This document shows positions 1 through 64,000 of a DNA stretch of 64,000 bases, piece by piece. The notes under the pieces were generated by a model that was not told the origin of the DNA, searched no databases, and saw only the letters and a list, made by a program, of their open reading frames with translations. The position numbers were made by a program, and so were the translations under genes. Positions within the stretch are counted from its first letter, which is position 1. Every line of letters begins with the position of its first letter. This DNA comes from Candidatus Babeliales bacterium (GTDB lineage Bacteria; Babelota; Babeliae; Babelales; Vermiphilaceae), in assembly GCA_963743635.1 (NCBI GenBank), contig CAVUQO010000002.1, positions 224,001-288,000 on the forward strand, written 5' to 3'.

Positions 1-270
1 CACTTCATCAGGATTTTTAAGATTGTTGGGCACTAAAAATGCGGAAATACTATCTTTGTTCATCGCAAGAAAGTGAGTCTTCGTGCGATCATAAATCGGA
101 GCGCGTGGCGGATTTTGGGTAAGCGTCATGCTGTATTGTTTATCCCCAAGATTCATGAAAAAGTCATGATGCCATATTTGTATGAGTGATAGATTTATGA
201 TGATCGTTATGTAGAGGAGCATAAATAAAAAAAAGATACATACGATCCGGAATTTATAACTTTTCTTCAT
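1..270 (-). CDS. ftsI: Penicillin-binding protein (FtsI/PBP2-like), N-terminal part, runs off window
   Basis: Manual translation from ATG 270: MKKSYKFRIVCIFFLF...LSLIQI...PPRAPIYDRT..LAMN, a TM anchor plus the PBP dimerisation motif; follows an ftsL-like gene. Confidence 0.7.
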   Translation of the reverse strand, partial: MKKSYKFRIVCIFFLFMLLYITIIINLSLIQIWHHDFFMNLGDKQYSMTLTQNPPRAPIYDRTKTHFLAMNKDSISAFLVPNNLKNPDEV

Positions 271-536
271 GATCGTTTAATCTTTTTATTTGTTTAAGTT
301 TGAGCGTGTCCATATGTAACTTTGTTTGTGCATATTGTTTGATGGCGGTGCGATTTTTGAGTGCTTGCAGTTCTTGCGTGAATTGTTGTTTTTCTTGGAG
401 CAATGATGCTGCGTGCAAGCTCATATTTTTGCTTGGCATATGATGCTTGCACCAAAAACTATGTTTATAAATTTGGAGTACGATACAGACAAGATGTACG
501 CCAATGAATAACGGGTATAATGGGCGATCGCTTCAT
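254..536 (-). CDS. FtsL-like cell division protein (frameshifted in assembly)
   Basis: Short TM plus coiled-coil ending ...IKQYAQTKLHM, overlapping the ftsI start; ATG at 536 needs indels to join ORF 254..439. Confidence 0.5.
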
Positions 537-608
537 ATGCTACTCTTTCACAAATGGTACACAATTTTCATGACTCTATCATGAAGTCAGTGAGAGTTGA
601 AAGAGTTT

Positions 609-703
609 CCCATTCGAGATGTTCTTCGTCTCTATTTACCGTTCATCCTGCCTGTCCTGCGTAGCCTTGGCGAAGCACGGAAGTAGCGAAGCGTATCGAA
701 GGG
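609..703. repeat. REP-like palindromic element abutting the bamA stop codon
   Basis: CCCATTCGAGA...CCGTTCATCCTG...AGTAGCGAAGCGTATCGAAGGG; motifs shared with 4940-5001, 13919-14049 and 53434-53564. Confidence 0.65.
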
Positions 704-3319
704 TTACCAATCGTACGACATACCAAAGTGTACTTCGTGCGCAGATTCACCCTTACGTGCATCGAGTTTAAAGCCCCAATCGATACGTACTGGAACCGGA
801 TTTAAAATACGGACACCAGCGCCAACTGAATGTCGATATGAGAACGAGTTATTTGCAAGGAATTGCGGCGGTATATCTTTCGCGTATGGATTATCCCAGC
901 CAGCACCACCATCATAGAAGAATAAGCCCTTCATACTAAAGTCTGGAGTGATAGGGAAGATCAATTCTACGTTTACAAACGCAGCTTTACGTCCGCCAAT
1001 AGGTGAGGTGCGCACTTCTTCATCGCCAGCAACTCTAAATTGAGGCCCGATTTCACCAAACAGGAATCCACGAACGCTGGCAGGGCCACCGATGTTATAG
1101 AGTTCGCGGTATGGAATTGTTTTATCATTCAGGCGAGTGACCATGCCAATATAACCATGCAGTCTAAATACAAGATCAATTTCTTCGATAAGTGGCGTAA
1201 ACCAGTTACCTTCAAGATCAAGCTTGTTATAACTAATTTCACCGCCCAATGCAGGGAATCCAAACGCAGAGCGAAGGAGCCAGGTGTGCCCGCGGCTTGG
1301 ATGCATCGGATGATTCTTTTTATCTTGACCAAGATTGATGGCAAGAAGTCCAAGTGAGCCAGATTTAAATTCTTGTTCAACTACTGTTCGATATGAATTT
1401 TCGGCAAGTAGTCGTTGGGATGGAGAAAGGAAGCTCGGCATTTGCACCTGAATTTGATCGACGTTTCCTTCATTTTGTATATTTTCTAGACCAGTGTTAA
1501 AGCGCAGGAATGTATCGGTAAATGCCGGAGAGCGCAATGCAAGCATGGTGCCGAGCGTTATGATGCCACCGCTATTTTTTTGCGTTATTGGTCTGATAAA
1601 GCGTAGCTCATCATAGCCCAATCGTTTATGGTAAATATCAAGAGCGCCATAAATTGGTTTATCAAAGAGCCATGGTTGAGTCAGGTTAAAGGTAACCGTT
1701 TTTGCTTCACGTGCAAGACTGCCGGTGAGATTGAATTTCACGCCGCTACCAAATAGGTTCGTGTCGGTCACATTACCTTCAACCGATACACCACTCAAAG
1801 GATTTGAAAGACTGGTCGGAGAACCACCAAAACCAAGTTTCATGTGGGCGTTACCAGTTCGTGCTTCCTTGAGCATCAAATCAAGATCCGCATTGGTTTC
1901 ATCAATACGATTGATTTTCCAGTTTACGCCATCTCGTTGTTCGAAATATCCTAAACTTTCAATCCGATTCTTTGATCCTTCCATGCGAGAGTTCGTAAGA
2001 AGATCGCCTTCTTCAAGCGATATATTACGACGAATTACTTTATCCTTAGTCTTTTTGTTACCACGTATGGAAATTTTGTTTAAAAAGACTTGTTTGCCGA
2101 TATCAGAGTGGAAAGAGATATTGACCGTCTTATTTTCATCATTAGGAATGATTGATGGTTCGATATGCGCATAAATGTACCCAAAATCGCCCCATACTTT
2201 TTCCAAAAGCTTGATGGTATTCATCACCGCTTCACGAGAATAGATATTGCCTGGTTTGATAGGAATTATCGCTTCAAGATATTTATCGTCGATAATATCA
2301 TTGCCTGCAACCATCACTTGATTGATTGTATATTGATCGCCTTCTTTGATTTCTATGGCGAGATTGATATGACCTTTTGGTTCAATATTGGTAGCAATAT
2401 CAACAACCTTGGCATTGAGATAACCGTTATTTTGGTAATGCTGTTCAATGGCTTGTTTGTCTCCCATTTCAACGCGATCAGGCATATAAAGGCCTGATTT
2501 ATCGAGTGCTCCCAAAATCCAATCTTCGCGAGAATACATGATTCCGCGCAACGCCTTATCGCTGATCGAATGATTGCCGGAAAAAGTAATGCGTTTAATG
2601 AGTGATTGTTTGTGTTCGGTGATTTCGAATATGGCTGTAGCATTGCCGTCTTCATCAAATTCGAGGTATGGCTTGATATCAGTTAAGAAATAACCCTTTT
2701 CAAGATAAATCTTTTTGATTTGCTGTGCATAAGTGGTTAACTCTTCAGGGTCGATCGCGGGAAGATCTTTGAGCGTAACCGCTGTTTCAATTTCGGTTTT
2801 TTTAACCTGGGAGTTGCCTTTATAAATTACTTCTTTGAGTACAGGCTTTTCAAGAACATCGATATACAGGATGAGTTCATTGTCCCCAATGTCTTCGCCA
2901 TAGAGAGAAATATCTCTAAATCTTTTCAGATCATGATAGAGACGTAAAATGGCAGTACGCGTTTTTCTGCGGTCAAATGGTTCACCAACGCGATACGGAA
3001 TTCGATCCAATATTGCATCGGTTGGTACGTGAATATTACCATTTACGATGATTTTTTTGATAATGCGATCGTTCGGATCATGATATTCAAGAACTTCTTC
3101 TTCTGGCCCATCATCATCTGCTGGCAAATCTACAGGTTCGAGCATTGATTCTTCTGCATTTTCTGCAGTTTGCTCGTGCTCTGGGGAAACAATAGTTATT
3201 GCTTCTTCTTCATCGCCTGTATTGGTTTCAATTATTAAAACACTCAGTAATGAGCATAACAATAACGAAAAAATATAGGTGTGCGTTTTTAAAATTTTGT
3301 TCTTGCTAAAAGCTGCCAT
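704..3319 (-). CDS. bamA: Outer membrane protein assembly factor BamA
   Basis: POTRA repeats (GNKKTKDKVIRR), VRGF motif, C-terminal aromatic strand HFGMSYDW. Confidence 0.95.
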   Translation of the reverse strand: MAAFSKNKILKTHTYIFSLLLCSLLSVLIIETNTGDEEEAITIVSPEHEQTAENAEESMLEPVDLPADDDGPEEEVLEYHDPNDRIIKKIIVNGNIHVPTDAILDRIPYRVGEPFDRRKTRTAILRLYHDLKRFRDISLYGEDIGDNELILYIDVLEKPVLKEVIYKGNSQVKKTEIETAVTLKDLPAIDPEELTTYAQQIKKIYLEKGYFLTDIKPYLEFDEDGNATAIFEITEHKQSLIKRITFSGNHSISDKALRGIMYSREDWILGALDKSGLYMPDRVEMGDKQAIEQHYQNNGYLNAKVVDIATNIEPKGHINLAIEIKEGDQYTINQVMVAGNDIIDDKYLEAIIPIKPGNIYSREAVMNTIKLLEKVWGDFGYIYAHIEPSIIPNDENKTVNISFHSDIGKQVFLNKISIRGNKKTKDKVIRRNISLEEGDLLTNSRMEGSKNRIESLGYFEQRDGVNWKINRIDETNADLDLMLKEARTGNAHMKLGFGGSPTSLSNPLSGVSVEGNVTDTNLFGSGVKFNLTGSLAREAKTVTFNLTQPWLFDKPIYGALDIYHKRLGYDELRFIRPITQKNSGGIITLGTMLALRSPAFTDTFLRFNTGLENIQNEGNVDQIQVQMPSFLSPSQRLLAENSYRTVVEQEFKSGSLGLLAINLGQDKKNHPMHPSRGHTWLLRSAFGFPALGGEISYNKLDLEGNWFTPLIEEIDLVFRLHGYIGMVTRLNDKTIPYRELYNIGGPASVRGFLFGEIGPQFRVAGDEEVRTSPIGGRKAAFVNVELIFPITPDFSMKGLFFYDGGAGWDNPYAKDIPPQFLANNSFSYRHSVGAGVRILNPVPVRIDWGFKLDARKGESAHEVHFGMSYDW

Positions 3320-3507
3320 TGAGATGCTCCTGGGGTCGTAAGCAGTCGTCTGTATGCGCGATTCATTACTACTTTATATGGACCCTAATAATACTAATTT
3401 TTTTGAAATAAGCCAGCGCATGTCATGAATTCCATAAAATAACAAAATATGGTACCCTTATCAGTGACTAAAAAATCGCTTATATCATGTGTATCGTGAG
3501 AGAGAAT

Positions 3508-4845
3508 ATGTTGTATTTAACCAATAGTTTAACGGGAAAAAAAGAAGAATTTAAGCCAATAACACCAGGGCACGTGCTGATGTATGTGTGTGGTGTCACT
3601 CCCTATGATAAGGCGCATGTTGGTCATGGAAGATGTTATATTACCTTTGACGTTCTGTTTCGGCTGTTAACATTTTTGGGTTACAAGGTTTCCTATTGCC
3701 GTAATTTTACCGATATCGATGATAAAATTTTAAATAAAGCAGAAAAAGAATTTGGCGATCGGCAACGCTATAAAGATATCTCTGCCCGTTACATTGCCAG
3801 CTATCATGCAGATATGCAAAAAATCAATTGTTTACCGCCAACATTTGAGCCGCGTGTTACGGAGACCATTCAGCCTATTATTGATTTTATTGCTGGTCTT
3901 ATTCAGGAGGGCAAGGCCTACGCAGTTGATGGCGATGTTTATTTTCGCATCAATGCATTTCCTGAATATGGCAAATTATCAAAGCATAAATTGCAAGATT
4001 TGCATGCGGGAGTGCGCGTTGAATTAAACAGCAAAAAGGAGCATCCGCTTGATTTTGCATTATGGAAAGCAGAACCAGACGGTACCTTTTGGAAAAGTCC
4101 ATGGGGGTATGGTAGGCCAGGCTGGCATATCGAATGTTCTGCAATGGCATCAAAATATTTAGCGCAGCATATTGATATTCATGCAGGTGGTCTTGATCTT
4201 ATGTTTCCACATCATGAGAATGAAATTGCACAATCTGAGGCATTGCAAGGCGCGCCATTTGCACGTTATTGGGTGCATAATGGGTTTGTGCAGGTGAATA
4301 ACGAGAAGATGTCTAAATCATTGGGCAATTTCTTTATGCTTGAGGATGTATTTAAGCAGTTTGATCCGATGGTAGTACGATACTATATTTTAACCCATCA
4401 ATATCGCACACCGCTCGATTTTTCTTTTGATGACATGAAAGCTACACAAAAAAGTTATGAGCGCTTATGCAGGATATTTGAGCATGTAGAATCGCTTTCT
4501 GAGTTTCGCTATGCGGACGTAAAAGAGGAGCCAGTGATACAAGCGCTGCTTAACTTTTTGTGTGATGATATGAATACTCCCGGAATGTTTGGCGTACTTT
4601 TTGAAAAACTACCCGAAATACAATCAAATCCGCATCTTGCGCGCATGGTAAAATCATTCCTGATGGATATTCTTGGTTTGCGGATGGAACCATTGCCGGA
4701 AGTTGCCATTGAGATTACTCCTGCGGTGCAGGCGTTAATTGATGCGCGAACTCAGGCGCGTGCGGAGAAAAATTGGAAACGTGCTGATGAGATTCGTGAT
4801 CAGTTGCAGGAAATGGGCATTGATCTGAAAGATAAGAAGTTATAA
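3508..4845 (+). CDS. cysS: Cysteine--tRNA ligase
   Basis: YVCGVTPYD..HVGH, GRPGWHIECSAM, KMSKSLGN. Confidence 0.98.
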   Translation: MLYLTNSLTGKKEEFKPITPGHVLMYVCGVTPYDKAHVGHGRCYITFDVLFRLLTFLGYKVSYCRNFTDIDDKILNKAEKEFGDRQRYKDISARYIASYHADMQKINCLPPTFEPRVTETIQPIIDFIAGLIQEGKAYAVDGDVYFRINAFPEYGKLSKHKLQDLHAGVRVELNSKKEHPLDFALWKAEPDGTFWKSPWGYGRPGWHIECSAMASKYLAQHIDIHAGGLDLMFPHHENEIAQSEALQGAPFARYWVHNGFVQVNNEKMSKSLGNFFMLEDVFKQFDPMVVRYYILTHQYRTPLDFSFDDMKATQKSYERLCRIFEHVESLSEFRYADVKEEPVIQALLNFLCDDMNTPGMFGVLFEKLPEIQSNPHLARMVKSFLMDILGLRMEPLPEVAIEITPAVQALIDARTQARAEKNWKRADEIRDQLQEMGIDLKDKKL

Positions 4846-4867
4846 GCACAATGTATTGCTAGATAAT

Positions 4868-4899
4868 AAAACGGCCCAGAAAAAATCTGGGCCGTTTTA
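4868..4899. terminator. Bidirectional intrinsic terminator (cysS/trxA)
   Basis: AAAACGGCCCAGA-aaaaa-TCTGGGCCGTTTT between convergent genes. Confidence 0.8.
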
Positions 4900-5001
4900 T
4901 TATCCGAATTATTCGAATGAAACTACGACGTAATGTGCCAAGCCTGAAGACCTGGACACATGACCGTGTGCGACGAAGCCTTGGCGTAGACGCAAGGTGG
5001 G

Positions 5002-5322
5002 TTACCCAAGAAGTTCTTTAATTTTTGCTTCTAAATCTTCCTTGCTCATATAGCCGGTTTCTTTTCCTTGTACTTTATTATCTTTGATGAAAATAAAGGT
5101 TGGGACTGACGTTACGCCATACTTAATAGAAACTTCTCGCGCTTCATCAACGTTGAGCTTTGCAAATTTATATTTGTGCTCAAGTTCTTGCGCCAGTTCG
5201 TCAAAGATTGGGGCCATTTGTTGGCAAGGTCCGCACCAGGTGGCATAGACGTCTAAAACTACGGGTAATGCAGAGAGGCCAATTTCTTGGTCTACATTTT
5301 CTTTAGTGATCGCAACAGGCAT
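5002..5322 (-). CDS. trxA: Thioredoxin
   Basis: WCGPC active site, 106 aa. Confidence 0.95.
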   Translation of the reverse strand: MPVAITKENVDQEIGLSALPVVLDVYATWCGPCQQMAPIFDELAQELEHKYKFAKLNVDEAREVSIKYGVTSVPTFIFIKDNKVQGKETGYMSKEDLEAKIKELLG

Positions 5323-5403
5323 TGATGTTCCTTATTGGAATGGTGATACAGGTTTTATTTTAGAATACTTGGCTAGGGCCAAAAATCAATTAAATCTCTC
5401 AGT

Positions 5404-5997
5404 TCAAGATTGTCTTGATGCAGGCAGTTCACAAGGCGGACATTTTTTAGTGCGCGCTTTTGAAAGATCGCGATCTTCATAGCCTGTGATAATGAGAGAC
5501 TTGAGTGCATTGAAAGGAGCTTTCTTTTCGATGGGGCCTGCATCATTCATTTCATCGCAGGTTATATCTCGTTTCATATCGATTAAATAATTGTGCTTGG
5601 TTCTTTTGGTATCATTTGAGATGACTTCAATTTCGATATATTCGACGGGTCTGCTGCCAGGCTTTTGTTGATAGGTCCAAATTTGATCGGGGTGAGGAAT
5701 GCGCATTTCTTTAATTTCAGAAAGATCTATTTGTGAGATAATGCCATCGACCGGATTTTTACTAAGCACTAAATCTGTCTGTTGTTCAGGCAGCTCATAG
5801 AACTTAATTTGTTTGTACGTGCGTCCGATTGCAATGTTTTCAACCTTAAGTTGTTTACCTGCTTGTGTGGTGATGATGCCAGAAAAATTGACTCGTTGTT
5901 TCACGCGTCCTTCTTCGCTTGTTTCTTCAGAGCTCCAGTTAATAATGATTAGACTGCATCCGACGATATAAAGAATATGTCTTATTGTGTTCATCAT
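5404..5997 (-). CDS. Hypothetical exported/membrane-anchored protein
   Basis: 197-aa ORF with N-terminal hydrophobic segment. Confidence 0.6.
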   Translation of the reverse strand: MMNTIRHILYIVGCSLIIINWSSEETSEEGRVKQRVNFSGIITTQAGKQLKVENIAIGRTYKQIKFYELPEQQTDLVLSKNPVDGIISQIDLSEIKEMRIPHPDQIWTYQQKPGSRPVEYIEIEVISNDTKRTKHNYLIDMKRDITCDEMNDAGPIEKKAPFNALKSLIITGYEDRDLSKARTKKCPPCELPASRQS

Positions 5998-6110
5998 CTA
6001 TCCCTTTTAAAGAAACCTACTTGCATAGATCAATATATTTTTACTATAACTACATAAAGTCACATACCAGGATTGTATAAAAACAAATCTATAAAAAGAA
6101 AGGATGTTGC

Positions 6111-8144
6111 GTGAATCGTTCATTATATTATTTATTATTGGTGGTTATTATTCCCTGCAGTTTTGATCTGAGATCTGATGCGGCTGATACGGCCTCAAGC
6201 CAAGTAACACAAACGAGCACAAAGGCACAACAAAAGGCAGCGCCAAAGACTGCACCAGCAAACGAGGTAAAAGCGGTAGAATCAGAGCCGGCTCAGCAAG
6301 CGCAAGATGATGAGTTTAGTGCAGACACGGAGCAGATGGCGGAAGATACATCGGAATCAGAGGCACCTGTGCAAGAGCCTGCAAAAAAGCAGGTTGCAAT
6401 GAAAAAACAAGCGGCAAAGAAAAAAGGTAAGTCAAAAAAGCAGATGGAGAATGCTGATCAGCAAGAAGCAGCGGCTATGCGCGATGAGCTAGCGGCGATG
6501 GGTCTTGAAGGCAAAGAGCTTGACGATATGCTCAAAGTGCGGCATATGGTTATGGATCTTGTAAAAGAAGGTAAAGAATTTTTCACTGCAAACTCACTTG
6601 ACGTAGCATGCAATGCGATGATCAAAACAAAACAATTTGTCAGAGGCGAAGTCTATCTCTTTCTGTATGATATGGATGGCTATTGCTTAGCTCAGGGCAG
6701 CGATACGGCTAATTTATGGAAAGATTTTAAGCATGAAAAAGTCGGTACTGATGAATATGGCATTTCATTTGTAAATGATTTTATTAGTACAGCGCGTGCT
6801 GGCGGCGGGTGGGTTTCCTATCGCTATAATAATGCAGCTAAAGTTGCATACGTTGAATTAGTTCAAAAAGGTAACACGCAATATGTCATCGGCGGTGGAT
6901 TTTATCCGTATTCAAAAGTATATGCGGTTATGAATTTAGTAAAATTTGCAGTTGCGTATATTAAAGATGCATTCGAAAAAGGCGAAAAAAACGATGAAAT
7001 CTTTAGTACCTTGAGTTTCCCAGGTGGACGCTTTATTACTGGTGATTTATATCTCTATGCACTTGATGAACAAGGGAAATTGTGGGCGCAGGGAGATAAG
7101 CCATCATTGGTTAGGTCAAATGTGTTGAACTACCAAGATGCGAATGGTAAATTCGCAAATCAGGAAATTATCAATCGTTTAAATAAGGGCACCGATGGCG
7201 TTTGGGTTGACTATGTTTCAAAGGGTGCTCCTAAAAAGGCATATGCAGAAAAAGTAACTGATAAGGATGGCAAGAATTATTATATCGTCTGTGGATACTA
7301 TCCAGATACCAATCGCCAAACGGTTGAGGAGATGGTGCATAAGGGTTATGTTGCCATGAAAAAGAGCGGAGAACAGGCCTTTAAAGCTATTAACAGTCAC
7401 AACAAGCAAGATGAATTAGAATTTCATTATGGTGACGTTGATTTACAAGTCTATGCAATCAATGTCCCCAAGAGCAAGAAGGGCGATTGCGTTGCGAACG
7501 GCAGTGATATCGAAGCTATTGGTAAAAACTTTATGGATGAAAAAGATGAAATGGGCAAGCCATACATCAAAAATATTATCGATATGGTTGAGCAAGATAA
7601 AAGTGAGCACGTTGCAGGGCAGGTGAGTCAAAAGCGTAAAAACGCATATGAGTTTACCTATTTTGAAAAGGTGGATACTGGATCAGGCGAATATGTTATC
7701 ATCAGCAGTTTTTATCCAATATCGAAACAAGAAACGATGGAACTATTGGTTAAAGACGCAGTTGGTTTGGTTAAATCAACAAAGCAGGTGAAATTTGCAT
7801 TCAATGAATTTGTGAAGAAAAGTGGCAATTTCTCTCTTGGTGATTTAGAAATATTTGTTTTTGAAAAGAATGGTATATGTGCCGTATTTGGCAGCGATCC
7901 AGACTACATTTGGAGACAAATGATTGATGAGAAAGATGAGCTTGGTGCTCCATACGTGAAGAATTTCATCAATCAAGCGCGCCGCATCCCTGCACGCATT
8001 AAATATAGAATGGATGGCGCTGACGCGCTTGCTTACGTTGAAAAAGTTGATAGAAAAGGAATGACGTTCTACGTAGGATCAAAAATGTTTACCTATGATA
8101 ATATCGAGCTCCAAGACGCGGGCGGCGAAAGCGTGGAATCGTAA
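6111..8144 (+). CDS. Exported protein with four tandem Cache (sCache_2-like) domains
   Basis: Signal peptide, low-complexity linker, four repeats of G(D/E)(L/V)Y..YD..G...A.G...D..G...(V/I)...I. Confidence 0.8.
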   Translation: MNRSLYYLLLVVIIPCSFDLRSDAADTASSQVTQTSTKAQQKAAPKTAPANEVKAVESEPAQQAQDDEFSADTEQMAEDTSESEAPVQEPAKKQVAMKKQAAKKKGKSKKQMENADQQEAAAMRDELAAMGLEGKELDDMLKVRHMVMDLVKEGKEFFTANSLDVACNAMIKTKQFVRGEVYLFLYDMDGYCLAQGSDTANLWKDFKHEKVGTDEYGISFVNDFISTARAGGGWVSYRYNNAAKVAYVELVQKGNTQYVIGGGFYPYSKVYAVMNLVKFAVAYIKDAFEKGEKNDEIFSTLSFPGGRFITGDLYLYALDEQGKLWAQGDKPSLVRSNVLNYQDANGKFANQEIINRLNKGTDGVWVDYVSKGAPKKAYAEKVTDKDGKNYYIVCGYYPDTNRQTVEEMVHKGYVAMKKSGEQAFKAINSHNKQDELEFHYGDVDLQVYAINVPKSKKGDCVANGSDIEAIGKNFMDEKDEMGKPYIKNIIDMVEQDKSEHVAGQVSQKRKNAYEFTYFEKVDTGSGEYVIISSFYPISKQETMELLVKDAVGLVKSTKQVKFAFNEFVKKSGNFSLGDLEIFVFEKNGICAVFGSDPDYIWRQMIDEKDELGAPYVKNFINQARRIPARIKYRMDGADALAYVEKVDRKGMTFYVGSKMFTYDNIELQDAGGESVES

Positions 8145-8167
8145 TAAAATAGATCGTTAAAAGCATC

Positions 8168-8212
8168 AAAAAAGAGTGGGCCGAGTGTATATACTCGGCC
8201 CACTCTTTTTTA
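8168..8212. terminator. Bidirectional intrinsic terminator
   Basis: AAAAAAGAGTGGGCCGAGT...ACTCGGCCCACTCTTTTTT. Confidence 0.85.
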
Positions 8213-8233
8213 TGGTATTTTTTCAGTGCGATC

Positions 8234-8650
8234 TTAGTTTTCAATCTCTTTATGATATTTAATGATGCAATGGTGTCCGGGCGCAGCGCGATTGAATGCG
8301 CCGACGCCGTCATAATATCCGCCGGTAATTGTATAAAGAACCGTTTTATTATTAGTGGTGAATGAAAGCGGCCTGCCTTCACCCTTGCACGATTTCATAT
8401 TGTGATCTTCGATGTTATCGCTGTAAAATACATTGATTTTGGTACCATTGGGGACTGAAATAAATTTTTTATTGCCTTTTTTGAGTGTCTTTATGAATGT
8501 TTTTTTCCCTTTATTCCATTGGATACTCAGATCGCCCTCCGTATTATTCACGATGGATATGCCATCATGTTTCCCAACGGGTTGCATAGGTTTTGCTGCA
8601 TGTATTGCACCTGCAGATACAAGAGTGATCAGCATCATAATCTTTTTCAT
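8234..8650 (-). CDS. Secreted hypothetical protein
   Basis: Signal peptide MKKIMMLITLVSAGAIHA-AKP; AAGGA RBS. Confidence 0.7.
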   Translation of the reverse strand: MKKIMMLITLVSAGAIHAAKPMQPVGKHDGISIVNNTEGDLSIQWNKGKKTFIKTLKKGNKKFISVPNGTKINVFYSDNIEDHNMKSCKGEGRPLSFTTNNKTVLYTITGGYYDGVGAFNRAAPGHHCIIKYHKEIEN

Positions 8651-8682
8651 TATAAAATCCTTAGCAAAAGTGCCGTATGTTT

Positions 8683-9042
8683 TTATTCATTGACTATAGT
8701 TGCGCGTATAGATGGTTGAAAAAAGCTACTATGATCGACCGTAATATCGAGCCTGCTGTTATCGCCTAATTTGTGCATATATTTATCATTGCCATGAAAT
8801 TTATACACAATTTCTTTATAAGGAGGCTTATTGGGCGATGCGCTTATCACAAAATTAGCTACTTCTTTTTGTTGTGGTCGACTGCCTGGTTCGAGTGTAA
8901 ACATGGTGGTTGGATTTTTGGAATCATATGTTTTGCAGACAATGTGCAGAATATAATCTGGTGATATATTGTTAAATTTAACCCATGTTGCCTGTGTAGT
9001 GCATGGCACCAACATAAGCATCATCATAAGACTTTTTTTCAT
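8683..9042 (-). CDS. Secreted hypothetical protein
   Basis: Signal peptide MKKSLMMMLMLVPCTTQA; GGGGAG RBS. Confidence 0.7.
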   Translation of the reverse strand: MKKSLMMMLMLVPCTTQATWVKFNNISPDYILHIVCKTYDSKNPTTMFTLEPGSRPQQKEVANFVISASPNKPPYKEIVYKFHGNDKYMHKLGDNSRLDITVDHSSFFQPSIRATIVNE

Positions 9043-9140
9043 AGTAAACTCCCCTAATCGGAAAATGATTTATCCAATGTGAAGATAGCAAATATGAAAA
9101 ATAGAAATCAATAATAATCATATTAATAGATCTTTTTACA

Positions 9141-9659
9141 TTATTTAATGTAAAGGGCAATGTCGTGGTGGCTATTTTCGATGGTCCACGCTTCTGGAAC
9201 AGTTTGCTCTAAAGTAAGACCAACCTTTTGGGCTACGCGGCATGAAGCGATGTTTTCAGAAAGGATCCATGCTTCAAGACGAGAAATTTCGGGAAATTGA
9301 TCGGTAATAGCGAGTACTGCTTTGAGTGCTTGCGTGGTGTAACCTTTGCCCCATTGATTCTGTGCGAGTGCGTAATACAGTTCTGCTCTGCCATTTTCAT
9401 GCTGTGTGATACTGCATTCTCCGATAATGGTATTAGATTCTTGCAGTGCAATGCCCCAGACGTGCGTTGTTTTTAATGCGTGAATCAATTTGATGTACGC
9501 GATTGTTTCATCGAGAGTTTCATGCGGATTCCAATGCGTAAAATGCGCGACGCGTGGATCGGACGTATAGGAAAAAATAGCGGGTGCATCATTGAGTTCA
9601 ATCGGCCTGAGAACCAATTCTTCCGTGATAAGACATCGATATGATGGTGAGAATGCCAT
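9141..9659 (-). CDS. RimJ/RimL-family GNAT N-acetyltransferase
   Basis: TEELVLRP, QWGKGYTTQAL, ENIASCRVAQKVG. Confidence 0.85.
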   Translation of the reverse strand: MAFSPSYRCLITEELVLRPIELNDAPAIFSYTSDPRVAHFTHWNPHETLDETIAYIKLIHALKTTHVWGIALQESNTIIGECSITQHENGRAELYYALAQNQWGKGYTTQALKAVLAITDQFPEISRLEAWILSENIASCRVAQKVGLTLEQTVPEAWTIENSHHDIALYIK

Positions 9660-9798
9660 GCTCAATCTTTCTACTTTTTTGTAATAGTATAGCATGGCTC
9701 CAAAAAATGGATATTTTTTGGCTGTTTTTCAGGTTTGTGGTCGATTTAAGCGGATTGTATTGATGCAAGCATGGTGATACAATTGTTGAGGTTTTAAT

Positions 9799-9832
9799 AA
9801 AAAAGGCCCACAGAAATTCTGTGGGCCTTTTT
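9799..9832. terminator. Intrinsic terminator downstream of dps
   Basis: AAAAAGGCCCACAGAA-TTCTGTGGGCCTTTTT. Confidence 0.8.
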
Positions 9833-9864
9833 GCTACATCAATTTTTTGCGGTTCGGTATTTTT

Positions 9865-10350
9865 TTATTTTGCATCCTCAAGCACCGTCGCACGTAACAT
9901 CCACGCTAGTTTTTCATGTTTTTCAAGTAATCCACCAAGGAAATTTTCAGTACCATAATCATGATGATCGACGACGACGTTTTTCATATCATCACGCATG
10001 GAGCAAATGACAGTTTCATGATCAGCAAGCAAGTTTTTGAGCATTTCGTGCGCCTTAGGTTGGATACCTGGCGTTTCTTTCAAGCGTGTATATTGAGAAA
10101 ATTCAGCGAGAGTGCCAAAAGAGGGAGCGCCAAGCGCACGCACGCGTTCTGCAACTTCATCAACTATTTCAAGGAGTTCTCGATATTGTTCTTCTAACAT
10201 TTTATGCAAATCATGAAAATGTGAACCTTTAACATTCCAGTGATAATTATAGGTTTTGGTGAAAAGTACATATTCATCAGCAAGTAATACATTGAGTGTA
10301 TGCGATATAGTTTTTTGATATTCTTTGGTCAAGCCAGTATTAAGAGACAT
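9865..10350 (-). CDS. dps: DNA starvation/stationary phase protection protein Dps
   Basis: HWNVKGSHFHDLH, DEVAERVRALG, HEKLAWML. Confidence 0.95.
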   Translation of the reverse strand: MSLNTGLTKEYQKTISHTLNVLLADEYVLFTKTYNYHWNVKGSHFHDLHKMLEEQYRELLEIVDEVAERVRALGAPSFGTLAEFSQYTRLKETPGIQPKAHEMLKNLLADHETVICSMRDDMKNVVVDHHDYGTENFLGGLLEKHEKLAWMLRATVLEDAK

Positions 10351-10439
10351 GGAAATCCTTTCATTGAAAATATGATCACTGCTATTGTAATACTGTTGAG
10401 CTAATGCAGCAAGGTGATGATCGTGGGAAAAGGATATAT

Positions 10440-11063
10440 ATGAAGAGCATAAGGCTAGTGATAATAAGTGTTGCGATAGCGATGAATGCATGTGCTAGTG
10501 AAAGTCCAAATAGAAGAGGCAAAAAACGCCCAGTTTTAGCAGTAGGCAGATCAATAGGTTTGGCCGATAATTCATCCGAGGCTGAAAAATGGCGTAATAT
10601 GTTTAACTCTTATATTGCGAATCAAACACGGTGGAGTGCTATTGGTATGCACGATATAGTAGTGCGGACAGGGCTTGATATTAATGCACGAGATGAAACC
10701 GGTAAGACGCCATTGCAGTTGGCGCAAGAATTAGGAAATTCAATAGCTGTTAAGTACCTTTTAGAGAAGGGTGCACACGATACTAATCCTGCCCGCAGCG
10801 CGGAGTTGCTCAAATCCCTTGAATCGATTGGCTTTGAACGTATTGATCCTGTAATGATACGTTCTGTAAATAATCAGCCACTCTTTCTTGAGCCAAACAC
10901 TCACACTACGACAATCACCACAACGACTACGACTACCGCACCTGGCAGAGCATCAGGCGCCACGCCAGAAGAACAATTTAGGTCTCCGCCTGCAATTCAG
11001 CGAGACACAGCATTAGTTATAAAATTAAAAGAGTCATCTGATGATGACGATGATATTAAATAA
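10440..11063 (+). CDS. Secreted ankyrin-repeat protein
   Basis: Signal peptide; DINARDETGKTPLQLA..GN..AVKYLLEKGA; poly-Thr and acidic tail. Confidence 0.8.
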   Translation: MKSIRLVIISVAIAMNACASESPNRRGKKRPVLAVGRSIGLADNSSEAEKWRNMFNSYIANQTRWSAIGMHDIVVRTGLDINARDETGKTPLQLAQELGNSIAVKYLLEKGAHDTNPARSAELLKSLESIGFERIDPVMIRSVNNQPLFLEPNTHTTTITTTTTTTAPGRASGATPEEQFRSPPAIQRDTALVIKLKESSDDDDDIK

Positions 11064-11099
11064 AAAACCGTGAAGCCTTTTTAAACTTCACGGTTTTTT
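11064..11099. terminator. Bidirectional intrinsic terminator
   Basis: AAAACCGTGAAG...CTTCACGGTTTTT. Confidence 0.75.
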
Positions 11100-11122
11100 A
11101 TGATTTCAGATTAAGAAAATAA

Positions 11123-12211
11123 TTACTCTTGAAGGAACACTGCTTCAATAGTTTTTGCATCAAGAATCATATTGTGAAATACGGGCATCTCGGGTACTAA
11201 TATGTGCAATTCGCGTACCGCAAGTGCGCTATTTGCAATAGGGCCAGAAACTGCTGAAATATCCATATCAAATTGTTCTTTTATCATACATACACCTGCA
11301 AATGCGCTCAATGCATCACGTGCTGAAAATACTAAATGATCGAATGTTTCAGTGATTTCAAAGCTGCTCAGTAGTGTGTATGCTTCCTCTTGCAAAATAC
11401 CGTCTGCAATTTCAAGAACGATGTAACCACCTTTAGGGCACAGTGCATTTAGGTGAGTATACATGCGCCAGTAGAGCGTCGTGAGTTGTTCTTCAGAAAT
11501 TTTATACGTAGAAGGAAAACCGAACGATGTAAAATCAACCACTGTTTTTGCGCCCGCTGCTTCCATGAGCAAAATGTCTTTTTTTGCAGCAGTGCCGGTA
11601 ATTTTACCCGCAACCACTTGTTTGCCTGCTTGAGTCAAGCCATACACAATCATTTTTGCGGTATGCGATTTGCCAGCATTCATTGATGAACCGGTAATCA
11701 CAATTAACGTTTTATCTTCTTGTTTTTTATCTTTAAGTTTTGCAGGAGTTGGTATGCCATAATCAAGTGTGTTGATAATCTTGCCTTTTGCATCTTGGAA
11801 AAATGCGAGTACTTCTACTTTGGTGGCTTCACCAATCGTGGTATTACGATTGATTACCGTCCCGATAGTGCCACCGCCATTGAAAAGATCTATGATTGGA
11901 TTATTCAATGAATTTGATACCATTCCTTCATACTGATCAGGAGCGTAACGATTGGCAAAAACAGCAACGAATTCACTGCCAACAAAAATAGGAAAACGTT
12001 GACCAAACTCTTCTTCAAGATTAGCATGCCCGCCTAAGCTTACAACACGGACCAGCACCAAATCGCCAAAAGATGGCTTTTTTAGAGGCGCAGTGGCGTG
12101 AATGGCTGTTTTTGGTACGCTGGATGCAGCCGTACTAAAACGGAGGGATTGGATGTCCGGCTGATTAAATAAAGAAGAAATCTTCTTCGATTGTGAAGTT
12201 ATTTGATTCAT
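11123..12211 (-). CDS. DUF1611-like P-loop protein
   Basis: NRYAPDQYEG, GSSMNAGKS (P-loop), KITGTA, DF..FGFPSTY, LEIADGILQ.E. Confidence 0.75.
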   Translation of the reverse strand: MNQITSQSKKISSLFNQPDIQSLRFSTAASSVPKTAIHATAPLKKPSFGDLVLVRVVSLGGHANLEEEFGQRFPIFVGSEFVAVFANRYAPDQYEGMVSNSLNNPIIDLFNGGGTIGTVINRNTTIGEATKVEVLAFFQDAKGKIINTLDYGIPTPAKLKDKKQEDKTLIVITGSSMNAGKSHTAKMIVYGLTQAGKQVVAGKITGTAAKKDILLMEAAGAKTVVDFTSFGFPSTYKISEEQLTTLYWRMYTHLNALCPKGGYIVLEIADGILQEEAYTLLSSFEITETFDHLVFSARDALSAFAGVCMIKEQFDMDISAVSGPIANSALAVRELHILVPEMPVFHNMILDAKTIEAVFLQE

Positions 12212-12300
12212 AAGGTACTATTTGAGTTTATGGATGTAAAAAAAGAAAGTATACTAATATTCTATAAAAAGTCACTTCCTTTGTTGTGTTATGGTCTTGT

Positions 12301-13212
12301 ATGAAGCAAAAATATGGTAAATCGAGTGGCGTGGTGGTCGTGATTCATGGGGGCGCAGGCCCGCAGGATCCTTCTGCCGAGGGCATTGAGCGTGCAAATA
12401 AGGCTCTTGCTCGGATCGCCAAAGATGCCACAAAGATGATACTGGACGGTGTTCCCTTAACCCGGGTTGCTTGTTATTGCCTTCAACAACTCGAAGAGGA
12501 CCCTCAATTTAATGCCGGTATTGGCAGTGCATTGCAAAGCGATGGCATTCCTCGCCTTTCGGCTTCCCTCATGAATGGAGAAAAACAAAATTTCTCTGGC
12601 GTCATAGGGGCTACATCTATCCCATACCCCTCATTGTTGGTCGAGGCGCTTCAATCTCGACGCGCAAGGGTATTAACCCATCCGGGCACCGAACTTTTGG
12701 CTAGAGAGCTTAATATTCCGGTGCATTCAAATATTACCGAAAGACGCTCGAAGCGTTGGCTCACGATTATGGAAAGGGAAGGATATCCGGATAAATATAC
12801 CGAATGCGATACCGTGGGAGTCGTAATTCGCAGTGGCGATGGACGGCTCGTAGCGGCTTCAAGTACTGGCGGACGTGGGCACGAATATCCGGGTCGTGTG
12901 GGCGATACGCCGACGGTAGCAGGCAATTATGCAAGTAAGCATGCAGCAGTAGCGGTAACTGGGCATGGTGAACAAATCACCAACGATGCAATTGCAGCAC
13001 GCTTGGAAACACGCGTGCGTGATGGGCGAAGTCTTGAAAAGGCATCCCGGAAAACATTCAAAGAAGGTTTGAAAAATAAGCGCCGTTATGGTTGGATCGC
13101 GGTCAGCAGACGGGGCCATTGGGGCATTGCGTACACCACGCAATATATGCCGTACGTTGTCTGGGGTGAAAATGGGCAGATCGATATCTTTGAGTTGGAT
13201 GAAATCGACTAA
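12301..13212 (+). CDS. Isoaspartyl peptidase/L-asparaginase (Ntn hydrolase)
   Basis: IHGGAG, FNAGIGS, D-TVG nucleophile, STGG, GRVGDTP, TGHGE. Confidence 0.9.
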   Translation: MKQKYGKSSGVVVVIHGGAGPQDPSAEGIERANKALARIAKDATKMILDGVPLTRVACYCLQQLEEDPQFNAGIGSALQSDGIPRLSASLMNGEKQNFSGVIGATSIPYPSLLVEALQSRRARVLTHPGTELLARELNIPVHSNITERRSKRWLTIMEREGYPDKYTECDTVGVVIRSGDGRLVAASSTGGRGHEYPGRVGDTPTVAGNYASKHAAVAVTGHGEQITNDAIAARLETRVRDGRSLEKASRKTFKEGLKNKRRYGWIAVSRRGHWGIAYTTQYMPYVVWGENGQIDIFELDEID

Positions 13213-13301
13213 TAATAATGATTTTTTTCGCAAAGTATAAAAACTCTAGCGTTTTAATGAATACTTCAATTAAGGTACAAGATTAAAACCAGGAGGGATG
13301 T

Positions 13302-13613
13302 ATGAAAATAGCGATTGTTATGGGTACATGTATCGGCATTGCAGCGAGCAATGCATATAGCATGGAAGCGCCAAGAGTGTTTTCTAAATCACTTGGCGCC
13401 CTTGATTTTGAGAAGCGTATCTCTACGCAACGTGCGATCATGGAAAATAATCATCAAAAGGCAAAAGATGATTTTGAGATCATGCAACATGAAATCCCGA
13501 GAGAAGCCTGTCGACAAATTCTCACAGAGCTGATCACTGCATCAGCAATATTAAGTGCCACGTTTATAAGATTGGATTTGAACCCAGCATACTTTATCGA
13601 AAAGAGAGAATAA
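13302..13613 (+). CDS. Secreted hypothetical protein
   Basis: AGGAGG RBS; signal peptide ending AYS-ME. Confidence 0.65.
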   Translation: MKIAIVMGTCIGIAASNAYSMEAPRVFSKSLGALDFEKRISTQRAIMENNHQKAKDDFEIMQHEIPREACRQILTELITASAILSATFIRLDLNPAYFIEKRE

Positions 13614-13634
13614 CGTGCGCAATAGATATTCTTA

Positions 13635-13895
13635 CTATTTCTGCTCGTGAGAATTATGCGTATCTGGTGTTGCAATATGCGCAGGCGTTTCAGAGACGAG
13701 TGAAAAACGAGGAACGCTTTTATCGCCCACGGTCACTATTTCACAAAACATCGATTTTGGACGCACCCAAAAGCCATAATCGTCATACAGTTTCTGGTAG
13801 AGCACCATATCTTCGAGCGTTTCAGAATGCTGTGCAGTGCCAATAACGTTATAAAATTTACCTTTATAATGACGATACATTCCCGGACGAATCAT
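13635..13895 (-). CDS. DUF1653 family protein
   Basis: G.YRHYKG..Y.V...A.HSET.E..V.Y..LY....WVRP..MF. Confidence 0.9.
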   Translation of the reverse strand: MIRPGMYRHYKGKFYNVIGTAQHSETLEDMVLYQKLYDDYGFWVRPKSMFCEIVTVGDKSVPRFSLVSETPAHIATPDTHNSHEQK

Positions 13896-13918
13896 AGGAG
13901 TCCTTGTTTTTGTATTCC

Positions 13919-14049
13919 GTTACCCATTCGAGACATTTTTCATTACGCTTTGCTTATGAAAAATCCTCAGGGCGAACGGAAGTGGTAATCATCCCCGTTC
14001 GCCCTGAGGATTTTTCGATCCTTTAGGATAGAAAATATCGAATGGGTTA
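13919..14049. repeat. Long palindromic REP/MITE-like element
   Basis: Outer IR ACCCATTCGA/TCGAATGGGT; inner IR AAAAATCCTCAGGGCGAACGG/CCGTTCGCCCTGAGGATTTTT. Confidence 0.8.
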
Positions 14050-14160
14050 GGGGATGTGAGGTATTGATTTCTTACCATACACCGTATTTGCCGTAAGGCC
14101 AACTTTACGAAAAATGACGATTCCATTACAGTATATTAAACATTTATCTTCGAGGTTTCT

Positions 14161-14917
14161 ATGAAACAATCCACAGCATCATATGGAATTGACGCTCCCT
14201 ATGTTATTCTCGGACTTTTAGTGGGATCCGTCACAACGACTATCCTCTACATTCTCAGTTTTTATAGTCCGTTGGTGCTTAAACTCTTCTTCACATACAA
14301 CATTTTTACACTCTTATTTAACATGTCTCCGTACGCTCAATATGTGGTATGTATGATAGCAATGATTACTCCTGCGGTGCTTATGCTTATGAGTAGCTTA
14401 TGGGGCAAGCAACGGCAGCGGGACATTCTTTTGAATCAGTATGATTGGAAAGGAGATGAAACAGTGTTAGACCTTGGGTGTGGCCGTGGATTGTTGCTCA
14501 TTGGTGCTGCCAAAAAATTAAAAACGGGCAGAGCATATGGCATTGATATTTGGTCCGCGAAAGATCTTTCAAATAATTCAAAAGCTGCAGTTGAGCGAAA
14601 TTGTCAGATTGAAGGTGTTGCAGATAAGGTAACGCTTATGGATGCTGATGCGCGCAATATGCCATTTGCCGATGATATGTTTGACGTAGTGATGTCCCAG
14701 CATGGTGGTGCACAACATTGATAAAGCGGGGCGCAAAAAAGCGCTTGCTGAAATGGTGCGCGTCTGTAAAAAGGGAGGCGTCATATTTATTCAGGATTTT
14801 CAATGTACTGATGAATATGTGCAATACTTAAAATCCGCCGGTCTCAAAAAAGTTTCAATCTCAGATCGTTATTGGAATATCTTTCCGCCGGTTAAGATAG
14901 TGCAGGCCGTGAAATAA
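14161..14917 (+). CDS. Membrane-anchored class I SAM-dependent methyltransferase (frameshift near 14700)
   Basis: YGIDAP N-terminus, VLDLGCGRG, continues in ORF 14702..14917 (HNI...AL.EMVRVCKKGG). Confidence 0.85.
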
Positions 14918-15024
14918 GGTATTGAGGCCATCGACTATGATAAAACCGCATCATAAAAAAATTAGGGAATGTGATTAATAAGGCATATCCAAAACGAGTG
15001 CAATGAAGAATATCTACAATGATG

Positions 15025-16461
15025 CTACAGTTTGGGTAGCACGGCACCATTTTTGACCTGATACCAACTTTCTATGCCAATGGCATGCAAAAAATCGTCA
15101 TCATGTGAGATGACTATCATGCTGCCGGGATATTCCTTCAATACTTCAATCACATGCTCGCGTGTTTCCAAATCAAGATTATTGGTGATCTCATCGAGTA
15201 TTAAAAGCCGCGGTGTTTTCGCGGCAATTTGGGCGAGTGTTAATCGTACTTTTTCGCCACCAGAAAGCGTTGCAACGAGCGCATTCACTTCTTCATTCTT
15301 GCGGAAAAGAAAATCATTGAGATGACGGCGTATTTCTGCGTGAGACCACGTCGGCACTAAATCAACTATCGTTTCAAGCACGGATTTTTGTGAAGAAAGG
15401 GTACCATAATGTTGATCAAGATAGCCGATATCACTCAATTTAGGGACCTGCCAACTTCCTGTAGTGATCACCGCTGGATCACCTAATATTCCTTTAATAA
15501 GCGTAGATTTTCCGCTGCCATTATCTCCCATGATGGCAATGCGTTCTCTGGCAGTAACTGAAAGGCTGATATCATGCAGAATCGGTTTTTCCTTCTGATA
15601 CGCGACGCTTCCTTCGCTAATCGATACGAGCGTTTTATTGCCAATGTCAGCCGCGCTTAAAGAAAATGTGGGCACTATTATTTCCGGCAGGCGTAGGTTT
15701 GCTAACGCCTCGCTTAACGCTTCTTTCTTCTGACTGATTTCAGCTTTTTTACTTCCTGCGGTATGTTCGGCGCTGGCGCCTTTGAGTTTCGCTGCTGATT
15801 TTGGCCATTTTCGTTGTTCAATATATTTTTCACCGATAGCGCGACTTTTTGCGCCTCTTGCTTGCTCCTTCATCAATGCATGATGCGTATCTTTTTTTTG
15901 CCGATCAAGGCGAGACAGTTCTTGCTCGATTGATGAACGTTTAATACCTATTTCACGGATGTAATCATCGTAATTGCCGGAGAATACATGAACGAGGCCG
16001 TTATCAATATGCCACAAGGTATCAATGCATGTGCGTAGTAATTCGACATCATGTGATACAACAATCAAGGTTCCGGGAAATGAGCGCAGCATACGCATTA
16101 ATGATGCGCGGTTACCTGCATCAAGATTATTCGTCGGTTCATCGAGTAGTAAAACATTGGGATCAAGGCTCAATGCTTTGGTGAGGGCTTCATGAAAACG
16201 TTGGCCACCACTGAGTGAAACGGATTCTGTAAATAACTGCGGAACATAGCCAATGCGCGCATCATCGGGAATGTTGATTTCACCGCTCGTTGGAGCCACA
16301 GTGCCATTAATCATGTTGAGTAGGGAAGATTTTCCACTGCCATTGCGGCCAATGAGCGCAATGCGGCTACCATAAGGAATCTGTGTGCTGAAATTTTCAA
16401 AACAGATTTTGTGCGGAAATAAAAGGCTGACGTTTTTTAACTGGATAGATTTATATACCAT
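15025..16461 (-). CDS. ABC-F family ATPase (ribosome-protection/translation factor-like)
   Basis: Two NBDs (GRNGSGKS/LSGGQ/DEPTN; GDNGSGKS/LSGGEK/DEITN), interdomain linker, no TM domain. Confidence 0.9.
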   Translation of the reverse strand: MVYKSIQLKNVSLLFPHKICFENFSTQIPYGSRIALIGRNGSGKSSLLNMINGTVAPTSGEINIPDDARIGYVPQLFTESVSLSGGQRFHEALTKALSLDPNVLLLDEPTNNLDAGNRASLMRMLRSFPGTLIVVSHDVELLRTCIDTLWHIDNGLVHVFSGNYDDYIREIGIKRSSIEQELSRLDRQKKDTHHALMKEQARGAKSRAIGEKYIEQRKWPKSAAKLKGASAEHTAGSKKAEISQKKEALSEALANLRLPEIIVPTFSLSAADIGNKTLVSISEGSVAYQKEKPILHDISLSVTARERIAIMGDNGSGKSTLIKGILGDPAVITTGSWQVPKLSDIGYLDQHYGTLSSQKSVLETIVDLVPTWSHAEIRRHLNDFLFRKNEEVNALVATLSGGEKVRLTLAQIAAKTPRLLILDEITNNLDLETREHVIEVLKEYPGSMIVISHDDDFLHAIGIESWYQVKNGAVLPKL

Positions 16462-16569
16462 AAATATCTCTTAAATAATGTAAGGGTGTATTGATTAGGA
16501 CTTTTTTGCCGTGACGGCTTTTTTGAGTCATCGCCCTTGCAAGAAGGGGATTTAAGAGATTTTTTTCAT
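16462..16569 (-). promoter_or_regulatory. Putative translational attenuator: uORF MKKIS* (16569-16552) pairing with the ABC-F RBS
   Basis: Perfect 11-nt inverted repeat 16466-16476 / 16550-16560 linking the uORF end to the SD region. Confidence 0.65.
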
Positions 16570-16728
16570 GATACAGATAAACCTTATAGGATGAGTTTTA
16601 AATTATACGTTTTTCAGAGTAGGCCATTTTTTGGCCAAATTCAAGAGTTTTTGGATTGGGGGGTTAAGATGCTTTAATTAAGGCCCGCTCAATGAACGGG
16701 CCTCTTAACATCTAACAATACGCTATAA

Positions 16729-17559
16729 TTATTTATCGCTTAATGTCTCAAGCGCCTCAGTTGCTTTTTGCAATACCTGAGCGTTTTCTGCTATGTATTC
16801 AAAATCAGGCCAATCGGCGTTCGTACCAGCAAACGGTTTAAAGCCCCATTCTTCATAGAAGGCAAGTGCTGTTGCGTTGGTTGGTCGATTATGTAAGAAC
16901 AATCGAGTAACATTGGGAAGTATCTTAAAAATTGAACTCATGAGCATCTTTTCTAAACCACGATTTTGTGCGTTAGTAAGTATGCCGGTGAGGCCAACGC
17001 GCACCGTTCCATATGCAAAATCTGGCATAATGGAAAACTGAATAGCGCCAAATGGTCTGTTTTCTTTGTTGTCTTTGACTATTACAAAAATAGTAAGATC
17101 ATTCGGACTTGCCCAGTGAGCAAAGTCATTCGTAGTAAAGAATTGATGCATGGTAGTTTTAACATGTTGCTCAACGGCCTGCCAATCAACCTTGTCGATG
17201 CCATGCTCAAAAAGCGGGGCTACACCTTTTAAAAATGTTTCAGTAGGCACCATTTCGGGTCGTTTGCGTGCAAATTCTACTTCTTGCCGTGTATAGGTTT
17301 GAGTGAAAATTTCACTGACGTCCTTAATGGCCTGCGTAAATTGCGGTGACGTGGGATCGTAGATTGTCCATTCCAACGTCACTGGAGCGCCAGTTGCATC
17401 ATGAGCAGATAGTGTGCCTGTTTTTTGTACGGTTTGTTGTGCAAAATTAATCCACGCGGAAGTGGATTGAGGGGGTTGGTTATTATGCATTTGTGTTCCT
17501 ATGCAAGATATAAAAGAGAGTAAAGTAATACATGCAAGCGCGTAATGGCTACGGTTCAT
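16729..17559 (-). CDS. Signal-peptide-bearing GNAT acetyltransferase
   Basis: QNRGLEKMLM acetyl-CoA motif, N..AL.FYE.WGF; hydrophobic N-terminus. Confidence 0.75.
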   Translation of the reverse strand: MNRSHYALACITLLSFISCIGTQMHNNQPPQSTSAWINFAQQTVQKTGTLSAHDATGAPVTLEWTIYDPTSPQFTQAIKDVSEIFTQTYTRQEVEFARKRPEMVPTETFLKGVAPLFEHGIDKVDWQAVEQHVKTTMHQFFTTNDFAHWASPNDLTIFVIVKDNKENRPFGAIQFSIMPDFAYGTVRVGLTGILTNAQNRGLEKMLMSSIFKILPNVTRLFLHNRPTNATALAFYEEWGFKPFAGTNADWPDFEYIAENAQVLQKATEALETLSDK

Positions 17560-17955
17560 GTGTTTAGCTTTCACTAAAAAAAAGAAAAAAATTAATAATA
17601 AAAGTACCTGCAGATTTATAGTAACTGCAAGATTAACATGCTCAGGCAATGGGATGATTTATGAATCACGAGTGCTGAGTAGTTTTTTAGAAGATAGGAA
17701 CAAAGACTTTCATAGCGCCTCCCTGGGAATTTCTCAGGCAAATAAGGATACTAATATTTAATATAGTTTTAGCTTACCGGAAAGGCCAGCCTAATGCAAA
17801 TGGGGGCCGGGCTCGTGGGGCGAGGGCTAAGTATTCCAGTTTTGAGTCTTGAGCCCAAAATTGAATAAACTATAGTGATATTCTCCGTATTTGTATAAAG
17901 TCTGTAGTATAGATTATTGATTAGAAAAATAGGGTAATTATTCGGGGAATCAACT

Positions 17956-18573
17956 ATGAGAAAAAGTTTTATTAAAATGTTGGCTGGTTACGAGGAATTT
18001 AGGCAGAAATACGCCTCGGGCGATAAATCGATCATGCAGTACCTTTCTCGGCATGGTCAAAAGCCGCACACCATGGTGATTGCCTGCTGCGATTCGCGCG
18101 TTGACCCAGCCTTGATCTTGCAATGTGATCCGGGCGATTTATTTGTAGTGCGTAACGTAGCAAACATTGTGCCTCCCTACGAAAAAGATACCATGCACCA
18201 TGGTACGAGTGCGGCACTTGAATTTGGCGTCTGTTTTCTCAAGGTGAAACATCTGATTTTACTCGGACACAGTCAATGCGGTGGCATTAATGCGGTGTTA
18301 AAGAGCGATAATAAAAAAACCAATGATTTTATTCTCAACTGGGTTTCACTTATTAAAATGGATAATGTGAAGTTTAAAACTGCTGACGAATATGCAAAAT
18401 TGGCACTAAAGCGTTCACATGAAAACTGCCTTACGTTTCCATGGCTTACCGAACGGGTAATGCAAAAAAAATTACGCGTACATTTATGGTTTTTTGATAT
18501 CAAGACGGGTCAAATTTATGTGTATTCAGATGCAGAGAACAAATATGCACCGCTTGATGCGATGCATGTGTGA
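17956..18573 (+). CDS. Beta-class carbonic anhydrase (cytoplasmic)
   Basis: CCDSRV, RNVAN, GHSQCGG. Confidence 0.95.
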   Translation: MRKSFIKMLAGYEEFRQKYASGDKSIMQYLSRHGQKPHTMVIACCDSRVDPALILQCDPGDLFVVRNVANIVPPYEKDTMHHGTSAALEFGVCFLKVKHLILLGHSQCGGINAVLKSDNKKTNDFILNWVSLIKMDNVKFKTADEYAKLALKRSHENCLTFPWLTERVMQKKLRVHLWFFDIKTGQIYVYSDAENKYAPLDAMHV

Positions 18574-18582
18574 TACGAAACC

Positions 18583-19413
18583 TTATTCTTTGATACAAGG
18601 CACATAGAGTGCGAGCGTTTCTTCCTGAAATGCGTCATCAGGAAATCTGCTAAAAGCGATAAAGGCAGGAATCGCATGATTAATATTGAGTCCATATTGG
18701 GTTGACCATTTACCGTAAATATAGTGATATGCGAGACCTAAATTATGAATTTTCCCCTTATATTTGAATCTGGCATAGGTTCCTCCCGGGATTGTATGAC
18801 ATTCAATCTTAAGATCTTGTGGTGAAAAAGCTACGCCAGCTGAAAAACGAACTTTGTGTTCGGGTATTTCACCATCATGAGGATTATCATGGCCAATTCC
18901 AATAAAAGTACCTACAAAATCATCATTAAGCTCAGCTGAAGAAAGATGTTCTTTTAGAGATTGCCATGCAAGAGGAGCGGCTTCAAAATATAATCCTTGC
19001 TTGGTTACCATTTGTATTGTGATGTTATCAAGTTCAACAATTTCGGGTTCTTCTAAAGAAATAAATTCAAGTTCATCGATGATATTAAATTTTGTGCGAG
19101 CAACAGTTGGGGAGTAACCAAAATTATCTTTAAAACTGCGGGCAAATGCTGAGTGATCTTCAAAACCAGATTGCAATGCGATTTCGAGTATCGCAAAGTC
19201 TTGATTTTTGAGCGATCTAAATGCTCGCTCCATGCGAAGACGGCGAATAAAAGTTCCTACGGATACACCAGTCGCTTCCAGAAATAATCGTTTCAAGGAT
19301 GAAAGAGAAAGATGAGTAGCTTTTGCTACATCTTCCAAAAGAAGTGGTTGGTCAAGGTTGAGGTATATAAATTTAACGGCTTTTACAAAATTATTATTCT
19401 TTAGATAGCTCAT
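18583..19413 (-). CDS. AraC-family regulator with GyrI-like effector domain
   Basis: N-terminal AraC HTH (IALQSGFEDHSAFARSFK..FG.SP), C-terminal GyrI-like domain (IPGGTYARF.YKG). Confidence 0.9.
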   Translation of the reverse strand: MSYLKNNNFVKAVKFIYLNLDQPLLLEDVAKATHLSLSSLKRLFLEATGVSVGTFIRRLRMERAFRSLKNQDFAILEIALQSGFEDHSAFARSFKDNFGYSPTVARTKFNIIDELEFISLEEPEIVELDNITIQMVTKQGLYFEAAPLAWQSLKEHLSSAELNDDFVGTFIGIGHDNPHDGEIPEHKVRFSAGVAFSPQDLKIECHTIPGGTYARFKYKGKIHNLGLAYHYIYGKWSTQYGLNINHAIPAFIAFSRFPDDAFQEETLALYVPCIKE

Positions 19414-19667
19414 ATTGATTCCTTATTGGTTTATTTATAGAAATCAATATAACACAATGATTTTTCATTTGCTGTGCAGAAAAGGCCAACTTAATCTAAG
19501 GGATTATAGTCAAGTATGCTGTTTGACGCAGTGGATGCTCGAATTTATTGAGTTTGTATTTTTGTGAGTTTTGGAACCAGATACTATCAAGCCCTTTATT
19601 TATAGAATTTCTTTTTGGTATGATGCCGATCAAGAAATGAAAGCCATCGGTAAAGGGCAGGGATAGG

Positions 19668-20423
19668 ATGAAGAAATTAATCGCAATCGTGGTCTGCGGG
19701 CTCATTGGCGTATCGGGTTTGCATATTTTAGCGACAAAAAAAATCAAAAAGCATCATGAGCTTGTGGGCTTAGAAGAGAAAACAACCTATCACTGTGATC
19801 CCCATACAAAGATTTTAGATGCTGAGCAAAGTTATGCCAGAATGCTGCAGGGTTATGAGCTTTTTAGAAAAAAATATGTGAATGGCGATACCGCTATCAT
19901 GGAGTGCCTTGCGCATCATGGGCAAAAACCGCATACGATGATTGTTGCATGCTGCGATTCGCGCGTCGAGCCAGCAGTAATATTGCAGTGTGATCCGGGT
20001 GATTTATTTGTGATACGTAATGTGGCTAATATTGTGGCCCCCTGCGAACATGACCATACGTATCATAGTACGGGCGCTGCGCTTGAATTTGGCATATGTA
20101 CCTTGAAAGTGAAACATCTTATTCTGCTCGGACACAGCCAATGCGGCGGCGTCAAAGCGGCCATGACTAGTACAGCAAAAAAAACAGATGATTTTATAAC
20201 CAATTGGGTTTCGCTCATTAAAATGCCTGATGTGGGCAACGTATCAGCTGATGAATATGCGCGATTGGCATTGCATAAATCGCACGCCCATTGTCTGACA
20301 TTTCCTTGGATCAAAGAAAGAGTGAAGCAGAAAGAACTGGAGATTCATCTTTGGTTTTTTGATATCGAAACCGGACAACTCTTTTCTTATTCTGAGAAAG
20401 ATAAGATCTATAAGCCGCTATAA
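19668..20423 (+). CDS. Beta-class carbonic anhydrase with signal peptide
   Basis: Same motifs as 17956..18573 plus N-terminal MKKLIAIVVCGLIGVSGLHILA. Confidence 0.92.
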   Translation: MKKLIAIVVCGLIGVSGLHILATKKIKKHHELVGLEEKTTYHCDPHTKILDAEQSYARMLQGYELFRKKYVNGDTAIMECLAHHGQKPHTMIVACCDSRVEPAVILQCDPGDLFVIRNVANIVAPCEHDHTYHSTGAALEFGICTLKVKHLILLGHSQCGGVKAAMTSTAKKTDDFITNWVSLIKMPDVGNVSADEYARLALHKSHAHCLTFPWIKERVKQKELEIHLWFFDIETGQLFSYSEKDKIYKPL

Positions 20424-20503
20424 CCTATTACACAGTTGGTGCTGGTTTTTTGCAATGAGGGAAATTAATGGGAAGAACTGTCCTCGAAGGACAAACTGGC
20501 GTG

Positions 20504-20586
20504 CCGGTCATTTCTGTCCCCGGTCATCCTAAGTTAATCGAAGGACGAAGAAAACTTTCAGCTGACGATGATTGAAAAATGAATGG
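20504..20586 (-). repeat. tRNA-3'-associated palindromic element, family A, copy 1 (83 bp)
   Basis: Starts at the CCA of tRNA-Ser(TGA): CCATTCATTTTTCAATCATCGTCAGCTG... Confidence 0.85.
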
Positions 20587-20675
20587 AGGAGAGAGAGGGA
20601 TTCGAACCCCCGATCCCGATCTCTCGAGATAACGGTTTTCAAGACCGCCGCATTCAACCGCTCTGCCATCTCTCC
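20584..20675 (-). tRNA. tRNA-Ser(TGA)
   Basis: GGAGAGATGGCAGAGCGG...CT-TGA-AA, long variable arm, TTCGAATC, CCA. Confidence 0.95.
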
Positions 20676-20730
20676 GAACCTATTGGAATGCTATATATTG
20701 TACGTTTTCTTAAAAAAAAATCAAATAATA

Positions 20731-21258
20731 CTATGCTTCAGCATATTCTTTGATTCGCTGAATCAATTGTGAGGTCGAAATACCTTTGGTATAGGGTACC
20801 GTCCTGAATATATTGAGAGAAATTGGGACTTCATAATAATAGGCCATTTTCTCCTCCTCAAAGTCACCGCCGTGGACGACGATATCTATGGAATGCTCAT
20901 CTAACCACTCTTGAGTTATTTTTGAGGGGGCATTGGGCAATACTTCATCGACGTATCTGCAAGCTTGAACCGATTTCATCCGTTCTTCCATGGTTAAAAT
21001 TGGCTTGCGCTTATAGGTTTTAATATCTTTATCTGAACAAACACCCACGACAAGTTGATCACCTAGCTGTTTTGCTTGTCTGAGAAATTCTACATGCCCA
21101 TAGTGAAATAGATCTGCAATGATATCGACGTAAACCCGAACTGGCTTATTTTTACGTGATAGATGCGCAGCGCTATTATGCTTTACGTAGTGCTGAACCA
21201 CGAGCGTACCAAAAAGAAGTGTTAAAACGGTTGGTATATACCAGGCGCCTCGTTCCAT
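20731..21258 (-). CDS. Cytidylyltransferase (ethanolamine/choline-phosphate CT-like) with N-terminal TM
   Basis: DLFHYGH, ER..SV.ACRYVDEV, DIVVHGGD, YTKGISTS. Confidence 0.85.
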   Translation of the reverse strand: MERGAWYIPTVLTLLFGTLVVQHYVKHNSAAHLSRKNKPVRVYVDIIADLFHYGHVEFLRQAKQLGDQLVVGVCSDKDIKTYKRKPILTMEERMKSVQACRYVDEVLPNAPSKITQEWLDEHSIDIVVHGGDFEEEKMAYYYEVPISLNIFRTVPYTKGISTSQLIQRIKEYAEA

Positions 21259-21456
21259 TGATGACCTTTAGAATGCGATGAATTTTATCATCGAACGGTA
21301 TGATTTTTTAAGCTTTTTGTCAAACTTTTATGCGCTCGCAGAGGAGCCATATGAAAAAATTCGGGTAGGATTGGGAGTTTTTGGAAAGAGAAGAGTTTTA
21401 GAATGAATACCTATGGTGGCCATAGGTTTTACGAGTAATGATTTTTAAAGGGCTGA

Positions 21457-21539
21457 CTTGCCATTTTTCAATCCTCGTCAGCTGAAAGCTTTCTTCGTCC
21501 TTCGATTAACTCAGGATGACCGGGGATAAAAATGAATGG
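21457..21539 (+). repeat. tRNA-3'-associated element, family A, copy 2 (inverted relative to its tRNA)
   Basis: CATTTTTCAATCCTCGTCAGCTG...GATAAAAATGAATGG, ends at the CCA of tRNA-Arg. Confidence 0.85.
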
Positions 21540-21613
21540 TGCGCCTAAGAGGAATTGAACCTCTAACCTTCAGATTCGTAGTCTGACGCTCTATCCAATT
21601 GAGCTATAGGCGC
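21537..21613 (-). tRNA. tRNA-Arg(ACG)
   Basis: GCGCCTATAGCTCAATTGGATAGAGC..CT-ACG-AA..CCA. Confidence 0.95.
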
Positions 21614-21728
21614 ATTAAATATCAATTTTCTATAGTATACGTAGCTTTTGAGTAATGCTCAAGCTTGTCTATTTCATTTTCCTTACTTGGAACTTATTTT
21701 GCTTTGTGAGCAAGATGGTTACAAGGAG

Positions 21729-21863
21729 GTCCGTCTACGCCTTCGGCTTCTTCGGACAGTCTTCGCTTTATCCTTTTTTGCTATTAATGTAACAATCATT
21801 AAAAAAGGTGGCGAAGCCAGACGAAGCTTGCCGAGCCTGAAGGCCCGGATAAGCGAAGACTGG
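21729..21863 (-). repeat. tRNA-3'-associated element, family B, copy 1
   Basis: CCAGTCTTCGCT...AGCTTCGTCTGG..GCCA...AGCGAAGACTGTCCGA...GCGTAGACGGAC; homologous to 56271-56418. Confidence 0.8.
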
Positions 21864-21951
21864 TGGAGAGAGAGGGATTCGAACCCTCGTGCCCGGTTTC
21901 CCAGACTCTTGCTTAGCAGGCAAGCGCTTTAGTCCACTCAGCCATCTCTCC
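21861..21951 (-). tRNA. tRNA-Ser(GCT)
   Basis: GGAGAGATGGCTGAGTGG..CT-GCT-AA, long variable arm, CCA. Confidence 0.95.
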
Positions 21952-22115
21952 GACAAAAATTTTATAGAATTAAGTGTTAGAACACTCGCTTTTAAAGGAT
22001 AAAGTATTTAGTAGTTTATGCAAGTGTAAGTATAGTATATCTTGTTGTAAAATGCATTGGGAGAGGGGTTATTGTAGTAACATCATGCTTCAATCGGTCG
22101 TACAAGGAATAATAA

Positions 22116-22400
22116 ATGCTTATTATAGAGGTAAAAGTGGTCCCTAGCTCAGGTAAGTCTGAATGCAAATTGGATAAGTCGGGGCGCTTGAAATGCTACC
22201 TCAAAAGCCCCCCAGAGCGCAATGAGGCCAATAATGAGTTAGTGAAATTGTTTGCCAAAGCCTTAAAGCTTACTCAAAACGAGGTCGAGATTGTCTCGGG
22301 AATGACGAGTCGAACCAAGAAATTGAAAATTTTAAAATCTATCACTGAAGATGAGTTATTAGCGCATTTAGGAATTCAACGTCAATTAACAGTGTGGTAA
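22116..22400 (+). CDS. DUF167/YggU family protein
   Basis: V.V.P, PP....AN.EL...AK, IVSG.TSR.K. Confidence 0.85.
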   Translation: MLIIEVKVVPSSGKSECKLDKSGRLKCYLKSPPERNEANNELVKLFAKALKLTQNEVEIVSGMTSRTKKLKILKSITEDELLAHLGIQRQLTVW

Positions 22401-22410
22401 ATGCGGGAAG

Positions 22411-23613
22411 GTGTATATGCCTTATTTTCGTTGGAAAGGAATTGATCTGCAGGGAACGGAGCGGGCGGGCCGTTCATGCGCAGCATCATTGGAAGATCTT
22501 GATACGCAGTTAATGCATCAAAATGTTGCATTGCTCAACAGCAAGCAGCTTTCGAGCCGCTTATTTGAGCGCCCAGTCAGCATGGACGTGAAGATTCAAT
22601 TCTTCAAAAGCTTGGCTACACTCCTTGAAGCCGGGGTTATGCTTCCTGAGGCGCTTGCCTTGGTGGCAGAGCAAGTCCGGCATATTGAATTTCATGAGGC
22701 TCTATACGCAATTAAACGTCAGGTAGAAACCGGCATCACTTTGAGTGATGCGATGGCAAAACATCGCCATATTTTCAATCCACTCATGATTGAAATGGTT
22801 GGAATTGGTTATGAGACCGGCGGTTTGGCAGTATCCTTGGAACGCCTGGTTTCCTATCTTGAAACAATGCAGGACTTTAGAAAAAAAATTCGCATGGCAT
22901 TGACCATGCCGCTCATCACATTTTTATTCTTCGTTGTTATTGCAATAGTACTCGTGATCTGCGTGGTGCCGCAATTTGAATCATTTTTCGCTTCACTCAA
23001 ACAGCCCCTGCCGACCAGTACACGCATTGTTTTACAGGTGAGTGCCTTTATACGTTCTTATGGCATACCTCTGTTGGGGCTTATTGGCATATCTATTGGT
23101 ACATGCGTTTGTTTGTATCGCGTCAATATGCAGGCACGCTATTGTTTTGATCGCCTGATGTTAGCAATACCATTTTTCGGACCATTAATGCTGACCCGGA
23201 TGTGTGCGCAGATCTCGCAAGCGCTGGCACTGCTTCTTGAGGGAGGCATAACGGTAGTGCATGCACTTTCGATCATAACCTCGCTCGTTGATAATATGGT
23301 GCTGCGCGATGTCTTGATTCGCGTGAAGCATGATGTTGAGGCAGGAATGCAGGTGAGCGACGCATTGACGCGCCAAGGAAATAGCTACCTTGGTTCGGAC
23401 GCCATTGCGTTAATACGGGTTGGTGAAACGTCTGCAACCTTGGGGCCAATGTTTGCTGCCGCCGCTCGACGTTACCAGGAATCAGTGACCTACACCTTGC
23501 AATGGCTTTTAAATCTCATGCAGCCATTGGTGGTTGTATTATTGGGCATTCTGATCACTGGCCTCATTATGGCAATTTATCTGCCAATAATGACGATTTC
23601 TTGGGGAATATAA
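22411..23613 (+). CDS. pilC: Type II secretion/type IV pilus platform protein (GspF/PilC)
   Basis: Two T2SSF domains (LATLLEAGV.L.EAL; G.ETG.L), three TM segments, AIYLPI. Confidence 0.9.
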   Translation: MYMPYFRWKGIDLQGTERAGRSCAASLEDLDTQLMHQNVALLNSKQLSSRLFERPVSMDVKIQFFKSLATLLEAGVMLPEALALVAEQVRHIEFHEALYAIKRQVETGITLSDAMAKHRHIFNPLMIEMVGIGYETGGLAVSLERLVSYLETMQDFRKKIRMALTMPLITFLFFVVIAIVLVICVVPQFESFFASLKQPLPTSTRIVLQVSAFIRSYGIPLLGLIGISIGTCVCLYRVNMQARYCFDRLMLAIPFFGPLMLTRMCAQISQALALLLEGGITVVHALSIITSLVDNMVLRDVLIRVKHDVEAGMQVSDALTRQGNSYLGSDAIALIRVGETSATLGPMFAAAARRYQESVTYTLQWLLNLMQPLVVVLLGILITGLIMAIYLPIMTISWGI

Positions 23614-23693
23614 TTATATTCATCGATTGACGTTTTAGGCAGTTTCAAGTACGCTATAATCCTATTCTTTAGAGATCTTTAGATCAATTTATA

Positions 23694-23780
23694 GCCGGGG
23701 TGGCGAAATTGGTAGACGCACGGGACTCAAAATCCCGCGGTAGTAATACTGTATCGGTTCGAGTCCGATCCCCGGCACCA
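23694..23780 (+). tRNA. tRNA-Leu(CAA)
   Basis: GCCGGGGTGGCGAAATTGGTAGACGC..CT-CAA-AA..CCA. Confidence 0.95.
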
Positions 23781-23838
23781 TTCATTTTTCAATCCTCGTG
23801 AGTTGAGGACTTTCTTCGCAGCCGATAAAAATGAATGG
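23778..23838 (+). repeat. tRNA-3'-associated element, family A, copy 3 (61 bp)
   Basis: CCATTCATTTTT...AAAAATGAATGG perfect 12-bp terminal inverted repeat. Confidence 0.9.
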
Positions 23839-24011
23839 CAGGCCACCTTCGCTAAAGCTTGCTGCTTGGCTTCAATTTTCCTAAAATCATTAACGGCTGG
23901 TGCCTGCTTTTTCAATAAATTCCCATCTTCATAAATTTTTCACTCACATCTGCAAAAAAGCAGTATAATAACAATGTTGTTTTTATAACTCTCTTTTCGT
24001 GTAGGTGCGGT

Positions 24012-24344
24012 ATGACAGAACAAAATTGTGTCTTTTGTGGCATTATCAATAAAAAAATTCCAGCAACGGTTATTGTTGAGAATGATCATGTGATTGTCAT
24101 TAATGATATTCATCCTAAAGCACCAGTACATTATCTGGTTATTCCCAAAAAACATGTTTCCGATTTTATGACGCTCACCGATGATACTGTCTTGCAAGAT
24201 CTTAAAAAAATGATTCAAAAGATTGGTCTTTCATTGCCGGGTCAATCATTTCGGTTGCTCATGAATAATGGTGCGGGCGCTGGTCAGAGTGTATTTCATC
24301 TTCATTTTCATATGCTTGCGGGCAAAAATATGGGTGGATTCTAA
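24012..24344 (+). CDS. hinT: HIT family nucleotide-binding protein
   Basis: CVFC, DIHP.AP.H.LVIPKKH, GQSVFHLHFH. Confidence 0.92.
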   Translation: MTEQNCVFCGIINKKIPATVIVENDHVIVINDIHPKAPVHYLVIPKKHVSDFMTLTDDTVLQDLKKMIQKIGLSLPGQSFRLLMNNGAGAGQSVFHLHFHMLAGKNMGGF

Positions 24345-24437
24345 TTATTTTTCCTTTTTGTGATTCTTGTTGTTTTTATGTACCATTTCTTTCCAGACTT
24401 TGTGAGACTATTGTTCACTGGTCACTGGGGAGATATA

Positions 24438-25193
24438 ATGAAGCTGTTATTGCGAACTACGGGATTGTTACTGTTAAGTGTATGTTACCTTGAAGGCAGA
24501 GATATGATGATAATAGCCCATCGTGGAGCTTCAGGACGAGAACCAGAAAATACTATGCGTGCATTTGAGAAGGCTGTTGAATATCGTGCTGATATGATTG
24601 AGTTTGACGTGCATGCATGTGGATCGGGTGAGATAGTTATTATGCATGATGACACTCTCGAACGAACAACCAATGGCTATGGAGAGGTTGGCAAAACGCC
24701 ACTTGCTGGATTACAGCGGCTTGATGCAGGTCTTGGTGAGCCGATTCCAACATTGCAAAAAGTGTTGGATACTTTTCGTGGCATAATAAAACTTGATATT
24801 GAACTCAAAGGAAAACATACCGGAGAGCCAGTTGCGGATCTGCTCCATGAATATATTTACCATTATAAGTGGCCCGTTACAGATATTCTCGTAACCTCTT
24901 TTCTTCATGAAGAATTATTGAAATTGCATGCGATTATGCCAGTAGTTCGCTTGGGTAAGATCTTTGATGACGGCGAATCGATTGAATATGATGCAGCGCT
25001 TTTTTGTGTTATTGTAGTGCCCTATTCGGCACTTACCTCAGAGTTGGTGCAACATGCGCATGCCCGTGGGGTACAAGTTCTGGTCTATACGCTCAATGAA
25101 CGTGAGCAGATATTGCATGCGGTGCAGTGCCAAGTAGATGGTATTATTTCCGATAATCCTGATATTGCTCGATCGATATGCGTACAGCGCTGA
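24438..25193 (+). CDS. Glycerophosphodiester phosphodiesterase (signal peptide)
   Basis: IAHRGASG..PENT..AF, EFDV, HD..LERTT, DGIISDNP. Confidence 0.92.
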   Translation: MKLLLRTTGLLLLSVCYLEGRDMMIIAHRGASGREPENTMRAFEKAVEYRADMIEFDVHACGSGEIVIMHDDTLERTTNGYGEVGKTPLAGLQRLDAGLGEPIPTLQKVLDTFRGIIKLDIELKGKHTGEPVADLLHEYIYHYKWPVTDILVTSFLHEELLKLHAIMPVVRLGKIFDDGESIEYDAALFCVIVVPYSALTSELVQHAHARGVQVLVYTLNEREQILHAVQCQVDGIISDNPDIARSICVQR

Positions 25194-25215
25194 CTGCGCA
25201 TAAAAGAGTAGTTTT

Positions 25216-26118
25216 TCATTCTTGAATTACAGGAATTTCTTTTGTGATTGTTTTCAGCTCATCTTGATAAAAAAGCGCGAGGCCGATAAATACGATAATG
25301 CTTGATGCATAAAAAGGCCATGTCGTAGTTTCATTGAGCCACAGCCATCCATAAAACGCTGCAAAAAAGGGAGAAATAAAGCCTGCAAAGGACACAAAAG
25401 TTGCAGTATATTTTTTTAATAAATACGCATACAAATTCTGACAAATCAGGCTGCCAACAATAGTTACCAACACAAGTAATCCAAGAAAACGGGGAGTATC
25501 AGTAACTGGATACCAACCTTCAAAGAATGGCGCCGTGAGCAGCGCGCAAAATCCACCTCCAAACATGGAGATGCCGTTAATTATAATGGGGGAGTAATGG
25601 GTTTCTCGCACCAATTTGCGAATGATAATCAATGTATAACTATGGGCAACCACAGAGGCAAGGACCGCAATTTCCGGCCATAGGGTACTCGCTGCTGTTT
25701 CTGCGGACGATGAACTAATAAGAATGGGAAAGAAGCCTATAAAACCTATGATTAAGCCTATCCATTGTTTGCGCGTCATCACTTCATTGAGCATGAAATA
25801 AGAAAAGAGTGCAGAAGCAAAAGGCGATAGATTAAACATGAACATTGTTTTCGCAGACGGCAGGAACTGAAAACCCCAAAAGCGAATGATATACGTGAAA
25901 TAAATGCCAAAAAAAGTTATTTGGACAAACATCCAGAGATGTTCTTTTTTGATATGAAAGCTTTCCTGAGTACGAAAATATTGGTAGACCATCATTACAG
26001 CACCGGCAAGGCCAAAGCGAGCAGCAATATAAAAGATAGGTTTACAACATCCAAAGATAAGTTTTGTGAGCGTAAGGGTCAGAGCCCAAAGCGCATAGTG
26101 GATTATAATTAACAGCAT
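25216..26118 (-). CDS. DMT/EamA family transporter
   Basis: About 10 TM, two EamA repeats. Confidence 0.88.
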   Translation of the reverse strand: MLLIIIHYALWALTLTLTKLIFGCCKPIFYIAARFGLAGAVMMVYQYFRTQESFHIKKEHLWMFVQITFFGIYFTYIIRFWGFQFLPSAKTMFMFNLSPFASALFSYFMLNEVMTRKQWIGLIIGFIGFFPILISSSSAETAASTLWPEIAVLASVVAHSYTLIIIRKLVRETHYSPIIINGISMFGGGFCALLTAPFFEGWYPVTDTPRFLGLLVLVTIVGSLICQNLYAYLLKKYTATFVSFAGFISPFFAAFYGWLWLNETTTWPFYASSIIVFIGLALFYQDELKTITKEIPVIQE

Positions 26119-26189
26119 AGTGGTCTATCGCTTTTAAAAAAAGGGTGGCGGGCAGTGATGCGTTATAGATATAACAACGAGGCATTCTT

Positions 26190-27158
26190 TTATTCAAGTA
26201 TTTCTGGAATTTCTTGTTTTATTGATTCCATTTCATCTTGATAGAAGAGTAAAAGTCCAATAAAAACAATGACGCTTGATACATAAAAATGCGGCGTTAT
26301 CTTTTCACTCAGCCATAACCAGCCATACAATGCTGCAAATAAGGGAGACATAAAGCCCGCAAAGGAAAGAAATGTGGCGGTGTACACTTTAAGCAGATAA
26401 GCATACAAATTGTGGCAAATAAGATTGCTAATTAAAATGACGCACGCCAACAATTTGGCAAATTCTAAAAAGTTGGTGACGGGACTGAGGCCTTCATAGT
26501 AAGGAGATGTGATGAGTGCGCATATGCCGCCAACAAACATAGTAAGTCCATTGATCATAGCAGGTGAATAGCTGTTATCACGTACGAGCTTACGAATAAC
26601 AATCCAATTATAACTATGACTTATTACCGAAGCGAGTACTGCAAGTTCTGGCCATGGAATACCGAATTGTGTTGGGGTAATGCCTTCAGTAATTTTTGGC
26701 GTGGTGGTCAACAGATTCCAGAATGCATTTAAAGCAGCAATTGGTGATAAAGGGCTTATTAAAATAGGAATGAATCCTATGACGCCAATACATAGACCAA
26801 GCCATTTTTTGCGCGACATTTCTTCATTTAAAAATATGTATGAAAAGAGAGCTGATAAAAAAGGTGCTAAGTTGAACATAAACATTGCTTTTGAAGCGGG
26901 CAAATATTTGAGTCCCCAAAATCGAATGATGTAGGTAAAATATATGCCAAAAAATACTACCTGCGCGTAAAGCCAGAAATGTTCTCGCTTGAAATGAAAA
27001 TCTTTACGCGCATAAATATATTGATAAGCCAAAAGCAGCATGCCTGCGAGAGACATGCGGGCACCGATATAAAAAATAGGTGCGGTGAAATCGAACATCT
27101 TTTTGCTGATTACAACGGAAAGCGCAAACAGTGCGTAAAGAATTATAATTAATATCAT
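26190..27158 (-). CDS. DMT/EamA family transporter (tandem paralog)
   Basis: Shares FFGIYFTYIIRFWG, MFMFNL.PF.SALFSY and FYQDE with its neighbour. Confidence 0.88.
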   Translation of the reverse strand: MILIIILYALFALSVVISKKMFDFTAPIFYIGARMSLAGMLLLAYQYIYARKDFHFKREHFWLYAQVVFFGIYFTYIIRFWGLKYLPASKAMFMFNLAPFLSALFSYIFLNEEMSRKKWLGLCIGVIGFIPILISPLSPIAALNAFWNLLTTTPKITEGITPTQFGIPWPELAVLASVISHSYNWIVIRKLVRDNSYSPAMINGLTMFVGGICALITSPYYEGLSPVTNFLEFAKLLACVILISNLICHNLYAYLLKVYTATFLSFAGFMSPLFAALYGWLWLSEKITPHFYVSSVIVFIGLLLFYQDEMESIKQEIPEILE

Positions 27159-27252
27159 AGGATTATCATTTAAATGAGTGGTACATATACTGAAAACTTA
27201 GTGTACCACATTATTGTGCTCAAAGTAGTATAATTATGTAGAGATCGGCTTT

Positions 27253-28320
27253 TTATGCTGTAGTAGTCTGGTTATTGGGTAGAATTTTTCCTGCAAAATT
27301 TCGTACCGCATTTCTATATTCATGTTTTTTAATCAAAAGATTATTGGCATGGCGTGAACCTTGAAAAATAACGAGCTCGTCCTGGCCGTTATTATGGTTT
27401 TCTTTTAGTGTCTGAATGTTCGTAAGCGGCGCATATTGATCACTCTCTTCATGTATATAGAGTATCGGTGTATCTTTCAGTATCTGAATTTTATCATCAA
27501 CACGAGAGACATGATCATGTTCCTGAATACCCCCCTTGACCAGTCCGATAGCAAGGCTCGTGAGTGGATAGCCAACCGAATTCCAAATGATTTTGTGTAA
27601 AAGGCGGTTTGATACTGCTGCGGTTCTATCGTTGCAGAAGATCCAACTGCGTAATATTTGAGAGAGCAACACATGCTTAAAGTGATAGTAACCAGCCGGC
27701 ACCACCTGCATACTTGAAGTGAATGCACTATCAAGAATGATTCCTTTAACGTTATACTTCTCTAATTCATTCTTTTTTTGGAGTTCACACAGTGCTCGCA
27801 GCGTATGAAAACCACCAGCACATAAGCCGAGCGTGATGAGCGGTTTCGTATTATCTTTGTTGTGCGCATAATCCATAGCGCCAATGACGTCTTTATAATG
27901 ATGCTTGCCATAGCGTCGCAGCTTAGCTACAAAGCTCAGGAGAGCGTTATTCTCACCTTGCCTGCGTGCATCAAAAAAAAGAATATTACTTTCATCGGGA
28001 AGGAGTTTTACGAGCGTTGACATTCCTTCCTTATTATTGGGAAAAAATCCGCCGGAGACAATGGTAGTATGAGTTGCGTTAGTTCTCGGGACCCAGATTC
28101 CATGAATATTAAAGTTATCCTGTGTGGTGAAGATAATTGATTCGGCGTTGTAATATTTTTTTAGATGCTCTCTGACACCGCTCTGATTTTTCAAAAGATT
28201 ATTGGTATCAAAAAGGGGATCATCATCAAGATTTGTGCTCGGGGCAGGTAATTCTGGCAATGAAAAGGCGGGGGCAGAACTTAAGAGTAATAATGGGATC
28301 AGGAGGGTGCGTATCATCAT
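27253..28320 (-). CDS. Secreted alpha/beta-hydrolase-fold protein
   Basis: FTTQD...IHG.W, FDARRQGE, GLCAGG at nucleophile elbow, LDSAF, D and H catalytic-position motifs. Confidence 0.65.
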   Translation of the reverse strand: MMIRTLLIPLLLLSSAPAFSLPELPAPSTNLDDDPLFDTNNLLKNQSGVREHLKKYYNAESIIFTTQDNFNIHGIWVPRTNATHTTIVSGGFFPNNKEGMSTLVKLLPDESNILFFDARRQGENNALLSFVAKLRRYGKHHYKDVIGAMDYAHNKDNTKPLITLGLCAGGFHTLRALCELQKKNELEKYNVKGIILDSAFTSSMQVVPAGYYHFKHVLLSQILRSWIFCNDRTAAVSNRLLHKIIWNSVGYPLTSLAIGLVKGGIQEHDHVSRVDDKIQILKDTPILYIHEESDQYAPLTNIQTLKENHNNGQDELVIFQGSRHANNLLIKKHEYRNAVRNFAGKILPNNQTTTA

Positions 28321-28404
28321 ATTAATTCCAAGGAATGGACTAGTTTTAGATATTGTCGGCGTCTAGTCTATGATATTGCATTATTAATGCAAAAAATTGT
28401 CACA

Positions 28405-28435
28405 AAAAAGGGGACCAATGTGGTCCCCTTTTTTT
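28405..28435. terminator. Intrinsic terminator
   Basis: AAAAAGGGGACCA-atg-TGGTCCCCTTTTTTT. Confidence 0.8.
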
Positions 28436-28451
28436 GTAATTCCTGTGATTT

Positions 28452-28976
28452 TTATTGGTAGAATCCTGACAAATTCTTACCTGCATCTTGTACTTTTACT
28501 TCTGGAAGTACTTTTGTCATTACGTTTCCATTATTATTCACCGCATACCATACCGTTAATCTGGTATTAGCTGAGTGAGGCTTGAAGATGTGATAATAAT
28601 AATTTCCTGGAGCAACTTGGATCTCTGATACCATTTGACCTGGTACATTTGCCGCTACCATGATTTTCTCTTTAGTGTCTAAGTTGGGCGCTGCCGCTTC
28701 TTGCTTTGAATTATTTGCAAGAGTGATGTTTGTTTGTTTAGTTGAGCTCATCATGCCACTCTTAAATGCCGGTATACTGATGAATACAGAGTTTTTGGTT
28801 TTTTCGTTATTCCAAAAATGGAATTTATTTTTATTCTTTTTATCAGCAATCCAAGTCTTAGCGTCGTTGACTTCTTGTGCTGATAACGCGGCAGGTTCAC
28901 TAGTTGGCTTAGCGGCATGCAGTGCGATTGTGCTCACGATGAGTGATACCGCTAATAGTACTTTATTGGTTTTCAT
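28452..28976 (-). CDS. Secreted hypothetical protein
   Basis: AAGGAG RBS; signal peptide ...STIALHA-AKP. Confidence 0.7.
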   Translation of the reverse strand: MKTNKVLLAVSLIVSTIALHAAKPTSEPAALSAQEVNDAKTWIADKKNKNKFHFWNNEKTKNSVFISIPAFKSGMMSSTKQTNITLANNSKQEAAAPNLDTKEKIMVAANVPGQMVSEIQVAPGNYYYHIFKPHSANTRLTVWYAVNNNGNVMTKVLPEVKVQDAGKNLSGFYQ

Positions 28977-29211
28977 ACTCTTCTCCTTTTGAAGTATGAT
29001 TAATAATATAACAATTTCCATCATAGCAAGGGCGTATGTTTGAAATAAAGAGTTTTGTAATTTAATGTTAATTCCAGGTAGGATTTATGGAATAAGGGGG
29101 CTAAAAGTGGCAAAAATGTATTATTTTTGGAGGTCGGTGGCGGCTTTTTTTTGATTAATGAGTATACTAGGGAGTCATGCTGATAAGGTAATTATAAATA
29201 AAGGGGTGTCT

Positions 29212-44474: not shown

Positions 44475-45647
44475 GTGAAAAGGTTGTCATTGCCCGTACA
44501 ACTTCTATTGGTTATAGCTGGTGTATTATTGTTTGGTTCTTATGCGAGCGAGATGGTGGTGCGTACCTGCTTTACCTTTAGTACGGTCTTTAAGGATCTT
44601 TTGGGGCTGTTGCTTCCATGGATATTATTTACGTTTGTGGCAACCGGTATTCTCTCATTTAAAAAGAATGCACCGTTAGTGCTTGCGATTATGGTTGCAA
44701 TGATTTTTATATCCAATGGATTGGCTGCATTGCTTACGTTCTTTGTTGCGCAGCAAGTCATTCCCTTCATGGGAAGTGCATTTGGCGCTGATTGTTGTGC
44801 ACAGAATGCATTGCCTTCATTAAAACCCTACGTTTCGTTGCAATTGCCGATTCCTGATAATGCAGGGATTATGGCATTGCTTGCTGCGTTGGGTGTGGGC
44901 ATGTTCTTATCGTTTGTATCTATTCCTGAAGTTGAGCGCATGCTTACAATCGTAAAAAGAATGGTCGAATATGTGCTCATGCGTGTCTTTATTCCATTCT
45001 TGCCGCTGTATGTACTGGGGTTTCTGCTTGAAGTGAAATATAAGGGAGTATTTTTAAGTTTGTTTGAGCAGTATGGCAGTGCGGTAGTGGTGATTGTAAC
45101 CCTGCAGATTGCATATCTTGCATGGCTGTATTTCGTTGCGACCGGTTTTTCATTCAGCAAAGCGAAGGAAGCAATTGCAAATGCATTGCCGAGTTATTTG
45201 ACTGCTTTTAGCACGATGTCCAGCACTGCAACCATTCCCGTTAGCGTTGTCTGTGCTGAAAAAAATACCGGAAACCGTCCATTGGCTGATGTGGCGATGC
45301 CAATTATGGCAAACGTACATTTGCTGGGCGATGGGATTAGTACTCCGATGTTAGCATTGGTGACGATGTCTATATTCTTATGCGGCATGCCCAGTTTTAT
45401 TCAGTATGCGACGTTTGTGATCTACTTTTGCATGTCAATGTTTGCTGCATCAGGTGTTCCGGGCGGGGGTATTTTGGTGATGATGCCAATTTTAAAATCG
45501 CAGCTCGGATTTACTCCTGAAATGCAAAGCATGATTCTTACTATTTACATGCTCATGGATTCATTTGGTACTGCATCAAATGTGATGGGCGATGGTGCGT
45601 TAGTGATGATGCTCAATAGTGTTCTTAAAAAATTCAAGATTCAATAA
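44475..45647 (+). CDS. Dicarboxylate/amino acid:cation symporter (DAACS)
   Basis: [29 protein letters not shown]. Confidence 0.9.
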
Positions 45648-46257
45648 CGTAGCATTGCTTGCAACGTGCTTGATACGATTCTTCTGCGCCAATCATAATG
45701 ATCGGGTCGCTGTAGCGCGCTGGTTTTCCATTGATAATGCGCTGTGAGCGGTAGGCGTCCGTTCCGCAAATCGTACAAATTGCTTGAAGTTTGGTGACCG
45801 TATCGGCGAGTGCAAGGATTGCGCCCATTGGTCCAAACGGTTACGATAATCAAGATCAAGGCCGGCAATAATAACGCGTTTGCCTTGTGCAATGAGTGTG
45901 CGAATAACCGGAATGATCTCGTTAGAAAAGAATTGTACTTCATCGATTGCGATAACATCGTAGTGATTAGCAGCAACCAAATCAAGAAGGTCTTGCGGAG
46001 AGCTTATAGGTCGAGCGTCATAAGTCGTGCCGTTGTGCGAAGTTATGGTGTTACTCGCAGCGCGTGTATCGAGCATTGGTTTTACCACTAATAGATTGAT
46101 GTGCGATATCTGCACGAATAAGACGACGAATCAGTTCTTCCGATTTGCCGGCAAACATAGGCCCACAAATCACCTCGAGTTTTGCCTGAAATGAATGGAT
46201 GAGATGCGTGGCAACGAATGAGCTGCTTACGATAAGGCTCAATAATAATTTTTTCAT
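45634..46257 (-). CDS. tdk: Thymidine kinase with N-terminal signal peptide (frameshifted in assembly)
   Basis: [52 protein letters not shown]. Confidence 0.85.
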
Positions 46258-46264
46258 GGCATAT

Positions 46265-47615
46265 CTATTCGGTAAAGAGTGATAATAATTCATAAACGTT
46301 CGTAAAATATTTGATAGCACATGAAGTTTTATCAATTTTTTGGTTTTTGGCAACAAGAATTTGCTTGATGCCAAATTTTTCTGCTTCACAAATGCAATTG
46401 ATTTGATTAATAGGTTTAATTTGTCCGGTTAGACTAATTTCCCCTAAAGCGAGTGATTTTTCTGGCAATGGTTGTTGAAAATAACTGGAAAGCAGTGCAA
46501 GGGCAATGCCCAAATCGGTGGCACTTCCTTTAATTTTAAATCCGCCACTTACTTTAAAGAAAATATCTTGTGAGCTTAATTTAATATGTAGATATTTTTC
46601 TAAAATTGCCGCAATGAGCACAACCTGTTTATGATCAAGGCCGGAAACAACGCGTTGCGGAATGCCAAGTTTTGATTCGATGGTGAGTGCTTGCAATTCA
46701 ATAAGTAGCGGGCGCGATCCTTCAATCACGCTGACTAAGACCGATCCCGGATGCATGCGAAAGTTCACTTATAAAGTTGTTCGTTAATATTGGGTACTTC
46801 TTCAAGCCCTTCTTCTCCCATTTCAAAAAAACCAAGTTCATTAATCGTACCAAAACGATTTTTTACCGAGCGTAAAACACGCGTTTGCCAACGATCTTCG
46901 CCTTGCAGATAAAAGACGGCATCGACCATATGTTCTAATGTTTTAGGGCCCGCAATAGTGCCTTCTTTGGTAATATGTCCGCTCACAATTACGGTGATAT
47001 TGTGTTCTTTTGCCAAACGCATGAGATGAAAGCTGATTCACGCAGTTGGCCAACACTTCCCGGGAAATGTAGTTGCTGAGCTCGCGGTGTAGCAATTTTG
47101 AATCGAATCGATGATCACAATATCCGGCTTTTTGCTTGCGCAGGTTGCAATAATTGTCTTCTAAATCTGCTTGATCAGAAAAAAGAAGATTGTCATTGAT
47201 ACATTCCAAGCGCTCAGCACGTTGTTTTACTTGTTGCAAAGATTCTTCGGTGGAAAAATAAAAAACACGATATGTTTTTCGCAAGGCGATTGCAAATTTG
47301 CAGTAGCAAAGTTGATTTACCAATGCCAGGGTCACCGGTTAAAATGAGTAGTGAGCTGGGCATAATGCCGCCGCCCACCACGCGATCCCATTCATCAATG
47401 CCGGAAAACATACGCGTCTTTTTGTGCGTGGGAGCATCATCGAGATTGCATCATAGTTACGCGTGCAGCCGTTATTTTGGCACCCGAGGGAATTGGGAGC
47501 AGTGGTTTACTTCAGTGAGTGAATTCCATTCATTGCATTCAGGGCAACAGCCCATCCATTTGAGCGTTTGATAGTTGCAGTTGGAACAGGTGAAAGTGAT
47601 TTTTTGTTTACTCAT
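46265..47615 (-). CDS. radA: DNA repair protein RadA/Sms (frameshifted in assembly)
   Basis: N-terminal Zn finger, GDPGIGKSTLL, GHITKEG.IAGPK.LEHMVD, KNRFG, Lon-like C-terminus. Confidence 0.92.
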
Positions 47616-48192
47616 GGATTTGAAACTCGGGGTGTTTATCAATACTATAACAATTTCTACAGCGTGCTTGGTATGCTTCTTGCGTGCCGATCATAATAAT
47701 AGGATCTTGATATTGGGCAGGTTTGCCATTCACTAACCGTTGAGTATAGTGCGCATCTTGGCCACATGCAGGCAGATTGCACGTAATTTGGTAATTTCAT
47801 CGGCAATAGCAAGCAAGATGGGCATGGGACCAAAAGGTTCGCCACGAAAATTAAGATCAAGCCCAGCCACAATAATGCGTTTTCCTTTATTGATGAGTTC
47901 GCAGATCGTATGAATGATTGTGCGCGGAAAAAATTGGATTTCATCAATGCCCATTACTTCAATATGATGCCATGCAAGTTCAAAAATGATCTGTTCATTA
48001 TCTACCGCATGAGCATCAATTTTACTGCCATCGTGGGAATAAACGTATTCGACTAGCGGTTCGACTATCGAACTGTGTTTAAAGGCAACAACTTGTTTTT
48101 GCAATTTTTGCACGCCGCAATCTGCGAATGAGTTCTTCTGATTTGCCAGAAAACATGGGGCCGCAAATAACCTCTAAACGTCCATGATCCAT
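47612..48192 (-). CDS. tdk: Thymidine kinase, cytoplasmic (frameshifted in assembly)
   Basis: [45 protein letters not shown]. Confidence 0.88.
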
Positions 48193-48289
48193 TGAATATA
48201 CTCCTGGTATGACCTTACTATGAGATGACGATATAATCTAGTATACTGTGGGGGGTTAAAAAGTGAAAATGATCATTGGAGATTGCACT

Positions 48290-48757
<468 letters not shown>

Positions 48758-48914
48758 CGGGGAGGCAGTAAAAATCCTATAATGGGCAAAAGGGCGTGAT
48801 ATTGGGATGATTTAGAGGCCGCAGAGAAGAATGGTCTGCTCAAGAGGTCTATTTGGAAGGGAAATTAGTTAAAACAGCCGTTTTGGCTGTTTTAAGGGCC
48901 CCTTTAGTTTCTAC

Positions 48915-48943
48915 TTGAAATAATATTAAAGTTCTGTTATAAT
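48915..48943 (+). promoter_or_regulatory. Sigma70 promoter of the RBR ligase gene
   Basis: TTGAAA-N17-TATAAT with extended -10 TG. Confidence 0.65.
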
Positions 48944-49005
48944 GGTATCTAGGAAGAGAAAAAAGTGATTTTTACTCTTATTATTAACCAAAAAAGGGAG
49001 ATATC

Positions 49006-50301
49006 ATGAAATTTATAACACAATTAGTATTAGTATCAATGGTCCTTACTGGCCAATCGATATCCGCTATGAGCGCAAAAGCACTGGCGGCTTATAGAGA
49101 GCGTGAAATGGCAGGAAGAACAGAGCAAGCCTCTGCAGCTTCAAGCAGCTCATCATCGTCCTCATCAGCGAGCAGTCAATCATCAGAAGGGGAAGCGCGT
49201 AGACCTAAAGGAAAACGAGCTTTAACGCGTCAAGAATTGACACAGATGGAACAACAAGAAAAAGCAGCCATAGAGGCACTAAAATTGGCAGAAAAAGCAG
49301 CGTATGAAGCAGAGGATAAAGCAAGAGAAGAAGCAAAAAAACTCGAAGCATTAGCTGCAGAATTGGCACAAGAAGAGTGGAATTTGGAAAGGCAAGCTGC
49401 AGAGAAACTTGCAAAGCAAGATGAAGAATTAGCGAAACAATTGCAAAAACAAGCAAGTATTGAAGCAAAAGAAGAAGAATTGAATACTCTTAAACAGCAG
49501 CAGCAGATTGCAGAAAAAGATGCGCTGTTAGCGAAGCAATTGGCAGAGCAGGTAGAGGCAGAAGCGCAAGAGCTTAAGCAGCGAATTGCCGAAGATGAAG
49601 AACTAGCGAGAAAATTAGCTGAAGAAAGTGGCCCTTCTGGTCAGTCGAGTGCGAGTAGTTCTTCACAAGCGGCCGAGCTCCAGCAGTGCGGCATTTGTAT
49701 GGAAGACGTTGAGCCGCAGAATATGGTAAATCTTGCATGTCAGCATGCCTATTGCCGTGGATGTTTGACTCAGCTTGTTGAAACCGGTCTTAAGGAAAAA
49801 AATATTGAAGGTATTAAGTGCCCAACGTCTGAATGTAATGCTCCAATGACCCGGGCAGATATTTTTGATATTACGCAAAATCCTGCAAAAGTTGAGGAAT
49901 ATAATGCTATCGCTACCGAGACAGCCCTACCTAAGCTGCAAGGTATCAGGCAGTGTCCTACGGCGAACTGTCCATACCAATTTTTAAATGAAGCAGATGA
50001 GACTCAGGAAACGCGGTGTCCTATGTGCACAAAGCGCTATTGCGCAAACTGCTTAAAAGAGCACAGTGCTCGCATGTCGTGCGAACAAGCGGCAGCTGAC
50101 GCGGCAATGACCTCAGATGATCGGGAGCGGGCAACGGAAGAATGGAAAAAAACACACACAAAGCCATGTCCGAAATGTAACGTTTCAATTGAGAAAGATG
50201 CAGGATGTAATCATATGAGATGCATAACTCCTAGCTGCAGCCACCAGTTTTGTTGGGTGTGTAAACAGCCATGGAACGCAGACCATTACCGCTGTCAGTG
50301 A
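49006..50301 (+). CDS. Secreted RBR (RING1-IBR-RING2) E3 ubiquitin ligase-like effector
   Basis: Signal peptide; CGIC..ACQHAYCRGC..CPTSEC; CPTANC..CPMC..YCANC..H..C; CPKC..IEKDAGCNHMRC..C.HQFCWVC. Confidence 0.92.
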   Translation: MKFITQLVLVSMVLTGQSISAMSAKALAAYREREMAGRTEQASAASSSSSSSSSASSQSSEGEARRPKGKRALTRQELTQMEQQEKAAIEALKLAEKAAYEAEDKAREEAKKLEALAAELAQEEWNLERQAAEKLAKQDEELAKQLQKQASIEAKEEELNTLKQQQQIAEKDALLAKQLAEQVEAEAQELKQRIAEDEELARKLAEESGPSGQSSASSSSQAAELQQCGICMEDVEPQNMVNLACQHAYCRGCLTQLVETGLKEKNIEGIKCPTSECNAPMTRADIFDITQNPAKVEEYNAIATETALPKLQGIRQCPTANCPYQFLNEADETQETRCPMCTKRYCANCLKEHSARMSCEQAAADAAMTSDDRERATEEWKKTHTKPCPKCNVSIEKDAGCNHMRCITPSCSHQFCWVCKQPWNADHYRCQ

Positions 50302-50482
50302 CCGTTATAATTATAGGTATAAATCTGTGCCCCCTTGTTTCTGACTAGAAAATAAGGGGGCTACTATTTCTAGATGGGCAGCAAAAATCCTAAAAAAGTG
50401 TATACTGATAAGGATTTTGATAAATACCTATGCCTGGCCTGATACCTAAAAAGCCATGGCTTTCAGTGATGTGGAATGATTT

Positions 50483-51228
50483 ATGAAAAAAATAATACAA
50501 AAACCAGCATTGGTGACCTTAAATACTTATCTTGCTCATGCGGGCGTTTGTTCTCGTCGAAAAGCGGCTGAATTGGTTGAATCGGGCGTCGTGCGCGTCA
50601 ACCAGCAGGTTGTGGCTGATCCCGGCTATCGGGTAAAACCAGATGATATCGTGGAAGTCTCGGGAAGAAACATTACTCCTGAAGATCACGTCTATGTTTT
50701 GCTTAATAAGCCAAAAGATTATGTAACGACCGTTTCAGATGAGCGTGGCCGTAAAACAGTCATGGACTTAGTTCGCGGTGCTGGGCACGTTCGGCTGTAT
50801 CCCATTGGGCGCCTTGATCGGATTACAACCGGATTATTGCTCATGACCAATGATGGTGCATTTGCAGAAAAATTGGCCCATCCTCGCTATGAAGTAGAAA
50901 AAGTATACACGGTGACGCTTGATAAGAGCGTGAGCTCTGGTGATATACAGACGATTATGCGTGGAATTCAGCTTGAAGATGGATTGATTAAGGTGGATGA
51001 TATAGCGTATACGGGGACCACCAAAAGAGAGGTTACCTTAGCGCTTCACAGCGGAAAATATCGGGTTGTGCGTAGAATATTTGAACAACTTGGGTATGAT
51101 GTGCGTAAGCTTGACCGTATAGAATATGCAGGGTTAACCAAAAAAGAGTACCGGTTGGTATGTGGCGTTACCTGACGGATGGCGAAGTTGCCGCACTAAA
51201 AAGAATGAAAAATGAGGAAAAGGAATAA
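50483..51228 (+). CDS. rluB: 23S rRNA pseudouridine synthase (RluB/RsuA family; frameshift near the end)
   Basis: S4 domain GVCSRRKA, GRLD.ITTGLLLMTNDG. Confidence 0.9.
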
Positions 51229-51230
51229 TC

Positions 51231-52015
51231 ATGGATTATGGAACGATTGTTCGTATTGGTATTTTGGTCGCAATGGGCGTAGTTGGCATTTCTGCCATGA
51301 AACGCGTCTTAACCAGAGCTCTCGAGCGATGGTACAATGATCCAGTTCGCATACCGATTATGGTACGATTGTTGACCTATTTAGCGGTATTTATTGTCGG
51401 TGCCTCAATTATGCAAGAATTGGGCATTAATATTACTGCATTGTTGGGTGCTGCAGGGATCTTGGGTGTGGCCATTGGTTTTGCCGCACAAGCGAGCGTC
51501 AGTAATATCATCAGTGGTATATTTATCCTGATCGAACGTCCGTTCTCAATAGATGATGAAATTCAAATTGATGAGTTCAGTGGAAAAGTGGTAGACATCA
51601 ATCTATTTTCTATCGGATTGCTGACTCCCGATCATCGTTCTATTCGTATTCCGCACGAAAAATTATTGAAAAACGTTATCATCAATAAAACTCATCGCGC
51701 AAAGCGCCGTTACGAAGTCACTATTGCATTAGCATCGTATGAAGATCTTGATCGTGCACGTGCAGTGTTTGTGGATGCTATGCGTAATGAATCGTATTGC
51801 CTAATCTCACCTGAGCCAATTGTGTGGGTGGATACAATCAATGGCGATGTAACGCAATTGATCGTTGGTGTTTGGGTTGATAGCAGCAAATTGGTTGAAG
51901 CAAAACACCGTCTTGTTGGCGCGTTATATCCCGCGTGTAAAAAAGAAAATATACATCTCATCAACCATCTACGATGTCGATACAAGTCACGCAGAAGTAA
52001 TTTCAACAATGATGT
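51231..52015 (+). CDS. mscS: Small-conductance mechanosensitive channel (end approximate)
   Basis: LGAAGILGVAIGFAAQ..VSNIISG..ILIERPF. Confidence 0.88.
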
Positions 52016-52100
52016 GAGTTTTTGTAGGCAACGTCTGGATCTTATGATACGCTCCTTGCATAAATTATGTAAAAATTATCTATGCGTAGCAGGTATTCGT

Positions 52101-53433
52101 ATGTCAAATGCTCATCTCGTCATTGAACAATCGTGGGGTCTTTCAGGAGAATTGGAATTGGTTGGCGCAAAAAATGCGGTGCTGGTCATTATGGCAGCAT
52201 TAATTTTGACGCGCGGCAAGTCAGTTCTAAAAAATGTTCCGGCATCATCTGATGTCGATCAAATGATTTTAGTGCTCGAAGAATTGGGCGCTCAGGTTAC
52301 GTTCTGTCGCAAAGAACATCGTCTTGAAGTTGATACAACGTTCCATCTCAAAATACAGCGTCAGTCCTGAAATCATGCGCAAGATGCGGGCATCCATTTT
52401 AGTAATGGGGCCGTTACTTGCACGCTTTGGTAAAGCAGATATTGCATTGCCGGGCGGTTGCGTCATTGGCGCGCGTCCCGTTGATTATCACATCAAAAAT
52501 TTTGAACAAATGGGCGTCATGGTTGAAATGCATGGTGACTACTTAAAAGCAGTAGCGCCAGTTTTGCAGGCAACCACGTTAGTGCTCGATTATCCAAGCG
52601 TTGGTGCAACTGAAAATATTATGATGGCTGCAGCGCTGACGCCGGGCGTAACGCGCATTATTAATGCCGCATTAGAGCCGGAAGTGTTGGATTGCATTGA
52701 AGTGCTGCGTAAAATGGGTGCAGATATTGCGATTTTACCGCCAGCAACGCTTGAAATTAGAGGCGTGAGCTCGCTAAAACCCATTGAGCATGCGATTGTC
52801 TATGATCGTTTAGAAGCGGGCGCATTATTGCTAGCTGCGGCGATTACGGGCGGAAATATTTCATTGCCACAAGCGCCAGCATACACGATGGATATTGTGA
52901 TTAAGAAATTACGAGATATGGGGCATATTCTGAACGTGGGTGCAGATGGGGTCGGAATTACCTTACACGCAACGCAAACGCCGCGCGCCGTATCATTCAA
53001 GACTGGTCCATATCCGAGCTTTCCGACCGATTTACAAGCGCCTATGATGGCAGCGCAATGTATTGCCAATGGCACGAGTATGGTCGAAGAGACGGTTTTT
53101 GAAAATCGTTTGGTGCATGTGCGTGAATTGCAAAAAATGGGTGCGCAGATTACCGTTGAGCACAATAAAGCAACGGTAATGGGTGTTGAGGAATTGTATG
53201 GAACGCAGATCATTGCAACCGATATTCGCTCTTCATGCGCATTAGTTCTTGCGGGATTAGTGGCAAAAGGAGCAACGCATATGACCGGCATTCATCATTG
53301 GCAACGAGGTTATGAAATGCTTGAGCGTAAACTTGCTCATTTGGGTGCGCGTATTGCGCTTAAAGAATTCGAGCCAGCTCGCGTTGAGTTTGACGAAACT
53401 CTTGATAAGAAATGGCACGAAGTACAATCGTAG
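52101..53433 (+). CDS. murA: UDP-N-acetylglucosamine 1-carboxyvinyltransferase (frameshift near 52350)
   Basis: GAKNA, MRAS, LPGGCVIGARP, SVGATEN, FPTDLQ, FENR. Confidence 0.95.
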
Positions 53434-53564
53434 TTCGATGCGCTTCGCTACTCACCATGAACGGATTATTCTGAGTTTGACGAAGGAGCCATCACGACTG
53501 CGGCTATGTCAGACGTAGCTCCAGAAAGAAAGGAGCGAAGAGTGAATAAACGAAGTCGGAAGGG
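53434..53564. repeat. REP-like element between convergent murA and atpG
   Basis: TTCGATGCGCTTCGCTACT matches the reverse complement of 682-700 with one mismatch; ends GGG-TTA at the atpG stop. Confidence 0.65.
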
Positions 53565-54413
53565 TTAGAACCCACCCGTGAGTTCGGTAAGTTCTTTGGT
53601 AATTTTTGCCTGACGCACTTTATTGTAGTGCAATTTATTCACTTCAAGTAAATTCTCAGCGCTGCGTGTTGAATTATCCATGGATAAAAAGCGCGCAGCT
53701 TGTTCTGCAAGTAATGAATGAAAGAGGAGCATATGTACCGTTGCTTGTAAGCATTGGCGCGTAATGTCATCAAGTAGTTCGCTCGGAGATTCTTCCCATC
53801 GATATTCAATTCTTTCCAGCGTGCTGTGATCTCGGGTGCCCGGATCGAATGGAATGAGGCGCGTTATGTGCGGTTGTTGTACGAAAAAACTTCTAAATTT
53901 ATTACTGACGACGGTCACGTGCGTATAGGGTACTGGCATAGAGATCAGGTCTTGCACGATCGCTTCTGCAGTCAGTGCAATGGTGCTCATGGTCAGCGGA
54001 GAATAGATTTTAATGATTTTGCCAAAAGGCATGTCCTGTGTGTAATCAACCGTTTTTTTACCGACTATCATGACATCAGGCGTTTTGGTATAAGTACGAA
54101 GAGTGGCGCGCAGGAATTGAAAGAGCATAGTATTAAAGCTACCGCAAAGACCTTTTTCTGATCCCATGATGATGATAAGAGGTCGAGACTCCAGGTCTGC
54201 TTTTGGATTGAAATAGGGATGGTGCCAAACAGGAACTTCTTTTTTAATCATATGAAAGAGGGTATTGAGCGTTGTGGTGTACTGAGAAAGTGCAACTTCT
54301 TTATTTTTAAGGCGTGCATGGGTCGAGATAGAGATAAGTCGCATCGCGTGAGTAATTTTCTTAATTGTCTCGATCGCTTTTATTCGCTGTTTGAGCTGAG
54401 TCAATTGAGCCAT
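53565..54413 (-). CDS. atpG: ATP synthase F1 gamma subunit
   Basis: KKITHAMRLIS, KGLCGSFN, EQAARF.SMD, YNKVRQAKITKELTE. Confidence 0.95.
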   Translation of the reverse strand: MAQLTQLKQRIKAIETIKKITHAMRLISISTHARLKNKEVALSQYTTTLNTLFHMIKKEVPVWHHPYFNPKADLESRPLIIIMGSEKGLCGSFNTMLFQFLRATLRTYTKTPDVMIVGKKTVDYTQDMPFGKIIKIYSPLTMSTIALTAEAIVQDLISMPVPYTHVTVVSNKFRSFFVQQPHITRLIPFDPGTRDHSTLERIEYRWEESPSELLDDITRQCLQATVHMLLFHSLLAEQAARFLSMDNSTRSAENLLEVNKLHYNKVRQAKITKELTELTGGF

Positions 54414-54504
54414 ATATGCGCCTTATATAAAATTATGGTAGGATACGTACCTTAATTACATATGGTATCGCTAACAAACTGTTTTTTCAATGGTGAGGGT
54501 ATGT

Positions 54505-55086
54505 ATGATTTTAATAATCGATGGTTATAATATTTTAAAGCGCCAGCATGTGGTCCGTTTTGTGGATGAGGCGGTACGCAAGCGATTCATACAAGGAGTT
54601 GCTGCATACGCGCGTCATAGTGGTAATAAAGTTCTCGTGGTGTTTGATGGTGGCCCGCAGGACGATGCTTATGAAGAATATGGGCGTGGCGTGCAGGTTG
54701 TCTATTCGGGTACGCGAGAAACGGCTGACGATTATATTAAACGCTATGTGAAAAGGCATAGTAATAAAGATCTTATGCTCGTGACCTCTGATCGCGAACT
54801 GAATAGTATTGCAGATCGTTATGCAGTTCCTTCGCTTGATGCGCATGAATTTGTGCGGGTTTTGATGTATAGTGAGCATGAGCGTTCGACGGGAAGTTCT
54901 TCAAAACATGCGCCAATTATAAAAATGAGCACTGAAGAAATACCAGAATTGGATGAATTGATGGAGCAAGCGAGTAAAGCCGTACCACAAAAAACTGATG
55001 ATCTGATGTTGAAAAATCGAAAAAGCGCCGCGCAAAAAATGTCAAAAAAAGAGCGCGAGTTGCTTAAAAAAGTAAAAAAATTATAG
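54505..55086 (+). CDS. NYN/YacP-like RNase domain protein
   Basis: IIDGYN, VVFDG, ETADDYI, VTSDREL. Confidence 0.88.
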   Translation: MILIIDGYNILKRQHVVRFVDEAVRKRFIQGVAAYARHSGNKVLVVFDGGPQDDAYEEYGRGVQVVYSGTRETADDYIKRYVKRHSNKDLMLVTSDRELNSIADRYAVPSLDAHEFVRVLMYSEHERSTGSSSKHAPIIKMSTEEIPELDELMEQASKAVPQKTDDLMLKNRKSAAQKMSKKERELLKKVKKL

Positions 55087-55092
55087 GGGCTT

Positions 55093-55524
55093 ATGGCAAA
55101 CCACCAATTAATATATACACTTGATCAGCTTGATAATGCGGTTAAACTGGTCAAAGAGCGGATGAATTCATGTCAGGTTGTGACTTTTACGGGGAATTTG
55201 GGTGCGGGAAAAACGACTCTCATCCGAGCCCTCTTACGAGATTTAGGGGTTTCGCAACCCATTACAAGTCCAACCTTTACGTATATGAATCGGTATAAGA
55301 CGGCGGATGGCAAGATTATCTACCATTTTGATTTATACCGTTTAAACAGCCTGGATGAGTTTATAGAGCAGGGATTTCATGAATACCTGTACCAACCTGA
55401 AAGTTGGTGCCTGGTTGAGTGGCCGGCGATTATTATGCCTCTTTTGACCCATGATGTATGCCATATAACCCTCGATTATGAGAACGACGCTCGCTGTATG
55501 CGCTGGAAAATGAATAAGGAATAA
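55093..55524 (+). CDS. tsaE: tRNA t6A biosynthesis ATPase TsaE
   Basis: GNLGAGKTT, TSPTF, YHFDLYRL, VEW. Confidence 0.95.
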   Translation: MANHQLIYTLDQLDNAVKLVKERMNSCQVVTFTGNLGAGKTTLIRALLRDLGVSQPITSPTFTYMNRYKTADGKIIYHFDLYRLNSLDEFIEQGFHEYLYQPESWCLVEWPAIIMPLLTHDVCHITLDYENDARCMRWKMNKE

Positions 55525-55528
55525 CAAT

Positions 55529-55738
55529 ATGCAAGATGATGGAAGTCCGTTGCTCCAAAGGCCAGATTATTTGGTTTGCACCTGTATGGGGGTCATGTAC
55601 TCGGATATCTGTGATGCCATAAAAGGTGGCGTACAGACATTTGATGAACTTTATGATACGTTAGGTGTGGGGACTGGGTGTTCAAGTTGTGTGAGCGAAG
55701 TGCATGAAATATTGGCAGAACAACTTAAAAAAAAATAA
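55529..55738 (+). CDS. BFD-like (2Fe-2S) ferredoxin
   Basis: VCTCMGV...GVGTGCSSC. Confidence 0.85.
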   Translation: MQDDGSPLLQRPDYLVCTCMGVMYSDICDAIKGGVQTFDELYDTLGVGTGCSSCVSEVHEILAEQLKKK

Positions 55739-55898
55739 TTTAAAAAACGCGATTATACACACTAGATCGACCTTTTGGTGTGTTTTGGGGTGAAAAAGAG
55801 GTGATAAACTCTTATTTTTTTGTAAAATTAAGTTGAAATCTCCTGAGAAAAACACTATCATATTCACGGTAATCGTGATTATAACAATATTTGAAATA

Positions 55899-55983
55899 GG
55901 CGAGATTCCCGAGCGGTCAAAGGGGACGGACTGTAAATCCGTTGGTTCTGCCTTCGCAGGTTCGAATCCTGCTCTCGCCACCA
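55899..55983 (+). tRNA. tRNA-Tyr(GTA)
   Basis: CT-GTA-AA, variable arm, CCA. Confidence 0.95.
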
Positions 55984-55989
55984 TAGGTT

Positions 55990-56065
55990 GCGGGAATAGC
56001 TCAATTGGTAGAGTGGCAGCCTTCCAAGCTGTAGGTTGCGGGTTCGAGTCCCGTTTCCCGCTCCA
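55990..56065 (+). tRNA. tRNA-Gly(TCC)
   Basis: GCGGGAATAGCTCAAT..CT-TCC-AA..CCA. Confidence 0.95.
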
Positions 56066-56123
56066 TTCATTTTTCAATCCTCGTTAGCTGAGAGCTTTCT
56101 TTGCAGCGGATAAAAATGAATGG
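56063..56123 (+). repeat. tRNA-3'-associated element, family A, copy 4 (61 bp)
   Basis: CCATTCATTTTT...AAAAATGAATGG. Confidence 0.9.
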
Positions 56124-56197
56124 CTGGCCATTTTCGTCAAGGCTTACGAATGGTAAGTATGGGCGTAGATTGGTAGGAATCAAAAAAAATATACATT

Positions 56198-56273
56198 GCT
56201 GGCGTAGCTCAGTTGGTAGAGCAACTGATTTGTAATCAGTAGGTCGCGGGTTCAAATCCTGCCGCCAGCTCCA
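56198..56273 (+). tRNA. tRNA-Thr(TGT)
   Basis: TT-TGT-AA, CCA. Confidence 0.95.
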
Positions 56274-56418
56274 GTCTTCGCTCCTCATGGAGCTTCGTCT
56301 GGAAAGCCAGGCATAGGAACTGGTTTTATTGAAATAGTAAAAGGGGCAGAGCGTAGACTGTCCGATCGAAGCAAAACGCTTCGTGGAGTAAATCTTCGGA
56401 GTAATAGCGAAGACGGAC
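56271..56418 (+). repeat. tRNA-3'-associated element, family B, copy 2
   Basis: CCAGTCTTCGCT..AGCTTCGTCTGG..GCCA..AGCGTAGACTGTCCGA..GCGAAGACGGAC. Confidence 0.8.
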
Positions 56419-56542
56419 TCATCCAGTTATACAGGTATGTGTTAAATCCGGGGCTTTATTGTAGTTTCAAGCAGAAAATTAAGTTGTTTTTTTCCTTTTT
56501 TTTAATTAATCTATAATAGATCACTGTAAGATACGTTGCAGT

Positions 56543-56618
56543 GCCCACGTAGCTCAGTTGGTAGAGCACTTCCTTGGTAAGGGAGAGGTCACCGGTTCAA
56601 GTCCGGTCGCGGGCTCCA
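56543..56618 (+). tRNA. tRNA-Thr(GGT)
   Basis: TT-GGT-AA, CCA. Confidence 0.93.
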
Positions 56619-56679
56619 TTTTCGGTGTAATACGCGATCAAAAAAAACAAAACTACTTATACATTAACGAGTGAATTTT

Positions 56680-56840
56680 ATGGCAAAAAATCGAATTGTT
56701 AGTCACCTGATGTGTGAAGAAACAAAAGAAAAAAATTATACCTTAGTTGTTTCTAAAGGAAGAACTCTAGGTTCATTCGACTTCGTAAATACTGCCCTAA
56801 ATTGCGCAAGTATACGATGCACAAAGAAGTTAAAAACTAG
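56680..56840 (+). CDS. rpmG: 50S ribosomal protein L33 (frameshifted in assembly)
   Basis: MAKNRIV.HLMCEE...NY, then LRKYCPKLRKYTMHKEVK in a second frame. Confidence 0.88.
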
Positions 56841-56847
56841 AAAAAAA

Positions 56848-56924
56848 AGGCCAGTAGCTCTAATTGGTAGAGCGGCAGACTCCAAATCTGAGGGTTGGGG
56901 GTTCAAATCCCTCCTGGCCTGCCA
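56848..56924 (+). tRNA. tRNA-Trp(CCA)
   Basis: CT-CCA-AA; lies between rpmG and secE. Confidence 0.95.
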
Positions 56925-56971
56925 GGCCAAGAGTGAACATTGTCTCATACCTATAACTAGTTGGAACATGA

Positions 56972-57169
56972 ATGAAAGATGTTATTCAGTTTTTGAATGA
57001 AGTGAGATTAGAACTCAATAAGGTCGTATGGCCTAAAATTGATGAGTGGGTTGGATCAACCATAATCGTATTGATACTTGTGGTTGTCTTTGCACTTTAT
57101 TTGTGGGCGATCGATACAGGATTCTCTCGACTGGTGGAATACGTTATCAAAACGTATGGTCTTTCATAA
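56972..57169 (+). CDS. secE: Preprotein translocase subunit SecE
   Basis: EV..EL.KVVWP, single TM. Confidence 0.93.
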   Translation: MKDVIQFLNEVRLELNKVVWPKIDEWVGSTIIVLILVVVFALYLWAIDTGFSRLVEYVIKTYGLS

Positions 57170-57192
57170 GGTTCAAAGTAGGGTAATTTTAC

Positions 57193-57715
57193 ATGAAACG
57201 TTGGTATGTTGTTCAGGTGTATGCAGGTCATGAAGAGACGGTCAAGAATGATCTAGAGCGTCGTATTCATGAAGAAAATGCTCAAGAATTATTTGGGCAG
57301 GTGCTTGTGCCAACAGCTCGTATGCAGGGAATGGTGAATATTGGCCAAGAACAGCAAGATGAACAGCTCTTTCCTGGGTATGTCTTAGTGGAAATGGAGC
57401 TTGCTCCACAGTCAATGCGTTTAGTACTCTCTAGTTCTCGAGCAGTTAAATTCTTGGGGGGCAAGGATCCTGCGCCGCTCAGTAAAAAAGAAGCGGATAG
57501 AGTTCTTGTCTCAGATACGTGGTGATGTAGTAGTGGCTTCGAAAAAGAGTGACTTTGTCGAAGGTAGAGAAATTGATATTGTTGACGGACCGTTTGCAGG
57601 ATTTGTTGGTATCATTGAAAAGATAGATGAAGAAGATGAAAAACTTACCGTTATGGTTAGTATTTTCGGTAGGATGACTCCTGTCGAATTGAGTTTTAAT
57701 CAGGTAAAGCGATAA
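57193..57715 (+). CDS. nusG: Transcription factor NusG (frameshift near 57510)
   Basis: WYVVQ, LFPGYVLVEM, KOW motif DGPFAGF, IFGRMTPVEL. Confidence 0.95.
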
Positions 57716-57736
57716 TTGTAAAGTAGGTAAGATATT

Positions 57737-58159
57737 ATGGCAAAAGCAGTAAAGGCAAACATTAAGCTGCAAATTCCAGGTGGTTCTGCAACTCCAGCTC
57801 CCCCAGTGGCTTCAACACTCGGGCCGCATGGCGTGAACATGATGGAATTTTGTAAGCAATTTAATGCGCAAACAGCAACTCGAAAGGGCGAAACAGTTCC
57901 GGTAATTATTACTATATACACTGATCGTACCTTCTCATTCATTCTCAAAACACCACCTACAACTGAGCTCATCAAGAAAAGAGCTAATATTTCAAAAGGC
58001 TCAGCAAGACCGAATACTGATAAAGTTGGTACCATCTCATGGGCGGATGTTGAAGAAATTGTGAAAATTAAGTTTTCTGATTTGAATGCATTCGACATGG
58101 AGCAAGCTAAAAAAATTATAGCTGGTAGTGCTCGTAGCATGGGTATAAAGGTCGAATAG
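57737..58159 (+). CDS. rplK: 50S ribosomal protein L11
   Basis: KLQIPGG.ATPAPPV, FCKQFN, GSARSMG. Confidence 0.97.
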   Translation: MAKAVKANIKLQIPGGSATPAPPVASTLGPHGVNMMEFCKQFNAQTATRKGETVPVIITIYTDRTFSFILKTPPTTELIKKRANISKGSARPNTDKVGTISWADVEEIVKIKFSDLNAFDMEQAKKIIAGSARSMGIKVE

Positions 58160-58169
58160 GGGCAATATC

Positions 58170-58868
58170 ATGGCAAAACATGGAAAAAAATATCAGAATG
58201 CGGTAACAGGTGTTAAGCCGGGCGTTACTATGCCAGTAAAAGAGGCATTAGCTAAGCTTAAAGAACTTGCGTATGCAAAATTTGATGAATCAATCGATGT
58301 CAGTGTAGGTTTGGGTATTGATCCAACGAAGGGCGAGCAAGCCGTTCGTGGATCTACATTATTACCTCATGGTAAGGGCAAAAAAGTTCGCGTTATCGTC
58401 TTTGCAAAAGGCGAACATGCCGATGCAGCTCTCGCTGCAGGAGCAGATGCAGTTGGCGCGGAGGATCTTGTTGAAAAGATTGAAAATGGATGGATGGAAT
58501 TTGATGTTGCAGTAGCAACACCAGATTTGATGGGACTTGTTGGTAAGCTTGCTAAATTGCTTGGACCGCGTGGACTATTGCCTAACAAAAAAGTTGGCAC
58601 AGTTACGTTTGATGTAGCTCCAGTAGTTAGTGATCTTAAAAAGGGTCGTGCATTCTTTAAAAATGATAAGAGCGGCTTCGTTAACTTCTCATTTGGAAAA
58701 AAATCCTTTGATGTTGAGAAATTGCATGACAATCTTGTTGCATTTGCTAAAGCGCTTGCGTCATCAAAACCAGCATCGTCTAAGGGTAAGTTTTTAAGAA
58801 AAATGACGATTTCTTCAACTATGGGTGTTGGTATAGCTATCAGCCCAGATGAAGTCTTACAGTCTTGA
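58170..58868 (+). CDS. rplA: 50S ribosomal protein L1
   Basis: AKFDES, LGPRGLLPN.K.GT, SSTMG. Confidence 0.97.
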   Translation: MAKHGKKYQNAVTGVKPGVTMPVKEALAKLKELAYAKFDESIDVSVGLGIDPTKGEQAVRGSTLLPHGKGKKVRVIVFAKGEHADAALAAGADAVGAEDLVEKIENGWMEFDVAVATPDLMGLVGKLAKLLGPRGLLPNKKVGTVTFDVAPVVSDLKKGRAFFKNDKSGFVNFSFGKKSFDVEKLHDNLVAFAKALASSKPASSKGKFLRKMTISSTMGVGIAISPDEVLQS

Positions 58869-58889
58869 TTGGTATAAAGGGCATATACG

Positions 58890-59411
58890 ATGAATCGACA
58901 GCAAAAAGAGTCAGTTGTATCGCAATTGCGAAAGGAATTTTCGCATAGTGAGGCTGCATTTTTAGTTGGGTATCGTGGTTTAACGGTACATCAATTAGAA
59001 CGGCTTCGTGGCGATCTCCGCCAAAAAGGCGGTACATTTAAAATTACTAAAGCACGCTTGATGAAATTGGCTGTTGAGGGTTTGGATGGACAACAGGATT
59101 TAACGCCCTTTTTCAAAAATCAAGTTGGTTTAGTATTTTCCACACAAGAAACCCCCGCTATTGCAAAGGTTTTAAATGATTTTGCAAAAGAACATCAAGC
59201 TTTAGAGCTCGTTGTTGGGTGTCTTGATAAAAAAGTACTTCAAAAAAATGACGTAATTCGCATTGCTTCTCTTCCGTCTCGCGAAGTGTTGCTTGCGCAA
59301 GTTGCAGGTACATTAAATGCACCGATCAGTGGCTTGGCGTCAGTCTTGAATATTCTTATCGTTCGTCTCTTGTGGACATTAAAGCAAGTGGAAGAACAAA
59401 AGAATCAATAG
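58890..59411 (+). CDS. rplJ: 50S ribosomal protein L10
   Basis: YRGLTV..L..LR, ASLPSRE.LLAQ. Confidence 0.95.
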   Translation: MNRQQKESVVSQLRKEFSHSEAAFLVGYRGLTVHQLERLRGDLRQKGGTFKITKARLMKLAVEGLDGQQDLTPFFKNQVGLVFSTQETPAIAKVLNDFAKEHQALELVVGCLDKKVLQKNDVIRIASLPSREVLLAQVAGTLNAPISGLASVLNILIVRLLWTLKQVEEQKNQ

Positions 59412-59478
59412 AATTTGAGAATTGTTTAATTAAATACGAATATTATTGGTGTATTTCCTTAACTTAATGGAGAATGCA

Positions 59479-59859
59479 ATGGCATCCAAATTACACGAAG
59501 AAATGATTAGAAGAAATTGGTAACATGTCTGTTCTAGAATTGCAGATTTAGTAAAAGCACTAGAAGAAAATTCGGTGTTTCAGCAGCTATGCCTACAGCG
59601 CAGCAGCGCCTGCAGCAGCAGCACCAGTGGCAGCAGCAGCAGAAGAAAAATCTGAATACAAAGTTACCTTAAAGAAGTCTGGCGCGAAAAGATCAAAGTG
59701 ATCAAAGCGGTCCGTAAAGCAGTTCCTGAATTAACTCTGCAGAAGCAAAGAAAAAGTTGAAGGCGCACCAAGTGTTCTTGTTGAATCTGCGTCAAAAGAT
59801 GATGCTAAAAAGATCAAAAAGAACTTGAAGAAGCTGGAGCTAAAGTAGAGCTTTCATAA
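59479..59859 (+). CDS. rplL: 50S ribosomal protein L7/L12 (multiple assembly frameshifts)
   Basis: MSVLE, Ala-rich hinge, EEKSEY.V, IKVIKAVR, LEEAGAKVEL read in fragments. Confidence 0.9.
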
Positions 59860-59962
59860 TTTTTAGCCTGCGTATTAAATACGCTCCAATAGATATAATA
59901 TTTGCGCGATACGTAAATAGTCATGTGAGAAATAGTTTTTTCGAATAACGAGGAGCGACTTA

Positions 59963-64000
<4,038 letters not shown>

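What the first reader, a model, noticed from the sequence alone, without database searches (positions are those of the whole stretch)
20497..56929. Shared grammar CCA-[stem]-TGG-N3-4-GCCA across both trailer families
Seen: despite unrelated internal sequences, the hairpin closes on the tRNA CCA and is followed 3-4 nt later by a second GCCA. The cases are Leu TGG-CAG-GCCA, Gly TGG-CTG-GCCA, Ser-TGA CGG-CAC-GCCA, Ser-GCT TGG-CTTC-GCCA and Thr TGG-AAA-GCCA. The inverted Arg copy does not show it. tRNA-Trp ends GCCA-G-GCCA (56921-56929), possibly a collapsed remnant. Six of the nine non-rrn tRNAs here carry an element. Inference: one tRNA-end-targeting mechanism, with the second CCA acting as a target duplication or a regenerated site.
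Basis: inference. Interest (0 to 1): 0.7.

Follow-up and report, generated by a model that had tools for sequence, protein, structure and literature searches.

The report
Selfish hairpin leaders at tRNA ends
Six tRNA genes here are followed, from their CCA end, by gene-less copies of the folded leader of a small, apparently undescribed selfish element that elsewhere carries an 80-residue nuclease gene and moves between tRNA genes; the second CCA is part of the element, not a copy of the target.

Summary
The motif is real: 13 of 35 tRNA/tmRNA genes of this genome have it (shuffles 0.7). Both trailer families are leaders of one element, CCA | hairpin | TGGC-N2-4-GCCA | spacer | second arm | SLX1-like GIY-YIG gene; the six window copies lack the gene. 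82 of 111 such genes lie 73-407 nt behind a tRNA/tmRNA end; 93 of 94 genomes with the gene have leaders, 32 of 33 leader-free genomes lack it. One cassette sits behind tRNA-Pro here and tRNA-Phe elsewhere, homology running from CCA to the stop codon. The second GCCA is not a target duplication: it is internal, its G ignores the discriminator (7 of 64 match), and empty sites lack it. It rarely serves as a new landing site (4 of 112). True duplications exist but are 16-19 nt, start in the T-loop and lie beyond the gene. Arg has a decayed tail; Trp is undecided. Closest known: Ssn nucleases with SRM hairpins (different clade, no tRNA link). The scan found this element before in other genomes. Cleavage and mobility mechanism are inferred.

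The parts
20584..20675 (-). tRNA-Ser(TGA), host gene whose CCA (20584-20586) is the left junction
20497..20586 (-). Family-A leader with a hybrid interior, closing imperfectly on CCA, tail CGG-CAC-GCCA (20497-20506); small extra hairpin at 20480-20492
21537..21613 (-). tRNA-Arg(ACG)
21454..21539 (-). Family-A leader whose interior (about 21472-21532) is inverted relative to the Ser-TGA copy; stem 4 nt short; decayed tail TGG-CAA-GTCA (21454-21463). A contig of a near-identical strain has this interior in the other orientation
21861..21951 (-). tRNA-Ser(GCT)
21809..21863 (-). Family-B first hairpin from CCA, with tail TGG-CTTC-GCCA (21809-21819)
21729..21808 (-). Family-B AT-rich spacer (21767-21808) and second arm (21729-21766), whose first 10 bases are the perfect complement of the bases at and after the tRNA CCA; in full cassettes the nuclease gene follows about 40 nt later; no gene remnant here
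23694..23780 (+). tRNA-Leu(CAA)
23778..23845 (+). Family-A leader, 12-bp perfect stem on CCA, tail TGG-CAG-GCCA (23836-23845); in a related organism's contig the trailer is replaced starting exactly after 23780
23846..23859 (+). Start of a degenerate family-B-like unit stacked directly on the second CCA
55990..56065 (+). tRNA-Gly(TCC)
56063..56130 (+). Family-A leader, 12-bp perfect stem on CCA, tail TGG-CTG-GCCA (56121-56130); orthologous spacer is empty (35 nt or less) in 21 of 28 relatives
56131..56153 (+). Degenerate family-B mini-hairpin that starts at, and closes on, the second CCA
56198..56273 (+). tRNA-Thr(TGT)
56271..56309 (+). Family-B first hairpin from CCA, tail TGG-AAA-GCCA (the conserved C after TGG is lost)
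56310..56418 (+). Family-B spacer (56310-56350) and second arm (56351-56418); no nuclease gene follows
56915..56929 (+). tRNA-Trp 3' end plus GGCCA: a 7-bp inverted repeat with a 1-nt loop; possible collapsed leader, fold-back of the tRNA's own end, or chance; membership undecided

Best explanation
The trailers are non-autonomous, gene-less leaders of a selfish cassette of about 400 nt: tRNA/tmRNA-CCA | leader (first hairpin whose TGG pairs with the target's CCA; TGGC-N2-4-GCCA; in family B an AT-rich spacer and a second inverted arm) | gene for an 80-87-residue stand-alone GIY-YIG nuclease of SLX1-like type. Shown: layout, junction at CCA, covariation of the arms, co-occurrence of gene and leaders, movement of one cassette between different tRNA genes. 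Inferred: the nuclease binds the folded single strand (tRNA 3' half plus leader) and nicks it at or near the tRNA 3' end; host repair copies a donor leader or cassette in behind the CCA (homing-like gene conversion using CCA and leader homology), leaving the tRNA intact and pushing any older trailer downstream; the copy ends loosely a few bases after the stop codon, or, less often, leaves a 16-19-nt duplication from T-loop position 58 to the tRNA end. Because all tRNA genes end in CCA, leaders spread to many tRNAs of one genome and lose the gene by deletion. The second GCCA is the element's own sequence, the palindromic partner of TGGC, able to take the TGG arm off the tRNA's CCA and now and then to receive another unit.
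For: Full cassettes in this genome: tRNA-Pro + B leader + gene, tRNA-Glu + A leader + gene. 82 of 111 genes of the clade have a tRNA/tmRNA end 73-407 nt upstream, 80 of 82 with the tail, 73 of 82 with an A or B arm right after CCA. In 151 genomes of the phylum: 93 of 94 with the gene have B leaders, 32 of 33 without leaders lack the gene (kin are not independent). G017 (gene present) 16 of 34 tRNAs with the motif, G014 (gene not found) 0 of 33. An 85%-identical cassette follows tRNA-Phe in L541 and tRNA-Pro here; likeness begins at the CCA and ends at the stop codon, each followed by a different older trailer. First base after CCA is complementary to the base before TGG in 105 of 110 B units, and bases +1/+2 to the second arm in 60 and 61 of 67 (shuffles 28, 22). 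Catalytic Y6, Y18, R28, H32, E64 invariant in 18 sequences; nearest solved relatives are SLX1 domains by sequence and fold. Duplications of the tRNA end beyond the gene: 5 of 82 in the phylum set and 3 with a gene between in the 80 GTDB loci; 7 of these 8 start at A58, one at 59. All 12 sites ending C71-C72-A73 without an encoded CCA tail carry a leader or, in 2, a degenerate one (4 of the 12 were fetched by a pattern that required a leader).
Against: No cleavage, binding or transposition was observed; a hydrolytic GIY-YIG nuclease cannot join strands (established knowledge), so all joining must come from the host. 25 of 57 genomes without a detected gene still have leaders. 29 of 111 genes had no tRNA end within 450 nt, 24 of them still with a tail-like motif, some behind other CCA strings; in metagenome and viral hits only 9 of 27 had a tRNA end (many contigs short, several hits distant). 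Family-B-like hairpins also lie dispersed in this genome away from tRNAs. The right end has no conserved mark: only 11 of 122 gene ends have a whole displaced hairpin within 110 nt. T-loop-starting duplications are also what some integrases leave (recalled), and an island at tRNA-Arg(TCT) of this genome has one. No excised or joined form was seen in four runs of contigs.
Confidence: 0.7

Rival explanations
1. One reading: the unit ends at the second CCA, which is a target-site duplication (3-4 nt) or a site regenerated for the next insertion.
For: The second CCA arrives with the element (0 of 25 arm-less Gly spacers hold GCCA). The base after the second CCA equals the base after the first in 45 of 78 units (shuffle mean 31.5, max 43). 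Units stacked on the second CCA: 4 of 112, including Leu and Gly here.
Against: Preceding base is G in 74 of 75 and matches the tRNA in 7 of 64; conserved, covarying element sequence continues 10-90 nt past it in 67 of 110 B units and on to the gene; real duplications lie elsewhere. A bare 3-nt CCA duplication cannot be excluded by sequence for family A alone.
Confidence: 0.08
2. The cassette moves through an RNA copy (target-primed reverse transcription at a nick, as Penelope elements pair GIY-YIG with reverse transcriptase), which would explain the right end near the stop codon and the 16-19-nt duplications.
For: Right junction within about 4-11 nt of the stop codon in 6 of 11 loci with a whole displaced hairpin; defined duplications; leaders fold stably as RNA.
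Against: No reverse transcriptase in the cassette and none found in this genome (85% complete); no poly(A) or 5'-truncated series noticed.
Confidence: 0.1
3. A general REP-like palindrome family, spread by some other enzyme, that accumulates behind tRNA genes; the nuclease is a passenger or acts like SsnA on the repeats for another purpose.
For: About 20 family-B-like hairpins lie away from tRNAs in this genome; leaders persist in 25 of 57 genomes without the gene; SsnA shows a GIY-YIG that cuts its repeats without shown mobility (PMC11893778).
Against: No Y1/RAYT transposase found in the genome; gene and leader move together between tRNA-Pro and tRNA-Phe; fixed spacing and orientation of the gene behind the leader.
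Confidence: 0.08
4. A host signal for tRNA 3' processing or termination.
For: Starts exactly at the mature 3' end; the tail could free the CCA by pairing with TGG.
Against: Absent from most orthologous sites (21 of 28 Gly spacers are 35 nt or shorter) and from whole genomes (0 of 33); trailer swapped at Leu in a relative; predicted to bury CCA in a stem (pairing probability 0.98-1.0 for Leu); no U run after the stems.
Confidence: 0.04

Closest known systems
Ssn nucleases with NTS/SRM hairpin repeats (Chenal et al. 2025, PMC11893778; read: abstract, Results part 1 of 4, section 10, passages; supplements not read)
   Same: Single-domain GIY-YIG of under 100 residues, flanked by its own hairpin repeats that occur in many gene-less copies; authors liken NTS-ssnA-NTS to a mobile element.
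   Different: Different clade (tRNA-linked proteins separate from NTS-flanked ones, 98/96 and 98/97 support, about 32% identity over 65 residues); SRM motif has 2 hits in this genome, none in a trailer; the words tRNA and tmRNA do not occur in that paper; here the repeat is anchored on, and pairs with, a target CCA.
GTAG/CGTC-tagged REPs, BIMEs and RAYT (Di Nocera et al. 2013, PMC3733652; read: abstract and passages) and IS200/IS605 guide pairing (recalled)
   Same: Imperfect 20-60-nt palindromes with GTAG/CGTC-like strings, in inverted pairs and mosaics; an element-borne motif that pairs with the target and insertion 3' of a short target without duplication.
   Different: No Y1 transposase found; partner is a hydrolytic GIY-YIG; strict siting at tRNA/tmRNA CCA; that paper has no GIY mention and no tRNA-end siting in the passages found.
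Slx1 family, stand-alone prokaryotic members (Dunin-Horkawicz et al. 2006, PMC1564403; read: passages); free-standing GIY-YIG homing endonucleases such as phage T4 SegB (search listing only)
   Same: Minimal GIY-YIG domain nearest to SLX1 by sequence (E 6e-6) and fold (TM-score about 0.7); spread by nuclease-started gene conversion is the inferred mode.
   Different: Prokaryotic Slx1-like proteins are there predicted to be repair enzymes; homing enzymes have extra DNA-binding domains and one cognate site, whereas this cassette has none and occupies many different tRNA genes.
tRNA-targeting integrative elements with T-loop crossover (recalled)
   Same: A copy of the tRNA 3' end starting in the T-loop lies beyond the insert in 8 cassettes.
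   Different: Inserts are 335-540 nt with no room for an integrase; most cassettes have no such copy.

Membership tests
Ssn/SRM | Single-domain GIY-YIG protein of about 80-100 residues | tested here: met
   PF01541 over its cut-off, 82-87 residues
Ssn/SRM | Member of the Ssn (cd10448) clade | tested here: not met
   By proxy: tree with 5 GIY-YIG proteins found beside the NTS motif; the 14 tRNA-linked proteins form a separate, well supported group. CDD itself was not available.
Ssn/SRM | Gene flanked by SRM motif repeats | tested here: not met
   Published degenerate SRM pattern: 2 hits in the genome, none at trailers or at the two cassettes
Ssn/SRM | Sequence-specific cleavage of single-stranded DNA near its own hairpin | not testable with these tools
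   Needs purified protein
REP/RAYT | Short imperfect palindromes in many extragenic copies | tested here: met
   12 whole family-A units and about 40 loci of both families
REP/RAYT | Associated Y1 (HUH) transposase | tested here: not met
   PF01797 not found in this genome, 85% complete
MITE / classical IS | Target-site duplication flanking both ends of the unit | tested here: not met
   Second CCA is internal and G-prefixed regardless of target; Pro and Phe cassettes end with at most 1-2 shared bases
MITE / classical IS | Terminal inverted repeats | tested here: inconclusive
   Leader has covarying inverted arms, but they bound the leader, not the cassette; the right end is unmarked
Free-standing homing endonuclease | Intact GIY-YIG catalytic residues | tested here: met
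   Y6, Y18, R28, H32, E64 invariant in 18 of 18
Free-standing homing endonuclease | One cognate allele and a separate DNA-binding domain | tested here: not met
   Same cassette at tRNA-Pro and tRNA-Phe; protein is the catalytic domain alone
tRNA-targeting integrative element | Duplicated tRNA 3' end beyond the insert | tested here: inconclusive
   Present in 5 of 82 cassettes of the phylum set and 3 further loci; absent from the rest
tRNA-targeting integrative element | Encodes an integrase | tested here: not met
   Inserts of 335-540 nt hold only leader and nuclease gene

The most novel reading that the evidence does not exclude
A new class of minimal mobile element in which an 80-residue SLX1-like nuclease and a folded leader read the universal tRNA features in single-stranded DNA, the leader's TGG base-pairing with the target CCA as a guide and the enzyme nicking the T-loop between positions 57 and 58, so that one element can colonise any tRNA or tmRNA gene without an integrase or transposase; the TGGC-N-GCCA tail is a switch that frees the CCA for tRNA maturation.
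Probability: 0.3. Interest if true: 0.85.

Novelty: new variant of a known kind. Interest (0 to 1): 0.62.

Why it matters
It assigns a selfish role to a large group of tiny 'GIY-YIG nuclease family' genes usually taken for repair enzymes, explains structured trailers behind up to about half or more of the tRNA genes in some genomes (30 in one), and offers a directly testable model of targeting by the universal CCA end and T-loop. If the nuclease proves a structure-guided single-strand enzyme, it is one of the smallest known and a second family beside Ssn. Leaders that bury the CCA also raise a question for tRNA maturation in these small-genome bacteria.

Tried and rejected
Family A as the right end of the cassette (suggested by the tRNA-Pro locus): rejected, since the same cassette at tRNA-Phe is followed by a B trailer, so both are displaced older trailers. 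Gene remnants behind the window's trailers: none (best E 0.96). NCBIfam: no family for three proteins. Patterns had a gap too short for tRNAs with an encoded CCA, so they picked ends without a tail (tRNA-Ala- or tmRNA-like by eye); one search is therefore not a fair sample, and 39 of its 119 loci were not analysed. (family A across relatives) was not repeated with the right gap, so the co-occurrence counts cover family B only. A profile scan of metagenome contigs could not be built; viral contigs gave 5 loci, 2 examined. RNA folding of Ser-TGA, Gly and Trp misfolded the tRNA, so their pairing figures are unreliable. Reads: only contigs were available, no excised form, no information on expression or processing; the one RNA run holds relatives at about 85-90%, not this organism; small-share runs were not used for habitat. 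Thr(GGT) trailer has a faint likeness to a mini-hairpin, not counted. Trp remnant: 1 of 434 tRNA-like ends, chance 0.00034 per CCA, about 0.15 expected in that set, 0 of 27 orthologues with an arm: undecided. Paper searches found no description: 14 papers, none on this by listing; 0; 0; 3, unrelated; 49, 15 listed, none on this by listing; 0; 0; subscription journals are mostly not covered.
Full report
Setting. The window is C2:224001-288000 of a 1.45-Mb, 85%-complete genome. Earlier notes on this genome call it Babeliales/Dependentiae (not tested here; a named Ca. Babeliaceae contig has the same leader, L190). It holds 11 tRNA genes, nine outside the rRNA operon; Rfam finds nothing in the trailers.

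Observation. In the whole genome 13 of 35 tRNA/tmRNA genes have YGG-N3-4-GCCA within 150 nt (one borrowed from a neighbour); shuffles give 0.68 (max 5 of 500), random CCA sites 1.07. The closure on CCA is perfect for family A (Leu, Gly 12 of 12) and imperfect for family B (8 of 12) and Ser-TGA (9 of 12). In 79 of the 110 the closing arm could be located without the tail (31 dropped): the next base is C in 74 of 79, the base before the second CC is G in 74 of 75, the base after it A in 64 of 75. The grammar is thus TGGC-N2-4-GCCA. The Arg copy has a decayed tail and an interior inverted against Ser-TGA; a contig from a near-identical strain has that interior flipped back, so this is a loop inversion between the arms.

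What the trailers belong to. Behind tRNA-Glu and tRNA-Pro of this genome the same leaders run into small GIY-YIG genes: family B at Pro, family A at Glu. Of 111 distinct genes of this clade, 82 have a tRNA/tmRNA end on the same strand 73-407 nt upstream; 80 of 82 have the tail, 67 a B arm and 6 an A arm directly after CCA; 29 have no tRNA end within 450 nt, 24 of them still a tail-like motif. In 151 genomes of the phylum, 94 have the gene and 118 have B leaders; 93 of 94 gene-bearing genomes have leaders, 32 of 33 leader-free genomes lack the gene, 25 have leaders without a detected gene (kin are not independent). One relative with the gene has the motif at 16 of 34 tRNAs, one without at 0 of 33. 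Leaders also occur in Verrucomicrobiota, Planctomycetota and others, 28 of 80 analysed loci with a nuclease hit, mostly with the second arm nested inside the first hairpin (a biased sample). The window's six copies have no gene remnant.

Mobility and junctions. L541 carries an 85%-identical protein behind tRNA-Phe; aligned with the tRNA-Pro locus, likeness starts at the CCA, covers leader and gene, and stops at the stop codon, after which each has a different older trailer. At tRNA-Leu a contig of a related organism replaces the trailer starting exactly after 23780. Orthologous sites are often empty: 21 of 28 Gly(tcc) and 13 of 28 Tyr spacers are 35 nt or shorter and none holds GCCA. Of 89 sites ending C71-C72-A73, 12 lack the encoded CCA tail and all 12 have a leader or a degenerate one (4 were selected by pattern), which suggests that the CCA string itself is the landing point. 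The right end is unmarked: 11 of 122 gene ends have a whole displaced hairpin within 110 nt, 6 within 7-14 nt of the domain end and without a kept CCA, 4 behind a duplicated tRNA end.

The second CCA. It is not a target duplication: its preceding base equals the tRNA's in 7 of 64 units, and in family B a spacer and a second arm follow it, the arm covarying with the bases after the tRNA CCA (60 and 61 of 67; shuffles 28 and 22). It pairs with TGGC and so competes with the tRNA's CCA for the same TGG; the base after it tends to repeat the base after the first CCA (45 of 78, shuffle mean 31.5; related sequences inflate this). A new unit starts directly on it in 4 of 112 units (background 0.6%), two in this window: an occasional landing site at most. 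Real duplications exist: 19 nt in four and 18 nt in one of 82 cassettes, 16 nt in three further loci with the gene between and one locus without it. Seven of the eight with a gene start at T-loop A58 (my numbering from the T-loop consensus), one at 59. A sixth hit lies before the gene behind another repeat type, and one distant viral locus has a 40-nt copy. Trp: GGCCA is what a deletion between the CA of the tRNA and the CA of the commonest tail would leave, but 56915-56929 is also a perfect 7-bp inverted repeat of the tRNA's own end, and 1 case in 434 ends is near chance.

The protein. 82-87 residues, GIY-YIG domain only, catalytic residues invariant in 18 sequences, confident model (pLDDT 95.7), nearest solved relatives SLX1 domains and UPF0213. 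In a tree it is separate from five GIY-YIG proteins found beside the NTS motif and from three UPF0213-like ones (long branches meet, so deeper order is unsure).

Mechanism. Shown: anatomy, junction, covariation, co-occurrence, movement between tRNA species. Inferred (about 0.5 on its own): by analogy with SsnA (cuts folded single-stranded DNA near its hairpin, PMC11893778) and SLX1 (structure-specific), the enzyme nicks the folded single strand at the tRNA 3' half; host repair copies in a donor leader or cassette behind CCA; a nick at 57/58 would give the 16-19-nt duplications, and recombination between such repeats or between leaders would drop the gene and leave gene-less trailers. As RNA the leaders can bury the CCA (Leu 0.98-1.0), so the tail may serve to release it; untested. 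No Y1 transposase or reverse transcriptase was found in the genome.

Known and new. It works like Ssn/SRM and REP/RAYT (small nuclease plus cognate hairpins, many gene-less copies) but fails their membership tests. Eight paper searches found no description; supplements of the Ssn paper were not read and subscription journals are mostly not covered. The scan has noted this element in at least eight other findings on other genomes; these gave me the Ssn paper as a lead and are not counted as evidence.

Verdict. Observation confirmed with corrections; interpretation partly supported. New variant of a known kind; interest 0.62.

Noticed in passing
G000 C2:162268-162334 (-) and tRNA-Arg(TCT) C2:180133-180209 (-), outside the window: A family-A unit sits behind a tRNA-Arg-like 3' fragment 18 kb from tRNA-Arg(TCT): an island displaced the old tRNA end together with its trailer, so the trailer is older than the island.
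   Followed up: partly
G000 C2:571600-572011, behind tRNA-Arg(CCT): Four tandem 98-bp units, each a third hairpin family plus the tRNA 3' end starting at T-loop 57/58; the tRNA has no encoded CCA. The same hairpin type forms the interior of the window's Ser-TGA and Arg trailers.
   Followed up: partly
G000 C2:93375, C3:642014, C3:289325: A second, UPF0213-like clade of small GIY-YIG genes flanked by its own palindromic repeats, not at tRNAs: possibly a parallel nuclease-repeat system.
   Followed up: partly
G000 tmRNA C2:43900, tRNA-Ser(GGA) C3:582526, tRNA-Met(CAT) C2:417611, tRNA-Lys(CTT) C3:633479: These genes lack the encoded CCA tail and the leader starts after C71-C72-A73; relatives mostly encode the tail.
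   Followed up: partly
L507, L519 (upstream of the nuclease gene): Leaders inserted inside tRNA gene fragments, in L507 after an internal CCA string near the D arm.
   Followed up: no
L494, L497, L526, L528, L530, L454, L491: Leaders behind GC-rich CCA ends that are not tRNA T-arms; may be 3' ends of other RNAs or displaced fragments.
   Followed up: no
Family-B spacers, e.g. window 21767-21808: The AT-rich spacer has a preferred length of 38-53 nt and short purine-rich motifs at both ends (39 and 36 of 67), suggesting a conserved internal loop or promoter.
   Followed up: no
window 56274-56309 and other B hairpins: The mismatches of the first B hairpin are pyrimidine-pyrimidine on the transcribed strand and GAA/GAA on the other strand, the reverse of the second arm; may mark which strand folds as the substrate.
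   Followed up: no
G017 C1:182479 and 192053; G006 C1:589044 and 593890; G004 C42:17086 and 27979: Two tmRNA-like matches 5-11 kb apart in three relatives.
   Followed up: no

What the first reader, a model, noticed from the sequence alone, without database searches (positions are those of the whole stretch)
20504..56123. Family A: miniature palindromic elements anchored on tRNA CCA ends, in both orientations
Seen: four homologous copies abut the CCA of four different tRNAs: Ser-TGA 20504-20586, Arg-ACG 21457-21539, Leu-CAA 23778-23838 and Gly-TCC 56063-56123. The 12-bp terminal inverted repeat CCATTCATTTTT/AAAAATGAATGG uses the tRNA's own CCA as its first three bases. Copies 3 and 4 are 61 bp. 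Copies 1 and 2 are 83 bp, carry an extra TCCTTCGATTAACTYAGGATGAC module and have a decayed distal repeat. The Arg copy is flipped relative to its tRNA. Inference: either a non-autonomous element targeted to CCA ends, or a trailer hairpin that sequesters the CCA in pre-tRNA and affects 3' maturation. The orientation flip favours a mobile origin.
Basis: partly seen in the sequence, partly recalled or inferred. Interest (0 to 1): 0.8.

Follow-up and report, generated by a model that had tools for sequence, protein, structure and literature searches.

The report
Palindromic modules welded to tRNA ends
Short palindromic DNA modules start exactly at the CCA end of many tRNA genes in this amoeba-symbiont-like bacterium and its whole order, come and go between close relatives, and share their sites with a tiny nuclease gene, so they look like a so far undescribed kind of mobile element.

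Summary
Family A has 16 copies in the 1.45-Mb genome. Twelve start with the CCA of a tRNA or tmRNA gene, and three more lie 135-411 nt downstream of a tRNA.

The "terminal inverted repeat" is not private to this family. It is the stem of a trailer module found across the order Babeliales: hairpin 1, closed by CCA:TGG, then a small GC hairpin TGGC-NN-GCCA. Family A is that module with a 37-nt insert in the hairpin-1 loop.

The orientation flip is an inversion in place, since a near-identical metagenome strain carries the Arg-ACG interior the other way round. It therefore does not argue for mobility.

Mobility is supported by other evidence:
- orthologous tRNAs carry different modules in a sister genus;
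- within one genus, tRNA-Phe is empty, occupied, or occupied with a gene;
- one copy pair is identical (60/60) but has unrelated flanks.

I found no transposase. A multi-copy, about 80-aa, SLX1-like GIY-YIG nuclease gene sits in the same trailers. In three loci it is flanked by direct repeats of the tRNA 3' end plus module.

Best reading (0.45): gene-less modules of a nuclease-driven system that targets tRNA ends. The scan noted a similar case before, on another Babeliales genome.

The parts
20504..20586 (-). Family A copy 1 (83 nt, interior 'forward'). It begins with the CCA of tRNA-Ser(TGA); the distal arm is decayed.
20584..20675 (-). tRNA-Ser(TGA). Its CCA (20584-20586) is the first three bases of copy 1.
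20496..20507 (-). Hairpin-2-like GC palindrome (CCGG-CA-CGCCAG type) just distal to copy 1.
   Evidence: read; compare
21457..21539 (-). Family A copy 2 (83 nt, interior inverted relative to the tRNA). It begins with the CCA of tRNA-Arg(ACG). The interior 21472-21532 lies in the opposite orientation in contigs of two metagenome runs.
21537..21613 (-). tRNA-Arg(ACG).
23694..23780 (+). tRNA-Leu(CAA).
23778..23838 (+). Family A copy 3 (61 nt, exact 12-bp arms).
23836..23845 (+). Hairpin 2 (TGGC-AG-GCCA), sharing its TGG with the distal arm of copy 3.
55990..56065 (+). tRNA-Gly(TCC), the last gene of a Tyr-Gly pair. Tyr, 6 nt upstream, has no module.
56063..56123 (+). Family A copy 4 (61 nt, exact 12-bp arms).
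56119..56134 (+). Hairpin 2 (AATGGC-TG-GCCATT) running into a run of four T.

Best explanation
Family A is the local, long-loop form of a palindromic trailer module that, in the order Babeliales, is joined base-for-base to the CCA end of tRNA and tmRNA genes.

The module has two parts. Hairpin 1 has arms CCAKTCATTT / AAATGAMTGG, and its first three bases are the tRNA's own CCA. Hairpin 2 is a small GC hairpin, TGGC-NN-GCCA. Its TGG can pair either with the tRNA's CCA or with a second CCA four bases downstream. In this genome a 37-nt insert (59 nt in the 83-nt variant) sits in the loop of hairpin 1.

The copies are gene-less units of a system that targets tRNA 3' ends. The only protein found with that system is a tiny (about 80 aa) SLX1-like GIY-YIG nuclease, encoded in the same trailers.

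Proposed mechanism (inferred): the nuclease nicks or cuts the hairpin or cruciform DNA at the tRNA-trailer junction. Repair then copies a module, with or without the gene, from another trailer. Loss of the gene leaves a solo module. Because the two arms are inverted repeats, the loop can also invert in place.

Shown here: the exact anchoring on CCA, the order-wide frame, the turnover between relatives, the in-place flip, the co-location with the nuclease gene, and the direct repeats around that gene.

Inferred: that the nuclease acts on these hairpins, that spread is by break-induced copying, and any effect on the pre-tRNA.
For: Anchoring.
- 12 of 16 copies start with the CCA of a tRNA or tmRNA. 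Three more lie 135, 286 and 411 nt downstream of a tRNA. The last follows a 10-nt copy of the 3' end of tRNA-Arg(TCT).
- A 27-nt pattern for the small form, with about 1 chance hit expected by my own estimate, gave 76 matches in 185,579 species genomes. 62 start with the CCA of a called tRNA, and nearly all are in Dependentiae/Babeliales MAGs.
- 14 of the 15 matches in one complete genome are at tRNAs.

Turnover.
- The 61-mer was found in 2 of 41 relatives.
- In G002 the same tRNAs carry other modules or none, and only tmRNA has a family A homologue.
- In genus g30 the identical tRNA-Phe is followed by plain AT-rich DNA in 3 genomes, by a B-type palindrome in 3, by a hairpin-1 module in 1, and by module plus gene in 2. 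That is 9 of the 10 genomes examined.
- The Gly-GCC copy and a copy 135 nt away are 60/60 identical with unrelated flanks.
- The tmRNA copy is nearest the consensus, at 96.7%.

Nuclease.
- The genome has two type-1 GIY-YIG genes. One ends 4 nt before a family A copy. The other starts about 65 nt after the Glu-TTC copy.
- Homologues occur in 74 of 121 genomes of the order, 1-5 per genome, and many carry in-frame stops.
- 25 of 32 genes in 30 loci lie 78-560 nt downstream of a same-strand tRNA or tmRNA, behind a CCA-anchored palindrome.
- In L151, L158 and L159 the gene is flanked by direct repeats made of the last 18-19 nt of the tRNA plus the module: 96 nt at 100% identity, 98 nt at about 95%, and at least 55 nt.
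- All 15 genomes that have the small hairpin 1 also have the gene, against 73 of 120 relatives overall.
- The nearest solved relatives are SLX1 structure-specific endonucleases. The catalytic Y, Y, R and E positions are invariant in 19 sequences.
Against: - Only 2 of the 16 copies are next to a nuclease gene, and neither gene is bracketed by family A arms.
- In relatives the gene mostly follows B-type palindromes: 18 of 25, plus 4 'other'. Only 3 of 25 follow the hairpin-1 type, and all three are from one genus.
- 58 gene-positive genomes lack the exact small hairpin 1.
- 7 of 32 genes have no tRNA within 800 nt.
- The nuclease's activity and substrate are untested.
- How a repeat that includes tRNA-specific bases is made at different tRNAs is unexplained.
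- Three features would also fit a host function: hairpin 2 always lies on the distal side, the frame sequence is conserved across families, and the modules occur only at stable-RNA genes.
- Related genomes are not independent samples, so the co-occurrence counts overstate the link.
Confidence: 0.45

Rival explanations
1. Host trailer signal. The module is a pre-tRNA 3' element, either a terminator or a processing site whose stem holds the CCA, kept by selection. It is homogenised among tRNA genes by gene conversion through the shared stems. The tiny nuclease genes merely use tRNA-downstream DNA as a safe landing place.
For: - Hairpin 2 and a T-rich run lie on the distal side in all orientations of the interior.
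- Hairpin 2 is present in 53 of 62 tRNA-linked small modules, with a run of at least 3 T in 25.
- In a tight Val-Asn-Asp cluster of G029 only the last tRNA carries the module. In the window the Tyr-Gly pair behaves the same way.
- The frame sequence is conserved across at least 8 families.
- tmRNA carries family A in two genera.
- RNase E/G, PNPase and RNase PH are present. RNase Z and RNB-type enzymes were not found in an 85%-complete genome. An endonucleolytic trailer signal would therefore be plausible.
Against: - Empty tRNA-Phe trailers occur in 3 of 9 genomes of one genus.
- Many tRNAs in G000 and G002 have no module.
- 5S rRNA in the window ends with a canonical GC stem plus T8 terminator, so the organism has ordinary terminators.
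- RNA folds are weak: z -1.6, -2.6, +0.6 and +0.1.
- 42 of 62 small hairpins carry the same mismatch in the stem.
- The distal arm is decayed in the 83-nt copies.
- A stable stem that starts at CCA would hinder exonucleolytic trimming (inference).
Confidence: 0.3
2. Classical MITE. The copies are deletion derivatives of a DNA transposon and are moved in trans by its transposase, which happens to prefer sites after CCA.
For: There are exact 12-bp inverted arms, a small size, multiple copies and one identical pair.
Against: - There is no flanking target duplication. The left flank is the tRNA and the right flank is hairpin 2.
- No larger element carries the same arms within 10 kb. The three extra arm pairs are chance matches, the one inspected closely lying inside a coding frame.
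- No Y1 transposase was found. DDE families were not searched.
- The arms are shared with gene-less hairpins across the order.
Confidence: 0.05
3. Relics of integrase-mediated islands. The copies mark attachment sites of integrative elements that use tRNA 3' ends.
For: - Direct repeats of tRNA 3' ends flank inserts in relatives.
- A 10-nt copy of the tRNA-Arg(TCT) 3' end with a family A copy lies 17.8 kb downstream of that tRNA, on the same strand.
Against: - The genome has three tyrosine recombinase genes, and none is near any copy.
- The inserts between the repeats hold only the 80-aa nuclease gene.
- 12 copies sit at intact tRNAs with no island.
Confidence: 0.05

Closest known systems
REP / BIME / REPIN elements with RAYT (Y1) transposases (recalled)
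   Same: They are short imperfect palindromes in extragenic DNA, with many copies per genome. They are mosaic and nested, gene-less, and tied to one small nuclease-type gene family that persists with them.
   Different: - No Y1 transposase was found.
- There is no GTAG head.
- The copies are not scattered after mRNAs but are fixed to the base after the discriminator of tRNA and tmRNA genes.
- The associated gene is an SLX1-like GIY-YIG, not a RAYT.
Free-standing GIY-YIG homing endonucleases, e.g. phage T4 SegB in the T4 tRNA gene cluster (PMC2330249; search listing and start of abstract only)
   Same: A GIY-YIG nuclease gene lies among or next to tRNA genes. It shows presence/absence differences between relatives and frequent decay.
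   Different: - The protein here is about 80 aa, the catalytic domain alone with no DNA-binding extension.
- It is bacterial and chromosomal, and occurs at many different tRNAs.
- It comes with palindromic modules and with duplication of the tRNA 3' end.
Bacterial MITEs such as Correia, RPE or Nezha (recalled)
   Same: They share the size, the inverted arms, the hairpin-forming transcript and the multiple copies.
   Different: There is no target duplication, no cognate transposase and a single strict target. The arms belong to an order-wide frame.
Intrinsic terminators (definition from the abstract of PMC3993855 in the listing)
   Same: Hairpin 2 is a short GC stem, often followed by T. The module lies at the ends of tRNA transcription units.
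   Different: - Hairpin 1 / family A is AU-rich and is not followed directly by a U tract.
- The T run reaches 3 or more in only 25 of 53 cases.
- A canonical terminator is used after 5S rRNA.
Small hairpin-loop inversions in chloroplast non-coding DNA (recalled)
   Same: A loop between short inverted repeats inverts in place, so both orientations occur among close relatives.
   Different: This explains only the flip. It does not explain the anchoring or the spread.

Membership tests
MITE | Terminal inverted repeats | tested here: met
   The 12-bp arms are exact in copies 3 and 4. There are 6 occurrences in the window against 0.06 expected.
MITE | Target-site duplication flanking each copy | tested here: not met
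   The flanks are the tRNA body on one side and TGGC-NN-GCC on the other. No direct repeat brackets the copies.
MITE | Autonomous partner with the same ends and a transposase | tested here: not met
   All arm pairs within 10 kb are the 61-nt copies themselves (including one cross-pair between the two adjacent C3 copies), or chance matches, the one inspected closely lying inside an ORF. Y1_Tnp is absent. DDE families were not searched.
REP/REPIN-RAYT | RAYT (Y1 transposase) gene in the genome, flanked by the repeats | tested here: not met
   PF01797 gave 0 matches in G000, which is 85% complete.
REP/REPIN-RAYT | Many extragenic imperfect palindromes | tested here: met
   There are 16 copies, all intergenic.
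Intrinsic terminator | GC-rich stem followed at once by a U tract of about 7-9 nt | tested here: inconclusive
   - Hairpin 1 does not meet this feature.
- Hairpin 2 has a 4-6 bp GC stem.
- A run of 3 or more T within 10 nt occurs in 25 of 53 cases.
- There is T4 after copy 4 and T7 after the Met copy.
- No transcript ends are available.
Free-standing GIY-YIG homing endonuclease cassette | Intact GIY-YIG catalytic domain | tested here: met
   PF01541 scores 57.4 and 47.1 bits. Y5, Y17, G19, R27, H31, N32 and E63 are invariant in 19 sequences.
Free-standing GIY-YIG homing endonuclease cassette | Presence/absence polymorphism at one site among close relatives | tested here: met
   The gene is at tRNA-Phe in 2 of the 9 examined genomes of genus g30.
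Free-standing GIY-YIG homing endonuclease cassette | Site-specific cleavage of the empty allele | not testable with these tools
   This needs the protein and DNA substrates.
Free-standing GIY-YIG homing endonuclease cassette | DNA-binding domain that reads a long target | tested here: not met
   The proteins are about 80 aa, the catalytic domain only. Longer forms were not searched.
Integrative element at a tRNA gene | Direct repeat of the tRNA 3' end at both ends of the insert | tested here: met
   This holds for the gene cassettes in L151, L158, L159 and L166. It does not hold for family A copies themselves.
Integrative element at a tRNA gene | Integrase encoded in the insert | tested here: not met
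   The inserts hold only the 80-aa gene. The three PF00589 genes of G000 lie elsewhere.

The most novel reading that the evidence does not exclude
Babeliales carry an undescribed class of mobile element. Its autonomous form is nothing but an approximately 80-aa SLX1-like GIY-YIG nuclease gene. It lands immediately behind tRNA and tmRNA genes. It builds or brings a palindrome whose first bases are the tRNA's own CCA, and sometimes further acceptor bases. It duplicates the tRNA 3' end, so that the tRNA survives. After the gene is lost it leaves solo palindromic modules. Family A is one burst of such footprints, probably seeded from the tmRNA copy.
Probability: 0.4. Interest if true: 0.85.

Novelty: new variant of a known kind. 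Interest (0 to 1): 0.72.

Why it matters
If the link to the nuclease holds, this would be about the smallest self-propagating DNA element known in bacteria. It would also be a new way of using tRNA genes as landing sites without an integrase.

It would explain the stray 'tRNA 3' end plus hairpin' fragments in these genomes, and the hypervariable DNA behind tRNA genes in an order of obligate intracellular symbionts.

It would offer an 80-aa structure-specific nuclease with a defined natural substrate.

If the host-function reading is right instead, the module is a lineage-wide pre-tRNA trailer signal that pairs with the CCA end. That would make 3' maturation in an uncultured phylum directly testable.

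In either case, annotation of these genomes should mask the modules and expect pseudo-3' ends.

Tried and rejected
- **Other stable RNAs at the four non-tRNA copies, and at nine similar sites in relatives.** Rfam found only tRNAs (at gathering thresholds, at E up to 0.1).
- **A decayed nuclease gene upstream of the C2:162274 copy.** tblastn gave nothing better than E 0.32.
- **An integrase-bearing island between tRNA-Arg(TCT) and that copy.** No PF00589 hit lies there. I did not annotate the 17.8 kb.
- **A larger element with family A arms.** None was found.
- **Family A homologues in relatives.** BLAST found G000 plus one weak G002 hit in 41 genomes. The HMM found only G000 and the G002 tmRNA among all fetched loci.
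- **Expression.** Only one RNA run held any of the stretch (share 0.08), and it is kept as contigs. It cannot show starts or ends. It joins 23780 to 23954 in a relative about 90% alike, which I do not count.
- **NCBIfam.** There was no family for the three small GIY-YIG proteins.
- **Literature.** Searches found no description of CCA-anchored palindromes or of tRNA-linked tiny GIY-YIG genes in Dependentiae. Subscription journals are not covered.
- **An origin of the TGGCAGGCC motif at tRNA-Trp.** Its reverse complement equals the tRNA-Trp 3' end. However, none of the 62 tRNA-linked small modules is at tRNA-Trp, so this is left as a note.


Full report
**1. Observation**

ARAGORN finds 11 tRNA genes in the window. 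The four reported copies lie exactly where stated, and each begins with the CCA of its tRNA.

The arm CCATTCATTTTT occurs 6 times in the window, against 0.06 expected. The alignment shows two 61-nt copies and two 83-nt copies. The 83-nt copies carry a 22-nt extra module and a decayed distal arm. The interior of the Arg-ACG copy is inverted relative to its tRNA.

**2. Census in the whole genome**

The window is G000:C2:224001-288000 of a 1.45-Mb, three-contig assembly with about 42% G+C, rated 85% complete. The genome has 35 tRNA/tmRNA genes, and 31 of them end in CCA.

An HMM built from nine copies finds 16 family A copies at E<1e-6.

Twelve copies overlap the CCA of a gene:
- Interior forward (8): tmRNA, Ser-TGA, Leu-CAA, Gly-TCC, Met-CAT, Val-TAC, Phe-GAA, Gly-GCC.
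- Interior inverted (4): Arg-ACG, Asn-GTT, Lys-TTT, Glu-TTC.

The other four copies:
- C3:113754 lies 135 nt downstream of Gly-GCC. It is 60/60 identical to the Gly-GCC copy but has unrelated flanks.
- C3:526165 lies 286 nt downstream of Leu-TAA and is truncated.
- C2:545664 lies 411 nt downstream of Pro-TGG.
- C2:162274 is preceded by the last 10 nt of tRNA-Arg(TCT), whose gene lies 17.8 kb upstream on the same strand.

Rfam finds no other RNA at these four sites.

In 14 of the 16 copies a small palindrome, TGGC-N2-3-GCC, follows the distal arm. It is on the distal side whichever way the interior points (read by eye).

**3. The arms belong to an order-wide frame**

The 61-mer itself is nearly private to this genome. 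BLAST finds it in G000 and gives one weak hit in G002, among 41 related genomes.

The trailers of G002, a different genus of the same family, show the same frame with other contents:
- tmRNA carries a family A homologue with the interior inverted.
- Arg-TCG and Arg-CCT carry a small hairpin with the same ends and a 5-nt loop.
- Lys-TTT, Arg-ACG and Leu-CAA carry a different ('B-type') palindrome that ends in the same ...GACTGG-CAGG-CCA.

The 13-mer GAMTGGCNGGCCA occurs 81 times in 42 of 151 genomes of the order. The reversed control gives 8. In 20 fetched sites about half lie right behind a tRNA.

A scan of one genome for each of 185,579 species with CCAKKCATTTCNNNNNGAAATGMMTGG gave 76 matches in 70 loci. 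By my own estimate about one match is expected by chance. The 76 break down as follows:
- 62 start with the CCA of a called tRNA.
- 5 more are tRNA ends on the other strand or cut by a contig end (by eye).
- 2 follow tRNA-like 3' ends.
- 7 lack both a tRNA and hairpin 2. These are in records labelled Paenibacillus, Rickettsiales, Gammaproteobacteria, Chitinophagales and Nitrosospira.

Two contigs match relatives' contigs by length: CAVRJM010000001.1 matches G039:C1 and CAVRJO010000001.1 matches G073:C1. Both are titled Candidatus Babeliales. This names the order.

With loops of 3-9 nt, the small hairpin occurs in 15 of 120 relatives spread over 8 families. There were no control hits.

Family A is therefore this module with an insert in the loop of hairpin 1.

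**4. The flip is an inversion in place**

Contigs of two soil/peat metagenome runs from one study bridge the unique flanks of the Arg-ACG locus. These flanks are 20840-21351 (about 96% alike) and 21539-21838 (identical). In those contigs, 21472-21532 lies on the opposite strand (joints 21351|21532 and 21472|21539). A near-identical strain therefore has this interior the other way round. These are contigs, not reads, and both runs come from one study.

Among the 62 small modules, 45 have a 5-nt loop whose reverse complement is also present in the set. Examples are CTTCA 17 / TGAAG 7, TTGCA 5 / TGCAA 5 and TTTCA 3 / TGAAA 3.

The common stem mismatch also occurs in both orientations: GT..CC 34, GG..AC 8, and perfect GT..AC 19.

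In copies 1 and 2 the arm next to the tRNA is intact and the far arm is decayed, whichever way the interior points.

Orientation therefore says nothing about insertion.

**5. Not a transposon of a known kind**

- No target duplication brackets the copies.
- No arm pair within 10 kb encloses anything but the 61-nt copies or chance matches, the one inspected closely lying inside a coding frame.
- No Y1 transposase was found.
- The three tyrosine recombinase genes lie elsewhere.
- DDE transposases were not searched.

**6. Evidence for turnover**

The forward copies are 83-93% identical to one another, apart from the one identical pair. The tmRNA copy is nearest the consensus, at 96.7%. This fits a burst seeded from tmRNA, the only site shared with G002.

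In genus g30 the 3' end of tRNA-Phe is the same in the nine genomes examined (10 in the genus). The DNA behind it differs:
- G134, G147 and G049: plain AT-rich DNA.
- G093, G158 and G126: a B-type palindrome.
- G141: a hairpin-1 variant plus hairpin 2.
- G066 and G029: hairpin 1-2 plus a gene.

**7. A tiny nuclease gene lives in the same trailers**

Pfam GIY-YIG hits six places in G000.

Two of these are 'type 1' genes:
- An 82-aa gene sits behind tRNA-Pro and a B-type module. Its stop codon is 4 nt from the family A copy C2:545664.
- A 92-aa gene starts about 65 nt after the family A copy at tRNA-Glu.

Type-1 homologues occur in 74 of 121 genomes of the order, with 1-5 per genome, and many have in-frame stops.

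In 30 loci from 29 relatives and G000, 25 of 32 genes lie 78-560 nt downstream of a same-strand tRNA or tmRNA. At least eleven different tRNA species are involved, and 7 genes have no tRNA within 800 nt.

The trailer between tRNA and gene starts with a CCA-anchored palindrome in these loci. By a rough pattern it is B-type in 18, hairpin-1 type in 3 (all from genus g30) and other in 4. The B-type proximal hairpin has the same frame: CCAG...CTGG, then C-NNN-G-CCAG, then T.

In L151, L158 and L159 the gene is flanked by direct repeats made of the last 18-19 nt of the tRNA plus the module. The repeats are 96 nt at 100% identity, 98 nt at about 95%, and at least 55 nt before a masked stretch. In L166 the repeat is the last 20 nt of the tRNA, and 11-bp inverted arms bracket the gene. 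In L158 and L159 the distal repeat is preceded by GTTCGA and a roughly 32-nt hairpin, as if a T loop had been interrupted.

All 15 genomes with the small hairpin 1 are gene-positive, against 73 of 120 overall. Kinship inflates this comparison.

The protein's nearest solved relatives are SLX1 structure-specific endonucleases (E 5.7e-6 and weaker) and UPF0213 BH0048. There are 340 relatives of about 80 aa, and sources name them only 'GIY-YIG nuclease family protein'. The catalytic positions are invariant in a 19-sequence alignment.

**8. A role in the RNA?**

As RNA the 61-nt copies fold into the expected 12-bp-closed hairpin, at -17.7 and -21.6 kcal/mol (z -1.6 and -2.6). The 83-nt copies fold no better than shuffles (z +0.6 and +0.1).

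The TGG of the distal arm can pair with the tRNA's CCA or with the second CCA of hairpin 2. The base before TGG pairs with the base after the second CCA in 36 of 53 cases.

In G081 the palindrome behind tRNA-Ser(TGA) extends into tRNA-specific acceptor bases, and a near copy of that 3' end follows.

The 5S rRNA gene ends with a canonical terminator.

The genome encodes RNase E/G, PNPase and RNase PH. RNase Z and RNB enzymes were not found. The Rho RNA-binding domain is split over two frames.

No transcript ends could be examined.

**9. Reading**

The best-supported account is as follows. Family A copies are gene-less modules of a system that targets tRNA 3' ends, whose autonomous member is the tiny SLX1-like nuclease gene. 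They spread by break-induced copying between trailers, and their loops flip in place.

The steps that involve the nuclease's action are inferred.

The main rival is a host trailer signal homogenised by gene conversion. It explains the fixed polarity and the conserved frame. It does not explain the empty alleles, the weak folds or the canonical terminator used elsewhere.

**10. Known relatives and novelty**

The nearest known kinds are REP/REPIN-RAYT systems, MITEs, and free-standing GIY-YIG homing endonucleases such as T4 SegB. This system fails defining features of each (see the membership tests).

Six literature searches found no description of it.

The scan itself noted a similar layout once before, in another genome.

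Noticed in passing
window about 21757-21863 (-) and about 56271-56365 (+): A second family ('B') of roughly 105-nt palindromes also starts at the CCA of tRNA genes, here tRNA-Ser(GCT) and tRNA-Thr(TGT). It has CAGTCTTCGC/GCGAAGACTG-type outer arms and an inner CTGGC-NNN-GCCAG plus T run. Genome-wide it follows at least six tRNAs. In relatives it is the commonest module in front of the tiny GIY-YIG gene.
   Followed up: partly
G000:C2:93375-93590, C3:642014-642229, C3:289325-289540 (outside the window): A second type of small GIY-YIG gene (100-107 aa) has three copies. At least two of them are bracketed by inverted repeats of about 45 bp. It looks like a separate small mobile element.
   Followed up: no
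G000:C2:162335-162344 (outside the window): The last 10 nt of tRNA-Arg(TCT) stand in front of a family A copy, 17.8 kb downstream of the intact tRNA on the same strand. This may be the far end of an old insertion. No nuclease remnant and no integrase is there.
   Followed up: partly
window 56848-56924 (tRNA-Trp) and all hairpin-2 sites: The reverse complement of the commonest hairpin-2 string, TGGCAGGCC, is the 3' end of tRNA-Trp (GGCCTGCCA) in G000, G002 and G102. None of the 62 tRNA-linked small modules is at tRNA-Trp.
   Followed up: partly
window 40093-40129: 5S rRNA is followed by a canonical intrinsic terminator, a GC stem plus T8.
   Followed up: no
G000:C2:38985-39207 (outside the window): The Rho RNA-binding domain matches in two adjacent frames with short open frames (112 and 114 aa). 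This could be a frameshift, a sequencing error or a broken rho.
   Followed up: no
L060 (G058:C1:723900-724800): Three tandem units of about 100 nt, each a long hairpin with CCAGTC...GACTGGCAGGC ends, precede a GIY-YIG gene. The reading frame of that gene runs into the GAAATGACTGGCCGGCCA motif. This is a lineage-specific long-loop analogue of family A.
   Followed up: no
window 20520-20545 and 21496-21521; G000:C2:417684 onward: The 22-nt extra module of the 83-nt copies shares its two ends (TCATCCTGAG ... TCGAAGGAC) with the interior of the palindrome behind a tRNA-Met at C2:417611-417684. The modules therefore nest mosaically (by eye).
   Followed up: no
G000 tRNA-Arg(TCG), Arg(CCT), Cys(GCA), Gln(TTG) (outside the window): Four of the 35 tRNA/tmRNA genes do not end in an encoded CCA by ARAGORN's coordinates, and none of them carries a module.
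   Followed up: no

What the first reader, a model, noticed from the sequence alone, without database searches (positions are those of the whole stretch)
21729..56418. Family B: bipartite tRNA trailer with switchable pairing
Seen: tRNA-Ser(GCT) (21863 to 21729, minus strand) and tRNA-Thr(TGT) (56271-56418) are each followed by CCAGTCTTCGCT-loop-AGCTTCGTCTGG-N3-4-GCCA, an unrelated AT-rich spacer, then AGCGWAGACTGTCCGA...GAAGC...GCGWAGACGGAC. The 5' arm CAGTCTTCGCT can pair imperfectly with the proximal arm or nearly perfectly with the distal AGCGWAGACTG. The stems are conserved while loops and spacer vary. Inference: a structured RNA or ssDNA element, or the left and right ends of a tRNA-targeting element that lost its cargo.
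Basis: partly seen in the sequence, partly recalled or inferred. Interest (0 to 1): 0.7.

Follow-up and report, generated by a model that had tools for sequence, protein, structure and literature searches.

The report
Gene-less leaders of tRNA-end nuclease element
The two hairpin trailers are real: they are gene-less copies of the front end of a small selfish DNA element that sits exactly behind the CCA end of tRNA genes, normally carries a tiny DNA-cutting enzyme gene, and keeps two mutually exclusive base-pairings that probably steer where it cuts.

Summary
Observation confirmed at both sites. The host is a Babeliales (Dependentiae) bacterium. The same ~135-150 nt leader follows five tRNA genes of this genome; behind tRNA-Pro it is followed by an intact 82-aa Slx1-like GIY-YIG gene. 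In relatives, 62 of 67 exact hairpin matches start at a tRNA/tmRNA CCA end, and orthologous tRNA sites are often empty. The 'left and right ends that lost cargo' idea is wrong in detail: both halves lie upstream of the gene (a'-hp2 upstream 47/97, downstream 1/97), and the spacer is homologous and length-conserved. Best reading: cis-acting, probably single-stranded-DNA substrate of a tRNA-end-targeting GIY-YIG cassette; cutting and copying are inferred, not shown. It is not an Ssn member but may work like Ssn/SRM. I found no paper on it; this scan noted the same element family before on other DNA.

The parts
21861..21951 (-). tRNA-Ser(GCT), target gene; its encoded CCA (21863-21861) is the first three bases of the leader pairing
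21852..21863 (-). arm a (CCA + 9 nt), the switching strand
21829..21851 (-). hp1 loop holding a nested hairpin that recurs in the loops of other module copies in the genome
21809..21828 (-). arm b (imperfect partner of a, ends in TGG) plus mini-hairpin closing on a second CCA
21768..21808 (-). 41-nt AT-rich spacer, homologous to the spacers of the Ser(GGA), Leu(TAA) and Pro(TGG) copies
21757..21767 (-). arm a' (perfect partner of a, pairs with C75-A76 of the tRNA end)
21730..21756 (-). hp2, hairpin with purine 3x3 internal loop (GWA/GWA); putative nuclease recognition hairpin; no GIY-YIG gene follows in this copy
56198..56273 (+). tRNA-Thr(TGT), target gene; encoded CCA at 56271-56273
56271..56282 (+). 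arm a
56291..56309 (+). arm b plus TGG..CCA mini-hairpin
56310..56349 (+). 40-nt AT-rich spacer
56350..56360 (+). arm a'
56361..56417 (+). hp2 with a nested hairpin of a dispersed repeat family in its loop; no GIY-YIG gene follows; the ancestral Thr-Thr spacer resumes downstream

Best explanation
Family B is the non-coding leader of a small selfish cassette, tRNA-CCA | a - b - (TGG..CCA) - spacer - a' - hp2 | ~80-aa Slx1-like GIY-YIG gene, that inserts right behind the CCA end of tRNA and tmRNA genes and leaves the tRNA gene intact. The two window copies are gene-less (non-autonomous or decayed) copies; a full copy lies behind tRNA-Pro(TGG) in the same genome. SHOWN by sequence comparison: layout, CCA anchoring, gene linkage, one-sidedness, presence/absence at orthologous sites, changes of target tRNA within protein clades, two covarying alternative pairings. 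INFERRED (about 0.4 for this exact route): the leader acts on the tRNA-sense strand as single-stranded DNA; the nuclease binds hp2 as SsnA binds its hairpin; when a pairs with a', the a:a' helix stacks on hp2 and the tRNA leaves as a 5' flap at C74/C75, the kind of branch that Slx1 nucleases cut (recalled knowledge), which would define the precise left end; the alternative a:b fold or the freed TGG pairs with a CCA end and either shields the resident site or captures a new one; host repair synthesis primed at a nicked CCA copies the cassette and stops at variable points, giving leader-only and hp1-only copies.
For: Full copy in own genome: same leader, then an 82-aa ORF with Pfam GIY-YIG E 9.5e-16, catalytic Y17, R27, E63 invariant in 38 homologs, AF2 pLDDT 95, best folds At-HIGLE and Slx1. 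CCA anchoring: 58 of 67 exact matches at an ARAGORN tRNA CCA, 4 at tmRNA-like ends; measured from the T-loop, 152 of 158 junctions at positions 74-76 and 6 at a CCA formed by 71-73, no other offset. Gene linkage: 22 of 30 best phylum homologs have an ARAGORN tRNA/tmRNA end within 350 nt upstream; 51 of 64 evaluable metagenome/viral loci likewise; genomes with the exact hp1 pattern carry a homolog in 41 of 43 cases against 127 of 208 without (hand count; kin not independent). One-sided: of 97 genes, a'-hp2 upstream 47, downstream 1; b upstream 71, downstream 6. Empty sites: none of 29 family relatives has the family-B start after tRNA-Thr(TGT), 23 of 28 measurable spacers are 76-144 nt against 269 here; after tRNA-Ser(GCT), 11 of 29 are empty (6-37 nt), 12 carry a leader with five different triplets, 6 carry other or decayed hairpins (read by eye). 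Tree of 70 proteins: target tRNA changes at least 37 times (20 states; shuffled mean 48.7), leader triplet 27 times (12 states; shuffled mean 44.2); starred clades join Pro, tmRNA and Ala, or tmRNA, Ala, Asp and Arg targets, all with GTC leaders. Switch. Strand: G-T exceeds A-C on the tRNA-sense strand in all helices (a:b 12 vs 2; a:a' 12 vs 5, or 9 vs 1 without the outermost pair; hp2 6 vs 0).
Against: No activity, cut site or transposition event was observed. No target-site duplication or conserved right end was found. Only 12 of 67 family-B matches have the gene starting within 350 nt, so most copies are gene-less, which deletion explains as well as truncated copying. The G-T excess can also come from C-to-T mutation bias on the non-template strand of a highly transcribed gene and cannot tell RNA from DNA. 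Covariation counts are over related sequences, and the TWC loops were required by the search patterns. Target label is also clustered on the tree (37 vs 48.7), so vertical descent at a site contributes. The 80-column tree has 17 starred of 67 inner branches.
Confidence: 0.82

Rival explanations
1. Same cassette, but it spreads through RNA: the leader is a structured RNA, the tRNA 3' CCA pairs with the TGG and primes reverse transcription by a host or borrowed reverse transcriptase, and the GIY-YIG protein nicks the target as in Penelope-like elements.
For: TGG complementary to CCA resembles the start of a retroelement primer-binding site (recalled). Wobble pairs favour the transcribed strand. 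The left junction is precise and the right end variable.
Against: No reverse transcriptase is part of the cassette in the loci read. Six junctions follow a CCA at positions 71-73 in genes without encoded CCA, which a mature-tRNA primer would not give, though a later 3-nt deletion could. SsnA, the closest characterised analogue, does not bind RNA (PMC11893778). The same hairpin module is scattered, nested and in both orientations through the genome like a DNA repeat.
Confidence: 0.1
2. A host-beneficial RNA switch in tRNA precursors (3' processing, termination or stability), with the nuclease gene a passenger.
For: Both folds bury the CCA end and lie close in energy. A T-run follows the mini-hairpin in many copies. 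Gene-less copies persist with intact pairing.
Against: Patchy presence at orthologous tRNA genes within one family. The leader triplet follows the nuclease tree rather than the tRNA. No Rfam match.
Confidence: 0.05
3. One reading: left and right ends of an IS-like element whose cargo was lost from the spacer.
For: a and a' are perfect inverted repeats.
Against: In 97 gene-bearing loci a'-hp2 lies downstream of the gene once, and that locus also has it upstream. Spacer length clusters at 36-42 nt in 44 of 81 parsed leaders. In permuted leaders a' lies 7-20 nt from a.
Confidence: 0.03

Closest known systems
Ssn nucleases (cd10448) with NTS/SRM hairpin repeats, Chenal et al. 2025, PMC11893778 (read: abstract, introduction, results sections 6, 7, most of 8, 10, discussion, methods section 17)
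   Same: Single-domain ~80-100 aa GIY-YIG gene next to a cognate oriented hairpin that is also dispersed through the genome; authors propose an IS-like origin.
   Different: Different protein clade (31% identity over 67 aa to an NTS-flanked GIY-YIG; separate branch); SRM motif not matched; hairpins on one side only instead of NTS-gene-NTS; strict tRNA/tmRNA CCA targeting, whereas the paper's main text has 0 occurrences of tRNA; two alternative pairings.
Prokaryotic stand-alone Slx1-like GIY-YIG proteins (Dunin-Horkawicz-type survey PMC1564403; passages read)
   Same: Minimal GIY-YIG domain without auxiliary domains; best sequence and fold matches are Slx1 and At-HIGLE.
   Different: That survey treats them as a mostly vertically inherited family; the passages I saw do not describe a tRNA-end leader or mobility.
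REP/BIME/REPIN repeats with RAYT, and IS200/IS605 (recalled; also discussed in PMC11893778)
   Same: Inverted doublet of imperfect hairpins, dispersed and nested non-autonomous copies, short base-pairing at the hairpin foot that could select a target.
   Different: The enzyme is a hydrolytic GIY-YIG, not an HUH tyrosine transposase; no Y1_Tnp was found in this 85%-complete genome; no defined right end.
Free-standing GIY-YIG homing endonuclease genes such as phage T4 seg genes (recalled)
   Same: Selfish nuclease gene beside conserved RNA genes.
   Different: No DNA-binding domain here (82 aa); it changes between unrelated tRNA genes, which homing by flanking homology does not explain.

Membership tests
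Ssn/SRM system | Protein in the SsnA (cd10448) clade | tested here: not met
   Against three NTS-flanked GIY-YIG proteins taken as stand-ins: pairwise E 5e-7 and 1e-5 for the two compared, weaker than the paper's 1e-10 cut-off; separate clade in the tree (long branches). CDD itself and SsnA itself were not available.
Ssn/SRM system | Flanking SRM motif | tested here: not met
   Published degenerate SRM matches neither window trailer, 1 of 153 leaders and 2 places in the genome.
Ssn/SRM system | Single-domain small GIY-YIG beside a cognate hairpin repeat | tested here: met
Ssn/SRM system | Site-specific ssDNA cleavage | not testable with these tools
   needs biochemistry
REP/RAYT or IS200/IS605 | HUH Y1 transposase linked to the hairpins | tested here: not met
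   PF01797 not found in own genome, 85% complete; the linked gene is GIY-YIG.
REP/RAYT or IS200/IS605 | Dispersed imperfect palindromes, in doublets and mosaics | tested here: met
   32 strict module matches in the genome against 2, 2 and 0 in three shuffles; nesting seen.
Classical IS/MITE with terminal inverted repeats | Inverted ends flank the gene, with target-site duplication | tested here: not met
   Inverted arms are both upstream of the gene; no consistent duplication after hp2 in five own copies.
BIME-1/RIB (REP-IHF-REP) | IHF site in the spacer | tested here: inconclusive
   Recalled IHF consensus: 4 of 58 long spacers perfect (shuffle mean 0.4, max 3), 14 with at most 1 mismatch (mean 6.8, max 14); window copies degenerate; the two HU/IHF-family proteins are below all IHF cut-offs.
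Known structured RNA (Rfam) | Match to a covariance model | tested here: not met
Slx1-like GIY-YIG nucleases | Fold and catalytic residues | tested here: met
   (for the linked protein at tRNA-Pro, outside the window)

The most novel reading that the evidence does not exclude
A widespread, undescribed class of minimal mobile element in which an 80-residue Slx1-like nuclease is aimed by a two-state nucleic-acid switch: one fold presents the tRNA CCA as a cleavable branch next to the recognition hairpin, the other uses a TGG to capture a CCA end, giving copy-in insertion behind any tRNA or tmRNA gene without a transposase, recombinase or reverse transcriptase. One locus where CCA, TGG and the second CCA have changed together to TCC, GGA and TCC (L238) hints that the target triplet is set by base pairing and could be reprogrammed.
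Probability: 0.3. Interest if true: 0.88.

Novelty: new variant of a known kind. Interest (0 to 1): 0.62.

Why it matters
If true, one of the smallest autonomous mobile elements known (about 400 bp) explains a very common but unannotated feature: hairpins and tiny 'GIY-YIG family' genes behind tRNA genes in many bacteria (4,365 clusters at 50% identity score E<=1e-10 with the profile; this count may include neighbouring GIY-YIG families). It would add a route to safe-harbour targeting by structure and three bases, and a candidate compact ssDNA nuclease whose cut may be placed by base pairing. The anatomy gives a direct biochemical test.

Tried and rejected
Rfam at gathering and E-value level: nothing on the trailers. 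RAYT/Y1 transposase in own genome: none found. NCBIfam: no family for four GIY-YIG proteins. Homologs in annotated plasmids and phages: none at 1e-5; IMG/VR gave 4 loci. Idea that non-tRNA CCA sites are other RNA genes: Rfam found nothing at them in 20 loci; in 1 of 4 regions examined (L306) an intact tRNA-Glu and a recombinase-like ORF lie about 4 kb upstream, which fits a displaced tRNA 3' end, the other three showed no tRNA. IHF site in the spacer: weak, left inconclusive. Expression: only contigs were available; the one RNA run laid (X20) does not cover the trailer, which proves nothing. A first strict parser for hp2 missed most copies and was replaced. Literature: nine searches (terms around GIY-YIG with tRNA, palindromic/REP, hairpin, COG2827, cd10449, Dependentiae) gave no paper on this element; for these I saw listings only, apart from the two papers named. 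Supplements of PMC11893778 were not read and could hold tRNA-adjacent clades in its GIY-YIG tree. No complex prediction was run.
Full report
Observation. Both trailers exist at the stated coordinates, directly behind the encoded CCA of tRNA-Ser(GCT) (21951-21861, minus) and tRNA-Thr(TGT) (56198-56273). I name the parts a (CCA plus 9 nt), b (proximal imperfect partner ending in TGG), a mini-hairpin closing on a second CCA, a spacer, a' (distal perfect partner) and hp2 (a hairpin with a purine 3x3 internal loop). Each trailer folds better than all 200 shuffles (z -4.5, -3.6). No Rfam family matches. Contigs of two DNA runs carry the Thr trailer. The spacer is not unrelated: it is 39-41 nt in all five copies of this genome and alignable, although Ser-GCT versus Thr alone is marginal (41 of 1000 shuffles as good).

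Own genome. The window is G000:C2:224001-288000. The full leader follows 5 of 34 tRNA genes: Ser(GCT), Thr(TGT), Pro(TGG), Leu(TAA), Ser(GGA). Behind tRNA-Pro the leader is followed about 45 nt later by an 82-aa ORF that matches Pfam GIY-YIG, keeps the invariant Y17, R27, E63 of 38 homologs, folds with pLDDT 95 and is closest to At-HIGLE and Slx1 by sequence and fold. No Y1 transposase was found in the 85%-complete genome. The hairpin module also occurs away from tRNAs: 32 strict matches against 2, 2 and 0 in shuffles, often nested in one another; the loops of Ser hp1 and Thr hp2 hold such nested hairpins.

Relatives. The exact a-b-GCCA pattern occurs in 43 of 251 phylum genomes, the reversed control in none, and at 58 stretches in the GTDB genome collection; every title that names a specific group names TM6, Dependentiae or Babeliales, the others read 'bacterium' or 'uncultured Pseudomonadota'. 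Of the 69 matches I examined 67 (two own-genome copies left out): 58 start at an ARAGORN tRNA CCA of many isotypes, 4 at a tmRNA-like end, 5 elsewhere; 14 have a GIY-YIG homolog within 700 nt, 12 within 350 nt. From the protein side, 168 of 251 genomes hold a homolog; of the 30 best loci, 22 have an ARAGORN tRNA/tmRNA end within 350 nt upstream. Of 84 metagenome and viral loci, 64 had enough upstream DNA and 51 of these had a tRNA end or T-arm within 330 nt, mostly with the same a-b-a'-hp2 plan in other sequence variants. Measured from the T-loop, 152 of 158 junctions use CCA at 74-76 and 6 use a CCA at 71-73 in genes without encoded CCA (the pattern required CCA). A pattern that did not require CCA found it in 144 of 147 leaders; one exception, L238, has TCC, GGA and TCC in place of CCA, TGG and CCA.

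Mobility. Among the 30 best-matching loci per tRNA (of 67 and 74 genomes with a match), none of the 29 relatives has the family-B start behind tRNA-Thr(TGT), and 23 of 28 measurable Thr-Thr spacers are 76-144 nt against 269 here; behind tRNA-Ser(GCT), 11 of 29 are empty, 12 carry leaders with five different triplets and 6 carry other or decayed hairpins (read by eye). In a tree of 70 tRNA-adjacent proteins, starred clades mix target tRNAs while sharing the leader triplet; the target label needs 37 changes (shuffled mean 48.7) and the triplet 27 (shuffled mean 44.2). The tree is short (80 columns, 17 of 67 branches starred) and cannot give direction.

The switch. In 153 tRNA-anchored leaders, b was parsed in 140 and a' in 63, by patterns that leave the variable triplet free. 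Leaving out the dominant GTC type, a:b pairs in 162 of 165 cells (shuffle mean 96.6, max 116) and a:a' in 84 of 87 (mean 50.5, max 63), over at least seven triplet types. These rows are related, so the numbers are not probabilities. Stronger: in 10 metagenome loci the order is a-a'-hp2-b instead of a-b-a'-hp2, and both pairings are kept. Constrained folds of four own copies differ by 0.2-6.7 kcal/mol on the sense strand. G-T wobbles exceed A-C on the tRNA-sense strand in all three helices (12 vs 2; 12 vs 5; 6 vs 0), but strand-biased mutation could give the same.

Polarity. Of 97 genes with both flanks, a'-hp2 lies upstream in 47 and downstream in 1, b upstream in 71 and downstream in 6. So the two halves are not left and right ends around lost cargo; the cargo lies 3' of both. 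Among 95 non-metagenome leaders, 39 have b only, 20 b and a' without gene, 19 all three, 8 b and gene, 2 a' and gene, 7 neither (biased by how loci were fetched). This left-anchored series fits copying that starts at CCA and ends variably, or later deletion.

Mechanism. Shown: anatomy, anchoring, linkage, patchiness, dual pairing. Inferred: the sense strand acts as ssDNA; the nuclease binds hp2, as SsnA binds its hairpin and cuts upstream of it (PMC11893778); pairing a with a' stacks on hp2 and leaves the tRNA as a 5' flap at C74/C75, a branch of the kind Slx1 cuts (recalled); the alternative fold or the freed TGG pairs with a CCA; host repair synthesis copies the cassette. I put 0.82 on 'leader of a mobile tRNA-end GIY-YIG cassette' and about 0.4 on this exact route. 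Rivals are an RNA-primed route (0.10), a host RNA switch (0.05) and lost cargo between two ends (0.03).

Comparison. The closest characterised system is Ssn/SRM (PMC11893778; lead from earlier notes of this scan; sections read). Membership fails: the SRM motif matches 1 of 153 leaders, NTS-flanked proteins are 31% identical and branch apart, and the paper's main text never mentions tRNA. It may still work like Ssn. REP/RAYT and IS200/IS605 share the hairpin logic but not the enzyme. Nine paper searches found no description of this element; most subscription papers are outside that library.

Verdict. Real, not an artefact, not an Rfam RNA. It is a Babeliales variant of an apparently undescribed tRNA-end GIY-YIG element that this scan has noted before on other DNA. 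What this analysis adds, and what a word search of earlier notes did not return, is evidence that the two alternative pairings are both selected, including the order-permuted leaders. Novelty: new variant of a known kind; interest 0.62.

Noticed in passing
window 21545-21462 (-), 20581-20498 (-), 23781-23850 (+), 56066-56135 (+): A second trailer family ('family A': CCA-TTCATTTTT...AAAAATGAA-TGG then a mini-hairpin) after tRNA-Arg(ACG), Ser(TGA), Leu(CAA), Gly(TCC); about 12 tRNA/tmRNA genes of the genome carry it, and behind tRNA-Glu it precedes another small GIY-YIG gene (L005). Same CCA...TGG..CCA plan as family B.
   Followed up: partly
window 13958-14016: Perfect 22-bp inverted repeat whose arm resembles the hairpins that flank three other small GIY-YIG genes of the genome (L002-L004, a separate clade; UPF0213-like by recall), suggesting a second nuclease-hairpin pair.
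   Followed up: partly
window 4969-4994 (+): Solo copy of the hp2-type hairpin module away from any tRNA.
   Followed up: no
L238 (about 140 nt upstream of the gene): Leader in which CCA, TGG and the second CCA are replaced together by TCC, GGA and TCC behind a tRNA-Thr without encoded CCA.
   Followed up: partly
L177, L178, L184, L185, L201, L202, L216, L218, L219, L221: Order-permuted leaders (a-a'-hp2-b); several fall in their own protein clades.
   Followed up: yes
L306:1536-6354: Leader plus GIY-YIG gene sit behind a tRNA-Glu-like 3' fragment about 4 kb from the intact tRNA-Glu, with a recombinase-like ORF and toxin-antitoxin-like ORFs between (names by eye, not scanned): probably displaced by an integrated island.
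   Followed up: partly
G000:C2:571544 onward: tRNA-Arg(CCT) is followed by at least three tandem copies of a ~77-nt unit that repeats the tRNA 3' end and holds a hairpin.
   Followed up: no
leader spacers, e.g. L123, L174, L207: Long spacers cluster at 36-42 nt and some hold a perfect IHF-like motif; enrichment is weak.
   Followed up: partly
all 126 parsed leaders: The bases after the second CCA tend to repeat the triplet after the first CCA (26 of 126; shuffle mean 8.4, max 15), hinting at an old duplication or a third pairing for b.
   Followed up: partly

What the first reader, a model, noticed from the sequence alone, without database searches (positions are those of the whole stretch)
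49006..50301. Bacterial secreted RBR (Ariadne/Parkin-type) E3 ubiquitin ligase
Seen: a Sec-type signal peptide, a poly-Ser linker, a long charged helix, then a complete RING1-IBR-RING2 triad (about 49687-50298). The triad includes the Rcat motif EKDAGCNHMRC with the catalytic Cys and His. The gene has its own sigma70 promoter, RBS and terminator and no introns, and it is flanked by bacterial genes. Known: RBR ligases (HHARI, Parkin, HOIP, RNF14) are a eukaryotic class. The bacterial E3 mimics I can name are HECT-like, RING/U-box, NEL, SidC and SidE types. Inference: a host-targeted effector acquired from a protist or giant virus. It has no C-terminal Ariadne autoinhibitory domain, so it may be constitutively active.
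Basis: partly seen in the sequence, partly recalled or inferred. Interest (0 to 1): 0.9.

Follow-up and report, generated by a model that had tools for sequence, protein, structure and literature searches.

The report
Secreted RBR ubiquitin ligase in Dependentiae
A small bacterium that lives inside protists encodes an intact, export-tagged copy of the Parkin/Ariadne type of ubiquitin ligase, one of a large family of such genes in its phylum that I did not find described in print and that probably tags host proteins.

Summary
ORF 49006-50301 (+), 431 aa, is intact. It has an N-terminal Sec-type hydrophobic leader, a poly-Ser linker, one 132-residue charged helix and a complete RING1-IBR-Rcat module with every zinc ligand and the Cys401/His403 pair. 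Pfam, PDB sequence search (ARIH2, E 6e-31), AlphaFold2 (pLDDT 94) and Foldseek (ARIH2, ARIH1, HOIL-1, parkin, HOIP) all agree.

It is not contamination. Bacterial genes flank it in a 1.45-Mb, 3-contig genome of the Dependentiae (Babeliales), and its G+C matches the flanks. Contigs from two independent metagenome studies carry the identical gene.

It is not a one-off. 46 of 261 genomes of the phylum carry IBR/RBR genes, with up to 7 per genome in tandem arrays. Most have the same leader, 12 of 57 scanned have ankyrin repeats, and none has an Ariadne domain. These bacterial proteins form their own clade apart from eukaryotic and giant-virus Ariadne proteins, so any transfer was old, not recent.

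No E2 was found in 261 genomes of the phylum. No ubiquitin or E1 was found in this genome. The ligase must therefore use host enzymes.

NCBI already auto-names relatives "RBR family RING finger protein", but ten full-text searches found no paper on bacterial RBR ligases. Secretion, the route into the host and catalysis are inferred, not shown.

The parts
48915..48943 (+). sigma-70-type promoter, TTGAAA - 17 nt - TATAAT with TG before the -10 box
   Evidence: 11 of 12 matches, the best site in 48200-50600
48996..49000 (+). ribosome-binding site GGGAG, 5 nt before the ATG
   Evidence: read from the sequence
49006..50301 (+). CDS, 431 aa plus stop: secreted RBR-type E3 ligase homolog
   Evidence: Contigs from two studies carry the identical sequence
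49006..49068 (+). Sec-type signal peptide, aa 1-21, with predicted cleavage between ISA and MS
   Evidence: Hydropathy 2.4 over a 10-aa window, plus my reading of the -3/-1 rule. No SignalP was available
49138..49215 (+). Ser-rich disordered linker, aa 45-70
   Evidence: pLDDT below 50; sequence
49228..49623 (+). single long E/K/A/Q-rich alpha-helix, aa 75-206
   Evidence: helix 75-206 at pLDDT 94-97; weak heptads, 55 of 132 residues charged
49420..49443 (+). motif DEELAKQL (aa 139-146), first of three D-x-x-L-A-x-x-L repeats, possibly ubiquitin-binding (MIU-like)
   Evidence: three or more such motifs in 2 of 20000 shuffles, with the pattern chosen post hoc. The MIU likeness is recalled. A weak sub-threshold Pfam CCDC50_N hit covers aa 133-207
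49519..49542 (+). motif DALLAKQL (aa 172-179), second repeat
49594..49617 (+). motif DEELARKL (aa 197-204), third repeat
49687..49836 (+). RING1, C3HC4: C228 C231 C245 H247 C250 C253 C272 C277; the expected E2~Ub docking domain
   Evidence: (zf-RING_UBOX and zf-C3HC4 above cut-off)
49894..50082 (+). IBR domain: C317 C322 C338 C341 C346 C349 H353 C359
   Evidence: (PF01485, aa 297-359)
50149..50295 (+). Rcat (RING2): zinc ligands C388 C391 C406 C411 and C416 C419 H427 C430
   Evidence: (IBR_2 and IBR_1, aa 382-426), alignment to ARIH2
50206..50214 (+). codons of Cys401-Asn402-His403, the predicted thioester cysteine and general-base histidine
   Evidence: The alignment places them on GCNHM of ARIH2. 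Cys is kept in 164 of 164 bacterial-set domains and His in 113 of 164
50329..50361 (+). G+C-rich hairpin after the stop codon, a probable terminator
   Evidence: centroid stem, z -2.44. The consensus scan did not call it

Best explanation
The gene encodes a Sec-exported effector of an obligate intracellular Dependentiae (Babeliales) bacterium. It is a true homolog of eukaryotic RING-between-RING E3 ubiquitin ligases of the Ariadne type.

Proposed mechanism:
1. The 21-residue leader takes the unfolded, cysteine-rich chain through SecYEG. This step is inferred.
2. The protein leaves the cell by a route that is not established. Candidates are the genome's type II/type IV-pilus-like secretin machinery and vesicles. 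This step is inferred.
3. In the reducing, zinc-containing host cytosol the RBR module folds.
4. RING1 binds a host E2~ubiquitin. By analogy with ARIH1/2 this would be a UBE2L3-type E2.
5. Ubiquitin passes to Cys401 as a thioester.
6. With His403, and Gln414 at the third triad place, ubiquitin is passed on to host substrates.

The enzyme lacks the Ariadne domain and the other regulatory domains of eukaryotic RBRs, so it is probably not autoinhibited in the Ariadne manner. The 132-residue helix is the only candidate for targeting, spacing or ubiquitin binding.

The gene is one member of an old, diversifying, phylum-wide effector family. It is not a recent import.
For: Identity of the module:
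- Pfam RING, IBR and Rcat models all score above cut-off.
- ARIH2 matches at E 6e-31 over aa 226-430, with GCNHM aligned.
- The AlphaFold2 model has pLDDT 94.2.
- Foldseek gives probability 1.00 to ARIH2, ARIH1, HOIL-1, parkin, RNF216 and HOIP.
- All 24 zinc ligands are present.

Selection for catalysis:
- The catalytic Cys is kept in 164 of 164 bacterial-set RBR domains.

Bacterial origin:
- The window is G000:C2:224001-288000 of a 1.45-Mb, 3-contig genome.
- The flanking genes are bacterial.
- G+C is 0.44-0.45 in the gene against 0.39-0.49 around it.
- It has a bacterial promoter and ribosome-binding site.
- Contigs in a peat study and a soil study carry it with 0 differences.
- A variant differing at 2 residues lies on another contig.

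Family:
- IBR is found in 46 of 261 genomes and 31 of 145 genera of the phylum. Five of these (G185, G242, G251, G024, G123) are single-contig genomes. It is found in 0 of 14 control genomes.
- Record titles and NCBI names say Candidatus Dependentiae.
- The bacterial versus eukaryote/virus split is 100/100 in the careful tree.

Export:
- A hydrophobic N-terminus is present in 113 of 147 top hits and 15 of 18 phylum loci. It is present in only 3 of 18 named eukaryotic, 0 of 8 unnamed Ariadne-domain and 1 of 6 giant-virus proteins.
- The genome has two secretins and two T2SSE ATPases.
- No DsbA was found (controls 8 of 14).

Host dependence:
- UQ_con was found in 0 of 261 genomes of the phylum.
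- No ubiquitin and no ThiF were found in this genome (the ThiF control rang in 12 of 14).
Against: - No experiment or RNA data bear on it. No listed sequencing run that holds the stretch is RNA.
- The leader was judged by a hydropathy rule, not by a trained predictor.
- 34 of 147 top hits lack a hydrophobic N-terminus. Some of them may be truncated gene calls.
- Sec export reaches only the periplasm, and no injection system was found: no VirB4, and T3SS was not searched.
- Type II secretion normally exports folded proteins, so the route to the host cytosol is open.
- The UQ_con, ubiquitin, UCH and U-box searches had no positive control anywhere.
- The genome is 85% complete.
- No substrate-binding domain is recognisable in this member.
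- The query's own position in the tree is weakly supported, and the AU test did not reject it as sister to the eukaryote/virus group (p 0.30).
- No single Logan contig bridges the gene and a flanking gene.
Confidence: 0.7

Rival explanations
1. This genome acquired the gene recently from a protist host or a giant virus. On this view it is not a vertically inherited member of a bacterial family.
For: - RBR ligases are universal in eukaryotes and present in giant viruses (22 viral loci).
- The AU test did not reject a tree with the query held together with the 24 eukaryotic and viral rows (8.1 lnL worse, p 0.30).
- Its Rcat has the C-x4-C spacing (MRCITPSC) also seen in plant ARI proteins.
Against: - Its best matches are signal-peptide-bearing bacterial or metagenomic proteins at 35-46% identity. 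Eukaryotic proteins reach 27-32% and giant-virus proteins 24-30%.
- Its nearest rows in both trees are all bacterial.
- Its G+C equals that of its flanks.
- It has a bacterial leader, promoter and ribosome-binding site.
- It has no Ariadne or UBA-like domain, whereas most of the eukaryotic proteins listed carry Ariadne-type Pfam domains (PF19422, PF21235).
Confidence: 0.08
2. The protein is a decoy, not a ligase. Once secreted, it binds host E2~ubiquitin or neddylated cullin-RING complexes, as ARIH1/2 do, and blocks them without transferring ubiquitin itself.
For: - It has no recognisable substrate-binding domain.
- Some paralogs have lost the His two residues after the Cys: 51 of 164 carry another residue there.
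Against: - The catalytic Cys is invariant in 164 of 164 bacterial-set domains.
- The query keeps Cys401, His403 and Gln414.
- A pure binder would not need the Rcat cysteine.
Confidence: 0.1
3. The protein stays with the bacterium, in the periplasm, on the surface or in a vacuole lumen. There it does something other than host-cytosol ubiquitination, for example zinc binding or adhesion through the long helix.
For: - Sec export alone ends in the periplasm.
- No type IV secretion ATPase was found.
- A weak, far sub-threshold TolA-like match covers the helix (TIGR02794, 19.6 bits against a cut-off of 59.45).
Against: - A complete RBR module with an invariant catalytic Cys has no known use without E2~Ub.
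- UQ_con was found in 0 of 261 genomes of the phylum.
- 12 of 57 relatives scanned pair the module with ankyrin repeats. The Chromulinavorax paper treats ankyrin repeats as host-directed effector parts (passages seen).
Confidence: 0.1
4. The gene is eukaryotic or viral DNA that was wrongly binned or joined into a bacterial assembly.
For: The genome is a metagenome-type assembly in 3 contigs, and several neighbouring genes are frameshifted.
Against: - The gene lies about 50 kb inside a 64-kb window of bacterial genes on a contig of at least 288 kb.
- Its composition is the same as its surroundings.
- Contigs from two studies tile the gene and both intergenic flanks with 0 differences.
- The family occurs in five single-contig genomes of the phylum.
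Confidence: 0.02

Closest known systems
ARIH2 (TRIAD1) and ARIH1 (HHARI), the eukaryotic Ariadne-subfamily RBR E3 ligases (PDB 7od1, 7oni, 4kbl, 5udh)
   Same: - Same RING1-IBR-Rcat order and spacing.
- All zinc ligands present.
- The GCNHM catalytic loop aligns.
- 31% identity over about 200 residues, E 6e-31 by sequence and 6e-13 by fold.
   Different: - No acidic or UBA-like N-terminus.
- No C-terminal Ariadne autoinhibitory domain.
- No evident cullin-binding part.
- Instead it has a Sec leader, a poly-Ser linker and a 132-residue helix.
- It is encoded by a bacterium in which no ubiquitin, E1 or E2 gene was found.
Giant-virus (Nucleocytoviricota) RBR proteins from IMG/VR GVMAG contigs
   Same: A non-eukaryotic genome carrying a complete RBR module (22 loci).
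   Different: - Only 24-30% identical to the query.
- 5 of the 6 that I translated have no hydrophobic leader. L023-L025 have acidic N-termini, which I recall as Ariadne-like.
- 4 of the 6 giant-virus rows sit in the Ariadne clade of the 103-row tree. The 4 kept in the careful tree are on the eukaryotic side of the 100/100 split.
Known bacterial E3 effectors: NEL (IpaH/SspH), HECT-like (SopA, NleL), SidC/SdcA, U-box/RING (LubX, GobX, NleG) and SidE. This list is recalled, not retrieved.
   Same: On my reading, a bacterial protein that hijacks host ubiquitination. Like NEL, HECT-like and SidC enzymes, it would work through a Cys-ubiquitin thioester.
   Different: - By my recollection, NEL, SopA-type and SidC enzymes are convergent folds. 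This protein is a direct sequence homolog of a eukaryotic thioester-forming class.
- It carries a Sec leader, not a type III or type IV secretion signal.
Other Dependentiae RBR proteins, which NCBI auto-names 'RBR family RING finger protein' or 'IBR domain-containing protein' (MFC1842378.1, HRN78528.1)
   Same: Same clade, the same leader-plus-RBR plan and no Ariadne domain.
   Different: - The nearest relative is only 42% identical, and only over the RBR part.
- The long helix with three D-x-x-L-A-x-x-L motifs is peculiar to this protein: 0 of 147 other hits have two or more.
- 12 of 57 relatives scanned carry ankyrin repeats instead.

Membership tests
RBR (RING-between-RING / TRIAD) E3 ligases | N-terminal canonical RING1 with eight zinc ligands (C3HC4) | tested here: met
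   C228 C231 C245 H247 C250 C253 C272 C277. zf-RING_UBOX scores 29.6 bits against 25.2, and zf-C3HC4 25.9 against 21.
RBR (RING-between-RING / TRIAD) E3 ligases | Central IBR domain (C6HC) | tested here: met
   PF01485 scores 49.6 bits against a cut-off of 24.3, over aa 297-359. The ligands are C317 C322 C338 C341 C346 C349 H353 C359.
RBR (RING-between-RING / TRIAD) E3 ligases | C-terminal Rcat/RING2 with a non-ligand catalytic cysteine between the zinc ligands, and His two residues after it | tested here: met
   IBR_2 scores 50.6 bits and IBR_1 48.4 bits. GC401NH403M aligns with GCNHM of ARIH2. The Cys is kept in 164 of 164 relatives.
RBR (RING-between-RING / TRIAD) E3 ligases | Three-dimensional fold of the three domains | tested here: met
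   AlphaFold2 pLDDT 94.2. Foldseek gives 56 PDB matches at E <= 0.001; the rows shown are RBR ligases (ARIH2 first, 6e-13), each at probability 1.00. TM-scores are about 0.5; I attribute this to differing relative domain orientations.
RBR (RING-between-RING / TRIAD) E3 ligases | Formation of an E3~ubiquitin thioester from E2~Ub and transfer to a substrate | not testable with these tools
   This needs biochemistry: E1, UBE2L3 and ubiquitin with the wild-type protein and a Cys401 mutant.
Ariadne subfamily (ARIH1/ARIH2/ARI) | C-terminal Ariadne domain that masks the Rcat cysteine | tested here: not met
   The ORF stops one residue after C430. There is no PF19422 hit, and 0 of 57 bacterial relatives scanned have one.
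Ariadne subfamily (ARIH1/ARIH2/ARI) | N-terminal acidic/UBA-like region (PF21235) | tested here: not met
   Pfam gives no hit at E <= 0.1. The N-terminus is a leader, poly-Ser and a helix.
Ariadne subfamily (ARIH1/ARIH2/ARI) | The RBR core is closest in sequence to Ariadne proteins among eukaryotic subfamilies | tested here: met
   ARIH2 6e-31 and ARIH1 1e-26, against parkin 6e-11, RNF216 2e-7 and HOIP 1e-6.
Sec-dependent secreted proteins (signal peptidase I substrates) | N-terminal n-h-c tripartite leader with small residues at -1 and -3, and no lipobox or twin-arginine motif | tested here: inconclusive
   The features are present by eye and by hydropathy (2.4 over 10 residues). No trained predictor was available, and cleavage is unproven.

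The most novel reading that the evidence does not exclude
Dependentiae have turned the eukaryotic RBR fold into a large, fast-diversifying family of Sec-exported effector ligases. This would be the first bacterial E3 class that is a direct homolog of a thioester-forming eukaryotic E3. These enzymes would be stripped of autoinhibition and charged by host UBE2L3-type E2s. In this member, a roughly 20-nm single helix with three MIU-like D-x-x-L-A-x-x-L motifs would read ubiquitin. The enzyme would then extend or edit ubiquitin marks that the host has already placed, for example on the parasite's own compartment.
Probability: 0.35. Interest if true: 0.85.

Novelty: new variant of a known kind. Interest (0 to 1): 0.65.

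Why it matters
The textbook view is that RBR ligases (parkin, HOIP, ARIH1/2) are eukaryotic. It also holds that bacterial pathogens imitate ubiquitin ligases mainly with unrelated folds, or with simple RING/U-box domains. That summary is recalled, not retrieved.

If these Dependentiae proteins are active, three things follow:
- Bacteria would also deploy true RBR enzymes.
- The enzymes would be minimal, regulator-free cores (RBR plus a targeting module). That form would be convenient for mechanistic and structural work on RBR catalysis.
- They would point to the host pathways that a very widespread but almost unstudied phylum of protist parasites manipulates.

The family's size also makes it a natural experiment in how substrate-targeting parts are swapped onto one catalytic core. 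It occurs in 46 of 261 genomes, with up to 7 genes per genome in tandem arrays and with ankyrin fusions.

Tried and rejected
- Word-indexed homolog search with the RBR part found only the protein itself, 1 of 340 candidates. The exhaustive search then found 12,041.
- The search for related loci with the 53-row alignment failed because no stretch was conserved enough. With the single protein it found no relative in genome contigs or viral contigs. A 9-row alignment worked.
- The 103-row quick tree proved unreliable. The AU run found a constrained tree 48 lnL better than the free one. I therefore rebuilt with 60 rows by the careful method.
- Complex prediction on two copies of the helix (aa 72-210) gave no verdict, score 0.00. 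This says nothing either way on dimerisation.
- The helix (aa 125-222) has no meaningful match to PDB sequences; the best E-value is 0.11, to designed proteins. The MIU idea therefore rests on a post hoc pattern, my recollection of the MIU consensus and a sub-threshold CCDC50_N hit. The RNF168 paper I opened did not print the consensus.
- The motif is absent from the other bacterial RBRs: 0 of 147 have two or more.
- NCBIfam has no model for the family.
- No listed holder among the sequencing runs is on record as RNA.
- No single Logan contig spans the gene plus a neighbouring gene.
- A positive control for UQ_con on giant-virus records failed. 4 of 5 records were not held, and the one searched had no match.
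- The earlier-findings index holds no look-alike sequence and no bacterial RBR note among the 8 shown of 32.
- Three MAGs labelled Myxococcota, Competibacteraceae and Planctomycetota also carry IBR hits on short contigs. I did not resolve whether these are real or mis-binned.
Full report
**What is there.** Window 49006-50301 (+) is one intact ORF of 431 codons.
- Residues 1-21 (MKFITQLVLVSMVLTGQSISA) have a basic residue, a 14-residue hydrophobic core and small residues at -1 and -3. There is no Cys and no twin Arg.
- An AlphaFold2 model of the whole protein (mean pLDDT 86.7) gives a disordered Ser-rich stretch at aa 45-70.
- It then gives one uninterrupted helix at aa 75-206 (pLDDT 94-97), a disordered linker at aa 207-218 and a compact C-terminal module.
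- The helix is 42% charged and has only weak heptad periodicity, with 3-4 of 8 a/d places strongly hydrophobic. It looks more like a single stable helix or a weak coiled coil than a classical one.

**The C-terminal module is an RBR.**
- Pfam finds a RING (aa 228-273), an IBR (aa 297-359) and an Rcat-type IBR_1/IBR_2 (aa 382-426), all above their gathering cut-offs.
- A search of all PDB sequences puts ARIH2 first (E 6e-31, aa 226-430). ARIH1, cullin-9, parkin, RNF216, HOIL-1 and HOIP follow.
- In that alignment, the query's EKDAGCNHMRC lies on ARIH2's EKNGGCNHMQC.
- The ligand pattern is complete: C3HC4 in RING1, C6HC in the IBR and two four-ligand sites in Rcat. Cys401 is the free cysteine, and His403 lies two residues later.
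- Gln414 stands where I recall parkin Glu444 and HOIP Gln896 to stand.
- An AlphaFold2 model of aa 222-431, built on 53 homologs, has pLDDT 94.2. Foldseek matches it to solved RBR structures at probability 1.00, with ARIH2 first at 6e-13.
- The ORF ends one residue after the last ligand, so there is no Ariadne domain.

**It belongs to the bacterium.**
- The window is positions 224001-288000 of contig 2 of a 1,454,283-base, 3-contig genome. Completeness is 85.17% and contamination 1.27%.
- The neighbours are ordinary bacterial genes: an SDF symporter, thymidine kinase, RadA, an RluB-like synthase, MscS, MurA, ATP synthase gamma and YacP.
- G+C in the gene (0.44-0.45) lies inside the local range of 0.39-0.49.
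- A near-consensus extended -10 promoter (48915-48943, 11 of 12) and a GGGAG ribosome-binding site precede the gene. A G+C-rich hairpin follows it. The terminator scan did not call that hairpin.
- Nine public runs from 3 studies hold part of the stretch, and none is on record as RNA.
- I laid contigs of four runs from a peat study and a soil study on the window. One 1,396-base contig (48987-50382) covers the whole gene with 0 differences in the soil study. Two contigs (48746-49199 and 49171-50369) do so in the peat study. Adjoining contigs continue into the RluB-like gene.
- No single contig bridges the gene and a neighbouring gene, so short-read continuity is tiled, not spanned.
- A protein differing at two residues (G37R, E378A) is on record from another 3,063-base contig.

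**Which organism.**
- Two loci that share contig and coordinates with genomes the tool places in this genome's family f1 are titled Candidatus Dependentiae bacterium. They are L050 = G210 and L051 = G251.
- Named relatives of the protein carry the same label.
- Two records labelled 'uncultured Pseudomonadota' (L045, L047) are the same contigs as G229 and G191 of family f1, so that label is unreliable.

**It is one of a family.**
- IBR matches occur in 46 of 261 genomes of the phylum and in 31 of 145 genera.
- By family, not counting this genome: f1 17 of 79, f2 7 of 41, f5 2 of 14, f6 1 of 7, f9 2 of 8, f18 14 of 35, f19 1 of 12 and f20 1 of 8. Thirteen families have none. None of the 14 control genomes has a match.
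- The positives include the single-contig genomes G185, G242, G251, G024 and G123.
- This genome has one such gene.
- By my count of the listed places, G242 and G194 each have seven genes. Five of G242's lie within 15 kb.
- An exhaustive search of 1.84 billion representatives gave 12,041 hits at E <= 0.001 and 137 at E <= 1e-30.
- The top hits are 35-46% identical to the query. Of the 147 I examined, leaving out two multi-RBR eukaryotic proteins, 113 have a hydrophobic N-terminus. So do 15 of 18 proteins from genomes of the phylum. Among named eukaryotic, unnamed Ariadne-domain and giant-virus proteins the counts are 3 of 18, 0 of 8 and 1 of 6. This is a hydropathy rule, not a trained predictor.
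- Of 57 top hits scanned with Pfam, 57 have IBR, 12 have ankyrin repeats and none has an Ariadne domain.
- The catalytic cysteine is kept in 164 of 164 bacterial-set domains. The His is kept in 113 of 164, and Glu or Gln at the third place in 104 of 164.

**Relationship to eukaryotic and viral RBRs.**
- Named eukaryotic Ariadne proteins (plant ARI2/7/8, Anaeramoeba, a springtail) are 27-32% identical to the query.
- Giant-virus proteins are 24-30% identical over full-length matches. Five of the 6 that I translated have no hydrophobic leader.
- A quick 103-row tree put all 71 bacterial and metagenomic rows on one side of a branch (SH-aLRT 90). Eukaryotic rows and four viral rows fell in an Ariadne clade (SH-aLRT 93).
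- That search was poor: a constrained search found a tree 48 log-likelihood units better.
- I therefore rebuilt with 60 rows. I dropped 16 long or compositionally odd rows: L030, P0186, L053, P0183, L017, P0177, L010, P0007, P0140, P0169, P0159, L027, P0134, P0096, P0121 and P0131. I also dropped the remaining genome-contig loci (L045-L050) and kept 22 of the 48 metagenome rows.
- The careful tree separates 35 bacterial from 24 eukaryotic or viral rows at 100/100. The bootstrap had not settled (correlation 0.844).
- The query's nearest rows are all bacterial, but no strongly supported small clade holds it.
- Holding the query with the eukaryotic and viral rows costs 8.1 log-likelihood units and is not rejected (p-AU 0.30).
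- The family is therefore clearly distinct and old. The query may sit deep in it. The tree is unrooted, so the direction of transfer is inferred from function, not shown.

**How it probably works.**
- UQ_con was found in 0 of 261 genomes of the phylum.
- In this genome there was no match to ubiquitin, ThiF, UCH or U-box.
- Only the ThiF search had ringing controls (12 of 14). The others have no positive control, and the genome is 85% complete.
- An RBR is useless without E2~Ub, so a host-directed role is the economical reading.
- The leader implies Sec export of an unfolded chain.
- The genome has two secretins and two T2SSE-type ATPases. No VirB4 and no DsbA (controls 8 of 14) were found.
- How the protein crosses the outer membrane and any host membrane is not established.
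- Without the Ariadne domain, the core is likely to be active once folded. I recall that the isolated cores of HHARI and HOIP are active.
- This member has no recognisable substrate-binding domain.
- The helix carries three copies of D-x-x-L-A-x-x-L, at aa 139, 172 and 197. That many occurred in 2 of 20,000 composition-preserving shuffles, but I chose the pattern after seeing it.
- The motif resembles my recollection of the MIU ubiquitin-binding motif. It overlaps a sub-threshold CCDC50_N match.
- It has no PDB sequence support and is not shared by relatives (0 of 147). I rate ubiquitin binding by the helix at roughly one in five.

**What is known.**
- Ten full-text searches covered: Dependentiae, TM6, Babela, Babeliales or Babelota with ubiquitin or E3; RBR or IBR with Legionella or eukaryotic-like; 'bacterial RBR' and variants; RING-between-RING with bacterial effector and horizontal gene transfer; PF01485 or IBR domain with bacteria; and one on the MIU motif. 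None found a paper describing bacterial RBR ligases.
- In passages I read, the Babela genome paper lists an F-box protein, 'a RING finger domain protein' and three secreted C19 hydrolases (PMC4378268).
- The Chromulinavorax paper mentions ubiquitin only in a reference and stresses ankyrin proteins with signal peptides (PMC6561590).
- The TM6 comparative-genomics paper has no hit for ubiquitin, RING or IBR (PMC4776705).
- I did not read supplements, and subscription journals are not in the library.
- NCBI's pipeline already names relatives 'RBR family RING finger protein' and 'IBR domain-containing protein'. NCBIfam has no model for them.

**Verdict.** The protein is a real bacterial RBR homolog and a member of a substantial family of apparently exported proteins in Dependentiae that I did not find described. 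Its function as a host-directed, Cys401-dependent ubiquitin ligase is well motivated but unproven.

Noticed in passing
window 45634-48113 and 51231-53433: Several housekeeping genes next to the RBR gene are broken into pieces in different frames. Thymidine kinase is in three ORFs (45634-46389). A RadA-like gene is in about four (46265-47411). A second TK fragment lies at 47733-48113. MurA is split at about 52324-52370, with its N-terminus fused in frame to an MscS ORF. All four sequencing runs laid insert an A behind 51139, so at least one of these frameshifts is an assembly error or a strain difference. The RBR gene itself is intact and identical in those runs.
   Followed up: partly
N-termini of RBR homologs (P0003-P0150); in the window, aa 20-23 (SAMS), nt 49063-49074: Right after the hydrophobic leader, many family members have [A/G/S]-Met-[polar], for example VAME, MAMQ, NAME and MGME. 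This is seen in 51 of 113 leader-bearing hits, against 5 of 147 in a control window at aa 61-85. It may be a lineage-typical signal-peptidase site with Met at +1, or a second start codon that would give a non-exported form.
   Followed up: partly
window 48263-48757 (+): The gene just upstream encodes a 164-aa protein with a hydrophobic N-terminus, no Pfam match and a C-terminal run of 17 Asp. It has its own promoter-like site at 48209-48237. It may be another exported effector.
   Followed up: no
window 46051-46389 (-): The first thymidine kinase fragment starts with a leader-like segment ([19 protein letters not shown]...) ahead of the P-loop. This hints at an exported or membrane-tethered nucleoside kinase.
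   Followed up: no
window 41022-44378 (-): A 1118-aa multi-pass membrane protein has no Pfam family at E <= 0.001.
   Followed up: no
G242:C1:585206-600171; G194:C2:76556-82618; G201:C1:986356-988688: In related genomes the RBR genes sit in tandem arrays, five within 15 kb in G242. That is the pattern of a family expanding by local duplication.
   Followed up: partly
L045, L047 (genome contigs records): Two MAG records titled 'uncultured Pseudomonadota bacterium' share contig and coordinates with genomes that the genome tool places in this Dependentiae family (G229, G191). The public label is probably wrong.
   Followed up: yes
L053, L054, L055: IBR/RBR hits also occur on short contigs (5.6-14 kb) of MAGs labelled Myxococcota, Competibacteraceae and Planctomycetota. 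The Myxococcota-labelled protein has a leader and falls, on a long branch, among the bacterial rows. These may be real spread to other phyla or mis-binning.
   Followed up: no
RBR paralogs, Rcat loop: 51 of 164 bacterial-set domains keep the catalytic Cys but replace the His two residues later, with Tyr in 19 and Phe, Trp, Ser, Ala or others in the rest. This could mean a different acceptor chemistry or altered regulation in those paralogs.
   Followed up: no
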